From a virus (Duplodnaviria; Heunggongvirae; Uroviricota; Caudoviricetes): a stretch of 50,795 nucleotides of DNA. Positions 1-50,795 of this stretch are shown piece after piece. The translations under genes and the position numbers were made by a program. Positions within the stretch are counted from its first letter, which is position 1. Each line of letters begins with the position of its first letter. The notes beneath the pieces were generated by a model. It saw only the letters and a program-made list of their open reading frames with translations, had not been told where the DNA came from and made no database searches. The DNA is taken from positions 128,803-179,597 of the IMG/VR virus record IMGVR_UViG_3300008262_000042, one strand, 5' to 3'.

Positions 1-2
1 TC

Positions 3-392
3 AATCTACAACCAGGAGATAAAATTTCACTATATAATAGCGCGTCTTTAGGATGGAGTGATAAATTTGAATTAACTGTAAAATCTATAGGTTTTGCAGG
101 TATACCAACTTCTGCCTCGTCTAGATTAGTTGTAGATTTATTAGAAACCCCAGGTTTAAATTTATTTACACAATCAGCATCTCCAGATAGTACGACATTA
201 GCAAATTTTAAAGCTTGTAAATACGTAATATGGAAAAGAGTGCCAGACGAAACTAATATTGTTTTAAAATATAATCCAAAAAATTCTACTTTAGTAGAAG
301 AAGGTTTACTATATCCTCAATATATTGATCAAGATCTAAGAATAAAATCAGGGGATATTATTAAGTCATTAAAATCTCAAAACTTAATATAG
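3..392 (+). CDS. 3' end of a gene running in from the left, probably virion structural
   Basis: Open frame from the window edge to TAG at 390-392, co-oriented with the structural genes downstream. Confidence 0.6.
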   Translation, partial: NLQPGDKISLYNSASLGWSDKFELTVKSIGFAGIPTSASSRLVVDLLETPGLNLFTQSASPDSTTLANFKACKYVIWKRVPDETNIVLKYNPKNSTLVEEGLLYPQYIDQDLRIKSGDIIKSLKSQNLI

Positions 393-465
393 TTTATCTA
401 CCAATAATAAAAATAGTTATGAGAAACAGAAAAATATTATATTTATATTTAAAGAAAAATAAAAC

Positions 466-1125
466 ATGTCTTATTTAAGTCAAACTTCAGTAGTAGTAGA
501 CGCAATACTTACTAAAAAAGGTAGAGAGCTTCTTTCAAGAAACGATGGCTCTTTTAGAATAACTCAATTCTCATTATCTGATGACGAAGTAGATTATACA
601 TTATATAATCCTACACATCCATCAGGATCTGCTTTCTATGGCGAAGCTATTGAAGCTATGCCAGTTTTGCAAGCGTTTCCTAATGATAATGAAATTATGA
701 AGTATAAGCTAATTACTCTACCAAGAGGCACAGCAAAAATACCTGTGATTAGCATACCATACAATACAATACAACTTAAACAGGGTGCGTCGCTTTCTAT
801 AACTCCTCAAACTTTAAATTACCTAAGTGCTACTACACAATTTGAACCATCTGGTTACATCGTTACTATAGGTGATGTTAGAACTATGAGTTCATTTACT
901 GGAGTTGGTATAAATACAGCTGAAGCGACTGCTTTAAATGCTACTACAACTATAGGAACTAATGTTAGTAAGACCGTAATAGGAACTACTATAAATCTAA
1001 CAGCAACTACTGTTAATACATTATTCGGATCACAAACAATCTTATATACTACTTTAATCATCACAGGAAGAGACTCAGGTGCTAGAATATCTATTCCAGT
1101 TCAAATAACAAAAGTTAATTCATAA
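466..1125 (+). CDS. Conserved large-phage protein, probable tail/baseplate structural protein
   Basis: 219 aa, Thr/Ser-rich and beta-rich; N-terminal DAILTKKGRE...F.LSDDEVDY motif of large-phage structural modules; ATATTTAT upstream. Confidence 0.55.
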   Translation: MSYLSQTSVVVDAILTKKGRELLSRNDGSFRITQFSLSDDEVDYTLYNPTHPSGSAFYGEAIEAMPVLQAFPNDNEIMKYKLITLPRGTAKIPVISIPYNTIQLKQGASLSITPQTLNYLSATTQFEPSGYIVTIGDVRTMSSFTGVGINTAEATALNATTTIGTNVSKTVIGTTINLTATTVNTLFGSQTILYTTLIITGRDSGARISIPVQITKVNS

Positions 1126-1143
1126 TAAACTTCATTTTAAAAT

Positions 1144-2175
1144 ATGTCATTTACAACATTAGCTGCAACAGATTTTGTAGTATCCGCGGATTCAGTAACT
1201 GCTCCAGCATGGAGTGGTAATGTTCCTACACTAAATACATTTTATACCGCTTCTACTGGAGTTTCTAGTAGTTTTTATAGAGATGTATATAACTTAGATC
1301 CTTCTAGTATTAATTCTGCTATTCAATTTTCAATAGCTTATGGTAGAAGCGACGGATCAGGTTCTGCTCCTATAAACTCTCTTATTCCTGGAAACACTCC
1401 AACAAGAATTAACTTTGGACAATTTAGAAATTTAGTATTTGGAGATGCAGAATCTAGCTTTAACTTTGGAGATGGAAATCCATCATCATATGATCTAATT
1501 GCAATATCAGTTGATAGAAGCCGATATAAAGAGAGCTTAATGCCAGGTACATTCAACTTAGCGTTATCTAGCTCAGCAGGTAAGATTCACTTAACTGACA
1601 ACTCTATAGATGCTACAACTATTAATTATCTAGATTGTGGAAGAGTATTTAACGTAGTTTCTGGCTCTAATGGTAGTTCTGCTACTGTTACTGCACCTTT
1701 AGGATCTAGTACAAAAGGGTATACAGTATCTGGTTCTTATGGACTATTCTTACCTGATATCGGCACAATCATATTGAATCCAAGAGCATTAGCATTACCA
1801 TTCGCTTCAGGAGGATTAGCGATTCCTTTCTATTCAGGTAGTAATGCTAACCAAAACTTAGCTAATAATGATTTAATTTACTCTGCAATATCTTCAGGAT
1901 TAGGTTTCCAATTACAATCTCAAGAGACAATATCATCTAATTATATATTTGTTAGAGTTAGAAATAGTGATTATAACTATACGACTAATCCATCATTTAT
2001 AACAGGATCTGGAGAGATGGTATACACTAATTTCATTAACAGTCCACAAACATATCCTACAACTGTAGGTTTATATAACGATAATAACGACCTTTTAGCA
2101 GTTGCAAAACTTTCTAAACCGTTAACTAAAGACTTTACAAAGGAAATGTTGATTAGAGTCAAATTAGATTGGTAA
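1144..2175 (+). CDS. Probable tail/baseplate protein with tail-collar-like C-terminus
   Basis: 343 aa, Ser/Gly-rich; C-terminal TTVGLYNDNNDLLAVAKLSKP resembles phage tail-collar fibre domains. Confidence 0.55.
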   Translation: MSFTTLAATDFVVSADSVTAPAWSGNVPTLNTFYTASTGVSSSFYRDVYNLDPSSINSAIQFSIAYGRSDGSGSAPINSLIPGNTPTRINFGQFRNLVFGDAESSFNFGDGNPSSYDLIAISVDRSRYKESLMPGTFNLALSSSAGKIHLTDNSIDATTINYLDCGRVFNVVSGSNGSSATVTAPLGSSTKGYTVSGSYGLFLPDIGTIILNPRALALPFASGGLAIPFYSGSNANQNLANNDLIYSAISSGLGFQLQSQETISSNYIFVRVRNSDYNYTTNPSFITGSGEMVYTNFINSPQTYPTTVGLYNDNNDLLAVAKLSKPLTKDFTKEMLIRVKLDW

Positions 2176-2176
2176 T

Positions 2177-3019
2177 ATGAGCATATGCAAAAATAGTATA
2201 TTTACATCTGATGTATCTACTGTTCCAATAAAGGTAAAATATTCGCAATCTTTGTTCGCTTTTGATCCTACTTATAATGCGCATGTGTTATCAGGGTCAA
2301 ATGGAAGCGTTACAAATAGCGGATCTTTAACCTATTCGACCTTATTATATAGAATGATACGTCAAATGTATTATATGAACTACTTATCAGGCTCTTTATT
2401 AGGTTCTGGAAGTGGTTGGGATTCTTCTTTGCAATCTACAGCAGCATCAGGCACTTTGGATGATGATTATAGATATTTTCCAACAGAATCTAACGCAAAT
2501 ATTCAAGTTTTATATATGCCAAGAGATCTTGTAGGCGAACAAATATCTCCAAGTAGCTTAAGAATTTCTCACTCCTACTCAAACTTGCATGTAATAGACG
2601 ATGGAAATGGAAATTTAGTAAAAGTTAGTGGAAGTGAAAGAGTTGGCAACGTTATATATTCGCAGGGCGTTGTAATATTTACTAAAACAGGATCAGCTTT
2701 AATGATTGAATCGCCTAATCCTGAAGGTATAGATAATCCATTAGTAACATTTCAAGCTGAGAGTACTATATATGAGAACTCTGTTAGATGTAGAGTATCT
2801 GAAAATGACTTTAATTATACTTTAAACCCAAGCGCGAACAAAGCAGGCAGTACAGGATCATATATAGATGCTGTAACAGGTTCAGATTTTAGACCTTATG
2901 CGACTACAGTAGGACTTTATAATTCAGCAGATGAACTTCTTGTTGTTGGAAAACTCTCTACTCCATACCCTATTCCATCAAATACAGATTTAACTTTTAT
3001 AATTCGTTGGGATAGTTAG
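2177..3019 (+). CDS. Paralogue of the preceding tail/baseplate protein
   Basis: Shares the NYT.NPS...TTVGLYN...LL.V.KLS.P C-terminal block with 1144-2175. Confidence 0.55.
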   Translation: MSICKNSIFTSDVSTVPIKVKYSQSLFAFDPTYNAHVLSGSNGSVTNSGSLTYSTLLYRMIRQMYYMNYLSGSLLGSGSGWDSSLQSTAASGTLDDDYRYFPTESNANIQVLYMPRDLVGEQISPSSLRISHSYSNLHVIDDGNGNLVKVSGSERVGNVIYSQGVVIFTKTGSALMIESPNPEGIDNPLVTFQAESTIYENSVRCRVSENDFNYTLNPSANKAGSTGSYIDAVTGSDFRPYATTVGLYNSADELLVVGKLSTPYPIPSNTDLTFIIRWDS

Positions 3020-3036
3020 ATATTTATTTAAAGATT

Positions 3037-3465
3037 ATGATTAATTTAATAAATATACTTAAGAGTGTTCTATTAGAATACACGCCAAGCGATCCATCTA
3101 ATATAGATAAAGCAATAAATGATATAAGTAGTTTAGGTTATAGAAATCCTTTAAATCCTAGTGAAATTGTAATAGACGATAAAGTAATAATTGAAGTTTC
3201 AAATTGGGATAAAAGACTTTGGATAAGTAGTTTAAAATCAATAGAAAAAAAAGAGGGCAATGCTACTAAAGTTATGACTACTATTTGTAAGATAGCAGAT
3301 AAACATAATGTAACTATAGCGCTAGATCCTGTACCTTATGGAAAAGATAAAAATAAGCTAAATTATAAGCAATTAGTTAATTTTTATAAAAAATTTGGTT
3401 TTAAATTTGAAGAAGGGGAAGAGGGTTTTGGCGATATGGAAAGAGTTGCTAATCAAAATAGCTAG
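3037..3465 (+). CDS. GNAT-fold acetyltransferase-like protein with a putative capsid-targeting propeptide
   Basis: KEGNATKVM (motif A-like) and LVNFYKKFGF (GNAT motif B); N-terminus MINLINILKSVLLE. Confidence 0.6.
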   Translation: MINLINILKSVLLEYTPSDPSNIDKAINDISSLGYRNPLNPSEIVIDDKVIIEVSNWDKRLWISSLKSIEKKEGNATKVMTTICKIADKHNVTIALDPVPYGKDKNKLNYKQLVNFYKKFGFKFEEGEEGFGDMERVANQNS

Positions 3466-3487
3466 ATATTTATATAAAAACAAGTAT

Positions 3488-3943
3488 ATGTCAAATTGGT
3501 TATATGAAGGGAAAGAGATAGTAACTATTTCAGAATTTCCAGAAGGTTGTGTAGGTTTTGTATATATGATTACAAACACTACTAACGGAAAGTTTTACAT
3601 CGGAAAGAAGACACTCCACAACACACTTACTAAGAAGCTTACTAAAAAAGAAACTGAAAGCTGGGACAAACCAGGTAGAATTCCAAAGAAAAAGAAAGAG
3701 AAGAAAGAGAGTAATTGGATTGACTACAATGGAAGTAATAAAGCACTACAAGAAGACATAAAGCTATTAGGTATTCAACATTTTCACAGAGAGATATTAG
3801 AATTCTGCTTTAATAAGAAACAATGTACTTATTACGAAGAGCAGTGGCAACACAAATTAAGAGTGTTGCATGTTGATTCATATAACGATACTATCGCTGG
3901 AAGATACTATAGACGCGATGTAAAAGTTGATCCTGAATTATAA
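3488..3943 (+). CDS. GIY-YIG-family nuclease
   Basis: GFVYMITNTTNGKFYIGKK...Y.GS...F.REILEFC...YN; ATG at 3488 follows ATATTTAT. Confidence 0.75.
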   Translation: MSNWLYEGKEIVTISEFPEGCVGFVYMITNTTNGKFYIGKKTLHNTLTKKLTKKETESWDKPGRIPKKKKEKKESNWIDYNGSNKALQEDIKLLGIQHFHREILEFCFNKKQCTYYEEQWQHKLRVLHVDSYNDTIAGRYYRRDVKVDPEL

Positions 3944-3954
3944 TAAATATTGAA

Positions 3955-4344
3955 TTAGTCCATTTTAGACCCTTGAGGATAGATATTAGCTCTAGGATCT
4001 TGTGATTTTGGTGTGATGTCGCCTTTACCAGTCATAAGGCTATATGTTCCAAAAGTCTCTAATCCGCTATTAAATGATATAAATTTTGGATAAACTGTTG
4101 TAGCATTTCCAAACTTATAAGCTTCTAGATCTTGGTTAACTAATTTACCACTACTTCTAACAGCATCCATAAATTCTTCAGGAGTTACTATATTAGCATC
4201 TACTCCTAGTTTATCTAGGTCTTGTTTAATGTAAGATCGTCCACTAGATATATCACTTAGCCACTGATTAAATGATGTTTCGGCTTCTGTAAGTATGCCT
4301 GCTAATTTTTGTAATCTTTTCGCTTCGTTAATTATCTGCTTCAT
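3955..4344 (-). CDS. Hypothetical protein, possible internal head protein
   Basis: MKQIINEAKRLQKLAGILTE N-terminus; ATATTTAT upstream. Confidence 0.55.
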   Translation of the reverse strand: MKQIINEAKRLQKLAGILTEAETSFNQWLSDISSGRSYIKQDLDKLGVDANIVTPEEFMDAVRSSGKLVNQDLEAYKFGNATTVYPKFISFNSGLETFGTYSLMTGKGDITPKSQDPRANIYPQGSKMD

Positions 4345-4414
4345 TTTATTGTTTTTATGTATAAATATGTAATAAATGCTTATAGTATGGCAATATATAG
4401 ATCTTTCCCAAAAG

Positions 4415-4555
4415 CGCACCCGAGCTCATCCTCAGAGTCTAATTAAAGGGATAATATAACATATAGGCCATAAAAAAGAGCTCTGGTGAGCTCCTGGTGT
4501 GTCTTGGGCGTATTGGTTATCAATGAGTTATAACTGATTGACTATCAATTAAATA
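4415..4555. repeat. Copy 1 of a dispersed intergenic repeat with IHF-like boxes
   Basis: TATCAATGAGTTA at 4518-4530 matches WATCAANNNNTTR; GAGCTC motifs shared with five other loci. Confidence 0.6.
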
Positions 4556-4573
4556 TGCAGTATACTATTACAA

Positions 4574-4882
4574 TTACTTTACTGTAAGCGAATTCGCTGC
4601 TTGTTCTAAATGTTTAATGCAATCTTCTTTTGTTGCAAAAGGTTTTTCAGTTTTATATAAAGTATCTCCATAAGATTCACTAAAAGATGGCCGACTTCTA
4701 AATCCAGCTGCTGGCAAATCACTAGACACATACTTTTTTAAATATCCAGTAAATCCGCGTTTAGTTGGTACTATAATACCAGCGATTTTAAAAGCTGATT
4801 TATTTAAAATCATAACTTCTTTTACAAAAATATTTTCACTATCTGTATCATTTTCTATCAATAAATCTGTTAAATTAATCAT
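4574..4882 (-). CDS. Hypothetical protein, possible internal head protein
   Basis: MINLTDLLIE N-terminus resembles the 3037 ORF; ATATTTAT upstream. Confidence 0.55.
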   Translation of the reverse strand: MINLTDLLIENDTDSENIFVKEVMILNKSAFKIAGIIVPTKRGFTGYLKKYVSSDLPAAGFRSRPSFSESYGDTLYKTEKPFATKEDCIKHLEQAANSLTVK

Positions 4883-4928
4883 ACTATTATCTTTTACATA
4901 AATATCAAGCATTTTAGTAAAGATAGTA

Positions 4929-5924
4929 TTAATACATCAAACTACTATCTTTTATGTCTTGTAAAAACTTAGGATTATTACCTAAATTGAAACTATCATT
5001 AAATATCCATGTGTAAGGAATGTTTTTAGTAGGTCGTTTTTGTCCATGAGATATAGCTATGTGCTTCCAAAAAAAGCACGTTTTATCTTCTACGTTTAAA
5101 TACTTCTGTTCTTTCATAGGATTATTAGGATGCTCTACTAAAATTTGCATCTGTCTTACCCACTCTTCTGCTTGTTTATTTTCAGGTATAAAATCGCCTA
5201 ATTCATTTATAGTATATTTAACTTTACCATTTAAGTTCTGTCCACCAAATATTTGATGTAGCCCATCGAAATGTCCAGTTCCTCCAAATAGTATAGATTC
5301 TGGGTCTACTAAATGAGGATATGACATTGCAATGTATCTTGCTGTATTTTTACATGGATATAATGGACTTCTAAAATTTTGATGTTCTTTAAAATATGAC
5401 TCAAGGAATTTAGCAAATTGCATCATAGTCATTTTAGGTCGTATACCGCTTTCAATCTCATCTAATACATAGAATAAATCATCCGCAGCTTTCTTAGGTC
5501 CTGTGAGAATCCACTCTTTTACATTTGTGCCCTTAGGATAATATATTTGAAATAGATCATTACGAGCATGCCTATTTTCTTTAAAGTGTTCTTTAGTGGC
5601 TTGTATGCCTTCATTATATAATTTAGTGAATGTACCCCAATGTTCATTTGTAAAACTAAAGACTAAAGTTAAAAATAATCTAGCACGGTTATCAGTAACA
5701 TTTTGCATCCACTCGCAATATGGATGTTCATGCCAATGTAAACGATGTGAGAAGATCTGGTATTCTGATTTTAGTAAATCATCTTGTCTATCGTCGAATT
5801 TATGACAGAACTCAAAAAACTTATCTAAGCGTTGATCTAAAGTCCAATCCTTCATCCAACTATCTATAGGCTTCTTTCCCTTAAAAAGTACTTCACATGT
5901 ATTTTGATATATTATATTGCTCAT
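4929..5924 (-). CDS. Putative DNA base-hypermodification enzyme (aGPT-PPlase / amino acid:DNA transferase-like helical fold)
   Basis: FFEF..K...R.DDLL N-terminal block and NVEDKTCFF C-terminal block resemble this family; distant paralogue of 6672-7856. Confidence 0.5.
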   Translation of the reverse strand: MSNIIYQNTCEVLFKGKKPIDSWMKDWTLDQRLDKFFEFCHKFDDRQDDLLKSEYQIFSHRLHWHEHPYCEWMQNVTDNRARLFLTLVFSFTNEHWGTFTKLYNEGIQATKEHFKENRHARNDLFQIYYPKGTNVKEWILTGPKKAADDLFYVLDEIESGIRPKMTMMQFAKFLESYFKEHQNFRSPLYPCKNTARYIAMSYPHLVDPESILFGGTGHFDGLHQIFGGQNLNGKVKYTINELGDFIPENKQAEEWVRQMQILVEHPNNPMKEQKYLNVEDKTCFFWKHIAISHGQKRPTKNIPYTWIFNDSFNLGNNPKFLQDIKDSSLMY

Positions 5925-6397
5925 GATTTCTTATTGAAGTATGATATTTTATGTTCGGTAATTGCTGCAACTTCTTGTTGATCTAGTGTGTATTCTTCTG
6001 ATATATACGTAGCGTCTCTATTGATAACTAGAGATGGAGTTTCGCTCCCTTCTAATAGTATTACGTCTTTTCTAGAAAGTTTTGACGTGTCTATTTTTAT
6101 TATTTTACCATCTGTTTTATGAGGTTTTATTGTAGGTATACTAACAATATAAAGATAATCACACTTAAGTATGTTTTCTATATTTTTTCCTGTTTTCGAT
6201 TCAGATATGCACCATGAATTATGTTTTACAAATGGAGTTAACGTCTTTACTTGACACTTAAGATCTTCTATTTCTAAATCCCAATAACCAAATTCTTGCA
6301 CATTCCACATAACTTTTTTACCATTAGATGTACACTTATTAGCTATAATTTTCTCTCCTATTGTACCAATGGCTTTTTGTTTAAAACTTCTATCCAT
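5921..6397 (-). CDS. PD-(D/E)XK restriction-like nuclease
   Basis: GTIGEKII...YWDLEI...CQVKT catalytic-like pattern. Confidence 0.55.
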   Translation of the reverse strand: MDRSFKQKAIGTIGEKIIANKCTSNGKKVMWNVQEFGYWDLEIEDLKCQVKTLTPFVKHNSWCISESKTGKNIENILKCDYLYIVSIPTIKPHKTDGKIIKIDTSKLSRKDVILLEGSETPSLVINRDATYISEEYTLDQQEVAAITEHKISYFNKKS

Positions 6398-6399
6398 GA

Positions 6400-6675
6400 T
6401 TATAGATTTATACTTATTGTTATTTGCACTTTATTTTCAACTTCAAGATGTTTTCTTTTGCTGAGTATATAGTTTAGATCTTTTTCATCATATCTTTTAA
6501 CTTCTATAGGTTCATTAGGATCAATAATTTCTATATTAATAAGTTTCTGTTCTAAAAGATGTATGCCTAATTTAGCAGCCATTTCTTTTGTTACGTGATC
6601 TATAACTTTATTTTTTTCTAATGTAGATTGTCTAAATAAATTCGCGTTTATTTCTACAACTTGTGAGTGTTTCAT
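6400..6675 (-). CDS. Hypothetical protein
   Basis: 91 aa ORF with translationally coupled ends. Confidence 0.6.
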   Translation of the reverse strand: MKHSQVVEINANLFRQSTLEKNKVIDHVTKEMAAKLGIHLLEQKLINIEIIDPNEPIEVKRYDEKDLNYILSKRKHLEVENKVQITISINL

Positions 6676-7856
6676 AATGCGTATAATTGATTAACTTTTT
6701 GTTTGTATTGTTCCTCTGTAATTAATAATGATTTAATAACCTTATCATCTGATGGGTGATCTTTCATACCATTAAAGGATGGCACTAGGTTTAGATCGAG
6801 CATTGCTTTTTGTCTTCCGTAAGGATGATCAAGTATATTACAACTATTCCATACATAATCTAAGTCTAAATGATCGTAGTCTGCACCAGGTTTAACATAG
6901 TTTTCAACCCATCTGATAAAATCACAAGCCACGTCTTCCGCATTATAAGGAAAAGCTCCTGTATCTTCATATACTTTTAACATTACGGCATCTAAAAAGT
7001 CTTCTTTTGGCATTTTGATAGTCTTACTTGCTAAATAACTTATGCACTCTTCTGCGTTAGATCCGTAATAAAATACGCTTTCTCTATTTACATATTCGGG
7101 AAACCAATCCGCTATATCTGCTATAAATGCAGCATATTGGAATTTAAAAGCACGGAGACCATTTCGTTTATTCCAATCAAATAAAAACTGTCCAATTACG
7201 CGTAAGTCTTTTTTCTTTTCTCCTGTTTCTAAAAATACAACTAAGTCATCAATTAATCTAGGTACATATTCGCAAATAAAATAATCACCACCACGTTTAT
7301 ATCGACCTTGAGGTTTTGGAAAACTAGGAAATTGATAACCTACTGAAGTATAGAAGGGTTTTATAGCTTGTTTGATAATTTCTACCATTTGAGGTATATT
7401 ATCTGCTTTATGTAGTTCGAATAGGAGCGTATTATGATAGCCTGAAGGCTTCTTTGAATAGTTAATTCCTGAACCAGTTAACCTATGGAACATAAAAAGA
7501 AATAACCATTCTTTTAGACCAAACACACTTTGTTTACCAGTCCAATTTTTAGACACGAGTTCTCTCTGTTTAGTCATATGTTGTTGTTGCATTTTATGCC
7601 AATATGGATGATCAGGAGACCAACCATAAAAAGCATCGTTAACAATCTGAGAGAATCCTGCATACTTTCTTTCTACTACATCATATAACTCTACATGCTT
7701 CATTAGATCGTCATTAACGCTTGAATCAGCATGTTTTAACATACCTAAATTGCATTCCTCTTGTTGAGTTTTAGCCATTTGGTAGTATCTTATGAACTCA
7801 TCATAATAATTCGTAGGTTTAATATATTTTACTAAACTAGAAATGTGTTTTGTCAT
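6672..7856 (-). CDS. Putative DNA base-hypermodification enzyme (aGPT-PPlase / amino acid:DNA transferase-like)
   Basis: DDLM..V.LYDVVER, F.F.YA..IAD and NAEDVACDFIRW blocks. Confidence 0.55.
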   Translation of the reverse strand: MTKHISSLVKYIKPTNYYDEFIRYYQMAKTQQEECNLGMLKHADSSVNDDLMKHVELYDVVERKYAGFSQIVNDAFYGWSPDHPYWHKMQQQHMTKQRELVSKNWTGKQSVFGLKEWLFLFMFHRLTGSGINYSKKPSGYHNTLLFELHKADNIPQMVEIIKQAIKPFYTSVGYQFPSFPKPQGRYKRGGDYFICEYVPRLIDDLVVFLETGEKKKDLRVIGQFLFDWNKRNGLRAFKFQYAAFIADIADWFPEYVNRESVFYYGSNAEECISYLASKTIKMPKEDFLDAVMLKVYEDTGAFPYNAEDVACDFIRWVENYVKPGADYDHLDLDYVWNSCNILDHPYGRQKAMLDLNLVPSFNGMKDHPSDDKVIKSLLITEEQYKQKVNQLYAL

Positions 7857-8908
7857 TGTATTTTATCGTTTATTTTATTTTCTTCGTAATTCCAGTAGTG
7901 AAACTCTCTTGATATATGAACAGATTGAGGTTTTTCCATTACTTTAAAATCTAATTCACCAGCTTCATTAGTAAATACATTAGGAACATAATAAACATTC
8001 CATCCATTTGCTAAACACATCATTTCAATCTTAATATTAATATATTTAGACAAAGCTGAGCGTTCTTCCCAAGTTCCAAAGTACGGCATTTTTTTATACC
8101 AACCTGTTTTAGGGATTTTTCTAGATACGTTTTCTATAGGTAGCACCTCTACAACAGTGATACTATCTAAATTAAGACTCTTTAATTGGTTTTCATAATC
8201 ACTAATCATCTTATCGATAGACACTAATGGATCAGCTTGCCTCATAAGATGATGTCGAACGTCAATATTTCCCATATAAACAATAAGTTCTTTTGTCCAT
8301 GGATAAACATACGTATTTAGACCTCTACTTAAAGCTCCATGCATAGTCAAACCATCATGTCTTGATACCATAAAACCAGGTCTATAAGTACTAAAACAAT
8401 GAGAGTCTCCAAAAACCAATTTTTCTGTTTTTTCAATAAAATCTACTCTAGGAATGGATGTAGTACATATATTATTTGCAATATCTGCTTTATCTAATAA
8501 TGATTTGAATTGCTCTGTACCTGTTTTGTGCCTAACTTTAATCAAATCTCCAATCATCGGCATATCTACATGTAATGAATAAAGTCTTACGCCTTGTGTA
8601 AATATCCTTTTTACTTGATCATATAGTTCATCATTAGCACCACCGAATATATTAAACACTCCTTTGAATTCCATACCGTGTTCAATTATAATAACTTCAA
8701 AGTCTGACCAATTTGTTTTTTGATCATGAATAAGAGTTACATCAGTATATCCCGCATGTTTTAACTGATTAACAATCATTGTTGGCCAACCAGCTTTGTG
8801 TGAAGATATTTGTTTGCTTATCTTACCAACGATGGCTGAAACGCCTATCTTAATGTTCTTATTTTTTTCGTAGTCTGTAAAATAAGTAAAATTGAAATTG
8901 CTACTCAT
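7853..8908 (-). CDS. Protein with C-terminal SGNH hydrolase/acyltransferase-like domain
   Basis: VFGDSH (block I), MGNIDVR (block III) and SVH (block V). Confidence 0.6.
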   Translation of the reverse strand: MSSNFNFTYFTDYEKNKNIKIGVSAIVGKISKQISSHKAGWPTMIVNQLKHAGYTDVTLIHDQKTNWSDFEVIIIEHGMEFKGVFNIFGGANDELYDQVKRIFTQGVRLYSLHVDMPMIGDLIKVRHKTGTEQFKSLLDKADIANNICTTSIPRVDFIEKTEKLVFGDSHCFSTYRPGFMVSRHDGLTMHGALSRGLNTYVYPWTKELIVYMGNIDVRHHLMRQADPLVSIDKMISDYENQLKSLNLDSITVVEVLPIENVSRKIPKTGWYKKMPYFGTWEERSALSKYINIKIEMMCLANGWNVYYVPNVFTNEAGELDFKVMEKPQSVHISREFHYWNYEENKINDKIQ

Positions 8909-9003
8909 AATTTTGTTTTATTGATTTTATAACATAACTAATATTAACTACTAATATACTAAATTAAGCTAAAGAAAAACAATATTTCTTTCATGTAAGA
9001 ACG

Positions 9004-9033
9004 AAAAAAAGACCCAAACAAGTTGGGTCTTTA
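9004..9033. terminator. Intrinsic terminator
   Basis: AAAGACCCAA-caag-TTGGGTCTTT hairpin with a U tract on the - strand. Confidence 0.7.
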
Positions 9034-9050
9034 AATAGTGTTGTTATTTG

Positions 9051-9299
9051 TTATCTTACATTTCTTCTAAGGAAGTCTAATATAGTATCTATTTCGAATC
9101 CATCATCTACTAGAAATTGAGTAGCCATTACTAGTTTATCACCACCTAAGCCCATGATTCTTTCATCACTAGCCATTGTATCTTCTTCCATAGCAGTACC
9201 TAACTCTTCTTTAGTAGATTTCATATCTACATATCCACCAACGCCTTCGTTTAGAAGTTGGTTATTTCTTACAAATTTTACTAAATCAAAATCTTTCAC
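9051..9299 (-). CDS. Small acidic protein, possible internal head protein
   Basis: GTG start; FDLVKFVRNNQLLNE N-terminus. Confidence 0.5.
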   Translation of the reverse strand: MKDFDLVKFVRNNQLLNEGVGGYVDMKSTKEELGTAMEEDTMASDERIMGLGGDKLVMATQFLVDDGFEIDTILDFLRRNVR

Positions 9300-9463
9300 T
9301 ATGCTTTATTTTTTATAAGTGACCATACTAGGCCAATTGAAGATAGGATGCTACCAATTACTTCATTTACGATTGCTTGATCTGCTACTCCTTTAATTAC
9401 TAGAATACCGCCTGCGAAAGTTAGTGTGTGACGGATAATACCGAATACTTGTTCTTTGTTCAT
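9299..9463 (-). CDS. Small two-TM membrane protein, holin-like
   Basis: MNKEQVFGIIRHTLTFAGGILV...IGLVWSLIKNK: two hydrophobic helices and a basic C-terminus. Confidence 0.6.
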   Translation of the reverse strand: MNKEQVFGIIRHTLTFAGGILVIKGVADQAIVNEVIGSILSSIGLVWSLIKNKA

Positions 9464-9516
9464 GGTTTTATTTATTATAAATATACGAAAAAAAGCCCCA
9501 ATTAAGGGGCTTATGG

Positions 9517-9975
9517 TCATTTTACTAAATGATCTGCTGCATATGTCATCACTGGACTATGGCCTTTGTGTCTTACACTATATCCCATACCTGTTACAAT
9601 ACCAACTGCACTTGCTAATGCTTGATTTGATCTGTATTTTGGATCGGGATTAAGATCGATATCGATCCATGTAGCCACAACTCCAACGTCTTGTTTTAAA
9701 ATTTCGGCTACTTCAACTGAAAACCAAACTTCATTTAAGAGTCTATTAACGTTTTCTTTTTCCCGAATAGTACTAAATTTAGAGTAAATCACATGAGCAC
9801 CTTTACCGGGTTTATATAAACCGATGACAATAGCATATATTGTTTCTTTCTTTCTATTTTGAGAATCGCAACCAATTAAGACTTGCGTTTCTGGGTGCTT
9901 TCGAATGTAGCTTTTTATATAGCTAACTAAATCTACATGCACATTTGTAGATAGTGTTTTGTATACCTTTTCCAT
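9517..9975 (-). CDS. RNase H-like YkuK (DUF458) family protein
   Basis: IGCDSQ, RLLNEV..S, IDIDLN and YAADH motifs. Confidence 0.8.
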   Translation of the reverse strand: MEKVYKTLSTNVHVDLVSYIKSYIRKHPETQVLIGCDSQNRKKETIYAIVIGLYKPGKGAHVIYSKFSTIREKENVNRLLNEVWFSVEVAEILKQDVGVVATWIDIDLNPDPKYRSNQALASAVGIVTGMGYSVRHKGHSPVMTYAADHLVK

Positions 9976-9999
9976 TTCTGTGGAGTTTAAAAAATTAAG

Positions 10000-10063
10000 A
10001 CTGAGAAAACTAAATTGAGTGTGTGTCGATTTGCTTGCGAAGTAACTCAATTATGACTACAGT
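10000..10063 (-). ncRNA. Minimal Y-RNA-like element (Ro-binding stem only)
   Basis: ACUGUAGUC-AUAAUUGAG-UUACUUCG...ACUCAAUU...UUCUCAGU; motif shared with five other elements, downstream of Ro60. Confidence 0.65.
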
Positions 10064-10074
10064 ATTAATAAGGT

Positions 10075-10274
10075 AACCGAGATTATAGGGATGAGTCGTT
10101 CGGTAGCTCCGAACAGCCTAGTGAATTTACGCTCGTTGTCAAGCTCCCACCTGTGGAAACCAGTATACGTCCTCTTCACTTAGATATGGAGGGATTTCTT
10201 GCTTGTTATCTGAATTTAAAGTTGTCCTTGCGGACGGTTTTAATTTCGAAGTACCTCATACCCTTACTACGGTA
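10075..10274 (-). ncRNA. Y-RNA-like element with a large non-tRNA insert
   Basis: ACCGUAGU-AAGGGUAUGAG-GUACUUCG...ACUCAUCCCU...CUCGGU enclosing ~150 nt of hairpins. Confidence 0.65.
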
Positions 10275-10281
10275 ATATTTT

Positions 10282-10444
10282 AAAACAATTAGATAGTAAA
10301 CTTCGTCAAGAATCTTGCTAACACATCACAATGTTGATATAATCTCAGATGCTGCTTCACACACCATAAAAGAGAGTTCTAAGTGTGTACCCTTGTGTTG
10401 CTGCTCTTCCAGCTGTTTTACCTACACCTTTTCCTAATTGTTTT
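10282..10444 (-). ncRNA. Unidentified structured RNA
   Basis: 11-bp closing stem AAAACAAUUAG/CUAAUUGUUUU; no ORF; promoter-like and boxA-like motifs directly upstream. Confidence 0.45.
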
Positions 10445-10471
10445 TATCAAAGATCTATTATATATAAATAT

Positions 10472-10496
10472 ACAGGCGGCGTGTTATACCGCCTGT
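10472..10496 (-). terminator. Hairpin after the Ro60 stop codon
   Basis: ACAGGCGG...CCGCCTGT inverted repeat. Confidence 0.55.
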
Positions 10497-10500
10497 TATA

Positions 10501-12042
10501 TTAGATTTCAATCGCCTCGATTGCCTTAATTAACACTTTTGGATCAATTTCAACCTTCTTGATCAGTTCGTAGATGTCCGCTGAGTAGCCATGGATTTGA
10601 TAGATCTTTTCTCCTGGCTTGAACATTGTAGTTCCGTATCCAGTGATGTCTACACAATATACGTGAGCATCTTTGTAAGATGAACGTTCTAATCTATCAC
10701 GTCCTTGCATATCACTGATTACGAATACACGATCATACTTACCTCCTAAAGTTGGCATAATACTGTTGAAAGCTGTGCCGTAACCTACTGAACCTTGAGC
10801 TGATGTGAATAAACGCTTAAGCGAGTTAACACTATCAAGCGGATTGAACTTAATCATTCTGCAAGAGTCAGCAAAGTGGTATACATCTGCATTGATACCT
10901 TTTGCGAGAGTTGCTGCGATCAGAGCAGCCTTATCGATTGCTCTTTCTGAACCTCTCTTATTGCTCACAAGTCTGATTGGAGTGTCCATTGAACCTGAGC
11001 TATCAAATACTACTGCAGTTTTACCTGATGTGAATAGTTCTGTAAGGTTTGGAATAGATAATTCGTATGCCTTATTCAGAGCTTCCATGAAAGGTCTTGC
11101 TTTACTTGCTCCGAATTCATCTAACATTATTTCTAATGCTAAATCGATTTGGTGCGGAAACACAAGCGATTGCTTAATTAGCTTGCTGTCAGTTAAGAGT
11201 TCACAAGCGCCTTTAACAATTTCTGACTTAGCTCCAGTGTTTAAGATGTTTCTTAGGTTACGAAGTAACGCTAAATATCCAATCTTACGTGTTGCAATTA
11301 ATTCAGCATAGTTTTCTTCCTTAGCTTGATCTAATTGAACTTTTGCTTGTTCAGCTGTAATAGTACCTGACTTAACCTTAGCTGCAACTTCTTGACCAGC
11401 CTTAGTGTTCTTATCTTCAACAGTATTGAATTGCTTTAATTCGCCCTTCATTAACTTTGCAAACACCGGCTTCATCTTTTCAGATGGCTTAGGGTGCACA
11501 AGGTTAACGATGTCTACTAAAGATAGATCACGGTTCTTCGCTTGGTACTTAGCTAATTCATACTCATCAGCATTTTCTAAAGCTGCTTTGAAACCCTTTT
11601 TGATAGCGTTTGAAAGTTGCTTTCCTGGATTACGTGCTATGTAACAAGATGCGATTTCAAGCATATCGTCTAAACGAAATATGATACCGCCCTTGTTTTC
11701 CTTACGAGCTCTCTTAGAGAAGAACTTAGCACCTAAAGAGTCGCCTGATAGAACTTTTGCTAACTCTACTGCACCGAAGTGAGTAACTGTTCTTTGTCCC
11801 ATCACAGTACGAGCATAAATAAGAGCTTTTGCTGCGAACAATTTATCTTTCTTTGCAACCTCTGCGATTACATTAGATAAACGTTGTTCACGCTCTCCTG
11901 CTTTTTCGTAATACTTGTTGTCTAATCCTGTAGCTAGAATTGCTACTAATTCATGTTTAGGGTCATACTTGTACCCTACACCACCTTGGTGGTTTGTAAC
12001 TGCTGTTACTTTTGGTTTTGCTTTTGCATTGTAACGTGCCAT
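10501..12042 (-). CDS. rsr: Ro60 / TROVE-domain RNA-binding protein with vWA domain
   Basis: N..GG.GY, YQAK.R, D..NLVHPKP, ALLRNLRN, VFP, and the vWA MIDAS motif DSSGSM...ISDMQ. Confidence 0.92.
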   Translation of the reverse strand: MARYNAKAKPKVTAVTNHQGGVGYKYDPKHELVAILATGLDNKYYEKAGEREQRLSNVIAEVAKKDKLFAAKALIYARTVMGQRTVTHFGAVELAKVLSGDSLGAKFFSKRARKENKGGIIFRLDDMLEIASCYIARNPGKQLSNAIKKGFKAALENADEYELAKYQAKNRDLSLVDIVNLVHPKPSEKMKPVFAKLMKGELKQFNTVEDKNTKAGQEVAAKVKSGTITAEQAKVQLDQAKEENYAELIATRKIGYLALLRNLRNILNTGAKSEIVKGACELLTDSKLIKQSLVFPHQIDLALEIMLDEFGASKARPFMEALNKAYELSIPNLTELFTSGKTAVVFDSSGSMDTPIRLVSNKRGSERAIDKAALIAATLAKGINADVYHFADSCRMIKFNPLDSVNSLKRLFTSAQGSVGYGTAFNSIMPTLGGKYDRVFVISDMQGRDRLERSSYKDAHVYCVDITGYGTTMFKPGEKIYQIHGYSADIYELIKKVEIDPKVLIKAIEAIEI

Positions 12043-12079
12043 TTTACTACTAATTTAAAGTTAGAGAATTGTTTTAAGT

Positions 12080-12119
12080 AATTCATATAGGAATCGAACC
12101 TATGTTAACCATTTGAATT
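12080..12119 (-). ncRNA. Mini tRNA-like element (acceptor + T arm) in the Ro60 leader
   Basis: AAUUCA...AUAGG-UUCGAUU-CCUAU-AUGAAUU. Confidence 0.55.
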
Positions 12120-12122
12120 AAA

Positions 12123-13008
12123 AAAGACTTGAGACTATAGTCTTGACGTCGATACTTTCAAGAGATTATATTATTTTCCTCTTTTGTCCAATAGCTTTTG
12201 ACTATTATACCGACAATGCCGATTAGTTAGACTAATCACCCCTTAAGTCACTTTGTTTGGACTACTCTCTCCTTACTCCGTCCGTTCTACTCTGCCGAGC
12301 AGATTAATCCTTGCGAGATTACGACCTTTTCGAGAAAATCACCTTCGGCTTGCGGCCTTAGATGGCATCTGACGACCAGATACTATGTAGGCATTTTTCG
12401 TCCGTGACTGGCAAGCGCTTATGCTCTAATTTATTAGATTAATAGATTTCGCTACAAATGCAAATTATTAAAGTTTGACTTGTGGATTGTAAAGGTAGTG
12501 GCTTGCCCTGAACCGGCTCCGCTTTTGGCAGAGTAGATATTCAACTACCTTTTGAAATGTCCCCATTTCCATGTTTTAAGATTCCTTCACGCAACATACT
12601 CTTGGTAGAGTACATCGCAGATGAACAACAGCACCACCTGTACGAACATATACCTTTCGGTTTTAAGATACCTCTCACATTGATTAACGCAATCACGTAA
12701 CTGGATGAGCTACGCCCTTTGCATACAATCTATAGGTTATTCTTATTGGAGTTCCCTCCTCAATCGGACGACCCACATCGCCCAATTACAAATCCACTTT
12801 CCCTACAGTGTTACCCTCAGTACTGAAGGATTCGTAATACCCTACTTGCATACTCGAGCATCTTTACAGATGCCGCAAAACGCTTCAGTCAAGCGTCTCA
12901 CTTTATACCACTTTCGTGGTTTATTTAACGACTATATGCCGCCGAATGTTATTTATCGAACTTCTTCAATTAAACCGAAGCCATCAAGAAGATGTTCGAA
13001 TGGATAAC
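12123..13008 (-). ncRNA. GOLLD-like giant non-coding RNA (~885 nt)
   Basis: GC-richer, hairpin-dense and without a credible ORF; motifs recalled from GOLLD (GUUAUCCAUU start, GGCGGCAUAUAGUCG, GAGGGUAACACUGUAGGGAAAG, GCCUACAUAG); tRNA-array context; needs Rfam confirmation. Confidence 0.75.
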
Positions 13009-13095
13009 AATATTTTCAAAGAACTTAATTTGATATAATTAACAATGATATAATGTAAATATACATCAACTTTTTCAATCTAAAAAACTTTCGTT

Positions 13096-13379
13096 TTAGG
13101 TATGATTTATTTTTACCCTTATACAAGTTTGCGGTAACCCACAATTCATGAGATAGTTATTAACATATCCCATTATATTTGCCGCCCCTATTGGATTGGC
13201 ACTATGAACGTAGATCTGCGGAAGAGGTATTTTGGTTTGCATACTCTTGCTTACCAGCCACTTTGCACAATCGTATCCGGTCTTTTCAACTATGTTACCG
13301 TAATCTTAACAACAACCCAGTTCTCAACGTCTACAGGTGTTCTGATGTCATCCAAGTAGATGTATTTTTTCTTTATCAT
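13096..13379 (-). pseudogene. Cyclic-phosphate-processing receiver-domain gene with internal deletion/frameshift
   Basis: One frame reads MIKKKYIYLDDIRTP...W.VVK; another reads ...EKTGYDCAKWLV...VHSANPIGAANI; the central DHDLG block is missing. Confidence 0.7.
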
Positions 13380-13434
13380 ATCGTGCTCGTGGTCGGGGTC
13401 GAACCGACACGGACCCTTCGGTCCACAAGATTTT

Positions 13435-14129
13435 CTTACTACTATAGTTTTCACTACCACATTAACGTGTTTGTAGTCTGGACTATACCTTCACCATATT
13501 TTTCAATTTAGGTGTTCCGTGTCTAGTCTCTACACCTTCCCTTTCAGGCTTGGCTCGGTATTACCATTTTAAAGGTTTCACCGAATTTACGGAATTCTAC
13601 TCTTTAGATTTCTCTAAAGGCACTCAATTTCTTTTCTTTGAACGAAATGTGTGTGTTTGCGAATGACAATTTGGACAAAGCATTCTTAGGTTATCAATTT
13701 TATGATTATGACTATTACCATCGATATGGTCTAGTTCGATCATTAATGGTTTTCCTAACCAAGAATCTAATCCGCAAATATTACATTCATTTTTAAATAT
13801 ACCCTCTTTTAGTAATCGTATTTTTAATTTATACGTCTGAAATGATGGATGCTTACCTTCTAAAATCTCTTTTAGTTGTATTTTAGGATCAATAGGTTTT
13901 TTAACACCTTTTAATCCTTTATTTGGTTTATAACATCCAAACTTTTCTGCTACTCTTTTTAGAGTATTAAAATGAACTTTTAATTTAATAGCAGCGATAG
14001 TCATTGACTCACTACTATTGCAAACTTCTGTAACTCTTTCTTTTGTTAAATCTTTTCTCATATATTATAAATATAATACACATAAGAAAATATTAGTCGT
14101 TACATTAATTAAATTCAAAGAACTTATAT
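13435..14129 (-). mobile_element. Group I intron (IC3-like) carrying an HNH gene
   Basis: Core motifs AAAUUCGGUGAAAC, AAUACCGAGCCAAG, GUAGAGACUAGA, GAAGGUAUAGUCC; terminal G; inserted after U34. Confidence 0.88.
13624..14061 (-). CDS. Intron-encoded HNH homing endonuclease
   Basis: CNIC...ELDHIDGNSHNH..DNLRMLCPNCH. Confidence 0.9.
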   Translation of the reverse strand: MRKDLTKERVTEVCNSSESMTIAAIKLKVHFNTLKRVAEKFGCYKPNKGLKGVKKPIDPKIQLKEILEGKHPSFQTYKLKIRLLKEGIFKNECNICGLDSWLGKPLMIELDHIDGNSHNHKIDNLRMLCPNCHSQTHTFRSKKRN

Positions 14130-14172
14130 AAGTCTTGCGCGTGCTGCCAATTTCGCCACACGAGCTTTAATG

Positions 14173-14255
14173 TGCCCCAAGAGAGACTCGAACTCTCACA
14201 CCTTTCGGAATATGGGCCTAAACCATACGTGTCTACCAAATTCCACCATCAGGGC
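14173..14255 (-). tRNA. trnL: tRNA-Leu(UAG)
   Basis: Cloverleaf, loop UUUAGGC, long variable arm. Confidence 0.85.
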
Positions 14256-14261
14256 ATAATG

Positions 14262-14416
14262 CTGTATCGGGAGGAGTCGAACCATCCATGCTGCGATTCA
14301 GTAAAGGACAAAGTCGCCGGCGTGTGGTCAATCCATATCCTATTACCTATTTCGTGATCAGCGCCCACGAGACGAGTGGGTGTGTCTGCCATGCGTACGC
14401 ATTTCACCACGATACA
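14262..14416 (-). ncRNA. Oversized tRNA-like RNA (155 nt)
   Basis: Acceptor UGUAUCG/CGAUACA, D and T arms, non-canonical loop UCGUCUC, ~75-nt variable region. Confidence 0.65.
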
Positions 14417-14424
14417 ATGTTAAG

Positions 14425-14496
14425 TGATCCGGAGTGGGGTCGAACCACTAACCTACAGCTTAGAAGGCTGTTGCTCTTCCATTGAGCTACCGGACC
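14425..14496 (-). tRNA. trnR: tRNA-Arg(UCU)
   Basis: Cloverleaf, loop CUUCUAA. Confidence 0.92.
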
Positions 14497-14501
14497 AGAT
14501 T

Positions 14502-14609
14502 AAGCTAGTGAGAGATTCACACTCCCATCTCCCGACAGATTAAGGAATGCTATTCCGGTCAGGGCGTTAACTAATGTCGGTATTCATTCCCGATTACGCC
14601 AACTAGCTT
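14502..14609 (-). ncRNA. Degenerate tRNA-like RNA
   Basis: AAGCUAGU/ACUAGCUU closing stem, expanded D arm, T-like arm GGGAG-UGUGAAU-CUCUC, no anticodon loop. Confidence 0.5.
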
Positions 14610-14616
14610 GTTTTTG

Positions 14617-14689
14617 AGCGGAATGCCAGGCTCGAACTGGCTGCCTCCGACTTGGAAGGACGGCGCTCTACCAAATGAGCTAATTCCGC
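14617..14689 (-). tRNA. trnG: tRNA-Gly(UCC)
   Basis: Cloverleaf, loop CUUCCAA. Confidence 0.9.
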
Positions 14690-14909
14690 ATTTTCCCCAT
14701 AGCGAGATTTTCTATGAGTAGTCGTATCGGTTTTTACTATTTGAAAAACCTGCTGGGCATCCCCGATAAAAAGTCAGTTCTTTACGTCGGAGGTGCAGAA
14801 CTTTGCTACCCTTTATCCGAATCGAAATTCCTTCGGTGGAAATTTTTTATCCCCATCCATTGTTAAATGAGTCTTGGATGAAAGACTTCTGAGTACCTCT
14901 TACTCATTG

Positions 14910-15033
14910 TAGTCAGGACAGGATTCGAACCTATACGATGTTTTATATCTGTTCCCCATGTGGCCTTTATGGGTATCTACATCTCACATTGTATTTCTAC
15001 TACTTAGCGTCTAGCCAATTGCGCCACCTGACT
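14910..15033 (-). ncRNA. tRNA-scaffold variable-core element, copy A
   Basis: AGUCAGG-UGGCG..D..GACGC-[unique core]-AUAGG-UUCGAAU-CCUGU-CCUGACU. Confidence 0.75.
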
Positions 15034-15038
15034 ATTTG

Positions 15039-15110
15039 AGCTCAGTAACAGAGTCGAACTGTTGTTTCAAGATTACAAATCTAGCGTTCTACCGATTGAA
15101 CTAACCGAGC
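15039..15110 (-). tRNA. trnT: tRNA-Thr(UGU)
   Basis: Cloverleaf, loop UUUGUAA. Confidence 0.88.
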
Positions 15111-15114
15111 AATA

Positions 15115-15203
15115 GAGGATGAGAAGTCCTCTGTGTTGTAAGGCTACTATTGTTTTAAGTTCCTTCTCTCAACATTTCAATTCCTTTCTCAAGAGAACAA
15201 CAC
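15115..15203 (-). ncRNA. Kissing-loop structured RNA, copy 1
   Basis: GUGUUG...CAACAC stem; loop UGAGAA complementary to loop UUCUCA; second copy at 29601. Confidence 0.6.
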
Positions 15204-15206
15204 CTG

Positions 15207-15275
15207 TTGCGTATATTAGTGTCGAACTAATCTAACATCGGATATGAGCCAATGTCGGTCGCCGGACCATACGCA
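15207..15275 (-). tRNA. Atypical tRNA with CAU anticodon (short D arm)
   Basis: Loop CUCAUAU, extended anticodon stem, T arm AUUAG-UUCGACA-CUAAU. Confidence 0.55.
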
Positions 15276-15417
15276 ATTTAAACACTGTTGGGATACCCGT
15301 CTCGTCCCAATCTTAACGGCTTTGTTAAAGTTTTACAACGCGTTGGCCGAGGGTGCTACTGCTTTTTACCTATGTCGGATTTGTCGACAATCCTACATAG
15401 AGACAGTCAGTGTCTAG

Positions 15418-15492
15418 TTGCGGGAGCAAGAATCGAACTTGCGTCATTTGGCTTATGAGACGAAGCTGGCACCATCTCCAGTCCACCCCACA
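15418..15492 (-). tRNA. trnM: tRNA-Met(CAU), initiator-like
   Basis: UGUGGGG/UCCCGCA acceptor, loop CUCAUAA, weak anticodon stem. Confidence 0.7.
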
Positions 15493-15502
15493 ATAATAAT
15501 TT

Positions 15503-15641
15503 GACCGAGAAACCTAGTCGCCTGTGTTGTTGTATCACAAGTTTTCAATTTGTTGCATTTACCATTTTGCTAATTCGCCATAGTGGCAAATATTGGAGTC
15601 GAACCAATAATTACGAAGTAAGGCAATCTATTACTACGGAC
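15503..15641 (-). ncRNA. YrlA-type Y RNA with an extra anticodon-like arm
   Basis: CCGUAGU...UUACUUCG stem, then T arm, closed acceptor stem UUUGCCA/UGGCGAA, D arm and an arm with AUUGAAAA. Confidence 0.75.
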
Positions 15642-15648
15642 AATAAGT

Positions 15649-15798
15649 TCAGCAAAGAATGTTTCCAACAGTTGTGTTACGTGCTCTACCACTGAGCTAT
15701 CTCCCAATAAGATTTCTTTTAATAGTTGGGAGAGATGGAATCGAACCACCGACCACGGCATTAGGAGTGCGAAGTAACTGTTTAGATTACTATTGCTA
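15649..15798 (-). ncRNA. yrlA: YrlA-type Y RNA (permuted tRNA-like domain)
   Basis: Ro stem + GGUGG-UUCGAUU-CCAUC, UCUCCCAA/UUGGGAGA closed acceptor stem, UAGCUCAGUGGUAGAGC D arm. Confidence 0.82.
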
Positions 15799-15823
15799 AA
15801 TATTTTCAAAGATCTATTTTATG

Positions 15824-15896
15824 TTGACCCTATCGGACTCGAACCGATAACTTACGCGTTATGAGCGCGGCACTCTAACCATTGAGTTAAGGGTCA
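15824..15896 (-). tRNA. tRNA with CAU anticodon (Ile2-lysidine or elongator Met)
   Basis: Cloverleaf, loop CUCAUAA. Confidence 0.85.
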
Positions 15897-15974
15897 ATTT
15901 AACCATCTACTTTCTCTAGAACTGTCGGTCACCATCCACGTCATGCGCTGGTTGAACCTAGCAGATAGTTATCG

Positions 15975-16046
15975 CGGTCCGTACGAGACTCGAACTCGTA
16001 ACACTAGCGTGACAAGCTAGCAGTATAGCCCTTTACCTAACGGACC
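15975..16046 (-). tRNA. trnD: tRNA-Asp(GUC)
   Basis: Cloverleaf, loop UUGUCAC. Confidence 0.88.
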
Positions 16047-16352
16047 TTTTTTAAATAGTTTGTATCGCCTTCTAAGTAGGAAAATCATTAGCCCTTCCGT
16101 TTTATCGTAAGTAAGGCACGATCTGAAATCTTACGCGGAAATACAGTATTTTTCTGATTATTTATAACCTAAACCACTCACATCTTAGACTATGAGGTAA
16201 CAACTTTCACCTTTTCTCTTGAACCACTTTACATTTCAAGTCAGAATGTAATTGAGATAGCTATTCTCGTTTGTAGTTACTCTATTTTTCGCCCTGTAAC
16301 GGACAGTTTGTTCATTGTTACTGTTTAGTGTTAATCGATCCAAACTATCTAG

Positions 16353-16425
16353 TACTCCCGACGGGTATCGAACCCGCTCCTTTGCCTTGAAAGGGCAACG
16401 ACTCAACCATTTTGTCCTCGGGAGC
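16353..16425 (-). tRNA. trnE: tRNA-Glu(UUC)
   Basis: Cloverleaf, loop CUUUCAA. Confidence 0.9.
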
Positions 16426-16431
16426 AAAAAA

Positions 16432-16540
16432 TGATGAAAGAATATTGGTACAGTTTCAGGAGGAATTGAACCTCAAAGTTTAAACCAAAATTAAATGCCG
16501 ACCATCGGCGCGAAGTAACTGTGATCCTTACTATTCATCA
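16432..16540 (-). ncRNA. Y-RNA-like element enclosing unpermuted D, anticodon (UUG) and T arms
   Basis: UGAUGAAUAGU...ACAGUUACUUCG-GCCGAUGGUCGGC-UUUAA-UUUUGGU-UUAAA-GAGG-UUCAAUU-CCUC...ACUGU...UCUUUCAUCA. Confidence 0.7.
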
Positions 16541-16554
16541 GTGATTTTGTACAA

Positions 16555-16704
16555 TTACTTAGTAGTAACTGTATCTACCGCAACACTATCAACTTTAACG
16601 CTATCTACTGATGTAGAATCAGTTGCTTGTGAATCGTTACTTGTGTTTACTGCATTACATGATACCATTGCCATAACTGCAATTGCTAAAATTGTCTTTT
16701 TCAT
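16555..16704 (-). CDS. Small lipoprotein (49 aa; not in the ORF track)
   Basis: MKKTILAIAVMAMVSC lipobox followed by an Asp/Ser/Thr/Val-rich tail; own promoter-like motif at ~16732. Confidence 0.7.
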   Translation of the reverse strand: MKKTILAIAVMAMVSCNAVNTSNDSQATDSTSVDSVKVDSVAVDTVTTK

Positions 16705-16797
16705 TTTGCTTTTTTTGATTGTTTGATTTAAGTAAATATATGACTAATTTTTGATATAAAAAAATATACGTTTTATGTACAAAATTAAATATCTTTT

Positions 16798-16883
16798 TGG
16801 TGGTGCAGATAGGACTCGAACCTACAAGCTCCGAAGAGGGCGGATTTACAGTCCGCTGAGCCAACCAATTGCTCAACTACACC
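16798..16883 (-). tRNA. trnY: tRNA-Tyr(GUA), encoded CCA
   Basis: Cloverleaf, loop CUGUAAA, long variable arm. Confidence 0.92.
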
Positions 16884-16888
16884 AATTG

Positions 16889-16960
16889 CGCTTTCGGGGA
16901 ATTACGATATCCCGACCTTGAACTTAACAGGTTCCTGCTCTGCCTCTGAGCTACGAAAGC
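16889..16960 (-). tRNA. trnN: tRNA-Asn(GUU)
   Basis: Loop CUGUUAA; atypical T loop. Confidence 0.8.
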
Positions 16961-16966
16961 GTAGTG

Positions 16967-17040
16967 TGCTTATAAGAAGACTCGAACTTCTAACCTTCTG
17001 CTCATCAGGCAGATGCTCTAACCAATTGAGCTATATAAGC
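16967..17040 (-). tRNA. trnI: tRNA-Ile(GAU)
   Basis: Loop CUGAUGA (G37 rather than A37). Confidence 0.88.
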
Positions 17041-17160
17041 GTTTGATACGATTGCTGTTATTGGTTCGTATCAGACCTCCCCTTGCCCGTAATACAGTCT
17101 ACTCGTTACTATTCTTCACTTTCACTGTACCCTAAAGGTTTGCCGGATTCACTAGTTAAG

Positions 17161-17247
17161 CGGAGAGCATTGTAATCGAAACAAATACTTTATTCAAGTA
17201 CCACACGCTTAGCAGGCGGTGACAGCTACCCTTCTGTATTACTCTCC
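17161..17247 (-). tRNA. trnS: tRNA-Ser(GCU)
   Basis: Loop CUGCUAA, long variable arm, G discriminator. Confidence 0.78.
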
Positions 17248-17251
17248 AGTT

Positions 17252-17324
17252 GGGTGTAAGCACGGTATCGAACCGAGTTCTCAGCTTTCACAGAGCTGCG
17301 CATCACCTTAATGCTTCAAACACC
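17252..17324 (-). tRNA. trnH: tRNA-His(GUG)
   Basis: Loop CUGUGAA, C discriminator; acceptor-stem mismatches. Confidence 0.78.
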
Positions 17325-17327
17325 ATA

Positions 17328-17419
17328 TGGCGGAAGAGGTAAGACTCGAACTTACATAGCGCTCAGCACGCTAACCGGTTTTCAAGACCGGACCGATACC
17401 AATTTCGGATGACACTTCC
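17328..17419 (-). tRNA. trnS: tRNA-Ser(UGA), encoded CCA
   Basis: Loop CUUGAAA, long variable arm. Confidence 0.9.
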
Positions 17420-17424
17420 ATTTG

Positions 17425-17496
17425 ATGCTACTACTGGGTTCGAACCAGTGACAACAGAGCCAAAATCTGTTATGTTACCAATTACACTAAGTAGCA
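17425..17496 (-). tRNA. trnQ: tRNA-Gln(UUG)
   Basis: Cloverleaf, loop UUUUGGC. Confidence 0.9.
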
Positions 17497-17499
17497 TTG

Positions 17500-17574
17500 T
17501 GGAGCAGATAAAAGGAATCGAACCTTCATCCTCGGCTTGGCAAGCCGATGCACTGACCGTTGTGCTATATCTGC
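17500..17574 (-). tRNA. trnG: tRNA-Gly(GCC), encoded CCA
   Basis: Cloverleaf, loop UUGCCAA. Confidence 0.9.
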
Positions 17575-17658
17575 AAGTACTGAGTTCCTGTTAATTCAGG
17601 TACTTATCTATCTCTAGTTGTTTTTATCCCTCAGCAGGAAGTTAAACTAAACCCATTG

Positions 17659-17734
17659 TAGTCGCTATCAGAGTCGAACTGATGATCTCTTCCTTGTAAG
17701 GGAAGCGCTTTAAAACCAGCTAAGCGAAGCGACC
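17659..17734 (-). tRNA. trnV: tRNA-Val(UAC)
   Basis: Cloverleaf, loop CUUACAA. Confidence 0.9.
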
Positions 17735-17786
17735 ATTTAGCTATTATGTTGCAACCAACGTTTTCTTGATGAGGAACGACCTGGTG

Positions 17787-17859
17787 TGGACCGTCCCAGA
17801 GTCGAACTGGGGACTGTAGAATGCAAATCTACCGTGTTAGCCAACTATACCAACAGCCC
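17787..17859 (-). tRNA. trnA: tRNA-Ala(UGC)
   Basis: Loop UUUGCAU; G3.U70 pair. Confidence 0.9.
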
Positions 17860-17885
17860 ATAAAAAAAGGAAGAAAGTAAAAGTA

Positions 17886-18085
17886 CTATAAAATAATTAG
17901 CTATAAAAGCTTTCGTTTCAAGTATAAAACAATCTCCATTGAAAACCAACGCGTTATGCAACTGATTGATAACCAATGGTAATCTCCAAATCAGCCCAGG
18001 AGCTCATGGTTAGCCTATAATTTACTTAATATGATAACACTAAGTATAAAATTGGCTAAAACCAGGAGCTTCGGGTGAGCTCAGA
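17886..18085. repeat. Copy 2 of the dispersed repeat with IHF-like boxes
   Basis: ATTGAAAACCAACGCGTTA-TG-CAACTGATTGATAACCAAT...GAGCTCATGG. Confidence 0.65.
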
Positions 18086-18120
18086 GAATAATACATTATG
18101 TCGAGTAGGCCAGAATCTTA

Positions 18121-18771
18121 TTATCTTATGTCATACATCAATAAAAAATCCTCTACCTTACTTTTTATGTACTCAAAATTATTGTGAACCCATTTAATTC
18201 GTACAACTTTATATCCTTCACTTTCAATAATCTCATCTCTTTTAGTATCATAATCTTTTCTCGATTCATGTTGTTTTCCATCTATTTCTAAAACAATTTT
18301 TTTAGATTCAAAAACAAAATCTCCAAAAAACCGATTTATCTTTTTATCTCTAGTATATTCGATATTATTATAATTTAAAATATCGATCACTATTTTTTCA
18401 GCAAAAGATGGACTTTTATCTTTTCTGCTCGGATATCCATTATGAGTATTATTCGATAATCTAATATTTGCTGAATATTTAGCTGCGCACGATTTTCCGC
18501 AAAAACGTCGATTTGAATCTAATCTTACACTTATTGAATTGTTGCATTGTTTACATACTATTGTTTTATATTCGACTAGATGTTTTCCTTTTTTCCATGA
18601 TGTTCTACCTTTGATAGGAGATTCTCTACCTTTTAGCTTTTTACTAACTTTAACGTTAATCTCCTCTCTAGAATTTTTAGTACTAAAAGATCTAGCGCAT
18701 TTAATAGAGCAAAATCTTTTACTAGCATAAGAACCATTATGAGTAATATTACAATTTTCACATATAAACAT
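18121..18771 (-). CDS. Free-standing Vsr/DUF559-like endonuclease with Zn-binding modules
   Basis: CxxC / FCS..C repeats; S..E...DF......VLEIDG.QH.....D..RD......GY.V.RI. Confidence 0.8.
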   Translation of the reverse strand: MFICENCNITHNGSYASKRFCSIKCARSFSTKNSREEINVKVSKKLKGRESPIKGRTSWKKGKHLVEYKTIVCKQCNNSISVRLDSNRRFCGKSCAAKYSANIRLSNNTHNGYPSRKDKSPSFAEKIVIDILNYNNIEYTRDKKINRFFGDFVFESKKIVLEIDGKQHESRKDYDTKRDEIIESEGYKVVRIKWVHNNFEYIKSKVEDFLLMYDIR

Positions 18772-18813
18772 AATAATTATTTATAATATATATCGAACCT
18801 TTATGATTATTTG

Positions 18814-18886
18814 TCTAGGCGACAGGTGACGATCCTGCCTGGTCTAGTTCCCAAAACTAGTGCCTCACCAACTCGGCCACGCCTAG
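18814..18886 (-). tRNA. trnP: tRNA-Pro(UGG)
   Basis: Loop UUUGGGA; atypical T loop. Confidence 0.85.
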
Positions 18887-18922
18887 ATTTTTACTACCAA
18901 TATGTCAAAGAACATCTACTTG

Positions 18923-18994
18923 AGGGCTTAGTAGGAATCAAACCTACGTAACGGAGGTTGCAGCTCCGCACCTACTTCTCTCGGCCATAAGCCC
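18923..18994 (-). tRNA. trnC: tRNA-Cys(GCA)
   Basis: Loop CUGCAAC, U discriminator. Confidence 0.87.
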
Positions 18995-19003
18995 ATTTTT
19001 TTG

Positions 19004-19076
19004 TACTCCCGAACCGACTCGAACGGTTATTACTAGATCCGTAGTCTAGAGTTCTAATCCATTGAACTACAGGAGC
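19004..19076 (-). tRNA. trnR: tRNA-Arg(ACG)
   Basis: Cloverleaf, loop CUACGGA. Confidence 0.9.
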
Positions 19077-19079
19077 ATT

Positions 19080-19718
19080 TTATAATTTTCTTCCTCTTTG
19101 CCATCCTTCTGGTATAGAATCCTCTTTTTTTATTTTTTTGTTTTCGATACCATTGGTAATCCACATTGTGCCGTATTGAGAATTATTTGAATTAGAATGT
19201 CTACCTTTGTGAGAATTACTAATTTTCTTTTTAGTTTCAGCAGAATGTGATTTCCCAGTCCAATCTAATCCATTTAATTCGCCTTTTTTATAAAGGCTTT
19301 TTAAACTATCTCGAATTCTATCGTTAACATACTTTTTAAATAAAAGATCTTCATCTTTCTTTTTATTTATTTTATAAGCGCCTGATCTAGATATGTTTTT
19401 TCTAACCTCATTACTTAAAATAGGCCAACCACCAGTTCCACCAGGTTTTAAGTTCATGCACATCTGATCTTTCAAAAGATCTTCATTAACGAGTTGCTTT
19501 TCTCTTTCTACTAAAGCTTCTCTAGATTCGAAGAATTCCAAGATCTCAAACTTGAAATTTTCTTTTCCATGATAATTTATCGAATGCCATAGTCTTTTAC
19601 CAGATCCTATATAGCCATCTTCTAAGTTATCCGTTGAGTGCATTCCTATATAAAATTTACCATTTTTTATGTTGGTAGTTTTATATACGAAATTATATTT
19701 TTTCTGTGTCCTTAGCAT
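19080..19718 (-). CDS. Seg-like GIY-YIG homing endonuclease with NUMOD3
   Basis: FVYKTTN..NGKFYIGMH....DGYIGSG; GKSHSAETKKKIS (NUMOD3); WITNG...IPEGW.RGR. Confidence 0.88.
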   Translation of the reverse strand: MLRTQKKYNFVYKTTNIKNGKFYIGMHSTDNLEDGYIGSGKRLWHSINYHGKENFKFEILEFFESREALVEREKQLVNEDLLKDQMCMNLKPGGTGGWPILSNEVRKNISRSGAYKINKKKDEDLLFKKYVNDRIRDSLKSLYKKGELNGLDWTGKSHSAETKKKISNSHKGRHSNSNNSQYGTMWITNGIENKKIKKEDSIPEGWQRGRKL

Positions 19719-19764
19719 ACTTATGTTTTATAATAAATATGCATAAGGTACAGAATTTTAAGTG

Positions 19765-19892
19765 CGGGGAAGGCTGGATTTGAACCAACAATTTCTAATT
19801 TTCAATTTAGATGTTTTACCGATGTAACTGTTAGATTGACTATCGTTACCGAAGAATATGTTTAACAGTAAAGTTTATTAAACTTCTTCCCC
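19765..19892 (-). ncRNA. tRNA-Y RNA hybrid: tRNA body with the Ro-binding stem inserted in the D loop
   Basis: GGGGAAG/CUUCCCC acceptor, T arm, 8-nt loop AUUGAAAA; the D loop contains ACUGUUA...UUCUUCG-GUAA-CGAUAGUC...UAACAGUUACAUCG. Confidence 0.7.
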
Positions 19893-19906
19893 ATCATGTT
19901 ATGTTG

Positions 19907-19977
19907 CACGGGTAAGAGAATTCGAATCCCTACTAAAGGTTTTGGAGACCATTGTGCTACCATTACACCATACCCGC
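19907..19977 (-). tRNA. trnW: tRNA-Trp(CCA)
   Basis: Cloverleaf, loop CUCCAAA. Confidence 0.88.
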
Positions 19978-19999
19978 ATATATTAAAGAACTTCTTATG

Positions 20000-20072
20000 T
20001 TCCCCCTACAGGGATCGAACCTGTAACCCCATGGTTAAAAGCCACGTACTCTACCAATTGAGCTAAGAGGGA
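20000..20072 (-). tRNA. trnK: tRNA-Lys(UUU)
   Basis: Cloverleaf, loop CUUUUAA. Confidence 0.92.
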
Positions 20073-20084
20073 ATCTTTACTCTG

Positions 20085-20157
20085 TTCCCCCTATCAGATT
20101 CGAACTGATGACCCAACGATTAAGAGTCGCTTACTCTACCAACTGAGCTAAGGAGGA
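20085..20157 (-). tRNA. trnK: tRNA-Lys(CUU)
   Basis: Cloverleaf, loop CUCUUAA. Confidence 0.92.
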
Positions 20158-20204
20158 ATGTTTATTTATATATCCGTTTTCGTTTCATTTTTCTAATTTT
20201 TGTG

Positions 20205-20277
20205 TGGTACTCCCCGGTATCGAACCGGGTCCTCAAGATTTTCAGTCTTGCGCTTCTACCTAGTTAGCTTGAGCACC
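20205..20277 (-). tRNA. trnF: tRNA-Phe(GAA), first gene of the array
   Basis: Cloverleaf, loop CUGAAAA. Confidence 0.9.
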
Positions 20278-20282
20278 AAAAT

Positions 20283-20310
20283 AAAAAAACCCCGATTTTT
20301 TAATCGGGGC
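20283..20310 (-). terminator. Intrinsic terminator/attenuator directly before the tRNA array
   Basis: CCCCGAUU-AAAA-AAUCGGGG-UUUUUUU, ending 5 nt before tRNA-Phe. Confidence 0.85.
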
Positions 20311-20335
20311 CTTTGTAGTTTTTTATAGTTAATCT

Positions 20336-20482
20336 TTATCCAAGATCAGTATCTCTACTTTGCCCCGTGTCGTGCGGTTTGCCTTGCGCGTCAATATTCA
20401 CACTAAAGCAATACCCAAGCGACAACGTATTTCTACGCTCTACTTGCCAATTTTTGCTGTTATGTAATAATATACGTGCCAT
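20336..20482 (-). CDS. Putative 48-aa attenuator leader peptide containing all 20 amino acids
   Basis: MARILLHNSKNWQVERRNTLSLGYCFSVNIDAQGKPHDTGQSRDTDLG; A-rich start context, ATATTTAT upstream; contains CGGGGC complementary to the terminator 5' arm. Confidence 0.65.
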   Translation of the reverse strand: MARILLHNSKNWQVERRNTLSLGYCFSVNIDAQGKPHDTGQSRDTDLG

Positions 20483-20516
20483 GATTATTTTTTTACTATT
20501 ATAAATATATAACTTT

Positions 20517-20774
20517 TTATTCAAACGACATAATTTTCGTTTTTTGTTTGGAACCTTTTACAGTATCTATTGTTTTTATACTAGAAAGAGTCGAGTGATT
20601 TGTTTTTTCGAGTATTTTTTTAATGTACGCATTAGGGTATTTTACGTTTGTATATACCTTTATAAATCCGTTTTTATAATGCACTTCTACTGTCGAACCA
20701 CCTTCTTGCAAAGACATATTGTTAGTTCTATGCTTATCTCCAACAATTAGCTTTTTTTCTGAAAAAACTCTCAT
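20517..20774 (-). CDS. Hypothetical protein
   Basis: 85 aa ORF with A-rich start context. Confidence 0.6.
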   Translation of the reverse strand: MRVFSEKKLIVGDKHRTNNMSLQEGGSTVEVHYKNGFIKVYTNVKYPNAYIKKILEKTNHSTLSSIKTIDTVKGSKQKTKIMSFE

Positions 20775-20806
20775 AATTACTTAGTTTTAAATGTTTAAAA
20801 AATTTT

Positions 20807-21301
20807 TGGTGGACCTGGCGGGAATCGAACCCGCGTCTTACTATGGAATCATAATACCAACGTCTCACATGCTTAGTACTGATAAATGTGACGTATAGCT
20901 CTTCAGGAATTAACCTTTAGATAACTGGTTCTTTTATCTGCACCGTAAAGGGGCTACCCAATTGGGTAACGATTCCACCACCTGATTTTACGACTATCAG
21001 GAAAACATTGAGTATATGTAGACCTCTACATGAGTTGTTTCTACATTAAAATGCATAGCCTTTTAGATCATGCTTTATGCAAGTACTCGTTTGTTATTTT
21101 CTGTTGCCAGGGATAACTCCCCCACCGCTTATGCAGCTACTGCTACACTAGAGAAAATAGAAGCTAAGATAGCTTCACCTTCAGCGATACGAGCTTGTTT
21201 ATTTGCGTCGTTTATTGTTCTGCGCAGATTTAAAGACATCTAGCACTTCTGTCTGCATGTGGTACTACCATTCATCATAGCAATCAATACCGGACAGGCC
21301 C
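20807..21301 (-). ncRNA. ssrA: tmRNA
   Basis: GGGCCUG.../...UUCGAUU-CCCGC-CAGGUCC-ACCA with G3.U70; tag frame 21209-21129 ending VAVAA-stop. Confidence 0.9.
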
Positions 21302-21314
21302 ATATTTAAAAGAT

Positions 21315-21557
21315 CTAATTTGTTGTTTTTACTACATCATCGTAATTAACCCATTGTACAGTGTTATCTTCGAAATTAGGTAATGCTAATTTGCATTTTC
21401 CTTCAAATTTACCTATAGCGATAAATCCATACCCTTCACAAATAAATGGTATATACATCGATTCACTTAATTTATTAAACTCATCTAATATATCAAAATC
21501 CCAAGGCATGCCTTCAGGATCGAAAGCTTCACACCATTGTTTACTAAATTCTGCCAT
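21315..21557 (-). CDS. Hypothetical protein
   Basis: Start revised to MAEFSKQW. Confidence 0.6.
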   Translation of the reverse strand: MAEFSKQWCEAFDPEGMPWDFDILDEFNKLSESMYIPFICEGYGFIAIGKFEGKCKLALPNFEDNTVQWVNYDDVVKTTN

Positions 21558-21603
21558 ATGATTATAATTAGTTTGTCTTAAAATATAAATTAAGGTAAAA
21601 AGA

Positions 21604-21792
21604 TTATGGTAGGTACAGTACGCAAATATATACAAATAAGCCAACTATTACATATATACCTAGTATAAATCCTAGAAAATCAATAACTGTAGATTGTGTT
21701 ACAGCGAATTCTTTCCATGAACCTGATTTTTTATAGATTCTATAAACTGATATAAAGAACCAAATAAATAAAATTGTTAGTAGTGTTATCAT
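21604..21792 (-). CDS. Small two-TM membrane protein
   Basis: Two hydrophobic stretches. Confidence 0.55.
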   Translation of the reverse strand: MITLLTILFIWFFISVYRIYKKSGSWKEFAVTQSTVIDFLGFILGIYVIVGLFVYICVLYLP

Positions 21793-21925
21793 ATATTTTA
21801 TTTTAAGTAGTTAGGACAGGATTTGAATTAATAGATAGACAAAAACTAATTTGATACCAAATTCGATTACGTTGAAATTTTTAATTTCATTTAATAGTTT
21901 TTCTTTCATAATTCTTATTATTTAG

Positions 21926-22048
21926 CAGTCAGGACAGGATTCGAACCTGTACGGGGTCTGGAGTGTGCGGTACCTATAACCTAACTTTTTTATACTCCCT
22001 ATTCCGAGGATGTTAGTCCCTCTGCGTCTACTTTTTCGCCACCTGACT
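21926..22048 (-). ncRNA. tRNA-scaffold variable-core element, copy C
   Basis: Conserved acceptor/D/T arms with a unique core; a truncated 3' half (copy B) lies at ~21809-21827. Confidence 0.75.
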
Positions 22049-22054
22049 ATTTTA

Positions 22055-22333
22055 TTAATTCATTGGCCTTTTACTCAAAATTTCATCAATCTGTTTTAAT
22101 ATCTTTCCGCTTGGGTCTGTTATAGGTAAAAGAGAAATAATGTCTAATCGAGTTTTCATCTCTTCTGTTAATCCCCAACCACTACTACATCTTTCAGCTT
22201 GTTCATCAAACATTTCTATAAACTTATTTTGAATAGCCATTCTTAGTGGTCCATCACCACCAAAAGGTACTTTGCTTCTATCAATTGGACCTATTTCGCA
22301 AAACCAATATTCTAACTTTTTTTTCTTTGCCAT
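22055..22333 (-). CDS. Hypothetical protein
   Basis: 92 aa ORF flanked by scaffold elements. Confidence 0.65.
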   Translation of the reverse strand: MAKKKKLEYWFCEIGPIDRSKVPFGGDGPLRMAIQNKFIEMFDEQAERCSSGWGLTEEMKTRLDIISLLPITDPSGKILKQIDEILSKRPMN

Positions 22334-22346
22334 AACTTTATTTTTG

Positions 22347-22491
22347 TAGTCAGGACAGGGTTCGAACCTGTATGGTTAATCTGTATAACATAAATGGATA
22401 CTTTTTAGTATGTGAAGGATAAACTCTTCGACTATTTACACCACGTTAACCTTATCATGTTTTAAGCGTCTACCAATTTCGCCACCTGACT
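22347..22491 (-). ncRNA. tRNA-scaffold variable-core element, copy D
   Basis: Conserved arms with a ~90-nt unique core. Confidence 0.75.
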
Positions 22492-22632
22492 GTTTGCCTG
22501 TCTTTCCAAGCTGTCAACCATCGCACGTTCCTAATACTTGTTTAGGATATGCTCCGCTACTATCACTTCACGGTTACTCTCCCCTATCTCCTAAGAGCAT
22601 GGGCTACCACGTCGTTGTGTTGGATTTCTGCG

Positions 22633-22813
22633 TAGTCAGGACAGGGTTCGAACCTGTAAGATAATGTGAAATCATAAAAGGGAATTCGTTAATCATCATC
22701 TCCTTTATCCCAGTAATTGTAGCGTCTACCAAGTTAACATTAACCCCGTAGTGGATTCTAACCACATTATTTTTACAACTAGAACGGGGTTGTTAACATT
22801 CCGCCACCTGACT
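22633..22813 (-). ncRNA. tRNA-scaffold variable-core element, copy E (D-loop insertion)
   Basis: Conserved arms; the D loop carries AACCCCGU...GUGG-UUAGAAU-CCAC-U-ACGGGGUU. Confidence 0.7.
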
Positions 22814-22929
22814 AACACCACTATTATTTTTTTGGCCGTGATTGTGCCGCACTTACCTTTAGTGTATGTGACCGATAAGAACCTTACATCACATAACGAG
22901 AGTTCTATATATTTCACTCACAATTTTAG

Positions 22930-23008
22930 TAGTCAGGACAGGATTCGAACCTGTGTAAGGGGTGGGGTCTGCCACTATCTCTGCGCTATCCAACTACGCC
23001 ACCTGACT
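22930..23008 (-). ncRNA. tRNA-scaffold variable-core element, copy F
   Basis: Conserved arms with a 28-nt core and no anticodon arm. Confidence 0.75.
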
Positions 23009-23149
23009 ATTTATCGATTTTATTTAGTGCCTTTTGTATTTTTGCGCACATTTTGCTTCTAATTAGTTGCAAAAATTCGCTTCTGTTTTTTACACTTACA
23101 CTATAACATGCCATTTTAGCCCCCCTTCTCGAAATGAATTACATAAAAT

Positions 23150-23375
23150 TACTATAAAATAATTAGCCATAAAAACTTTCGTTTTAAGTATAAAATAATC
23201 TTTATTGGAAACCAACGCGTTAGCAACTAATTGATTATCATGCTGTTATAACTGATTGGTTACCAATAGCCTTCTCCCAATGCGTCCAGAAGCTCATGGC
23301 CAAGGCTTATTTTATTACTATAAATACTATTAGGCCTCAATTTTAAGTATGCCCATGAGCTCATATGCTGTTTTG
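23150..23375. repeat. Copy 3 of the dispersed repeat with IHF-like boxes
   Basis: Closely matches 17886-17975 (TACTATAAAATAATTAGC..TAAAA.CTTTCGTTT.AAGTATAAAA...AACCAACGCGTTA). Confidence 0.65.
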
Positions 23376-23512
23376 GGACGTAAAATATGGGCGTTAATCT
23401 ATCAATTGATAATAAAAAAGATTCGCGTTGCTTTATATACAAATATAGTGCATTGCGAATCTTAAATAAAAATTAATCAACTAGATCGTAGAGTTGATCT
23501 TCGGAGTTGATC

Positions 23513-23770
23513 TTAGGCGTTTTGTAACCTTTCGATTTTAGTCGTGTTGTTAATACGGCCACGAGTGTAATCGTACGCTTTGTTTAGAATTCGCTCATTA
23601 ATTTGTTTTCCGCGTAATACATCTGATACGTGAGTTACAGAATAGTTGATACTACTTGCAATTGTAGTGATGTCACCGTTGCGAAGCTTTCTGTTAACTA
23701 ATGCCATTTTTTGGATGTACGTAAGCTTACGATAGCTTTGCGGTCGATTTGTTTCTTTTTTTCTTGCCAT
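23513..23770 (-). CDS. Basic HTH DNA-binding protein
   Basis: DITTIASSINYSVTHVSDVLRGK, XRE-like HTH pattern. Confidence 0.6.
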   Translation of the reverse strand: MARKKETNRPQSYRKLTYIQKMALVNRKLRNGDITTIASSINYSVTHVSDVLRGKQINERILNKAYDYTRGRINNTTKIERLQNA

Positions 23771-23840
23771 TTTTTTTAATTTAATTAAAGAATATAAAGT
23801 AAATATATGACAATTTTTTGATCTTAAAAAGTATTCGTTT

Positions 23841-24047
23841 TTAGTTTAATCGATGATCTTTAACATACATTCCGCTAAAGTTCACAAATTTGCACCAATT
23901 ATTGTATGCTTCTATGTCTTCGATTGTTGATAATGACCTATCTGGTTGCTTATTTGATTTAAGAGTACTATGCGTATATATAGGTTCGCCTTTTGCTCTT
24001 TCACCAAATATCTCTCGCTTTATTTTGCTAATTACTAATTTCAACAT
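23841..24047 (-). CDS. Hypothetical protein
   Basis: Coupled ORF in an operon. Confidence 0.5.
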   Translation of the reverse strand: MLKLVISKIKREIFGERAKGEPIYTHSTLKSNKQPDRSLSTIEDIEAYNNWCKFVNFSGMYVKDHRLN

Positions 24048-24766
24048 TATTTTTTTAATTTAAAGTAAATAAAGGTTCTTTCGCCTATTTTCTCAATTAT
24101 TGGTTCATAGCGACATGAAACAATAAATGCTTTTAAAGCGAGAGAATCGAATATACCATAATTGATCATTAAAGGACCAGTCCATGTATTAGTCGTTATT
24201 TTTAATTCATATCCGAGTTCACATATATCTTGATCTTTGTATTTTAATGCATCTATTGCGTTTTCTAAGTTTGGAAATTTATCAATTAATTCCATTTGAC
24301 TCTTAGAATCGCAACGCATATATAGGTTAACTAACTCTTTTTCAAATTCAGTAGAAGTTAGTTTTGCATCAACTGTATTTGCGCCACTTTTACTTTTAAA
24401 TGGATTATGACGCTGATCTGTTGGAATAAATATTTGATCTTCTATGCGTTGGCTAGAACATTCAGAAGCGTCTATTGTGCCTTTATTATCTGCATATCCA
24501 AGCAAATAGTTTATATGTTTACAATAAAACCAACTAGGTATATGATGCAGTACCTTCCATTTTCCTCGAGATACATTCTCTAACGCGCCTAATCTTTTTA
24601 GATAGGTTTGATACGTAGATGTTCTGTACATTCTTTGGCGATTTGAACGTTTCCACCATGTTTGATTTTCAAAACAACCTACTTTGTGATATAATTCGTC
24701 CGTAGTATATACTTGCCCTATAGGCAAAGAGTTGATAAATTCTTTAAATCTACTAAATAAAGTCAT
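24047..24766 (-). CDS. Hypothetical protein; possible winged-helix N-terminus, family-A-like C-terminus
   Basis: YLKRLG.LE...RG.W; ends with IYFKLKK like family A. Confidence 0.6.
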   Translation of the reverse strand: MTLFSRFKEFINSLPIGQVYTTDELYHKVGCFENQTWWKRSNRQRMYRTSTYQTYLKRLGALENVSRGKWKVLHHIPSWFYCKHINYLLGYADNKGTIDASECSSQRIEDQIFIPTDQRHNPFKSKSGANTVDAKLTSTEFEKELVNLYMRCDSKSQMELIDKFPNLENAIDALKYKDQDICELGYELKITTNTWTGPLMINYGIFDSLALKAFIVSCRYEPIIEKIGERTFIYFKLKK

Positions 24767-24786
24767 GCGTATGATTTTTAATTTTT

Positions 24787-25155
24787 TTAATATAAATGAG
24801 AATTGTCATATTCGTCTTCTACATATTGAACAACTGTTTTCTTTACTAACCACTTTTCTTTAACTACACCGCATTGCCTATCCTCGATCATAACTTGCCC
24901 AACTCCGTTATCTGCACAAAGCTCTTGTTCATCGTAACACTCAACAGCATCTTCATATGTATTGAAGGGTCCATAAGTACGCGTATCTGAATTTTTTTCG
25001 TATCCGTCAATAAGCTCATATGACATGCCTTCGCCACGTATACTAGCATCTACTTCAACTGCTATGTAGGGACTCGCTGTTACAAACCACATATTCGGCG
25101 TACCGTCATCGCCAATCATTTCTGAAGCCAATTTTTTAATCTCTTGTTGAGTCAT
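24787..25155 (-). CDS. Hypothetical acidic protein
   Basis: 122 aa ORF. Confidence 0.65.
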   Translation of the reverse strand: MTQQEIKKLASEMIGDDGTPNMWFVTASPYIAVEVDASIRGEGMSYELIDGYEKNSDTRTYGPFNTYEDAVECYDEQELCADNGVGQVMIEDRQCGVVKEKWLVKKTVVQYVEDEYDNSHLY

Positions 25156-25181
25156 ACTATTATTTGTTTTTTTATTATAAA

Positions 25182-25538
25182 TTAGCCTTTAATTAATTCG
25201 GCAAGCTGCAATACTTTTTCGAAAGGGATCGTCTGACAACCAACAATAACCACACCCTTCTTACGATCAACCTTAGCTGTATACTTTTCATTCAACTGAA
25301 CACCACTATAAGATTTACAGAATTCTTCAAACTCATCTAGACTAAGCTCTTTATAGCCCTCACCAGATCTAGAACCACCAATGTTAATACCGTCGTATTT
25401 CAAGATAGGGTACTCAGGGAAATCGGTTGCTTTATCTTTAACAGTACCTTCATAAACCGGCACGCCGTGTGCTAATGCTAGATCAATACAAGCCGTGTAG
25501 AAGATCTGATTCTTGGGTGCAATTACAAATTCTTTCAT
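25182..25538 (-). CDS. Family B hypothetical protein (LN..YTA...GCQT C-terminal module)
   Basis: Module shared with 26207, 34943 and 38366. Confidence 0.7.
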   Translation of the reverse strand: MKEFVIAPKNQIFYTACIDLALAHGVPVYEGTVKDKATDFPEYPILKYDGINIGGSRSGEGYKELSLDEFEEFCKSYSGVQLNEKYTAKVDRKKGVVIVGCQTIPFEKVLQLAELIKG

Positions 25539-25587
25539 AACTTTAATTTTGTTTTTTGTTTTTGATTTATTGTTTATTATTTTAATT

Positions 25588-25929
25588 TTAAGAAATAACT
25601 TTATAGTAGATTACTTGCGGATATTCGCCGAACACCCATACAGTAACTCCACACAGCCACATTTTATGCATATCAGGATAAACTATATAGTCACCTGTAC
25701 TAGCGCCGATTGTGTGAATGTCGCCAACGTATAGAAGCTTAGAATCGAAACCGTCAAAATGCTCAGTACTAATTTCTAATGTTATCTCGCTACCGCACTC
25801 GCTTAGTATATCTAACCAAGTATCTGCACCGGCAACCATTAGTAGATCTTCTTTGTCTCCGCCTTCTTGGATATATTTAGGAAGGTCGGCATACCACCGA
25901 CCCTCCTCGTTATAGAATCTTATTCTCAT
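25588..25929 (-). CDS. Conserved hypothetical protein
   Basis: WY.DLP...MVAGAD..LD...WLC.V...FG.YP motif. Confidence 0.7.
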   Translation of the reverse strand: MRIRFYNEEGRWYADLPKYIQEGGDKEDLLMVAGADTWLDILSECGSEITLEISTEHFDGFDSKLLYVGDIHTIGASTGDYIVYPDMHKMWLCGVTVWVFGEYPQVIYYKVIS

Positions 25930-25932
25930 ATA

Positions 25933-26223
25933 CTATTGAATTGTTAGTTTGTAAAGTTTTTTAACTAGATCAAAGCTATATTCGCTTGAAGCTGCCTCTA
26001 CTACCTCTTTTTCGTAGTTAACTACGCCTTCGTAGTCATCGGTTAACTGAATAGTTGGAGGTATCAAGTTCTTATATTTGTCGCAGAATTCAATAAATGC
26101 GTCTATACTAATAACCGAGTTGGAACCAACACTTTTTGAAGCGCATACTTCACGGCCGTCAAATTTAACTATAGGAAATTTCATATACTTACTATCCGAA
26201 TTACGTTCATACAAACGCCTCAC
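25933..26223 (-). CDS. Family B-like hypothetical protein
   Basis: Similar to 25182 (PI.K.DG...S.D.F.EFC). Confidence 0.55.
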   Translation of the reverse strand: MRRLYERNSDSKYMKFPIVKFDGREVCASKSVGSNSVISIDAFIEFCDKYKNLIPPTIQLTDDYEGVVNYEKEVVEAASSEYSFDLVKKLYKLTIQ

Positions 26224-26653
26224 GCTCCGGTGAACGCTTAGATTTAGGTAAATTGATTAAATCGTACAACTCTTTTAATTTTTCGTATGTCATTGTTTGG
26301 CAACCGATCTTGATCTTTCTTTCAGATTCTTTTAATTCTGCTGTGTACTCCGGGTTTAGGTATAGATGCTTTTGGCTCCGGCTCCATAATAGATTCCTAT
26401 CGCTTATAGAGGATGAACAAGCATCTCGGTTTGAAGAATACGAGTATATTTCATCAACTCGGTAGCTAGTTTCTTCAATCGCTTCAGTTAGATCATCACT
26501 CAAGTACTTCATGGGGAACCATGTATACTCGACACCCTCAGCATCGCGACCACATACAATTGAATCACCTTGAGGTGTTCCTAACATTACAATTCCCCAA
26601 CTGCCTGCACCAGTCTTAATTAACATTCCAGATTTTAAATCAGATTTTTTCAT
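26207..26653 (-). CDS. Family B hypothetical protein
   Basis: MKKSDLKSGM N-terminus; LNPEYTA...IGCQT. Confidence 0.7.
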   Translation of the reverse strand: MKKSDLKSGMLIKTGAGSWGIVMLGTPQGDSIVCGRDAEGVEYTWFPMKYLSDDLTEAIEETSYRVDEIYSYSSNRDACSSSISDRNLLWSRSQKHLYLNPEYTAELKESERKIKIGCQTMTYEKLKELYDLINLPKSKRSPEREAFV

Positions 26654-26676
26654 AACTTGTTTTGTTTTTTTGTTTT

Positions 26677-26991
26677 TTATAATATAATATCGTCTTCTCC
26701 AAATTCTTGTATTAATTCTTTTTTCATTGCACGAGGGCCCGGTGATTTACCGAACCACTTTGTCATGAATTTGCCGATAGATAATAAACCAGAGTCTACT
26801 AACTTTTGATCTTTTGTCATGTTTAGAGGCTGCAAACAAATTTCGTTTTTGCCATAATAAACTCTAACAAAGCAATCTGGGTACATCGCTGAAAATTTAG
26901 TAGCTGCTAAATTCGGATTTGGAGTTTCCCATTTTTTTGTGAAAACTTGTTTGCCTTTTTTATCTTTTACTATAACGTGAGCTTTTACCAT
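26677..26991 (-). CDS. Hypothetical protein
   Basis: 104 aa ORF. Confidence 0.65.
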   Translation of the reverse strand: MVKAHVIVKDKKGKQVFTKKWETPNPNLAATKFSAMYPDCFVRVYYGKNEICLQPLNMTKDQKLVDSGLLSIGKFMTKWFGKSPGPRAMKKELIQEFGEDDIIL

Positions 26992-27144
26992 AATTCTTAA
27001 TTAGTTTAAATAGATTATACAAATATCAGAAGGCAATCCTTCAATAATGTCTACCGGAATTGTGATTTTACTATTTTTCATTTTGAAAAATTTTTTAAAA
27101 ATAATGGAATGTCTCGTAAGATTTAGTTTTCTATCTATCAACTA

Positions 27145-27816
27145 CTATTTCTTCTCGAAGTAGATTATAGTACCACTGCCTATCTCCTTAACTACCACCT
27201 TAGCGGCCTTATCGCCAAACGCATCATAAGGTATATAGAACCCACAACCCTGCGCAGACTTAGGAATTCCGTTAGTTCCTGCAAGGCCATGTAAGATATT
27301 AATTCCATTCATATCTTTTAATACGCCGCTCTTCGCCCTATAATACACACCTGTCTGATAGTTCCCTTCTTCAACTATACGTATGTGCTCAGGTCCTTTA
27401 AGGAATCCGAACTTGTCTTCAAGCTTCTTCTTCCACTCGCTGTCAGCTGCCTCGTAAGCTTCGTATACAAAAGCCTTCGGTACTTTGACTACTAACGCAT
27501 AAAGGTCAGGTACAACAACTTTAATTTTCTTCGCCCATGTAGGACATGCTGCATTATAAGCCTCAAGTACAAACTCTGTAGATACAGTCACGTACTCTAC
27601 TTTAGTATCTTCCACCGCAGATACTAGATCACCTTCTCGATAAGAGTTATATACAGCTGTGTCCCATAATACACGATATACAAAAGGACCTATTATCTCG
27701 CCAACCTGCTCAATAGTACCAATTACATCTGCAGGATTCCGGTCGCTTTTACCATAGTATTTACTATCTTTTGGAATTCTTACTCTGTCTCCTACTTTGA
27801 ATGTGTGCGTTGCCAT
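27145..27816 (-). CDS. Family A protein (SH3-like N-terminus + AC..W repeats)
   Basis: FKVGDRV.I...S.YY...NP...V.W...NSY...DL; EFVLEAY.AAC..W. Confidence 0.75.
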   Translation of the reverse strand: MATHTFKVGDRVRIPKDSKYYGKSDRNPADVIGTIEQVGEIIGPFVYRVLWDTAVYNSYREGDLVSAVEDTKVEYVTVSTEFVLEAYNAACPTWAKKIKVVVPDLYALVVKVPKAFVYEAYEAADSEWKKKLEDKFGFLKGPEHIRIVEEGNYQTGVYYRAKSGVLKDMNGINILHGLAGTNGIPKSAQGCGFYIPYDAFGDKAAKVVVKEIGSGTIIYFEKK

Positions 27817-27856
27817 AACTTTTATTTTATTTTTTGTTTATAATTAATAATATTGA

Positions 27857-28084
27857 TTAGTTTTCGAAACATTCCCAAGGATCGATAGGACTCCGACCGA
27901 ATGCAGCTTTGTAATAATTCATTAGCGTTAACACATCACCGTATGTCATATCAACAACAATATATAATTCGTTTAGACGCGTAAATAAGCATTCAACTAG
28001 AGTAGGATAATTAGTACGATCTAATTCGATAGTCGCTTTGATCTTCGGGTTAAGTTTATCGAGTAATGATTTGAACTCTGTCAT
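27857..28084 (-). CDS. Hypothetical protein
   Basis: 75 aa ORF with its own promoter repeat. Confidence 0.6.
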   Translation of the reverse strand: MTEFKSLLDKLNPKIKATIELDRTNYPTLVECLFTRLNELYIVVDMTYGDVLTLMNYYKAAFGRSPIDPWECFEN

Positions 28085-28103
28085 GATTAATTGATTTAAT
28101 ATT

Positions 28104-28390
28104 CTAAAGAATAGTACCTTGATTTCAGACTACCAACTATTTATTTAACTGTTTTACAGTCCGTTCTTTGACTTAACCTTATTATACATCCATAGCCGAA
28201 CACCCTTAGTAGGCTTTAATGCCCAGTGTTCATCAAGAATATCAAAAGTTATCTTATCGATCTTATTCCATCTGTGAAGCAAGACATATTTAATATAGGT
28301 CTTAAGAATATCAAGTAAAATAAACATATCTGATTGATTTTTGATTATACCTAAAGATAGGATCTTAATTTCAGACTACCAACTATTTAG
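28104..28390 (-). promoter_or_regulatory. Two copies of a putative early promoter (28104-28144 and 28350-28390)
   Basis: Direct repeat TAAATAGTTGGTAGTCTGAAAT...CTTTAG, each ~20 nt before an ATG; TTG...TAnnTTTA layout resembles Bacteroidota -33/-7 promoters. Confidence 0.55.
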
Positions 28391-28619
28391 TAGGTACTAC
28401 TCCGTAAGTTTCGTTATAATATTGTTTGCCGGTTGCAATAGTTGGAGTGTCAAACTCTCCACAATTATCAATCCCATTTTCCCAAGCATCAATTAACTGT
28501 TCCGCTTCCATTTGTATGGCTTGTTCAATAATTTCATCAAAACCCCTTGAATCACCATTACCGTTTTGGCGATCAACTATTTGTTTCACCAACCATTCAA
28601 CCGCTGTTTGTTTTTGCAT
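28383..28619 (-). CDS. Hypothetical protein (QTAVEWL family)
   Basis: Paralogue of 44689. Confidence 0.65.
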   Translation of the reverse strand: MQKQTAVEWLVKQIVDRQNGNGDSRGFDEIIEQAIQMEAEQLIDAWENGIDNCGEFDTPTIATGKQYYNETYGVVPTK

Positions 28620-28656
28620 AATTTGATTTTTGATTATAAAAAGATAATGACTTTAT

Positions 28657-28890
28657 TTAATAAAATAATCTTGCTGTTGCTCGTACTTTGTATTGCACAT
28701 CTACAATATCGCCTAACTCGAATATATCGATACGACATTTTGCTTCTTCGGCGGTAATTTCCTCTTCGTCTATATACTCGTTAACACGATCTAATACTAT
28801 ATCAAGGTCACCGATAAAGATTGTTTGTTCATTTTCTGAGTCGATCGCGATATACGTACTACGTTTTGGTAATTTTGTTTTTTTAGACAT
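28657..28890 (-). CDS. Hypothetical protein
   Basis: 77 aa ORF. Confidence 0.6.
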   Translation of the reverse strand: MSKKTKLPKRSTYIAIDSENEQTIFIGDLDIVLDRVNEYIDEEEITAEEAKCRIDIFELGDIVDVQYKVRATARLFY

Positions 28891-28959
28891 AACTATTCGT
28901 TTGGTGAAATGTAAAAGTACCCCATAGGCTTGAAATAAAAAAATTTCGGTGAAAATAGT

Positions 28960-29135
28960 CTATTGGTTTCCAATAAAGAATTTACAACTGATTGGTAATC
29001 AAGGGGCATAGGATCCATTGAAAACCAATCAGTTGCACCCGGAGCTGTTTGGGAGCTCATGGTTAGCGTACGCTATGGTTGCGTATAATATGCTATATAG
29101 TAGATTTTACGCTGTCCTATAAGATGGAGCAGCTC
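28960..29135. repeat. Copy 4 of the dispersed repeat with IHF-like boxes
   Basis: CAACTGATTGGTAATCAA; ATTGAAAACCAATCAGTTGCACCC...GAGCTCATGG. Confidence 0.65.
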
Positions 29136-29148
29136 CAAAACGCGCTAT

Positions 29149-29349
29149 TTAGACAATATCGCAATAATCACCCATAATAGCTAATGCTTCATCATACGAA
29201 TTACTAGAGAATACCTTTTCGGTCATTTCTTTAGCTTCATCATGCATACCCGCTTTTTTAAGTGCTTTTGAACAGATACCGATTAAATTAAAAACGTTGC
29301 CGTCTTCTCCGATAAGTTTTGCTTTTGGTTTGATTTTAGTTTGTTCCAT
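29149..29349 (-). CDS. Conserved small hypothetical protein
   Basis: KLIGEDGNVFNLIG....ALK.AG...SYDEAL motif seen in phages and mobile elements. Confidence 0.7.
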   Translation of the reverse strand: MEQTKIKPKAKLIGEDGNVFNLIGICSKALKKAGMHDEAKEMTEKVFSSNSYDEALAIMGDYCDIV

Positions 29350-29512
29350 TTTTACTTGTTTAGTTAAAAATATATTTTATTAGAGAAAATAAAAACATAC
29401 TCACAATTGTTAATATAAAACCTCCTGATAAATATAGAACAATATAATATTCAGGATCAGACATAAAATCGTGAATTAGTGTTTTTATTCTTTTCATTTT
29501 TTTAATTTTTAG

Positions 29513-29596
29513 TAGTCAGGACAGGATTCGAACCTATATACCTTTGGAGGAGCCTACTGCCCAGCACCAACCGTCTACCAATTGCGCCACCTGACT
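29513..29596 (-). ncRNA. tRNA-scaffold variable-core element, copy G
   Basis: Conserved arms with a unique core. Confidence 0.75.
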
Positions 29597-29600
29597 ATTT

Positions 29601-29698
29601 GAGGATGAGAAGTCCTCTGTGTTGAGTAGGTTGTCTTCTTACATTTCTGTAACGGATAGCCTCTTATCATTCGCATTCCTTTCTCAAAGGAACAACAC
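29601..29698 (-). ncRNA. Kissing-loop structured RNA, copy 2
   Basis: Same ends as 15115-15203, different middle. Confidence 0.6.
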
Positions 29699-29830
29699 AA
29701 TTTGTAGTAATAAACCAATAGACTTACACGCCTATGTCAGGGCTTTCATTACTGTTTGAATTAATCCTTTTTTACAGGTTAGCCCCCACTCAGTCTTGCG
29801 CTGACAACAATTTATCACTACAACTTTTTA

Positions 29831-29934
29831 TGTGGACTATAAAGTCTTACGATTAAATCACACCTAGATACGAACCCTGATAAATCAGTCTTACGATAGA
29901 TGTGATAAAAGATACGAACCCTTTATAGTCCACA
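29831..29934. repeat. 14-bp inverted repeat enclosing two duplicated modules
   Basis: TGTGGACTATAAAG/CTTTATAGTCCACA; GTCTTACGAT x2 and AGATACGAACCCT x2. Confidence 0.75.
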
Positions 29935-30142
29935 ATGGTAAACATCAAACCAAGATTTTAACTGAGATCGTTTAAACAGTACGAATGAAGAATCTTGTGT
30001 ATATTCGCATGATGCATAACCTTTCTTATCAAAGATCTTTTACGTCTAATTTTCATACGCTTATAAAACCTAAGCGACTTTGCTGACCGTTTCTTGATTA
30101 CAAATACTTTACGTAATTCCGAACTACTTGTTATCATATTAA

Positions 30143-30667
30143 TTAACATGGAATCGCTTCCGCCTTAGTTGTGAACACTTCTTTAACATCGTCAACTTGT
30201 TCATCGAATGTCAACATCAACTTAACAACTGCTTCAAGTCCTTTAATTTGATCTGCTCTTACTTCTTCTTTTGTGCGGTGTTTATAAACATCATATGTGA
30301 GCTCAGTATTTGTTTCAAATACGTATTCAATTTGACGAAGTTCATCGATAGTGAAATCGATTTTTTCTATAGCATCCCGTAGGTTTTTATACCGATCCTC
30401 TGCTAATGCTTTATGTAGCCCTGGTTTTACACTTTGTTGACCGTAGCTATCTGTACGGAATAAATAAGCCCAATCATAATTGGGCACATTTGGCTTTGTC
30501 GCATAGTGACGGAGCGTGGTAAGGAAGTTTTCTTTGACAACCTTAGAACCCATACCATGAGCAACTAAGTTACCAACTGCACAAGCAGTACAAGTACCCT
30601 TTGCTAGTGTTCCTTCATTAATAGCATCTAAAAAAATATCTATTGCGTTTTCGATTCTTTTTGTCAT
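30143..30667 (-). CDS. Hypothetical protein
   Basis: GTCTACAVGNLV motif; 174 aa. Confidence 0.7.
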   Translation of the reverse strand: MTKRIENAIDIFLDAINEGTLAKGTCTACAVGNLVAHGMGSKVVKENFLTTLRHYATKPNVPNYDWAYLFRTDSYGQQSVKPGLHKALAEDRYKNLRDAIEKIDFTIDELRQIEYVFETNTELTYDVYKHRTKEEVRADQIKGLEAVVKLMLTFDEQVDDVKEVFTTKAEAIPC

Positions 30668-30683
30668 GACTTTTAGTATTTGG

Positions 30684-31394
30684 TTATTTTTTTGTAAAGT
30701 AGATTATGCTTCTATTATTACCACCCTCCATTACATTTAGTTGTAATCTAGAACTATTGTAATATAATGCTCTACCTCTAAGCTCTTTGGGAATTCCGTC
30801 TTCACCCGCAAGACCCTTAACAATACCTATACCAACCTCTGTACCAATACGATACGAGCTAAAATCACTGTCTATATTTCCATTAATTAATGATATAGCT
30901 TCTATTTTTTTAAAGACATCAGGGAACCGTTTTTCTAAGAATTCTTGTACAAGCAGATTAGCTTCGGAATGACACTCTTTGATAAATTCAGATTCTACCA
31001 TACACTCATCTTCAAACTCAGAGAACTGTATAGCAATCTTTTTGCGCCATTCTGCACAAATACTTTGCAACTTCATAACGTCTCGTACGTCCTTTCTAGT
31101 AATAGTTACGGCGTTAGTGATTACTCGTGTAACGCCATTTACATGGATCAAACACTCATCAACATCACCATCGCTATTTGATTTTAAGCTACGAACTGCT
31201 AATAACAACTCTTTACTTGACTCATGATTATCCATAGCAAATATGACTCCTATAGTGCCTTCTCGCCAAGACGGGTTTTTTTCAGTGTTATTAAATTTTA
31301 ATTTTCGGAACATCGTATCGTATGTAGAGTATGTTCTTCCTGGATTAGTGATCTTTACTTTGTCGCCTACTTTGAATTTTGTTTCGTTTGCCAT
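30684..31394 (-). CDS. Family A protein
   Basis: FKVGDKV; C.EW..KI; GLAG..GIP...IIYF.KK. Confidence 0.75.
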   Translation of the reverse strand: MANETKFKVGDKVKITNPGRTYSTYDTMFRKLKFNNTEKNPSWREGTIGVIFAMDNHESSKELLLAVRSLKSNSDGDVDECLIHVNGVTRVITNAVTITRKDVRDVMKLQSICAEWRKKIAIQFSEFEDECMVESEFIKECHSEANLLVQEFLEKRFPDVFKKIEAISLINGNIDSDFSSYRIGTEVGIGIVKGLAGEDGIPKELRGRALYYNSSRLQLNVMEGGNNRSIIYFTKK

Positions 31395-31442
31395 GAATTT
31401 ATTTATTTAATTAAAGATGTATGTTTTTAAGTACTAATAATT

Positions 31443-32135
31443 TTATTGTTTCTTCTTGAAATATATCACTGAAGATAGTTTTAGTTCAATGTTACTGTGA
31501 ATAATATCAGCTTTTGTATTAAGTTCTGAGTTTATATATAAGCCGCAGCAACGTGTATCAACTGGCACATTCGCGGTTCCTGCGATGCCTTGAATTAGCT
31601 CTATGCCTTCTAATTCAGTGTATGAGTCTGTTTCATAACTATATACAAACAGCTTTGATGATAGTCTTTCAAGATCAGTGTGACTATCTGATACGATACG
31701 TACGTACTCAGGTCCGTCTTTAAATAGTTGTGGAAACTTAGCTTTAATCTTAGCTTTCCATGTAGTATCAGCTGCTTTGTAAGCCTCAGTAATAAAGGAC
31801 GCTTTTACATTTACTTTTTTATCATATAAGTTAGGCACCTCTTTTTTAATCTTCTCTTTCCACTCAGTACATGCTTTTTCATATGCCTCGAGTACAAACT
31901 CACGATTCACTGTATATGAGTCTTCAGTATTAGCGAATACTAGATCTGAATGATTATAGCTATTTCCTCCATTATTTTGCCATTCAACTCTTACAGGTAA
32001 ACTAGACACGTCCCTAATAGCTGATACAGTGCCAACAACGTCGCGTGGATTATTTATACTATTCTGTGCATAGTATTTGCTTGATGTAGCAATCATTACT
32101 TTGTCTCCTACTTCGAATTTAATTACTTTTGCCAT
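31443..32135 (-). CDS. Family A protein
   Basis: Paralogue of 32151, 27145 and 37596. Confidence 0.78.
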   Translation of the reverse strand: MAKVIKFEVGDKVMIATSSKYYAQNSINNPRDVVGTVSAIRDVSSLPVRVEWQNNGGNSYNHSDLVFANTEDSYTVNREFVLEAYEKACTEWKEKIKKEVPNLYDKKVNVKASFITEAYKAADTTWKAKIKAKFPQLFKDGPEYVRIVSDSHTDLERLSSKLFVYSYETDSYTELEGIELIQGIAGTANVPVDTRCCGLYINSELNTKADIIHSNIELKLSSVIYFKKKQ

Positions 32136-32150
32136 AGCTTTATTTTATTT

Positions 32151-32849
32151 TTATTGTTTTGTTTTAAAGTAAATTGCGGTAACTCCTGTACTAATGTCAG
32201 ATGCGTGACTAACAACTATATCAGAGCTTTTTACTAATCGACCACAAACATAAATTCCACAACCGGCCGCTTCCTCAGGCACATTATCTTTACCTGCCGC
32301 TATAGTAAGTAATTCTATCCCGTCTAATTCTACATATTTGCTTGCGCGCGTATCATATGTATAAAGTTTAGCGTTTAATCTACTAACGTTTTCAACGTCC
32401 TTAGGTACAATGCTTGTGCATTGAACGTCTTTATATAATTCAGGGAAATTTGATCTGATCTTAGCTTTCCATATAGTATCAGCTGCTTTATATGCTAATC
32501 GGATAAAAGATTCTTTTACCGGTATTTCGTCATCGTATAAATTAGGTACCTCAGCAGCAATCTTTGCTTTCCATTCCGAACATGCACCTTTATAAGCTTC
32601 GAGTACAAACTCTCTACGCGCAAATACTACTAATTCAGCGCTGTCTTCATTAAATAGAACGAGATCGTACTCTCTGTATGAATTTTCCTCTCCATTACTC
32701 CATTTTACTCTGATCCACACAGCACCCTTATTACGTTCAATAATTGTGCCTACGATATTACGGGGATTGGATGGTCTATCTTCTTCATAATATTCACTTG
32801 TTTTAGCGATCTTTACTTTGTCTCCTAACTTTAATTTTACTTTTGCCAT
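32151..32849 (-). CDS. Family A protein
   Basis: Tandem paralogue. Confidence 0.78.
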   Translation of the reverse strand: MAKVKLKLGDKVKIAKTSEYYEEDRPSNPRNIVGTIIERNKGAVWIRVKWSNGEENSYREYDLVLFNEDSAELVVFARREFVLEAYKGACSEWKAKIAAEVPNLYDDEIPVKESFIRLAYKAADTIWKAKIRSNFPELYKDVQCTSIVPKDVENVSRLNAKLYTYDTRASKYVELDGIELLTIAAGKDNVPEEAAGCGIYVCGRLVKSSDIVVSHASDISTGVTAIYFKTKQ

Positions 32850-32900
32850 AACTTTTATTTTGTTTATTTAATGATCTATATAATGATAATGTCTTTCTAC

Positions 32901-33182
32901 TTACCAATCTTCTCCTGCTCCACCGCCACCGAACAATCCACCTCCGAATCCTCCGAAGCTATCACCTGAACTTCCTTCGCTTATTTTACTGCTACTACTT
33001 CCGCCAAGGTCTAAGTCTAATAGAGCATCAATTGCTTTAGATATTATATAATCTTCTACTACATCTTGCAGATCGTTTGTATCTGGAATTCGTGAATAGT
33101 CTTCGCGATCATAGTCTTCAAGATCGTTATAGGTTGCTTGACTGATAACCGCGCCGGTGTAATTGTGTCTGTAATTAGCCAT
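32901..33182 (-). CDS. Small acidic protein with a Gly/Phe-rich tail
   Basis: Ends FGGFGGGLFGGGGAGEDW. Confidence 0.65.
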   Translation of the reverse strand: MANYRHNYTGAVISQATYNDLEDYDREDYSRIPDTNDLQDVVEDYIISKAIDALLDLDLGGSSSSKISEGSSGDSFGGFGGGLFGGGGAGEDW

Positions 33183-33206
33183 AATTTTGATTTTGTTTAT
33201 TAATTG

Positions 33207-33339
33207 TGATCAGGACAGGATTCGAACCTATGACTTAAGACTGACCCCTTACTGACCTTTCGGTATCCGCGCCCTACCAGACTTGGTGCGATATTTCATT
33301 ATCTTAGGGAGTTGCTCTAACCAACTGAGCTACCTGACT
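33207..33339 (-). ncRNA. tRNA-scaffold variable-core element, copy H
   Basis: Same acceptor/T arms but a different D arm (UAGCUCAGUUGGUUAGAGC). Confidence 0.7.
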
Positions 33340-33345
33340 ATTTTA

Positions 33346-33564
33346 TTACCATCTTGTAATTATTTTCGAAGGGAAACGTTCTCCAAATTGATTGATTTCT
33401 TTTAAAGTTGCTTCTCTAAGGTATTCATAATTACTTAAAAAAACTGATTGTAATGTTCCTTTCAACGAGTAATTCATAAATACCACTTCTGTCCCACCAA
33501 ACATTCCATGACTAAGATTGGTAAGAACTAAAATTTTTCCACCCTTTTTTCTATATACTTTCAT
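33346..33564 (-). CDS. Hypothetical protein
   Basis: 72 aa ORF between scaffold elements. Confidence 0.55.
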   Translation of the reverse strand: MKVYRKKGGKILVLTNLSHGMFGGTEVVFMNYSLKGTLQSVFLSNYEYLREATLKEINQFGERFPSKIITRW

Positions 33565-33579
33565 AATTTTAATTTTTAG

Positions 33580-33677
33580 CAGTCAGGACAGGATTCGAAC
33601 CTGCAAGAACTCTTTTTATTCTTCGCTCTGGTTACTGTATTTCGCCAGCCACGGCTTTACCATTCCGCCACCTGACT
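33580..33677 (-). ncRNA. tRNA-scaffold variable-core element, copy I
   Basis: Conserved arms with a unique core. Confidence 0.75.
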
Positions 33678-33682
33678 ATAGT

Positions 33683-33934
33683 TTATTCTGTGATATTAAT
33701 CTCTCTGAATTGGGAGATAGTAGTTGTTTCCCACCCTCTTGCGCTCCAACCACAATACTTACCTTCTCCATACCATCCATCATATTCTAATATATCACCG
33801 TATAGAGGCGTCTCTTTAGCTATTTTTTCAGCATGGTCTAACGCTCGTTGTTTATCTAAATAAGTTGCTACTAAATCGAACCGTTGACGGCCGTGCTTAT
33901 CCTGCTCTCCTTTATACACTTGGTATGCTTTCAT
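33683..33934 (-). CDS. Hypothetical protein
   Basis: Start revised to MKAYQVYK. Confidence 0.6.
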   Translation of the reverse strand: MKAYQVYKGEQDKHGRQRFDLVATYLDKQRALDHAEKIAKETPLYGDILEYDGWYGEGKYCGWSARGWETTTISQFREINITE

Positions 33935-33957
33935 AACTTTTTTGTTTTGTTCTTTAG

Positions 33958-34054
33958 CAGTCAAGACAGGATTCGAACCTGTACACTGGATTTATTCGAT
34001 CATATTCATCCCAACCCCTACGGCTGTTGCGTCTACCAATTCCGCCACTTGACT
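33958..34054 (-). ncRNA. tRNA-scaffold variable-core element, copy J
   Basis: Compensatory acceptor change AGUCAAG/CUUGACU. Confidence 0.78.
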
Positions 34055-34060
34055 ATAAAA

Positions 34061-34209
34061 AATGGTAAATGCCCGATGCGTTTCCGTAAAACCCGCGTAT
34101 TCCTCAGCCCTAAGGGCTTCATTCGGGAGTAACTGCTACCTTTTGCGCTTTAAAAAATTTGGGGTCTGCAGCAAACTATTACGTTTGGTTTCCTACTTCA
34201 TTTACCATT
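34061..34209 (-). ncRNA. Unidentified structured RNA
   Basis: 11-bp closing stem AAUGGUAAAUG/CAUUUACCAUU, internal hairpins, flanked by two scaffold elements. Confidence 0.5.
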
Positions 34210-34236
34210 CAAATAAATCGCCATTTATATTTTTTG

Positions 34237-34336
34237 TAGTCAGGACAGGATTCGAACCTGTAATGTACGCAAGTGACACCAGAGACAGGAATCGAACCTC
34301 CCACTTGTGTGCGTCTACCAATTCCGCCACCCGACC
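34237..34336 (-). ncRNA. tRNA-scaffold variable-core element, copy K (second T loop in the core)
   Basis: GGUCGGG/CCUGACU acceptor; core contains AGG-UUCGAUU-CCU. Confidence 0.72.
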
Positions 34337-34343
34337 AACCTAT

Positions 34344-34586
34344 TTATTTTAAAATAACTGTTCCTTCTACGACTCCCCAACTAGATTTTTCTTTAAAATA
34401 TGTAACATTTGTCACAGTATCTCGTGTACAAATCCACAATTCATCTCCCTTCCAAGTAACATTTAATACAACCTCGTTAGGTTTTAGTTTCACTTCTTCC
34501 GAGCCACCGAAGCGACGGGCAAGTTGATTATCTGTGCAAGAGATTAATGTCAAACCGATACAAACTGATAAAATTACTTTTTTCAT
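34344..34586 (-). CDS. Lipoprotein
   Basis: MKKVILSVCIGLTLISC lipobox. Confidence 0.72.
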   Translation of the reverse strand: MKKVILSVCIGLTLISCTDNQLARRFGGSEEVKLKPNEVVLNVTWKGDELWICTRDTVTNVTYFKEKSSWGVVEGTVILK

Positions 34587-34739
34587 TATGTTATTTTTAT
34601 GTGTAAATGTACTATTTTTATTCTGCCAATAGAGCGGGGTTGTTAATATTCCGCCACCTGACCGTATTTAAAAGAGCAGAAATGTAAAATTATAGCCTTA
34701 TTTTGACATAAAAAAATTTATTTTAGCTTTTTTTAAAAA

Positions 34740-34895
34740 TTCTCCATTGAAAACCAATCAGTTATGCAAAGCCTTCAAAACCAATCAGTTGCACCCAGAA
34801 CTCACCAGGAGCTCATGGGTACAACTAGTTTTTGGTATTGATTAACTGTAAGGCTGCTATTTTATAGGCTAGCCAGACAGCTCGGGTGCGACTAG
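34740..34895. repeat. Copy 5 of the dispersed repeat with IHF-like boxes
   Basis: AAAACCAATCAGTT twice; GAGCTCATGG. Confidence 0.65.
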
Positions 34896-34942
34896 GGGTT
34901 GTTTGGCCTATCGCTATATACATGCATTTATTCAATTAATAA

Positions 34943-36022
34943 TTAAGCGTATTTGAAAGCTTGTTTAGGGTAACAATATATAGAATCTTCAAATTCGAGT
35001 GATCCTGCAGATTTATTGATACGTTTAATAACAAGTTTCTGTCCTATTGAAAATGGAATATCTACACGACCTATTTTTTCCCATTCGGCTGCTGTTGGTT
35101 GTCTATAATATTCAACTGTGTCACCTACACTAAAATCAGTTATTTGATTGATTCTTTTGTAGACTCTTTCAATTTCTTCAAAGCTAACGCTTTGACAGCC
35201 GATAGATACTGTTCGGGTTGTGTGATTAATATTTGCTTCATATTCTTTAGCAAATTTAATTTTTTTAGGTTCAGGCTTAATCGCTTTGTATAAAGCATTA
35301 ATACTAGCGTAAGTAACCTCTCTTATGTTGCTATCTCCTTTGATAGTAATACTTGCAGTTTGCGCAGTTTCATCAAAATTATATAAGCTAATTTTTTCGT
35401 TTACTTCAAATAAAGTTGGTTTTGATTCTACTAAACTAAGTACCATTGTTGGGTACCACCAACTATCTGAGCCTGGAATCGATACAGAAACTCGTACTTC
35501 ATCTTGATCTACTGTAATATTAGTAACCTTACCTATTTTACCGACTGTAGCATTCATATCTTCTGGCCAATACGCATCAAAGCCTTCTGATTTTTCAGGC
35601 CAAGCGGCTAAGATCTTTACCATAGATCCAATTTTCATTCCTTGTTCTTTAAGTGCTTCGTAAGCTGCGATTGATACTGTTTTTTTGTTCATAACTACTT
35701 TTGTTTTGTTTTTATTAAATTTTAAATTAAATTCGGGTTGAACCTTTTCAACTAATTGCATTTCTTGATCATAATCAGTATTTGATTGGGTTTTTCTAAT
35801 TTCTGTAATTTCCCAATTTTCATTGGCTACTGCATCAAAGACAAGTGAATTGTAGTGGTACCCTCCTAAACAGCCTTTACAAATCTCGACTGAACCAACT
35901 CTAAAGTAGAGAGTGTCAGGTAATTCGCTTATATAATGCTTAGGATTCGTATACCACTCTCCTACTTTAAATTCTTTGAGCTGTCTTCCTATGTCGTCTA
36001 CTAGTAGTGGACTATATTTCAT
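34943..36022 (-). CDS. Multi-module hypothetical protein; probable fusion of two genes (second start 35692)
   Basis: Linker QPEFNLKFNKNKTKVVM is encoded by intergenic-like A-rich sequence; carries family B and C modules. Confidence 0.6.
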   Translation of the reverse strand: MKYSPLLVDDIGRQLKEFKVGEWYTNPKHYISELPDTLYFRVGSVEICKGCLGGYHYNSLVFDAVANENWEITEIRKTQSNTDYDQEMQLVEKVQPEFNLKFNKNKTKVVMNKKTVSIAAYEALKEQGMKIGSMVKILAAWPEKSEGFDAYWPEDMNATVGKIGKVTNITVDQDEVRVSVSIPGSDSWWYPTMVLSLVESKPTLFEVNEKISLYNFDETAQTASITIKGDSNIREVTYASINALYKAIKPEPKKIKFAKEYEANINHTTRTVSIGCQSVSFEEIERVYKRINQITDFSVGDTVEYYRQPTAAEWEKIGRVDIPFSIGQKLVIKRINKSAGSLEFEDSIYCYPKQAFKYA

Positions 36023-36032
36023 AGCTAATTGT

Positions 36033-36290
36033 TTAAATATTAAAAATGAATTCAGGTTCTGATTTACTGGCTAGTTTGAAGTGCCTTTGTCTGAAATTCC
36101 AATCCCAATAATTAATATCCTCTGCGCCTTTAACCTCCTCGAATTGTGCACGATCTCCATTTTGACCTATACGCGATATGGTTAATTCTAAACCGATGTA
36201 TTTATCCATTTTACCCTCATTGTTCCAATTTAGAACACTCTTTGTTATAATAACTCTGTCCCCAACTTTAGGGATATATTCTGCTGACAT
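36033..36290 (-). CDS. Family C protein (SH3-like, EPEFIFNI tail)
   Basis: PKVGDRV...; shared tail. Confidence 0.7.
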   Translation of the reverse strand: MSAEYIPKVGDRVIITKSVLNWNNEGKMDKYIGLELTISRIGQNGDRAQFEEVKGAEDINYWDWNFRQRHFKLASKSEPEFIFNI

Positions 36291-36301
36291 ATGATTTATT
36301 G

Positions 36302-36565
36302 TTAAAGATTAAAAATAAATTCTGGTTCTGACTGTTCGCATGGAATAGTCTCAGCTACAGTTACAAATATTCGATTATTTTCCCAATTCTTATTAGTGTA
36401 AGCAACTGGTTTTCCGTACTCATCGTGCCAATATTTCAGTACATCTCCACTATGCTTGCCTTCCGGACCTTCAATAACACAACTCGTACCTGATCTTGTA
36501 TATCCTAAAAGTGTATGTATTTTTCCTCTATATAAAACCTTGCTTCCTAGCTTTAATTTTTTCAT
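36302..36565 (-). CDS. Family C protein
   Basis: Start revised to MKKLKLG; EPEFIFNL tail. Confidence 0.65.
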   Translation of the reverse strand: MKKLKLGSKVLYRGKIHTLLGYTRSGTSCVIEGPEGKHSGDVLKYWHDEYGKPVAYTNKNWENNRIFVTVAETIPCEQSEPEFIFNL

Positions 36566-36575
36566 AGCTAATTGT

Positions 36576-36806
36576 TTAAATATTAAAAATAAATTCGGGT
36601 TCTGCCTTTTCAATAAGTCTGAAGCATTGTTTTGGATAAAAATATTGGTCTTCGAACATTAATGCGCTAGAATGTGGACATATTGCTTTAACTTCTTTAT
36701 GATCGCCTATTTGAAATCTTATAGCAATTTCTCCTACGCCTACCCAATCTTCATACGTTGGTTCTTTGTAGTACTCTACGATATCGCCTACTTTAAATGG
36801 TTCCAT
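36576..36806 (-). CDS. Family C protein
   Basis: Start revised to MEPFKVGD; near-duplicate of 36817. Confidence 0.7.
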   Translation of the reverse strand: MEPFKVGDIVEYYKEPTYEDWVGVGEIAIRFQIGDHKEVKAICPHSSALMFEDQYFYPKQCFRLIEKAEPEFIFNI

Positions 36807-36816
36807 AGCTAATAGT

Positions 36817-37047
36817 TTAAATATTAAAAATAAATGCTGGTTCCGGTTGTTCGACGAGTCTGAAGCATTGTTTTGGATAGTAGTAATAATCGTCAAATTT
36901 GAGAGCTCCCGTTTTCGAACTTACCTCGCATACCGTTAATATACTACCTATTTTAAATGGTATACTAATTTCACCTACGCCTACCCAATCTCTTCCTGTT
37001 GGCGTCTTATAGTATTCTACAATATCACCTACTTTAAATTTAGACAT
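36817..37047 (-). CDS. Family C protein
   Basis: FKVGDIVEYYK.PT..DW...YPKQCFRL...EPAFIFNI. Confidence 0.7.
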   Translation of the reverse strand: MSKFKVGDIVEYYKTPTGRDWVGVGEISIPFKIGSILTVCEVSSKTGALKFDDYYYYPKQCFRLVEQPEPAFIFNI

Positions 37048-37105
37048 ATAAATAGTAATTTAAAAAAGCCCCTTATATTTCAAAGGGGCTTTGTGTGAAG
37101 AAATA

Positions 37106-37564
37106 TTATACCAATCCTTTGTTCGCCATCTTTTTCATTAGAATAGCTTTACGATCTTCCTTGTCAAGAAGTTCTTCCCACTCTTTCTTCAATTCGTTCA
37201 GTTCATCAAGCTTATCTTTTTGCTCAATGATTTGAATACGAAGCATACAGTCTTGCTTCCATTCTTCTTCGGTACCACCTTCGATTTTAACAACTGGATA
37301 TTCATCGCGTCCTAATTCAGAATAAGCACTTTCGATAGCTTTAATGCGTGATTGTACGCTAGCAAATGCCATAACAACCTTATCAATGCTTGTTTCTGAT
37401 TTAAGGTCAACTGTCGATCCATCGCTAAGTCGTAAAGAACCTTTAGTCGGAGTCTTATACACTGAATCTTGAATGTGTTTGTAAGACTTAATTTGTTCGT
37501 TAAGAACTGCGAGTGCTTCTGGTGCGCTTGTAACTGTTACTACTTGTAAATTTGTTTTTGCCAT
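37106..37564 (-). CDS. Hypothetical coiled-coil protein
   Basis: 152 aa; terminator-like hairpin at ~37065-37092. Confidence 0.7.
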   Translation of the reverse strand: MAKTNLQVVTVTSAPEALAVLNEQIKSYKHIQDSVYKTPTKGSLRLSDGSTVDLKSETSIDKVVMAFASVQSRIKAIESAYSELGRDEYPVVKIEGGTEEEWKQDCMLRIQIIEQKDKLDELNELKKEWEELLDKEDRKAILMKKMANKGLV

Positions 37565-37595
37565 GATCTTTGTTTTTTTGTTTTTGATTTATTGT

Positions 37596-38279
37596 TTATT
37601 TGTTTTTGAAATATATTACTTTAGAGCCAGTAGGTAATGTTTTTATTATTAGCGTCTTATCTTTTAAAAAGCTACAATCGATATAAAAGCCACAACCTTT
37701 TGCTTCTTCAGGAACACCGGAAAGACCTGCTATTCCATCTATTAATGAGACGCCTTCGATACTACGATAACTACCTCCACTAATTGTAGTATATAAGTAA
37801 GAACCTAAGTCTTCAGGGTTGACTCCCGGTACCAGGCAAGTATACGCATCTTTAAATAATTTCGGAAACGCTTGTTTTAGGTTCTTTTTCCATTCTGCGT
37901 CAGCAGCTTTATATGCATCACGAATAAACGATACTCTTACTTGATGAGTAAACGCGAACAGATTTGGAATCTCTGATTCGATTTTTCTTTTCCAATCTGA
38001 GCATGCTGAATCATATGCGCGTAATACAAATTCGCGAGATACATCTACTGTTGGTTCAGAAGATGACGCTAAAACAAGATCGTGTTCTTCGTAAGAGTTA
38101 ACAATAATATTTGGCCAGCGTACTTCAATAGGCAGACCATCTTTCTTATAACATTTTACTTCGCCTACTGTATCGATAGGATTGCTAGGATCTCCTTTTA
38201 TGTAATATTCACTGGTTTCAGCGATCATTACTTTGTCTCCGATTTTAAACTTTTTGCGTGCATTTGTTTGTTTTTGCAT
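37596..38279 (-). CDS. Family A protein
   Basis: Paralogue. Confidence 0.78.
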   Translation of the reverse strand: MQKQTNARKKFKIGDKVMIAETSEYYIKGDPSNPIDTVGEVKCYKKDGLPIEVRWPNIIVNSYEEHDLVLASSSEPTVDVSREFVLRAYDSACSDWKRKIESEIPNLFAFTHQVRVSFIRDAYKAADAEWKKNLKQAFPKLFKDAYTCLVPGVNPEDLGSYLYTTISGGSYRSIEGVSLIDGIAGLSGVPEEAKGCGFYIDCSFLKDKTLIIKTLPTGSKVIYFKNK

Positions 38280-38365
38280 ATACTATGTTTTTTTATGTTT
38301 GATTTTGCCCCTGTGGGCCCGGTGATTTTGAACTATTTTACTGAAATTCTGGTGCCTGGTTTTTA

Positions 38366-38800
38366 CTATACTAATCCCAATTTTATAAAAGCTTTATTGA
38401 GCTCCTTAGCGACACTGACATCGATCGTTTGACAACCTACTTTGATACCTGATTTGCTGATAACCGCTGTATACTCGGAGTTTAATTTTACTGATATTGA
38501 ACTCGATTTCCAGTCTCTGTACTGCTCTTTAGCTGTAGAAATTGCAGTATGAAAATCTGTGTCAAGGTCAATGACTTTTGTACCACTACCTGGGTTACTA
38601 AAACTCATCATAGGACCAGTAGCGTCTCCTTGCCAGAAATCTGATACATAGACACATGTACAACGCTCGTAGTCCTTTACTGTAAATAAGTTGAATTTAT
38701 CGTTCCATCTGTAACCGATTGTTTTAAGCTCTTTTACAAATGCTTCATAGATAGAAAAATATTTTGATTTTACTGCGAATGCGATTACTCCTTGTTTCAT
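38366..38800 (-). CDS. Family B hypothetical protein
   Basis: LNSEYTA...VGCQTI. Confidence 0.7.
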   Translation of the reverse strand: MKQGVIAFAVKSKYFSIYEAFVKELKTIGYRWNDKFNLFTVKDYERCTCVYVSDFWQGDATGPMMSFSNPGSGTKVIDLDTDFHTAISTAKEQYRDWKSSSISVKLNSEYTAVISKSGIKVGCQTIDVSVAKELNKAFIKLGLV

Positions 38801-38993
38801 AATGAATGTTTGTTTTTATGTTTTTGTATATATGATTAAAAAATATTTCGAAATTTCCGATGCTGGTAAAAAGGACCTAAAGTTAGGCCCCCGGGGCTAG
38901 CCCTTCCTAGCTACATTAATTAGCGCTTTGGCGGGGCGCTAACAACCGCTTAGCGACCTACTAGCATGTACTAGTAGACCGCTAGCAGTATGA

Positions 38994-40349
38994 TTAGTTG
39001 GCGTAGCTATCGGCTAACTGCCATAAGCCTTGATTCAGTACCATATCCTGTACAGGGTTGGTGATGCCACGGGCGGTACGTTCGTTCATTTGGAAGCCGC
39101 CTTTGATGATGTTCTCCTGTACGGCGTTAAAGGTTCTCCATAAGGATTGGCCTTTGTCTTCTACGCGGCGAGTCTCTAATACAGAGTTGATCTCGTAGTC
39201 TTCTACTTGCCGATCTTCACCTAATCTAAGTAACAAGGCATCTACTGCAAATTGTCTACGTTGTTTAGCAGTCATCTCTACCATGTTCCAGTCATTGATC
39301 TTATTGATTACCTTAGGAAGGGTATCTACCTTTGAACTGATCAGGTCTTTTACTTCTTGGAAGGTATACTTAGTATGTCTTTCTTTGAAGCTTCCCATAT
39401 CCATGCTCTTGATCATTAAGCCATTGGAACATACTAATCTGAACAGTCCCATTTCAAATTGGATTGGCCTGCTGCCGTCATGGCTATTCAGTAATACGAT
39501 CGTAGGTCTTGCTTCTAATCCTCCTTCAGAATCCTTTACATACAGATCAGGATGTTGGAAGGTTACGATGTGGGTACCATAGGTATTCCTTAAGGGAATC
39601 TTTGTCTTAGACTGTTTAGCGTCTGTTAATACATAACCCATGTCTTTCATGTAGTCGATGATCTCCGTAGTTGGAGTGAACTTATATCGCTTAAGGTTAA
39701 TATAATCTGCGGGCTTGGTTGCAAAGATAGCCGGTGCTTTTTCCTTTGCTACTTCCATTGAGATGCCGGTAATGTTGCTGTACATTGTTGCTTGTCTTGC
39801 CATAACTCTTATTGTTTTTGTTTTAGCTCGTTTATCAATACCTTCTAAACCCGCAAGACCATGTATAATCTGTATTTTACTCTTTACGTATGAACCATCC
39901 TCCAGCTTTACATATAGATCTGCGCTTTTCGCCTTATCGACGTCTTTCGAATCAAATAAAGCACATACGTACTTATTAGTAGGGAATAACTCAGGGAATT
40001 TGTCTTCGATCCGGGATTTCCAATCTGAACATGCGGCTTCGTGTGCTTGCTTAATGAACTCTTCATCAACTGTATATGCACCGCTGCGGTTCTTTTTAGA
40101 TGGTTTGCTCTTTGTATACGTGGCTGACCATACTAAGTCAAGATCGCACCAATCATATACATTAGTTTGCGCATTATCCCAAAGTACTTCTAATGGATAG
40201 CCATCGTTATCTTCATCTACAGAGATGATCTTACCGTCCATATTAATTGGGTTACTACTGCCTGAATCTTTAGGCTCGTCGTAATAATACTGACTGGTTT
40301 TAGAAAGTCTTACGATGTCTCCTAATTTTAATTCATTTACTTTTGCCAT
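38994..40349 (-). CDS. Family A N-terminal part fused in frame to a DUF932-family protein (own start at 39803)
   Basis: DUF932 motifs APAIFA...RY.F.PT, LLNSHDGS, GLFRLVCSNGL, LW.TFN.VQEN...GG. Confidence 0.75.
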   Translation of the reverse strand: MAKVNELKLGDIVRLSKTSQYYYDEPKDSGSSNPINMDGKIISVDEDNDGYPLEVLWDNAQTNVYDWCDLDLVWSATYTKSKPSKKNRSGAYTVDEEFIKQAHEAACSDWKSRIEDKFPELFPTNKYVCALFDSKDVDKAKSADLYVKLEDGSYVKSKIQIIHGLAGLEGIDKRAKTKTIRVMARQATMYSNITGISMEVAKEKAPAIFATKPADYINLKRYKFTPTTEIIDYMKDMGYVLTDAKQSKTKIPLRNTYGTHIVTFQHPDLYVKDSEGGLEARPTIVLLNSHDGSRPIQFEMGLFRLVCSNGLMIKSMDMGSFKERHTKYTFQEVKDLISSKVDTLPKVINKINDWNMVEMTAKQRRQFAVDALLLRLGEDRQVEDYEINSVLETRRVEDKGQSLWRTFNAVQENIIKGGFQMNERTARGITNPVQDMVLNQGLWQLADSYAN

Positions 40350-40377
40350 AACTTTGATTTTATTTATTTATTAATTG

Positions 40378-40458
40378 TAGTCAGGGCAGGATTCGAACCT
40401 GCATCTCCTCCGTTTGCTTCGGTGTTTGATGTAATCTAACCAATTATACGACCTGACT
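40378..40458 (-). ncRNA. tRNA-scaffold variable-core element, copy L
   Basis: Compensatory T-stem change GCAGG/CCUGC. Confidence 0.72.
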
Positions 40459-40490
40459 AACCTACCTTTGAAGTCGAGAGTCTGCCTATA

Positions 40491-40955
40491 CTAATAATTG
40501 CCGTCCCAATCAACACTTTCGAATCTGGGATGGAGCACTTGATTATGAACGCCTTTGAGATTTCCGAATGTTAACAATACCTTTTCCCAAGATAAATTGA
40601 ATAACTTATTAGCTGACTTATGATCAGAGGTATTATAGATTGCACCAACCTCAGCATTACCGTAACTATCGATGCACCTAACATACCGAGGCATTTCAGT
40701 GATTTTAGTGACAGCTGTTTTTCGAGTGGATTTATATACTTGCAAACGGTCAAACCCGAAGAGCTCTTTTCGAGTAGGTCGCTTCTTAGGTGCACGCTCC
40801 AACTCTACGAGATCATTTACGCGGGATTCTAACTCAGTAGTAAGCTTTTCATAAAGTGCGGTACGATCTTCAGCGCCGTACGTATTAGTCTTTGATGACA
40901 TTACGGTACCAACGCAATAGATTAATTCATTTAATTCTTTAAGAGATAACTGCAT
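40491..40955 (-). CDS. Hypothetical protein
   Basis: Start revised to MQLSLKEL. Confidence 0.6.
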   Translation of the reverse strand: MQLSLKELNELIYCVGTVMSSKTNTYGAEDRTALYEKLTTELESRVNDLVELERAPKKRPTRKELFGFDRLQVYKSTRKTAVTKITEMPRYVRCIDSYGNAEVGAIYNTSDHKSANKLFNLSWEKVLLTFGNLKGVHNQVLHPRFESVDWDGNY

Positions 40956-41011
40956 ATATAAGATTGTTTTGATTAATAATAAGAATAGGTGCTCTTCATA
41001 GGAGGCGGAGA

Positions 41012-41392
41012 TTAATAACCGATGATGCGTTTGATAACGGGTTCGGTAAGTCCGTAAGCGAACAACTCGCTCATACAATCAATAACGAACTTCTCATCGA
41101 TCTTACCGTACGACATAGGGTACTCGTTAACGATTGCATTAACTTCAGCAACCTCACGTTTGAAGATAGATAAGAACTCTTGCGCCTCACGCATCTGACG
41201 CTTAGTACGTACGGGAATAGAGTGTTTACGACCGAGTAAGTCAACAAACTCAACAACCGTCATAGGCTTAACGGAGTCGCTCATTTTAGAAGCGGCGAAA
41301 CGTTTGAATACGATAGGTTCGTTATGTCTGCGAACGACGTTACGAGTTTCTAATGATTTAATCTGAGCTTGAGTAGATGCGAAGTATGACAT
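41012..41392 (-). CDS. Hypothetical protein, probably highly expressed early gene
   Basis: Biased codon usage; promoter-like sequence at ~41465-41515. Confidence 0.7.
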   Translation of the reverse strand: MSYFASTQAQIKSLETRNVVRRHNEPIVFKRFAASKMSDSVKPMTVVEFVDLLGRKHSIPVRTKRQMREAQEFLSIFKREVAEVNAIVNEYPMSYGKIDEKFVIDCMSELFAYGLTEPVIKRIIGY

Positions 41393-41519
41393 ATTTTGCG
41401 ATTTTGGTGGTTGGTAGGTCTAGGGCCCCCTTCCTGGGAGCTGTCGAACACTACGTTGAATATGTAAACTTACGACTATTATTTAACCTGGAAAAATTAT
41501 TTAGCAACTATTTTAAAAA

Positions 41520-41620
41520 TTCTCGATTGAGAACCAACGCGTTATGGTAACCTCTTGGGTACCAATATGTTGCAACTGATTGGTTTCCAATACCTGCCCC
41601 TGGCCACCCCTGGGTGCCTA
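41520..41620. repeat. Copy 6 of the dispersed repeat with IHF-like boxes
   Basis: ATTGAGAACCAACGCGTTA; CAACTGATTGGTTTCCAAT. Confidence 0.65.
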
Positions 41621-42269
41621 TACCCGTATACATGCCTATGGCCTACCAAATATACTAAATTATTACTACATTATAAAGAATTCAATATCGGTTACCTATA
41701 AACACCACTTATGCCTGAATCCGGATAGACCTTCATCAAGCATTCAATATTGTTTCATTACTTTACAGACTCCGAGCTCCCTCTATATCTGTTGCTATGT
41801 CCGCTGATCAGTTTAGTTACTTATTCTGGAAATGCTTTTGTGTCCTCACGCTGTTGCCATTTCAACTTGATGTTCTCTATATCAGATCAACATACTTTTA
41901 ATAACTTTAATTAATTCTATAATGCTCTATGAGACTGCTGTCGTTTTTGTTTCACTACCGTACGATCAACGGTGACTGCTTAGTTTCGCTACACTTTACG
42001 CGTGTTATACTGCTATAAATATGCACACTTAAGAATAAAATTTTACTTTTTTGTGTATTTTTTATTATTTTTACAGCTGCACCAGTGCTGCACCCGCGCT
42101 GCTGGCTGATGTGGACTTCTCACCTATACGTAGATATTAAATTTTTTTTTGGCGCTGATGGTGCAGTCGGGTGTATTTACCCCTAAGGAGTTTTACCCAG
42201 GACTCCGCTCTTCTTTTAGTGATTTCGGTTTTTCCGATCGTTCCTATAGATTGGTCCCCGGGTTTTACG

Positions 42270-42581
42270 CTAATAAATATATGTAGTAAACTTTTTAGGT
42301 GTTAGTTTAGCATACCGCTTTGACTCATACGCTTCTGTAAATGACATTGCACCATTATCCATTGTAATAATATCAAACTCTACCTCTTCTCCATGACATC
42401 TTGCATCTAATTCGAGATAGAATTTGTGTTTATATTTGTTTATCTCTTCGACGTCTGTTGGGTGTAATGGTAATGATTCTCCACAGTACATATCTTCATA
42501 TATAGGCTTCTCGGGATCGGGGGTGATCGGGTAGCGCACCATCCACTCGCCTTGTTCTGTTTTTAGTAGTATTCCTTTCAT
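42270..42581 (-). CDS. Hypothetical protein
   Basis: Paralogue of 45442 (LPLHP...G.EVEF.I...YAKL). Confidence 0.7.
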   Translation of the reverse strand: MKGILLKTEQGEWMVRYPITPDPEKPIYEDMYCGESLPLHPTDVEEINKYKHKFYLELDARCHGEEVEFDIITMDNGAMSFTEAYESKRYAKLTPKKFTTYIY

Positions 42582-42688
42582 TGTTTTTGATTTTAATCTT
42601 CTTCAATATCCCCATAGTTGTTTCTTGGAGAATCTTCAACATAATCAATACCATTGTCTTCTTCTCCGTATAAATCTTCTTGCATGTC

Positions 42689-43498
42689 TTATTTCTTTTT
42701 AAATTGTTCAGTTAATTCTTCAAATGTTATTGAGTTTCCTGATGTCTTCCAATACTCTTGTCCTGCTTTCCATATCTGCTTTGCTTCTTCCTCACTATAC
42801 ATTCTTTTAGCTTGCCATTTAGCACCTCTTTTAAATGAATCAAAACCTATAGCCCAATAATCTAATTGGTCTTTGTAGTGATTTTTAGAATCTATATCAG
42901 CTGCTTCTTCAAGTGTTTCTTGTTTAGGTTTAAATGTAATTGTAGTTGACGAAGGAAATGCAGCATCAGAACCACCTTTTAGCATGTAGTTAGGTTCTTC
43001 TTGTGGGTTATAAATCATAGAGGTAAAATCATCTGTATTTATATATTCAATGTGTGATTTAGGTTCTTCTTGTGGAATGATGATTTTGTATAAAATATCA
43101 GTAGAATTGTTTTGATGTCCATAAATTGGTTCAAATCCTTCAATCTCAACCCACTCACAACTTGGATTCTTCACAAACCATTCTAAGAACTCATCATCAA
43201 TCTCTTGTACGCCATCTTTGATTAGATCTTGATCTGTTGTTAGGATGATTTTTTTATCTGTCAAACGGATTCCCTCTAAACCTTTTGTACAATCAAATTC
43301 ACAAACAGATTTGACATATGAATCTTCAAATAACCACCCTTTATCACCTATTTTAATTTCTTCATTAGAAGTGATGTAGATGTGTTGTTTTCCATCTGCT
43401 GTGCTAAATCCTGCATTGGGAGCAAACAGTAAATTATCAGACTTGTCATAACATAATCTACTTGGCTTATCTGTTGGTAATAAATGTACATTTTTCAT
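42689..43498 (-). CDS. Modular hypothetical protein
   Basis: LLPTDKPSRL, KKIILTTDQDLIKDGVQ and QETLEEAA modules. Confidence 0.7.
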   Translation of the reverse strand: MKNVHLLPTDKPSRLCYDKSDNLLFAPNAGFSTADGKQHIYITSNEEIKIGDKGWLFEDSYVKSVCEFDCTKGLEGIRLTDKKIILTTDQDLIKDGVQEIDDEFLEWFVKNPSCEWVEIEGFEPIYGHQNNSTDILYKIIIPQEEPKSHIEYINTDDFTSMIYNPQEEPNYMLKGGSDAAFPSSTTITFKPKQETLEEAADIDSKNHYKDQLDYWAIGFDSFKRGAKWQAKRMYSEEEAKQIWKAGQEYWKTSGNSITFEELTEQFKKK

Positions 43499-43527
43499 AA
43501 TCTTGTTTGTTTTTAATGGTTTTTACG

Positions 43528-44028
43528 CTATTTTAATATCCAAATCTGCTTCAATCCAAACATAATGTGTTTCTCTTCTATGAGCTCATCAAATACATTG
43601 AATCCAAATTTTCTTAACATCTCTAATTCTTCAGAATCATTGAACCATTTGTTCATTTGGTATTTAGAATCAAAAGCAAAACCGGTCCACCTGTATTTTT
43701 GCTTATGTAAGTTATCTCTTGTACCAAACTTTTTTAATAGGTTGTATTTTAATAAAGGATCATCCCAAGGTCCAGGTCTCTGTGTTTTAAAAGTTGAGAA
43801 ACATCCTCTTTCTACAAACACGGGATACTTCTTCAGTATGTCAATTATATTATTCTCGTACTTATGTCCCGCCCAACGCTCTTTTGAATAAAGCTTATCT
43901 TTTAGGGTTTTAACATCATCGAAAGTTAAACCTTCTTGCTCGTATATTTTATGGATTAGATACCCATAAGGGCCCATACCATAGAAATTACCTTTGGCAA
44001 TACGATAAATCCGTCTCCTATTGTTCAT
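43528..44028 (-). CDS. Hypothetical protein
   Basis: 166 aa ORF in an operon. Confidence 0.65.
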   Translation of the reverse strand: MNNRRRIYRIAKGNFYGMGPYGYLIHKIYEQEGLTFDDVKTLKDKLYSKERWAGHKYENNIIDILKKYPVFVERGCFSTFKTQRPGPWDDPLLKYNLLKKFGTRDNLHKQKYRWTGFAFDSKYQMNKWFNDSEELEMLRKFGFNVFDELIEEKHIMFGLKQIWILK

Positions 44029-44031
44029 AAC

Positions 44032-44262
44032 TTATTTATTTTGTGCTATTACTTTTATTTCACGTACACTTTTTTTATTTACGTAATAATTATACCATGT
44101 CTCTGCTTCTTCTTTGTTATAGAATGTTGCGCCTTCATAGCTATGTACTCCAAAATATTCTGTCCAAAATAAATTGAGTACATGCTTTTCAACTTTCCAA
44201 AATGGTTTTCCATCTGGATTGATTAGCTTATCTCTTACTTCTATTAACCTATATCTTGCCAT
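44032..44262 (-). CDS. Hypothetical protein
   Basis: Coupled ORF. Confidence 0.6.
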   Translation of the reverse strand: MARYRLIEVRDKLINPDGKPFWKVEKHVLNLFWTEYFGVHSYEGATFYNKEEAETWYNYYVNKKSVREIKVIAQNK

Positions 44263-44686
44263 TGTTTTCTTGTTTTACAATTTGAATTAATTTCTTCAAA
44301 CAAGCAAGTTCTGCTTCTTCGTAAGTATACCAACCTTTGCAATCATCACCATTATCTTTCCAATCTTCACCATAATCTCCGTTAGGTTTTATCCATTTAA
44401 AACCATAGTGCATTCCATCGTAGTAAGTATAGGTTATAAAACTAATTATACCATACTTCTCTCTAAACCATCTAAACACTTGTGAGAATGTTGGTGCTGA
44501 ACATAATCCAGCTTTTTTAATCATTTGACTGTTTTTAAAACCAATCATAGACCATCCACTTTTATTATGTGATGTTGAAAATGTTATTTCTACACCATCA
44601 TGCACCCAATAAATAAAACAAGGTTCATTAAATCCAATTTCTTTTAAAGCTAATGCTTGTTCGTATGGTATAAATTCTTTGTTCAT
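44249..44686 (-). CDS. Hypothetical protein
   Basis: EQA..LKE.GF...AP...V..W.R family, paralogue of 48669. Confidence 0.7.
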   Translation of the reverse strand: MNKEFIPYEQALALKEIGFNEPCFIYWVHDGVEITFSTSHNKSGWSMIGFKNSQMIKKAGLCSAPTFSQVFRWFREKYGIISFITYTYYDGMHYGFKWIKPNGDYGEDWKDNGDDCKGWYTYEEAELACLKKLIQIVKQENNGKI

Positions 44687-44688
44687 AC

Positions 44689-44931
44689 TTAATCTTTTTT
44701 AAATTTTTCGTTGTAGTATTGTTCAAAATCTTTTTTATAAAGCATTTCTGCTTCATTAGCAAACTGAGATGTGCTTTCAAACCAAGTTTCCCTATGCTGT
44801 TCATTTTCCATTTGTTTGGCTTGTTCGATCAGTTTACCGAGTTCTGTCATATCACTTGGCGTATCTGTTACCCATAGATGACCACTCTCTATTGTCTTTT
44901 CTATAAACCATTCAACTGCTGTTTGTTTCAT
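44689..44931 (-). CDS. Hypothetical protein (QTAVEW family)
   Basis: Start revised; paralogue of 28383. Confidence 0.65.
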   Translation of the reverse strand: MKQTAVEWFIEKTIESGHLWVTDTPSDMTELGKLIEQAKQMENEQHRETWFESTSQFANEAEMLYKKDFEQYYNEKFKKD

Positions 44932-44933
44932 AA

Positions 44934-45200
44934 TTAATCTTTTTTGTAATGTACGCATCCAAAATTTTCTCCTACAATCATGCGAGTATTTTCAAGCTGT
45001 TTTACTTTTATATTGTATTCTTCTACAGATAACATTTCATCTTTGCCTTGAAGTTGTGGATGTGAATCTATTTTACTTAAATCTTCCATAAAATCCCATC
45101 CGAATATCTTGGGATTATTACAAAAACCAAAGTTGCTATTTTTAATACCTTTCCATCCTTTGTGTAAAGGCGTGAAGTGTTTACAAGTTTTACAGTTCAT
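44934..45200 (-). CDS. Small Cys-rich protein
   Basis: CKTCKHF...GFC...FGCVH. Confidence 0.65.
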   Translation of the reverse strand: MNCKTCKHFTPLHKGWKGIKNSNFGFCNNPKIFGWDFMEDLSKIDSHPQLQGKDEMLSVEEYNIKVKQLENTRMIVGENFGCVHYKKD

Positions 45201-45202
45201 AA

Positions 45203-45439
45203 CTATCTTATGTTTCTTAGATTTGCAATCTTTGTTTCGGAAAAGGGATAATAATCTACAGCGATAATTTGATTTGTTGAATCAATTACAATAAAATCAT
45301 AACCGTTTTGTTGTATTAATCCTGTAGCTGGTTCAATTTTACAGTTAGGATATAGAGACTGTAAATGCCTCTGTCTTTTGTTTTGGTCTGCGCATCCAAG
45401 TAAGGAGATCGCAAATAATAAGTAAATAACTCTTTTCAT
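45203..45439 (-). CDS. Lipoprotein
   Basis: LLGC lipobox. Confidence 0.68.
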   Translation of the reverse strand: MKRVIYLLFAISLLGCADQNKRQRHLQSLYPNCKIEPATGLIQQNGYDFIVIDSTNQIIAVDYYPFSETKIANLRNIR

Positions 45440-45441
45440 TT

Positions 45442-45780
45442 TTATTTATGTTGTTTAAGTGATTGTATGAGTTCGTCTATATTGCTACTTCTAAAGTAAG
45501 CCTTTCTAATTTGTTCCTCTGTATATAGAGTTTCTTGTTTTTGTTGTTCTTTGAGTGGAATTAGTTTGGCATATTTACTTGCAAATCCATAATCAACTAT
45601 CTCAAACTCTACTTCTTTACCTTCGAATTCACATACGGGTACATTTAGTATCATAACCATTTTTAATTCATCTTCATCAGGATGTAATGGAAGTTCTGTC
45701 CGATGGAAACCAAAATAACCAGTTGCAAATGCTACGAACCAGCCGCTTGGCATTATTTTTTTATATAATGTACCTTTCAT
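45442..45780 (-). CDS. Hypothetical protein
   Basis: Paralogue of 42270. Confidence 0.65.
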   Translation of the reverse strand: MKGTLYKKIMPSGWFVAFATGYFGFHRTELPLHPDEDELKMVMILNVPVCEFEGKEVEFEIVDYGFASKYAKLIPLKEQQKQETLYTEEQIRKAYFRSSNIDELIQSLKQHK

Positions 45781-45781
45781 A

Positions 45782-46174
45782 TTAATATTCAATTTTAACT
45801 TTTAGTTTTTCTACTGATGTAATATATTCTCCTGGAATCCAAGTAGTGCGACCTATCCAATATCTACCATTTCTTAAGAAAGCTCTATGAGATTCTTTTT
45901 TACCTTGATACTCAGTTTCTATTTGATATTGATTTTCTGGGTCGAACCTCGCATGAAAGATTTGTGTATCTTCTTCTGTTTTTAAACTTTCCTCGTATCG
46001 AAGATTCTTTTGTAGCCAATTAAAGAAAGGTTCTCTTTGAGAATCACTCATTTGATGCCAATATCTATCAGTTAAGTTCTGCCAAAACATTGCTCTTGCA
46101 ATAGGAGCTGGTGGAATACACGCTTCAGCTAAAAAAGACAGTTCAAATAAATCTATACTAAATTGTTCTGACAT
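45782..46174 (-). CDS. Hypothetical protein
   Basis: 130 aa ORF. Confidence 0.68.
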   Translation of the reverse strand: MSEQFSIDLFELSFLAEACIPPAPIARAMFWQNLTDRYWHQMSDSQREPFFNWLQKNLRYEESLKTEEDTQIFHARFDPENQYQIETEYQGKKESHRAFLRNGRYWIGRTTWIPGEYITSVEKLKVKIEY

Positions 46175-46791
46175 AGTTTTAAGATTTTAATTTTACCACT
46201 AGTTAATTTTGGTTCTTTACCTATTACGGTGTGTCCATCTAATGCAATCTTATCTTCCATTTCCAATTCTATTTTCCATGATTTTTGAGATAGAGATTGA
46301 ACAGTTCTATTAAATACTTTGTCTTCATCTTGTAAAGGTTTATGTTGTTGAGTATGTAACTCTTGATTTATTCCAAGTTGGACTCCAACATAAAAAATAG
46401 CTTCCATATCCTCCAAACTAAACCTTCTATTAGATAGAAGTTCTTGTACTTTTTTGAAACCTTTTTCGAAACCTCTTCTGAAATCATAAGTATTTACATC
46501 AGTATAAGTTTTAGAATCTTCAATAGCTGGTTTTAAAGCTAACCTCTCAAAATCAAACCATCCAATCTCTTTTTGCTCGTCTTCTGATAAACCAGAGAAA
46601 TCAATTTGGTCTTGTTGGGCTATTATTTTGACTTGACGTTCTAAATCTATATCATTTAATGTATGAATTTCAAATAGTTCTTTCTTTCCATCAATAAGTG
46701 TTTCTAATACAATATTCCCTTTTTCTACTTGTTCATCAGAAGTAACAATAAATCCCTTTAGCAGTTTGTGTAGTACATATGTTGGTTTCAT
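46153..46791 (-). CDS. Modular hypothetical protein
   Basis: KIIAQ module shared with 50277. Confidence 0.65.
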   Translation of the reverse strand: MKPTYVLHKLLKGFIVTSDEQVEKGNIVLETLIDGKKELFEIHTLNDIDLERQVKIIAQQDQIDFSGLSEDEQKEIGWFDFERLALKPAIEDSKTYTDVNTYDFRRGFEKGFKKVQELLSNRRFSLEDMEAIFYVGVQLGINQELHTQQHKPLQDEDKVFNRTVQSLSQKSWKIELEMEDKIALDGHTVIGKEPKLTSGKIKILKLCQNNLV

Positions 46792-46799
46792 AATTCTTT

Positions 46800-47372
46800 C
46801 TATTTTAAAATTTTAGTATAATAGTCTACTTTTTCTGTACCTTCTTTAGTGTATACGCTCCACACCATAGGATATTCCTTTTTACATTGCTCTATTCTTT
46901 CTGCTTTAGACTTAGTTTTATCTGTATTTCTTTCATAATATAACCAAGCAGTCCAATAATGATCTTGTTCAGGAGCAATAAAGGTTATAGCTATTTGCCA
47001 TTTAAAAAAGACAAATGACCAAATCGGAGCTGATTCAAACCGGTAGTCTATATCTTTCCATTTAGTTTTCCAACCCAATCCAATAAAATCAAATCCTATT
47101 TTTTTAGGTATTGCATAACTGTACCTTAATCTTTCATTGTAAATTTCTTCGTAAGATTTTATTTTACGTGTAGATTCTGGATTGCGTTTATTGTATTCTT
47201 CTTCTTTCTTTATATATTCCAACGTGGCTTTTTTAGCCAGCTTTGGAGTTGCTTCTATCCATTTTCTTGGATAGAAATAAGGTGTGCCAATCGCTACTTT
47301 ACCCATATACCATTTTAGTTTAAATGGTTTGAATGGTGAATTAATAGCTTTTAAAAACGTTAATGCTTTCAT
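46800..47372 (-). CDS. Hypothetical protein
   Basis: 190 aa, aromatic-rich. Confidence 0.68.
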   Translation of the reverse strand: MKALTFLKAINSPFKPFKLKWYMGKVAIGTPYFYPRKWIEATPKLAKKATLEYIKKEEEYNKRNPESTRKIKSYEEIYNERLRYSYAIPKKIGFDFIGLGWKTKWKDIDYRFESAPIWSFVFFKWQIAITFIAPEQDHYWTAWLYYERNTDKTKSKAERIEQCKKEYPMVWSVYTKEGTEKVDYYTKILK

Positions 47373-47388
47373 AACTATGTTTTTAAGT

Positions 47389-48090
47389 TTATTTACTTAA
47401 GTATTCTACCAATGCTTCTTTCGAATCGAGCTTAATAGCTTTACTATCATACTTTTCCTTGATAGTCCAACTTTTATCACTATAGTATACGCATTTAACA
47501 AAGCTTCCATTAGTGAACATCACTTCCATTCTCTGAGAATAATATCCTGCTGACAACTTATTATATCGTCTACCGTAGTAATCGTTACGTACATACTCTT
47601 GTGTAAACTTCACTGTACAATTCGAGTCTAGGCTTTTGAAATAGCTGGTGAAATGCTCTTGTGCCTTTTTAAGCTCGATAGCTTCTTTTGAAGCGGCTGT
47701 TTCTTTGTCTATCTGTTCTTTAATTTTAGTAGTAGCGCTTTTTGCAGAATATTGTCTATATTGACTTGTGCGAATACCTGAAGGCAGATACGCCTTTAAA
47801 TCAGAGGTAAAACTATAGAATGATCCCCACTTTGTATCAATACTATACATGATAATTTGTTCTGTAGCGGGAATATCTTCAATTTTTAACCCACCGTAGA
47901 AGCTCTTAACATATTTTGCTTGAGATGTTTTCTGAGCTACGTTATTAATTAGATTACGCTTCGCACTTGCTACTTTTTCAACATAAACTTTTTGCTGTGC
48001 AATTTCTTGTTTACGGGCTTCGAGAGCATCTTGTTCTCTTTTAATCTCTATTAATTTAATTTCTTCGGAAGTAAGTGTTATTTGTGTCAT
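47389..48090 (-). CDS. Hypothetical protein
   Basis: 233 aa with coiled-coil segments. Confidence 0.68.
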   Translation of the reverse strand: MTQITLTSEEIKLIEIKREQDALEARKQEIAQQKVYVEKVASAKRNLINNVAQKTSQAKYVKSFYGGLKIEDIPATEQIIMYSIDTKWGSFYSFTSDLKAYLPSGIRTSQYRQYSAKSATTKIKEQIDKETAASKEAIELKKAQEHFTSYFKSLDSNCTVKFTQEYVRNDYYGRRYNKLSAGYYSQRMEVMFTNGSFVKCVYYSDKSWTIKEKYDSKAIKLDSKEALVEYLSK

Positions 48091-48419
48091 AATTTCTTTT
48101 CATTATAAAGTTTAGCAAAATCAGATACAGCTATGAATACAGCTTCTTTTTTATTTTTGCTTTCGTGGTAAATAGTTAAATCATCTTTGATGAAATGCTG
48201 AATGTGTCTCATGCCCTTCTCAGGATAATAATACTCGCTACTTCCTAATAGACTTTCGTATCCTAATTTCTCAATAAACTCAATAGCTTCCATTAAAAGA
48301 TTCCAGTCATATAGAAATCTACACTTCCAGGTGTAAAAAAGTTTGTCTAACCAAGTGGTTTTATAACTAAGCATCAAAGCTATTTCTTTATTTCTTTCTT
48401 GTATTTCTTGTTGTGTCAT
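48087..48419 (-). CDS. Hypothetical protein
   Basis: DWN.LM..IE.IE motif. Confidence 0.65.
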   Translation of the reverse strand: MTQQEIQERNKEIALMLSYKTTWLDKLFYTWKCRFLYDWNLLMEAIEFIEKLGYESLLGSSEYYYPEKGMRHIQHFIKDDLTIYHESKNKKEAVFIAVSDFAKLYNEKKL

Positions 48420-48668
48420 ATTTCAACATTATAATTTTTAGTAACCCAATCAGGAGTTAAGGCTTTATATAAAGACCATTCAATACCGTGAATACCTATA
48501 CCATCAATAAACCAATGAAGCATTTTAATTCTTCTTTCAATTTCTTGTTGTGTCATAAGTTTACTTTTTTAAATAAAAATTCTGAAACACTACTCATTTC
48601 TTTAGTAGAAATCATATAAATTGATTCTGGTATTGACCATGCTATAATAAGTGTCCACCAAATGTATT

Positions 48669-49055
48669 TCATATCAAATTATTATTTAAAATGTAATCAA
48701 ATGCGGCTGAATATGCTTCTTGTGGTGTTGAATATTTATGTCCTTCCCACTTTCCAAATTTATCGTTATCAACCAATTCTTCAGCATAAGGTCTGAATAA
48801 TGCAGAATAAGGTAATACGTATATCCAAATACCATAATTAACTCTTAACCATTCAACAACGACATGTTGTTCAGGTGCTTCCCACCTAAATCTTTGTATG
48901 TAGTTATTAGTGTGTGTATAATCATTTTTAGGTATATCAGGTGTTTCAACTAACTCACCTGAACCATCATAATATCTACTTTTAGATTTAAATCCTTTTT
49001 CTTTAAGCCATTTAGCTTGTTCAAAGGTTACGTAATGCGGTTCTATTTGTGTCAT
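48669..49055 (-). CDS. Hypothetical protein
   Basis: Paralogue of 44249. Confidence 0.68.
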   Translation of the reverse strand: MTQIEPHYVTFEQAKWLKEKGFKSKSRYYDGSGELVETPDIPKNDYTHTNNYIQRFRWEAPEQHVVVEWLRVNYGIWIYVLPYSALFRPYAEELVDNDKFGKWEGHKYSTPQEAYSAAFDYILNNNLI

Positions 49056-49057
49056 AA

Positions 49058-49303
49058 CTATTTTATTTTATCGAGTGGATAAGCGTTTAAAATTGAATCT
49101 TTATCTACAACATGTTTTATACTTCTTATCCCACCAGAAGTAACTGTTTTTTTGACTTTAGCTTTTTCAAGAATAGCTTTTAATTGTTCTTCACAGTGTA
49201 GTTTAGCAAATTCTTGCATTCTTTTAATAGTTACATGGTCTATTACCTTTTGAAAACCGTCTTTTAATGCAAACTCTTCTGCTGTTGGTACATTATTTGT
49301 CAT
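49058..49303 (-). CDS. Hypothetical protein
   Basis: FAKLH...DKDSILNAYPL motif. Confidence 0.65.
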   Translation of the reverse strand: MTNNVPTAEEFALKDGFQKVIDHVTIKRMQEFAKLHCEEQLKAILEKAKVKKTVTSGGIRSIKHVVDKDSILNAYPLDKIK

Positions 49304-49517
49304 AGTAATTGTTTATAAAGATTTCAAAAAGGTCTTGTGTTGTGGTTTCATCTAATGAATGATTATTTTCATCAAACCAAATATTTTTATAAAAGGTTTT
49401 ATCTCCCAGCCATTCAGCAAACTTAATTGCTACATCAGTAGTTGTTTCTGCGGCTTGTGTAACATATTCTAAATCATTTACACCATTATCGTAATGTAGT
49501 TGTTCAAGCTTATTCAT
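49293..49517 (-). CDS. Hypothetical protein
   Basis: AIKFAEW motif. Confidence 0.6.
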   Translation of the reverse strand: MNKLEQLHYDNGVNDLEYVTQAAETTTDVAIKFAEWLGDKTFYKNIWFDENNHSLDETTTQDLFEIFINNYYDK

Positions 49518-49768
49518 AACCTTTTTTCTTTTAAAATATATATTTGTTTAAACTATCTGTGACAGAAGGTCTTCCATCAAAATAATGTACCACTCCGTTT
49601 TCAATCATTCTGTAATTTGAACATCCAACCCCAAATCCAATGTTATCGGCAGTTTTCCACATACCTCTTTGAAAAGTTCCAACAATTTGCATACTATCCC
49701 AATATTAATATGTTTACCTTCTGCAAATGCTGTTATTATAGGAAGCATTTTAATACATTGTTCTCTAG

Positions 49769-50137
49769 TCATATTCCTTTTTCTTTTAAAAATTTATGTA
49801 ATTGTGATGTTATTGATTTTTTATTTATAGTATATCCGCCATATCCTATGTGTAAACATTTACCATTCTCAACAATTCTATTAGTATATTCTTCTAATAG
49901 TTGTTTAAGTTCTTCAGGAGTGAATACATAAGCTTCTGTTGGTTTAAGCCAATGGGTAATTTCTGATTGATTGTGACTTAATCCACTTCTCACATGATCA
50001 AATAACTCATAAGAAGGTGCTTTTATGAAATAACTTAAATCAAATTCCCCCTTTTTAATTATACCACATTTACAGGAGTTTTTAGGTAATTCATCTTCTG
50101 TTTTAATAGGTATATAAACTGTTTGTAACTTATTCAT
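49769..50137 (-). CDS. Hypothetical protein
   Basis: ELP...ITHW (DUF551-like) pattern. Confidence 0.6.
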   Translation of the reverse strand: MNKLQTVYIPIKTEDELPKNSCKCGIIKKGEFDLSYFIKAPSYELFDHVRSGLSHNQSEITHWLKPTEAYVFTPEELKQLLEEYTNRIVENGKCLHIGYGGYTINKKSITSQLHKFLKEKGI

Positions 50138-50276
50138 AACTTACTTTTTTGAAAGTTCTTTTATTTTTTTAACAGCTTCTTTATTTATTTCAGACCATCT
50201 TTCACAAGAAGCTTCTAAAGATTTTACATAATCTTGTAATTCTTGCGGTGCTGTTTTAAGTTGTTCTTTAGCTAAA

Positions 50277-50792
50277 TTAGTATTGATAACTAATACTTCG
50301 GTGAAAGATTTGTTCATTAGAATAATTAAGAGGATGTTTAGCTAAATTAATTGCAAAGTAAATATCTTTTTGAGTGTATTGATTGGGGTTTGATTTGTAA
50401 CCTATTTCAATTCCTGTTTCTATACCTTTTGTAAAAACATCACTATTATTTCCTGAGTTATATTCTTTTTTAAATTTTTCAACATAGCTATCCAAACTAA
50501 CAATAGGTATTCCTTCAAATTTAGGTTGTGATTGAGCTACTATTTTAGAACACCATCCAATAGGTTGACCTCTTTTAAAATCATCTAAACTACCTCCATC
50601 TTCTTCTACATTATATATTTGGTCATTACCACTGAAACTTTTATGAAGATAAAATTTGCATTCTGTTGCTTCTTTATCAATCCAATAAATAACTCCATCA
50701 ACTTCTATGGGCTGAAATGTTTTATCTCCTTGTTTAAGGATTGTTTTATTTGTTATTTGTTTCCCTTCTAATGTTAAATAAATTCCCTTCAT
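50277..50792 (-). CDS. Modular hypothetical protein
   Basis: 171 aa ORF at the window edge. Confidence 0.6.
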   Translation of the reverse strand: MKGIYLTLEGKQITNKTILKQGDKTFQPIEVDGVIYWIDKEATECKFYLHKSFSGNDQIYNVEEDGGSLDDFKRGQPIGWCSKIVAQSQPKFEGIPIVSLDSYVEKFKKEYNSGNNSDVFTKGIETGIEIGYKSNPNQYTQKDIYFAINLAKHPLNYSNEQIFHRSISYQY

Positions 50793-50795
50793 ATT

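Follow-up and report, generated by a model that had tools for sequence, protein, structure and literature searches.

A T4-like phage genome of 179,597 bases (about 180 kb) carries a family of RNA genes in which a constant tRNA-shaped frame encloses a variable insert. We call these genes tRNA shells with swappable cores. The acceptor, D and T arms form the shell, and the core occupies the place of the anticodon and variable arms. Our best explanation, held with moderate confidence, is that a fixed tRNA-Leu-like shell carries exchangeable structured cores that are likely released as stable RNA by host enzymes.

The 11 complete copies and both fragments of a preliminary description were recovered at their low coordinates, all on the minus strand (Table 1). 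A search with the 21-nt 3′ half, allowing up to 4 substitutions, gave 12 matches in the genome, all inside the window (the whole stretch of 50,795 nucleotides that was analysed), and 0 in five first-order Markov copies of the genome. Both compensatory variants reported earlier proved real, and the placement ahead of small genes stood as well, with an ORF beginning 13-28 nt past position 73 in 7 of the 11 complete copies and after the 3′ fragment (14-29 nt from U72). The alternation of shells with single ORFs was partial, being interrupted by three non-coding spacers in the two arrays (22814-22929, 22492-22632 and 34055-34236). Constant arms were likewise found, with D arms more variable than had been claimed, and the copy at 22633 was present at a corrected length, which it reaches because of an additional insert in the D loop. 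G73 replaces A73 in 3 of the 11 window copies, and an encoded CCA is absent from all 11. The phage host is likely a member of the Bacteroidota.

Table 1 Shells, shell fragments and associated features in the phage genome (positions in the window)
Feature	Coordinates	Strand	Remarks
Complete shell, 124 nt	14910..15033	-	In tRNA cluster, directly after tRNA-Thr; related core in L011/L041, where flanks differ
3′ fragment	21808..21829	-	T loop plus the 3′ strands of T stem and acceptor; 62-aa ORF 15 nt downstream
Complete shell, 123 nt	21926..22048	-	D loop without GG; G73; 32-aa ORF 16 nt downstream, running into the 3′ fragment 21808..21829
92-aa ORF flanked by two shells	22055..22333	-	Homologues in L289 and L290 likewise between two shells, with other cores
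Complete shell, 145 nt	22347..22491	-	92-aa ORF 13 nt downstream; 23-nt identity to Bacteroidota tRNA-Leu(CAG/GAG)
Complete shell, 181 nt	22633..22813	-	D-loop insert and core
D-loop insert, 66 nt, second variable slot	22733..22798	-	Inside shell 22633..22813; relative with paired changes in L367, with different core and acceptor
Complete shell, 79 nt	22930..23008	-	G15:C48; non-coding spacer downstream; tRNA-Pro by ARAGORN
Complete shell, 84 nt	29513..29596	-	45-aa ORF 15 nt downstream; conserved non-coding module upstream
Complete shell, 133 nt	33207..33339	-	Class I (tRNA-Met-like) D arm; G15:C48; 93-aa ORF 24 nt downstream
Complete shell, 98 nt	33580..33677	-	G73; 72-aa ORF 15 nt downstream; core recurs in L044 between different flanks
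Complete shell, 97 nt	33958..34054	-	Compensatory AGUCAAG/CUUGACU; G73; 83-aa ORF starts 23 nt downstream
Complete shell, 100 nt	34237..34336	-	Second T-loop-like stretch within core; 182 nt non-coding downstream
5′ fragment	34630..34663	-	5′ strands of acceptor and D stem, plus the beginning of the D-loop insert found in 22633..22813
Complete shell, 81 nt	40378..40458	-	GCAGG/CCUGC T-stem variant; 28 nt before 451-aa DUF932 ORF (38994-40349); tRNA-Val by ARAGORN

The exact 22-nt 3′ half occurs in about 1,500 IMG/VR stretches (an estimate from 6 of 64 parts) and in 20 stretches among 185,579 species genomes, all of them MAG contigs, 11 of which bear a Bacteroidota label. Large freshwater phages are the carriers of many shell copies. 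Copy number ranged from 1 to 14 in 22 long records, and shells were lacking from four loci (12-21 kb) of DUF932 relatives; the shell is therefore accessory. The halves co-occur, since 115 distinct 5′ halves were tested for a T arm plus acceptor and 102 passed, most of the remaining 13 being near misses or cut off. No Rfam family for the shells and no published description in the literature were found. The next feature downstream was an ORF in 165 of 380 copies, compared with 80 of 380 for ordinary tRNAs, and non-coding sequence in 203. Neighbouring tRNA calls were on the shell's strand in every case (629/629). A promoter-like motif lay just upstream of only 40 of 397 copies, and a terminator-like site was seen at no shell.

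The shell keeps canonical tRNA features (a 7-bp acceptor, a D arm and a 5-bp T arm with a TTCRA loop) and in its apparent origin resembles Bacteroidota tRNA-Leu, with 23 of 23 nt identical to the host-type tRNA-Leu D-arm region in all six of the six loci examined. Its outer acceptor pairs match Flavobacteriaceae tRNA-Ile(GAU). The pattern of substitutions indicates that the shell evolves as a folded RNA, with compensatory change affecting the stems of the acceptor, T and D arms as well as the tertiary pair 15:48. Among 405 records, the acceptor AGTCAGG/CCTGACT (subtype A) was found in 282 and AGTCCTG/CAGGACT (subtype B), in which pairs 5-68 and 6-67 have both changed in a double compensatory manner, in 40. 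Loci with at least two copies, some of which overlap, were A only in 96 cases, B only in 19 and mixed in 1. Counted per core cluster (n = 238), A15:U48 occurred in 217 and G15:C48 in 4, with 1 other G15 and 6 other C48 combinations (covariation of A15:U48 with G15:C48, Fisher 8e-6). Single-sequence folding was weak, with z from -1.9 to +0.5 in ten copies and -2.9 in the 181-nt copy.

The cores are far more diverse, as 477 sampled cores fell into 327 clusters, of which 243 were singletons. GNRA hairpins were present in 23 of 245 cores against 9.1 ± 3.2 in shuffled cores (maximum 17 in 100 shuffles), and on the opposite strand in 3 against 3.3 expected, which makes the enrichment strand-specific. 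T-loop hairpins numbered 8 in the same cores against 0.08 by chance, and in 45 of 147 cases the two edges of a core paired, against 22.5 ± 4.0. Folding z of the cores averaged only -0.57, with the sense strand no better, and seven members of the largest core cluster contained no two-sided change within the core. Of 245 cores, 6 had an anticodon-like arm (5-bp stem, 7-nt loop) after the D arm, against 6.0 by chance, although a few family members depart from this pattern, and conserved bases were confined to the outermost 2-3 nt of each core edge. Core identity stayed at 85-100% where flanks were unrelated and acceptor subtypes differed; among 53 subtype-B cores, 7 had subtype-A relatives, up to 100% identical over 40 nt, and some cores were found also in diverged shells or without any shell. 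A DNA search of 401 Bacteroidota genomes scored 2 candidates per genome; recurrent matches of both arrays fell in the D-arm region only (host tRNA-Leu and tRNA-Met), and the listed core matches were scattered, 21-44 nt long and near chance. Among the matches listed within the phage genome, none was a strong core match elsewhere.

Judged from sequence comparison, exchange of cores, of the D-loop insert and of flanks is shown both between and within genomes. Pairwise comparison of 403 records, in which sharing pairs were drawn from overlapping, related loci and so are not independent events, gave 150 pairs that shared only the core, 24 that shared both flanks and not the core, and 6 that shared all three. 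A single orthologous site held 6 core clusters in 8 phages. Three close genomes had 28 between-genome sharing pairs, of which 2 shared everything, 5 both flanks only and 7 the core only, and one core occurred twice in 3 of 9 genome groups. The fixed cassette order and neutral drift that the preliminary description had associated with plain pseudogenes were not what we found. In three close relatives the cores had changed places between sites. Between genomes G001 and G002, 5 of 12 divergent blocks had both edges in shell halves, and 5 of 12 had an edge that fell within, or right at, an ordinary tRNA or a tRNA-like arm; shells are therefore not the sole junctions. These comparisons support the earlier proposal that the elements are recombination handles and take it further: exchange involves the cores in addition to the genes beside them.

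D-arm variants (positions 8-14) tracked the core and not the upstream flank (at position 9, for example, 17 of 21 versus 1 of 17), so that in many 5′ exchanges the homology available was only 7-8 bp long. This is short for UvsX, so that selection on rare events or an additional helper would be needed. Rare 3′ variants showed no sharing beyond chance within genomes (24 of 426 pairs versus 23.3 ± 6.0). The phage genome contains UvsX-like, gp32-like and SbcCD-like genes; among its 116 scanned ORFs there was no reverse transcriptase or transposase, and its one weak match to PF00589 (phage integrase; 7e-4) was on a DUF3008 protein. Across 22 long records, RVT_1 (reverse transcriptase) was found in 0 and PF00589 as one broken and one sub-threshold match, none intact. 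Because tRNAs also serve as junctions and a reverse transcriptase or intact integrase is absent from the 22 records, ordinary phage recombination is the likely driver. Relatives exchange cores and flanking modules at the two constant halves, with the UvsX, gp32 and SbcCD-like proteins as likely tools. A crossover within one half would swap upstream or downstream neighbours, and a two-anchor copy event, in which break repair is primed at one half and re-enters at the other, would replace the core in place.

Shell transcription is partly shown, for one copy in contigs of one study. Exact metatranscriptome contigs (22635-22883) from two runs of that study cover the copy at 22633-22813, and they are accompanied by exact contigs of the GOLLD region and the tmRNA from the same phage. 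The shell contig continues past the predicted RNase P site for 70 nt on the upstream side, and at the 3′ side it stops on the repeat, where assemblers break; no processing site was visible in these contigs. The suggestion that shells release stable scaffolded RNAs was strengthened in part, by the folded tRNA-shaped RNA with its structured insert and by this one copy in RNA libraries, and its guide version was unsupported by the core searches of Bacteroidota genomes. Host RNase P, RNase Z or exonucleases, and the CCA enzyme may treat the shell as a pre-tRNA, which by analogy with the engineered tRNA scaffold would protect the core. Excision of the shell, likely as a stable L-shaped RNA, would also free its neighbours, leaving downstream either an mRNA with a short leader or a non-coding RNA. 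The proposed punctuation of mRNA through RNase P/Z is plausible, and would not be mRNA-specific given the copies that precede non-coding sequence. The cores themselves would work through their shape and not by base pairing or decoding, their most likely role being that of protein-binding decoys or aptamers. The analysis found no binding partner for any core.

A doubtful extension of this explanation, compatible with it, is that the shell is a chargeable tRNA mimic, which host LeuRS would leucylate with the anticodon ignored. Such a shell could be a decoy for anti-phage tRNA-attacking enzymes or a sink for LeuRS or EF-Tu, with cores diversifying to engage different host proteins. According to the available sections of PMC9976931, leucine identity in E. 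coli lies in A73, A15-U48, G18G19 and A20a, G73 is a LeuRS anti-determinant, and variants without anticodon and variable arms are still chargeable; the variable part of the shell is precisely what LeuRS ignores. Scored by E. coli and not Bacteroidota rules (A73, A15-U48, G18G19, A20a, U8:A14, U54-U55-C56 and A58), the whole leucine set was kept in 256 of 403 records, with A73 in 368, A15 in 368, U48 in 355 and G18G19 in 372. However, only 5 of the 11 window copies keep it, G73 is found in 28 of the 403 records, the family accommodates G15:C48 as well as D arms of class I, and the set may be mere inheritance from tRNA-Leu. We also think it unlikely that the shell is a DNA handle with neutral cargo, that is, a junction like the PeSL discussed below with a harmless processing site, its cores being captured fragments of other phage RNAs with no job. 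The junction mapping, the many singleton clusters, the cores in diverged shells or outside any shell, the weak folding z and the higher frequency of ORFs behind shells than behind ordinary tRNAs are consistent with this. The near-identity of cores across unrelated flanks and acceptor subtypes, the strand-specific GNRA and T-loop hairpin enrichment and the closing of cores on themselves argue against it, but captured pieces could import hairpins and closure, so this case is not decisive.

Movement of the whole shell as a MITE- or SINE-like unit (inverted ends TA-GTCAGG...CCTGAC-TA) by a transposase, integrase or reverse transcriptase is very improbable. It would explain why core-only sharing is the commonest class, as well as two independent empty sites at which the shell is cleanly present or absent, one of them bearing an A/T-rich direct repeat of 9 bp. 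Such a unit fails the test of target-site duplications, which in 399 records were not in excess of shuffled flank pairs; moreover, acceptor type follows the genome while cores cross types, occupied sites with another core numbered 89, versus empty ones in 6 records at 2 sites, the empty sites are also explicable as slippage loss, and in the 22 long records reverse transcriptase was absent and phage integrase broken or sub-threshold. Decayed or intron-containing tRNA genes can hardly account for the family, even though 7 of the 11 window copies exceed the Rfam tRNA gathering score, ARAGORN made 80 tRNA calls in the 403 records (11 Leu(UAA) and 10 Ile(UAU)), a few members have a canonical appearance, and long tRNAs of Lak phages were read as introns in the available text of 10.1101/356790. 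The anticodon-like arm is at chance level and no conserved anticodon-arm halves lie at the core edges (at most 2-3 nt; class I register pairing in 9 of 147), which rejects introns, and plain pseudogenes are largely refuted by the shuffled order and by ends that are far more constant than the cores and change in compensated pairs. Guide systems combine a constant handle with a variable insert, a layout that counts for cores pairing with host or phage targets. We nevertheless give almost no weight to guide or antisense RNAs, considering the near-chance core matches listed for the Bacteroidota genomes and the richness of cores in hairpins.

If release holds, the shells would be a natural, self-shuffling RNA display library. 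A bolder and rather unlikely possibility is that this library is a diversifying one, with several hundred structured RNAs in a host-matured, leucine-charged tRNA-Leu shell that serve as decoys or aptamers directed at host translation and at anti-phage proteins; a dedicated exchange process relying on short homology would swap them where the acceptor stem has its base.

Several known systems resemble the shells in part. The YrlA Y RNAs and tmRNA also have tRNA-mimic D and T arms and an acceptor bearing a non-tRNA domain, and YrlA of M. smegmatis is cut by RNase P and then gains CCA, but in the sections available (PMC4201824) these are single-copy RNAs with conserved cargo (a Ro60-binding stem or a tag ORF). 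No shell matches RF02553 and TROVE/Ro60 was found in 2 of 22 records; no shell matches RF00023, and pair 3-70 is U-A instead of G3-U70. The phage tmRNA is a separate gene (20807-21301). Separately, we observed that this phage genome carries one TROVE (Ro60) gene. Polycistronic irregular tRNAs and allo-tRNAs, as far as described in the part of Mukai et al. available (PMC5389517), likewise form non-canonical arrays of unclear function, some in phages, but allo-tRNAs keep the anticodon arm and have 8/4 or 9/3 stems, whereas shells have 7/5 acceptor/T stems, have lost the arm and shuffle their inserts. The Lak phage genes are also over-long and tRNA-like, but the same portion of 10.1101/356790 describes a fixed intron in a given tRNA, which keeps its anticodon arm. 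An integron cassette array is rejected, as no intact tyrosine-recombinase integrase (PF00589) lies beside the arrays in the 22 records. Bacteroidota tRNA-Leu(CAG/GAG) shares with the shells the inner acceptor pairs, the D arm, A15:U48, A73 and the style of the T arm, whereas shells lack the anticodon and variable arms, have the tRNA-Ile-like outer acceptor and reach up to 14 near-identical copies per genome.

The closest parallels are two. PeSL of T4-like phages, according to the accessible text of Arbiol et al. 2010 (PMC2839356), combine an early promoter, a terminator hairpin and a ribosome site; like shells, they are short repeats in a T4-like variable region, ahead of small uncharacterised ORFs, and are sites at which crossovers bring about gain, loss and replacement, with no dedicated recombinase known. 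Shell repeats also mark such junctions between close phages. However, the shell is a two-part tRNA-shaped RNA gene enclosing its own exchangeable insert, and this tRNA-shaped repeat, with its rare promoter-like motif and no terminator-like site, is not a PeSL. In the engineered tRNA scaffold of Ponchon, Dardel et al., the acceptor, D and T arms are also kept and the anticodon arm is replaced by a foreign stem-closed RNA, which host enzymes process and protect; that scaffold, as presented in the available part of PMC3753655, was built for the laboratory, carries a single insert in each construct and has demonstrated processing, whereas shells are natural and multi-copy, exchange hundreds of inserts between sites and are predicted to be processed. 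The shell family works like PeSL shuffling joined to an engineered tRNA scaffold and belongs to neither.

Eleven complete copies of the shell, in which constant tRNA-Leu-like acceptor, D and T arms enclose a variable core in place of the anticodon region, are present in the window (low coordinates 14910, 21926, 22347, 22633, 22930, 29513, 33207, 33580, 33958, 34237 and 40378), together with two fragments near 21809 and 34630, as the preliminary description had reported. All lie on the minus strand and measure 79-181 nt, and none occurs in the rest of the genome; by chance no copy would be expected. The copy at 22633-22813 contains an additional 66-nt insert in its D loop. A placement just before start codons had also been described; this applies to seven complete copies and the 3' fragment, located 13-28 nt before an ORF, and does not extend to the remaining four copies, which precede non-coding sequence. 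Window copies and those of eight other loci give only weak, generic tRNA matches in Rfam.

About 1,500 IMG/VR stretches contain the exact 22-nt 3' half of the shell, an estimate extrapolated from 6 of the 64 parts. In 185,579 species genomes there are 20 such stretches, every one of them a MAG contig, and these are probably phage DNA that was binned with cells. In a scan anchored on the 5' half, the T arm and the acceptor partner followed 102 of 115 distinct matches. Twenty-two long records carry 1-14 copies each, and their head proteins form at least three groups, with eight at about 60% identity to that of the phage under study, six at about 43%, one lower and seven without a match. The final sample comprised 514 records, from which 477 cores of at least 20 nt (shorter ones were left out) fell into 327 clusters, 243 of them singletons, giving a Chao1 estimate of about 880; two of the 11 window cores have a relative in this sample. 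ARAGORN assigns an arbitrary anticodon to 80 of 403 records. The family is wider than the search patterns used, because shells with different, compensated acceptor and T stems exist in fetched loci L367 (the whole locus), L293-L297, L201, L233, L283 and L118, and some of their cores also occur in the main subtype.

Shuffling of cores and flanks is well supported. That shells serve as recombination handles, one of the earlier proposals, agrees with genome comparison, which places the exchange of flanks and cores at shells and finds their order to differ between close phages. Among the 403 records, with mis-parsed ones (a second 5' half in the upstream flank) dropped before sharing and hairpins were counted, 150 pairs share only the core, 88 only the upstream flank, 47 only the downstream flank, 24 both flanks without the core and six all three; an earlier record set had the same pattern. 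One promoter-proximal site holds six core clusters across eight phages. In three mutually close genomes (G001, G002 and G106), where flank blocks are mostly 90-100% identical, 28 between-genome copy pairs share anything: two share both flanks and the core, five have both flanks around different cores, and seven have the core at a different site. One core is present twice within G002, and likewise one within G106. Between G001 and G002, both edges fall in shell halves for 5 of 12 internal divergent blocks (three core swaps, and two gains or losses of a unit); by our arithmetic the halves account for about 5% of the aligned DNA. One of the other blocks lies within a core, five have an edge that falls within or right at an ordinary tRNA or a tRNA-like arm, and one is elsewhere. 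A 92-aa ORF of the window is enclosed by two shells; its homologues at 10 loci lie between two shells with other cores in two cases, have a shell or degenerate shell on one side in seven and have none in one. Cores pass between the acceptor subtypes A (AGTCAGG/CCTGACT) and B (AGTCCTG/CAGGACT), while the subtype itself tracks the genome. Joints in DNA runs were left out of the evidence, as they come mostly from other phages' shells. At another locus, L009, the shell is flanked by a repeated stretch of about 25 nt, comprising a ribosome site plus start, that is also found in front of unrelated ORFs at several loci; it represents a further type of gene-start repeat in these phages.

As to how exchange occurs, the simplest engine would be recombination by the phage itself at short repeats, because ordinary tRNAs act as junctions too. 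Such recombination has been proposed for PeSLs, the promoter and stem-loop repeats of T4-like phages, in the available text of PMC2839356. A single crossover would exchange one flank, and a two-anchor copy event would substitute the core. The genome encodes UvsX-like, gp32-like and SbcCD-like recombination-type proteins. A dedicated mobile element finds little in its favor: none of the 22 long records has a reverse transcriptase or an intact integrase (one is broken and one sub-threshold), neither enzyme is intact among 116 scanned ORFs of the phage under study, and target-site duplications show no excess. Empty sites are rare, with two independent ones found. For a reading of the opposite strand as a GTAG-type REP, no RAYT-like gene was seen among the scanned ORFs, and a test for within-genome homogenisation of the 3' half was null. 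Recombination by the phage itself is strained, however, by D-arm variants that remain with their core while the upstream flank changes, so that many exchanges would have had no more homology to use than the acceptor strand of 7-8 bp. Selection would then be preserving those rare exchanges after which the RNA still folds, or else a helper would act at the acceptor-stem base. How phages recombine over 7-8 bp of homology is a puzzle in its own right.

An RNA fold of the shell family is also well supported. Compensatory changes, already suspected from the window copies, hold across the sample: T-stem and D-stem variants are mostly compensated, although the D-stem count takes any fitting partner and is biased towards pairing, and in subtype B two adjacent acceptor pairs are altered on both strands. 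The tertiary pair 15:48 covaries, being A:U in 217, G:C in four, another G15 in one and another C48 in six core clusters (n = 238); two window copies have G:C. Within cores, GNRA hairpins number 23 against 9.1 in shuffles, without an excess on the opposite strand, T-loop hairpins eight against 0.08, and core edges pair mutually in 45 of 147 against 22.5 expected. Counting against folded cores, folding energies are just mildly lower than in shuffles and the same on both strands, and no two-sided change was found in the largest core cluster. Covariation was likewise absent from an eighth acceptor pair (-1:73), anticodon arms in cores were not above chance, and core edges have no conserved bases. 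The D-loop insert represents a second variable slot, present in 6 of 403 records, and that of the window recurs with a different core. A tiny-transposon interpretation of the insert, involving a 9-bp duplication, was rejected; a relative retains the stem via paired changes.

Parts of the shell resemble cellular tRNAs. The 22347 copy has 23 identical bases in common with the 5' part of Bacteroidota tRNA-Leu, and each of the six matching loci that were examined is a Leu(CAG) or Leu(GAG) gene. The T arm is also common to a Leu(GAG) gene in a Saprospiraceae-labelled bin. For the outer acceptor pairs and the trailer, the match is to Flavobacteriaceae tRNA-Ile(GAU). In some copies the D arm is that of another tRNA, and a few have a complete normal anticodon arm.

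The window is the terminal 50.8 kb of a 179,597-base virus record that encodes a T4-like major head protein, portal and terminase, and it contains 24 ordinary tRNA calls, a tmRNA, a GOLLD RNA and a TROVE protein. A 114-bp exact direct repeat (G000:C1 1-114 and 803-916) lies outside it, at the record start. Sequencing runs containing the stretch are mostly lake and freshwater metagenomes. The host is likely a member of Bacteroidota, because leaders are A-rich without a Shine-Dalgarno motif and the promoter motif is TAnnTTTG, both traits of that phylum, and 11 of the 20 cellular-genome matches are Bacteroidota-labelled. Close relatives were not found in IMG/VR, where the best DUF932 matches reach 59-62%, and INPHARED phages matched only in 25-28-nt tRNA-arm stretches and one ORF. 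The four DUF932 relatives found align only to residues 178-451 of the DUF932 ORF at 38994-40349, which suggests domain fusion.

Features of the window other than the shells
Feature	Coordinates	Strand	Remarks
N-terminal domain (70 aa) of unknown function	27145-27816, 31443-32135, 32151-32849, 37596-38279, 38994-40349	-	Common to five ORFs; phrog_11307/9469/18715
Group I intron match adjoining HNH ORF, and two further endonuclease-like ORFs in tRNA cluster	13457-13656, 13624-14061, 18121-18771, 19080-19718	-	
tRNA-Sec-like match	17332-17419	-	46.7 bits against a 47-bit threshold; no ARAGORN call
YrlA-like match	15659-15768	-	35 bits, below gathering threshold of 69; genome has Ro60
GOLLD RNA directly upstream of TROVE/Ro60 gene	12126-12552 and 10501-12042	-	Rfam, 239 bits
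Unannotated and non-coding, between tRNA-Glu and tRNA-Asp	16093-16328	-	Covered in each of the two metatranscriptome runs by RNA contigs of its own; without an Rfam match or a relative among the loci fetched
Non-coding module between 14910 shell and tRNA-Gly	14690-14909	-	Relatives in 20 loci, often directly following a shell or tRNA; covered by RNA contig
Non-coding module with long-range paired ends, upstream of 29513 shell	29597-29960	-	Relatives in 31 loci; RNA contigs 29630-29961
GAAA-capped short hairpin motif	22494-22520	-	Terminates many different spacers just 5' of shell; largest upstream-flank cluster; no Rfam match

Two metatranscriptome runs of one study contain contigs identical to 22635-22883, which reach within 2 nt of position 73 of the longest copy and include 70 nt of upstream spacer; being assembled contigs, they indicate presence but give no information on ends, strand or level. 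Exact contigs of the tmRNA and of the GOLLD region are present in these runs too, the latter spanning 12215-12758 and so running about 200 nt past the 5' end of the Rfam model. Among the contig pieces listed for the stretches compared, to which the 40378 copy does not belong, none is an exact match to another shell copy or to an ordinary tRNA; libraries of this type lose short RNAs, and this result carries no weight. An ORF stretch (23471-29473) is uncovered in both RNA runs and covered in DNA runs, a rough control against DNA carry-over. As the RNA contig continues upstream of the shell, it lends no support to an RNase P cut at A1; its 3' stop falls on the repeat. A sigma-70 promoter scan gave matches at chance level. 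The 3' half plus CCA is present in 88 metagenome stretches, but all of the 80 listed are contigs longer than 1 kb with an internal match, which makes them genomic variants that are uninformative on post-transcriptional CCA addition.

The shell is probably released as a stable RNA, its neighbors also being freed as by-product or purpose, because RNase P reads a 7-bp acceptor stem plus T arm, as stated for YrlA in the accessible part of PMC4201824, and E. coli processes and protects tRNA shells in which another RNA takes the place of the anticodon arm (PMC3753655, available text). Copies precede an ORF in 165 of 380 cases (ordinary tRNAs, 80 of 380) and non-coding sequence in 203. No member of the E. 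coli leucine identity set falls in the anticodon or variable arm (PMC9976931, in the portion available); by these rules 256 of 403 records, yet just 5 of 11 window copies, carry the whole set, and G73 occurs in 28 records. Leucine charging would be a real possibility and not a requirement. That cores act as guide RNAs, another earlier suggestion, is disfavored within the limits of the search, since no recurrent core match was found in 401 Bacteroidota genomes. Our best guess is that cores may bind via their shape.

We rate the shell family as a new kind of element. A search of openly accessible article texts, which included the literal sequence, returned no description of it. A catalogue of candidate structured RNAs in viruses could include the family. 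Such repeats are unmentioned in the available portions of PMC12386605 and PMC7162821. The shells make up a large phage RNA family without annotation, concealed as mis-called tRNAs. If these RNAs are matured, they would form a reservoir of several hundred small RNA domains shaped by evolution, in a ready-made expression shell, and the role of the many odd tRNA-like genes of large phages would become testable. The shell fails at least one defining feature each of tRNA, intron-containing tRNA, PeSL, Y RNA, tmRNA, allo-tRNA, MITE/SINE and integron arrays. At the DNA level it works like a PeSL, and at the RNA level it likely works like the engineered tRNA scaffold, a tRNA shell carrying a foreign RNA domain that was hitherto a laboratory invention; the family unites such a shell with repeat-guided module shuffling, two things previously known only apart.

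Follow-up and report, generated by a model that had tools for sequence, protein, structure and literature searches.

A leader ORF that indexes the tRNAs downstream: a probable ribosome-mediated attenuator ahead of a phage tRNA array

Multivalent leaders are represented by thrL and ilvGMEDA, and pheST is an example of control by an attenuator. The closest described counterparts of the phage leader reported here are the trpL/hisL attenuators, with which it shares a short leader ORF, mutually exclusive antiterminator and terminator helices, regulatory codons that correspond to the operon's product and a geometry set by the ribosome footprint (PMC1183508, in excerpt); leader-peptide attenuation has also been inferred in a flavobacterium (PMC9723704, in excerpt). 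On the other hand, the phage leader controls tRNA genes, i.e., the decoding molecules themselves, and up to 20 different residues are each represented in it by one or two codons, whereas in trpL/hisL the codons of only one to three amino acids are repeated in runs; moreover, it is borne by a phage, has no predicted 1:2 protector and is predicted to read through in its untranslated state. Since codon runs, a biosynthetic target and a protector hairpin are all missing, it is not filed among the trpL/hisL leaders. T-boxes resemble it in that tRNA status chooses between terminator and antiterminator (PMC4695836, in excerpt), but a T-box binds one uncharged tRNA directly and without a ribosome, and the phage leader has no Rfam T-box match. 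The trn L-array of Anabaena under TrcR is likewise long, and it is normally silent until translational stress induces it (PMC8421152 and PMC10272220, both in excerpt). There, however, an RHH repressor acting on direct repeats over the promoter controls initiation and the response is not codon-specific, and the excerpts of that paper mention neither a leader nor attenuation (PMC8421152).

Why phages carry tRNAs has been asked for more than 50 years (PMC10264068, in excerpt). In counter-defence against anticodon nucleases, phage tRNAs replace the host tRNAs that were destroyed (PMC10264068 and PMC11555353, both in excerpt), and this is the likely purpose of the array described below. The control reported for counter-defence tRNAs is a strong promoter (PMC11555353, in excerpt), whereas the phage leader would act as an attenuator. 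The excerpts of these two studies do not mention attenuation, those of a transcriptome study of phage phi38:1 describe no attenuation of tRNA genes in this sense (PMC5335546), and full-text searches of open-access papers turned up no description of it.

The leader lies in the window, a 50,795-nucleotide stretch of a virus record that is 179,597 bases long and encodes head, portal and sheath proteins of T4-like type; positions given below are those of the window unless another genome is named (Table 1). On the minus strand, a tmRNA is followed by an 85-codon ORF, the leader, the tRNA array with its inserted endonuclease genes, a GOLLD RNA and a TROVE gene, and a terminator scan of the stretch found no terminator-like site between the tmRNA and the leader. 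The genes downstream of the leader are tRNAs and not amino-acid biosynthesis or synthetase genes. The ORFs of the genome show no G enrichment upstream of their start codons and have A at −3, −6 and −11 to −13, and Flavobacterium johnsoniae is described as showing the same pattern (PMC6847099, in excerpt); because of this resemblance in start-codon context, the host is probably a member of the Bacteroidota. No RNA polymerase or sigma family was matched among the proteins scanned (56 by PHROGs and 111 scans by Pfam, a subset of the ORFs), and for this reason we infer that the host polymerase transcribes the locus.

Table 1. Features of the leader locus and its surroundings (window positions).
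Feature	Position	Strand	Basis or remark
tmRNA	20807..21301	-	Upstream of the leader; RNA contigs in runs X1 and X2
Promoter-like motif ATATTTAT	20501..20508	-	Motif match; promoter role inferred
Leader ORF, 48 codons + TAA	20336..20482	-	Open frame; no Pfam match
Sensing zone, codons 2-36	20375..20479	-	Predicted to keep the antiterminator available when a ribosome stalls in it
Small conserved hairpin under codons 15-20	20424..20439	-	Candidate pause element; stem kept, loop variable in most homologues
Conserved hairpin, codons 23-26 with 33-36	20376..20416	-	RNAalifold consensus helix; -15.9 kcal/mol; candidate pause element
Region 2, antiterminator 5' arm (codons 39-43)	20355..20367	-	Folding and covariation
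Region 3, common to antiterminator and terminator	20305..20318	-	Folding and covariation
Intrinsic-terminator-like hairpin and U-tract	20278..20314	-	G+C core 20309-20290; extended stem 20314-20285; U-tract 20289-20278
tRNA array, all 20 amino acids	13383..20277	-	tRNA-Phe (20277-20204) to intron-split tRNA-Leu(TAA)
GIY-YIG endonuclease gene in the array	19080..19740	-	Own ATATTTAT at 19740-19733
GOLLD RNA, segment matched by the Rfam model	12126..12552	-	Rfam; behind the tRNA array
TROVE (Ro60-like) protein gene	10501..12042	-	Directly behind GOLLD

Similar to the −7 element TAnnTTTG of Bacteroidota, ATATTTAT occurs 30 times at most 60 nt upstream of the 222 genome ORFs, where 2.2 occurrences are expected; a sigma-70 promoter scan stayed at chance level (33 vs. 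33.4). Of 16 homologous leaders, 15 have the motif 12-27 nt ahead of their start codon, and no factor reading it was found among the proteins scanned. Copies are scattered over the genome (e.g., at 20508, 19740, 14074, 10471, and 9484 on the minus strand), often beside the host-type TAnnTTTG, and ATACTTAT takes its place in another lineage.

The first-pass annotation of this DNA had described, on the minus strand, a promoter-like motif, a 48-codon ORF, a terminator and a tRNA beginning at 20277, and each of them was found where it had been placed. All 20 residues do occur within the first 36 codons, as had been claimed, the set being completed by the Pro of codon 36, and so do the isoacceptor codons listed there for Arg (CGT/AGA), Ile (ATA/ATT), Leu (TTA/TTG/CTT), Ser (AGC/TCG, to which AGT can be added), and Gly (GGG/GGC). 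Ten of the 20 residues appear once in this segment and none more than four times, and codon runs of the trpL/hisL type are absent. In agreement with the statement that only AAG and an internal ATG are left uncovered, 23 of the 25 anticodon classes of the array can read these codons and the unread ones are Lys(CTT) and internal Met. Three CAT tRNAs form a single entry among these 25, and two low-scoring tRNA-Ser as well as the intron-split tRNA-Leu belong to them. In a relative, a single low-depth contig from RNA run X4 has AAG, the codon of the tRNA-Lys(CTT) that the window leader misses, at leader codon 10 (window position 20453).

A frequency check proposed in the same annotation was carried out, and 20/20 residues were found in 55 of 42,709 36-codon segments (0.13%) of genome ORFs of at least 100 aa. 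They were also reached by five of 1,362 ATG-started, stop-free 36-codon segments of the genome, the window leader included, and by 95 of 20,000 base shuffles. Complete coverage by itself is therefore rare (0.13-0.5%) yet found elsewhere in the genome, and the part that is not chance is its place, because only this one of 15 terminator-like sites in the genome combines a promoter motif, a short ORF and an antiterminator. A search for Rfam riboswitches and T-boxes on the leader gave nothing at cut-off (the best match, with an E of 0.16, was to an unrelated sRNA and came from the terminator), and these families were rejected as identities of the leader; a supposed likeness to the c-di-GMP-I riboswitch was dropped. 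By blastn against cultured phages, the leader returned 12 records, every one a short terminator-like match, and no second copy was found in the same genome.

Peptide, pattern and tRNA-anchored scans together produced 16 distinct leaders, the one in the window counted, and in all 16 a terminator and then tRNA-Phe lie downstream, each leader heading a tRNA array. Relatives had been expected to retain residue coverage despite peptide drift, and this is what was observed: 14 of the 16 reach 20/20 residues no later than a Pro at codon 34-36, the other two being L063 with 19 and L059 with 15, and collapse at 90% identity leaves 13 leaders, 11 of them with 20/20. Since the peptide-based patterns fix at most eight residues, the tRNA-Phe scan, which is blind to the leader, offers a fair sample; it gave 14 loci, ten of them distinct, among which eight have an adjacent leader (six of the eight at 20/20), the ninth has a different leader further upstream and the tenth has none. 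A protein search added five peptides, four complete by the Pro and the fifth one codon later, as judged by eye. Most loci from pattern scans were set aside as chance matches (25 of 29 in one scan and 108 of 119 in another, plus L047); the pattern scan of genome contigs gave one match, L052, and no leader was found at L055. The zone of L063 has no Arg codon although its array holds two tRNA-Arg, and its coverage of 18 of 22 classes is a real partial mismatch, while L059 covers 10/10 tRNAs of a shortened array cut by the contig end.

The leader frame is open in all 16 leaders and is maintained through in-frame length changes, and the other two frames are closed by stops in 13/13. Across 12 leaders (L059 left out), dN/dS is 0.42 in the sensing zone vs. 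1.09 in the tail. Ala sits in different blocks of different leaders, and Asp and Val are relocated in L079 and L065, all of these residues being kept. Chimaeras assembled column by column reach 20/20 in 27-46% of cases (p 3e-5 to 2e-4) and block by block in 47-72% (p 0.006-0.046); of single-crossover chimaeras 85% retain 20/20, which is not significant. All of these figures ignore kinship, and the tree is mostly unresolved. Resampling thus lends moderate support to selection on residue content.

Split and reduced arrays reveal how the residue content of a leader relates to the tRNAs behind it. A GOLLD-anchored scan, also blind to the leader, covered 60 loci and gave phages in which a leader and a terminator precede separate tRNA blocks. 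Twelve leader-block pairs were compared, 11 from these loci and one from the tRNA-Phe scan, with zone limits taken from folding alone and block tRNA lists from ARAGORN and Rfam (these lists include low-scoring tRNA-Ala and the three final tRNAs of L194, L200, and L241 but not the low-scoring tRNA-Val of L246). Computed without kinship correction, agreement between zone residues and block tRNAs extends to 201 of 240 cells, where shuffled pairings average 132 and none of 200,000 is as high. For the six less related pairs, under the same uncorrected statistics, it extends to 105 of 120 cells (mean 65; 1/720), and the match is a property of the zone: whole peptides of these pairs give 88 vs. 64.3 (1/720), and tails alone 51 vs. 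57.7 (692/720), i.e., no match.

One leader of L225 agrees with its block in 20/20 cells. Codons for Asp and Glu stand in the first leader of L203, with those tRNA genes; in L225 the genes have moved, and the codons are found with them in the other leader. There are eight misses in total, namely four CAT tRNAs behind ATA-bearing leaders, three Asp and one Leu; Asp is missing from three related leaders though their blocks hold tRNA-Asp. CAT tRNAs behind leaders with ATA and no internal ATG are seen in the second blocks of L203, L210, L225, and L193 and at 15896 in the window. By likeness, we take them to be probably tRNA-Ile2 rather than tRNA-Met, and leader codons can in this way help to assign doubtful tRNAs. 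No leader was found at the tRNA-bearing GOLLD loci L192, L214, L216, L217, L221, and L224. At about 17254-17470 of L207, a leader-terminator unit precedes a tRNA seemingly split by an HNH-carrying insertion; this unit lay outside the matching test.

The same arrangement is found in a cultured phage, Cellulophaga phage phi40:1 (KC821612.1), where leaders at 3070-3147, 4530-4619, and 5772-5861 stand before three tRNA blocks and cover 9/9, 6/6, and 5/6 residues of their own blocks, its tRNA-Ala having been read by eye. Agreement is 19, 17, and 16 of 20 for the true pairings vs. 5-8 for the wrong ones, and the union of the three leaders is 20. Two of them overlap CDSs annotated as hypothetical proteins. 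In the 635-kb phage LR745206.1, a Tyr/Glu-rich leader (11587-11673) precedes a Tyr/Glu block and an Ile/Gly/Ala-rich leader (12639-12722) precedes an Ile/Gly/Ala block, the presence/absence match being not significant for either (p 0.15 and 0.30), and no convincing leader was found in Vibrio phage 2.275.O. The first-pass annotation had spoken of a universal sensor. All 20 amino acids are indeed covered in the window, but not by design: a leader indexes its downstream tRNAs, and the window leader covers all 20 because its array is complete.

Behind the sensing zone lies the switch itself. The proposed pairing of CGGGGC-AAA-GUAG (20367-20355, codons 39-43) with a segment overlapping the 5' arm of the terminator is borne out by the sequence, the partner being 20318-20305, and the covarying pairs sought in relatives exist. 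In a plain MAFFT alignment, made without regard to structure, pairing of the antiterminator stands at 90% with five two-sided changes, a level reached by 0/500 shuffles and compared with 7-61% for slid registers, and the terminator is 87.8% paired with six two-sided changes (3/500 shuffles as high). A strict unbroken-helix rule is failed by six of the 11 tRNA-proximal leaders.

When the ribosome is given a fixed footprint that spans −15 to about +13, counted from the P site, and the switch is measured as an energy cost, the first base of region 2 lies at +13 to +18 in 13/13 leaders with the last Pro in the A site. In the 13 leaders modelled, the cost of freeing the terminator arm drops one to three codons after this Pro, in the window leader from 12.0 through 6.1 to 2.2 kcal/mol at P+4. 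L054 and L063 show only a shallow modelled drop, and in several leaders the drop is reversed close to the stop codon, where the antiterminator of the window leader is predicted to regain strength (8.4 kcal/mol). Folding of the same 13 leaders gave no 1:2 hairpin that would sequester region 2 in the untranslated state, and there is no trp-like protector because the antiterminator forms without a ribosome, in 13/13, at a cost of 5.9-12.8 kcal/mol. Read-through is thus predicted for an untranslated leader, so that any block of translation would also switch the array on. The two hairpins within the zone may be pause signals, and they may also explain part of the conservation of zone codons.

Layout, conservation, covariation and the codon-to-tRNA match are direct observations, and from them we read the leader as a ribosome-mediated transcription attenuator that gives autogenous feedback on the phage tRNA supply, with a probability of about 0.8. 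RNA polymerase, probably that of the host, would start behind ATATTTAT, and a ribosome would translate the leader, as its conservation suggests. A ribosome that passes codon 36 in time is predicted to cover region 2, leaving region 3 to pair with region 4 and transcription to stop before tRNA-Phe; a stall at any of codons 2-36 is predicted to let region 2 capture region 3 and the polymerase enter the array. Newly made phage tRNAs would then read the leader and shut off their own synthesis. Cleaved tRNA (e.g., from the host anticodon nuclease that the first-pass annotation had named), uncharged tRNA and a general slowdown would each act as a trigger. As each tRNA is represented by one or two codons, the response would favor drastic tRNA loss, such as destruction during infection, over mild starvation; the low sensitivity that an attenuation model assigns to sparse regulatory codons (PMC1183508, in excerpt) fits the detection of drastic loss. 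Weighing against the attenuator reading are this low sensitivity, the missing Arg codon of L063, the three leaders that lack Asp, the weak modelled switch of L054 and L063, the regained antiterminator strength near the stop codon, and the tRNA-bearing GOLLD loci without a leader.

An attenuator of this build could instead gauge overall translation speed or coupling, as affected by antibiotics, host shut-off or the number of free ribosomes, without being tripped by single missing tRNAs. Read-through as the predicted default in the absence of a ribosome would suit such a device, as would the low modelled sensitivity of one codon per tRNA (PMC1183508, in excerpt) and the induction of the Anabaena tRNA array by many ribosome antibiotics (PMC8421152, in excerpt). 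It is compatible with codon-specific attenuation, but it needs no codon-block match, and since zone codons and blocks do agree closely while tails do not, we consider it unlikely that translation speed is all that is sensed. A wider proposal, to which we give somewhat better than even odds, is that Bacteroidota phages from T4-like myoviruses to phi40:1 use a codon-indexed feedback, in which the leader spells the anticodon inventory of its block, is rewritten when tRNA genes move, and would let the phage sense when a host defence destroys any one class of tRNA and renew the supply from the matching block.

It is very improbable that the ORF yields a functional small peptide or small RNA whose transcript is ended by the terminator, the tRNAs being made from other promoters or by leak-through. 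Several leader residues are near-invariant across homologues, and one RNA contig covers the leader alone, both in favor of such a product. This contig, from run X4, belongs to a close relative (20305-20493, six differences, depth 2.9) and spans about the predicted terminated leader, of which it is a weak hint, assembled RNA contigs showing neither transcript ends nor levels. A contig of run X5 (20361-20511) begins upstream of the motif and of the predicted transcription start, which counts against the attenuation model; runs X1-X3 and X7 have no contig over the leader, an absence that is uninformative for assembled contigs. A separate source of tRNAs is suggested by the internal motif ATATTTAT at 19740, which may bypass the attenuator for the tRNAs after tRNA-Trp, i.e., for most of the array. 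However, the compact arrays L001, L010, and L248 have no inner ATAYTTAT motif in the part covered, the antiterminator covaries and sits at a fixed distance, and unrelated peptides occupy the same slot and track block content. Finally, the two conserved hairpins inside the ORF and the alternative helices, which alone would suit any riboregulator, could belong to a structured leader RNA switched by a phage protein or ligand as an antitermination timing device with the open frame as a by-product, but the lack of an Rfam match at cut-off, the survival of this one frame through length changes while the others are closed and a residue content that follows tRNA content make this scarcely credible.

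As self-regulation of a tRNA supply, the probable attenuator would carry this kind of control beyond amino-acid operons, to genes for tRNAs. A leader that indexes its array shows selection on tRNA supply under decoding stress, which favors the replacement of lost tRNAs over static codon compensation as the reason for carrying them. It also offers a compact sensor for tRNA-cutting defences, and phi40:1 on Cellulophaga baltica, a cultured phage-host pair, makes the model testable.

The window array and its surroundings hold further elements. In RNA run X1, contigs that match the phage itself without any difference cover the tmRNA, GOLLD and several stretches within the array. One of them covers the spacer between tRNA-Glu and tRNA-Asp (16093-16328, minus strand; depth 98), for which run X4 has a relative and no Rfam match was found, and which is a possible stable non-coding RNA; 14715-14902 and 15260-15410 show similar contig cover. 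The first-pass annotation had called the array a tRNA/Y-RNA array, and a YrlA-like match does lie within it (15659-15768, minus strand), near the TROVE/Ro60 gene, but its 35 bits fall short of the cut-off of 69; together, the YrlA-like element and the TROVE/Ro60 gene possibly form an RNA-repair module. GOLLD, which is heavily covered by RNA contigs from the phage itself and from relatives, probably extends about 400 nt further upstream than its Rfam match (12126 to about 12950, minus strand), and a TATATTTA motif at 13063 (minus strand) may be its own promoter. The gene for tRNA-Leu(TAA) (13383-14165, minus strand) is split by a group I intron with an HNH endonuclease gene that has its own ATATTTAT at 14074. 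Outside the array, six low-scoring tRNA-like elements (Rfam 31-43 bits) lie at 29513-29596, 33207-33339, 33580-33677, 34237-34336, 40378-40458, and 22930-23008 (minus strand).
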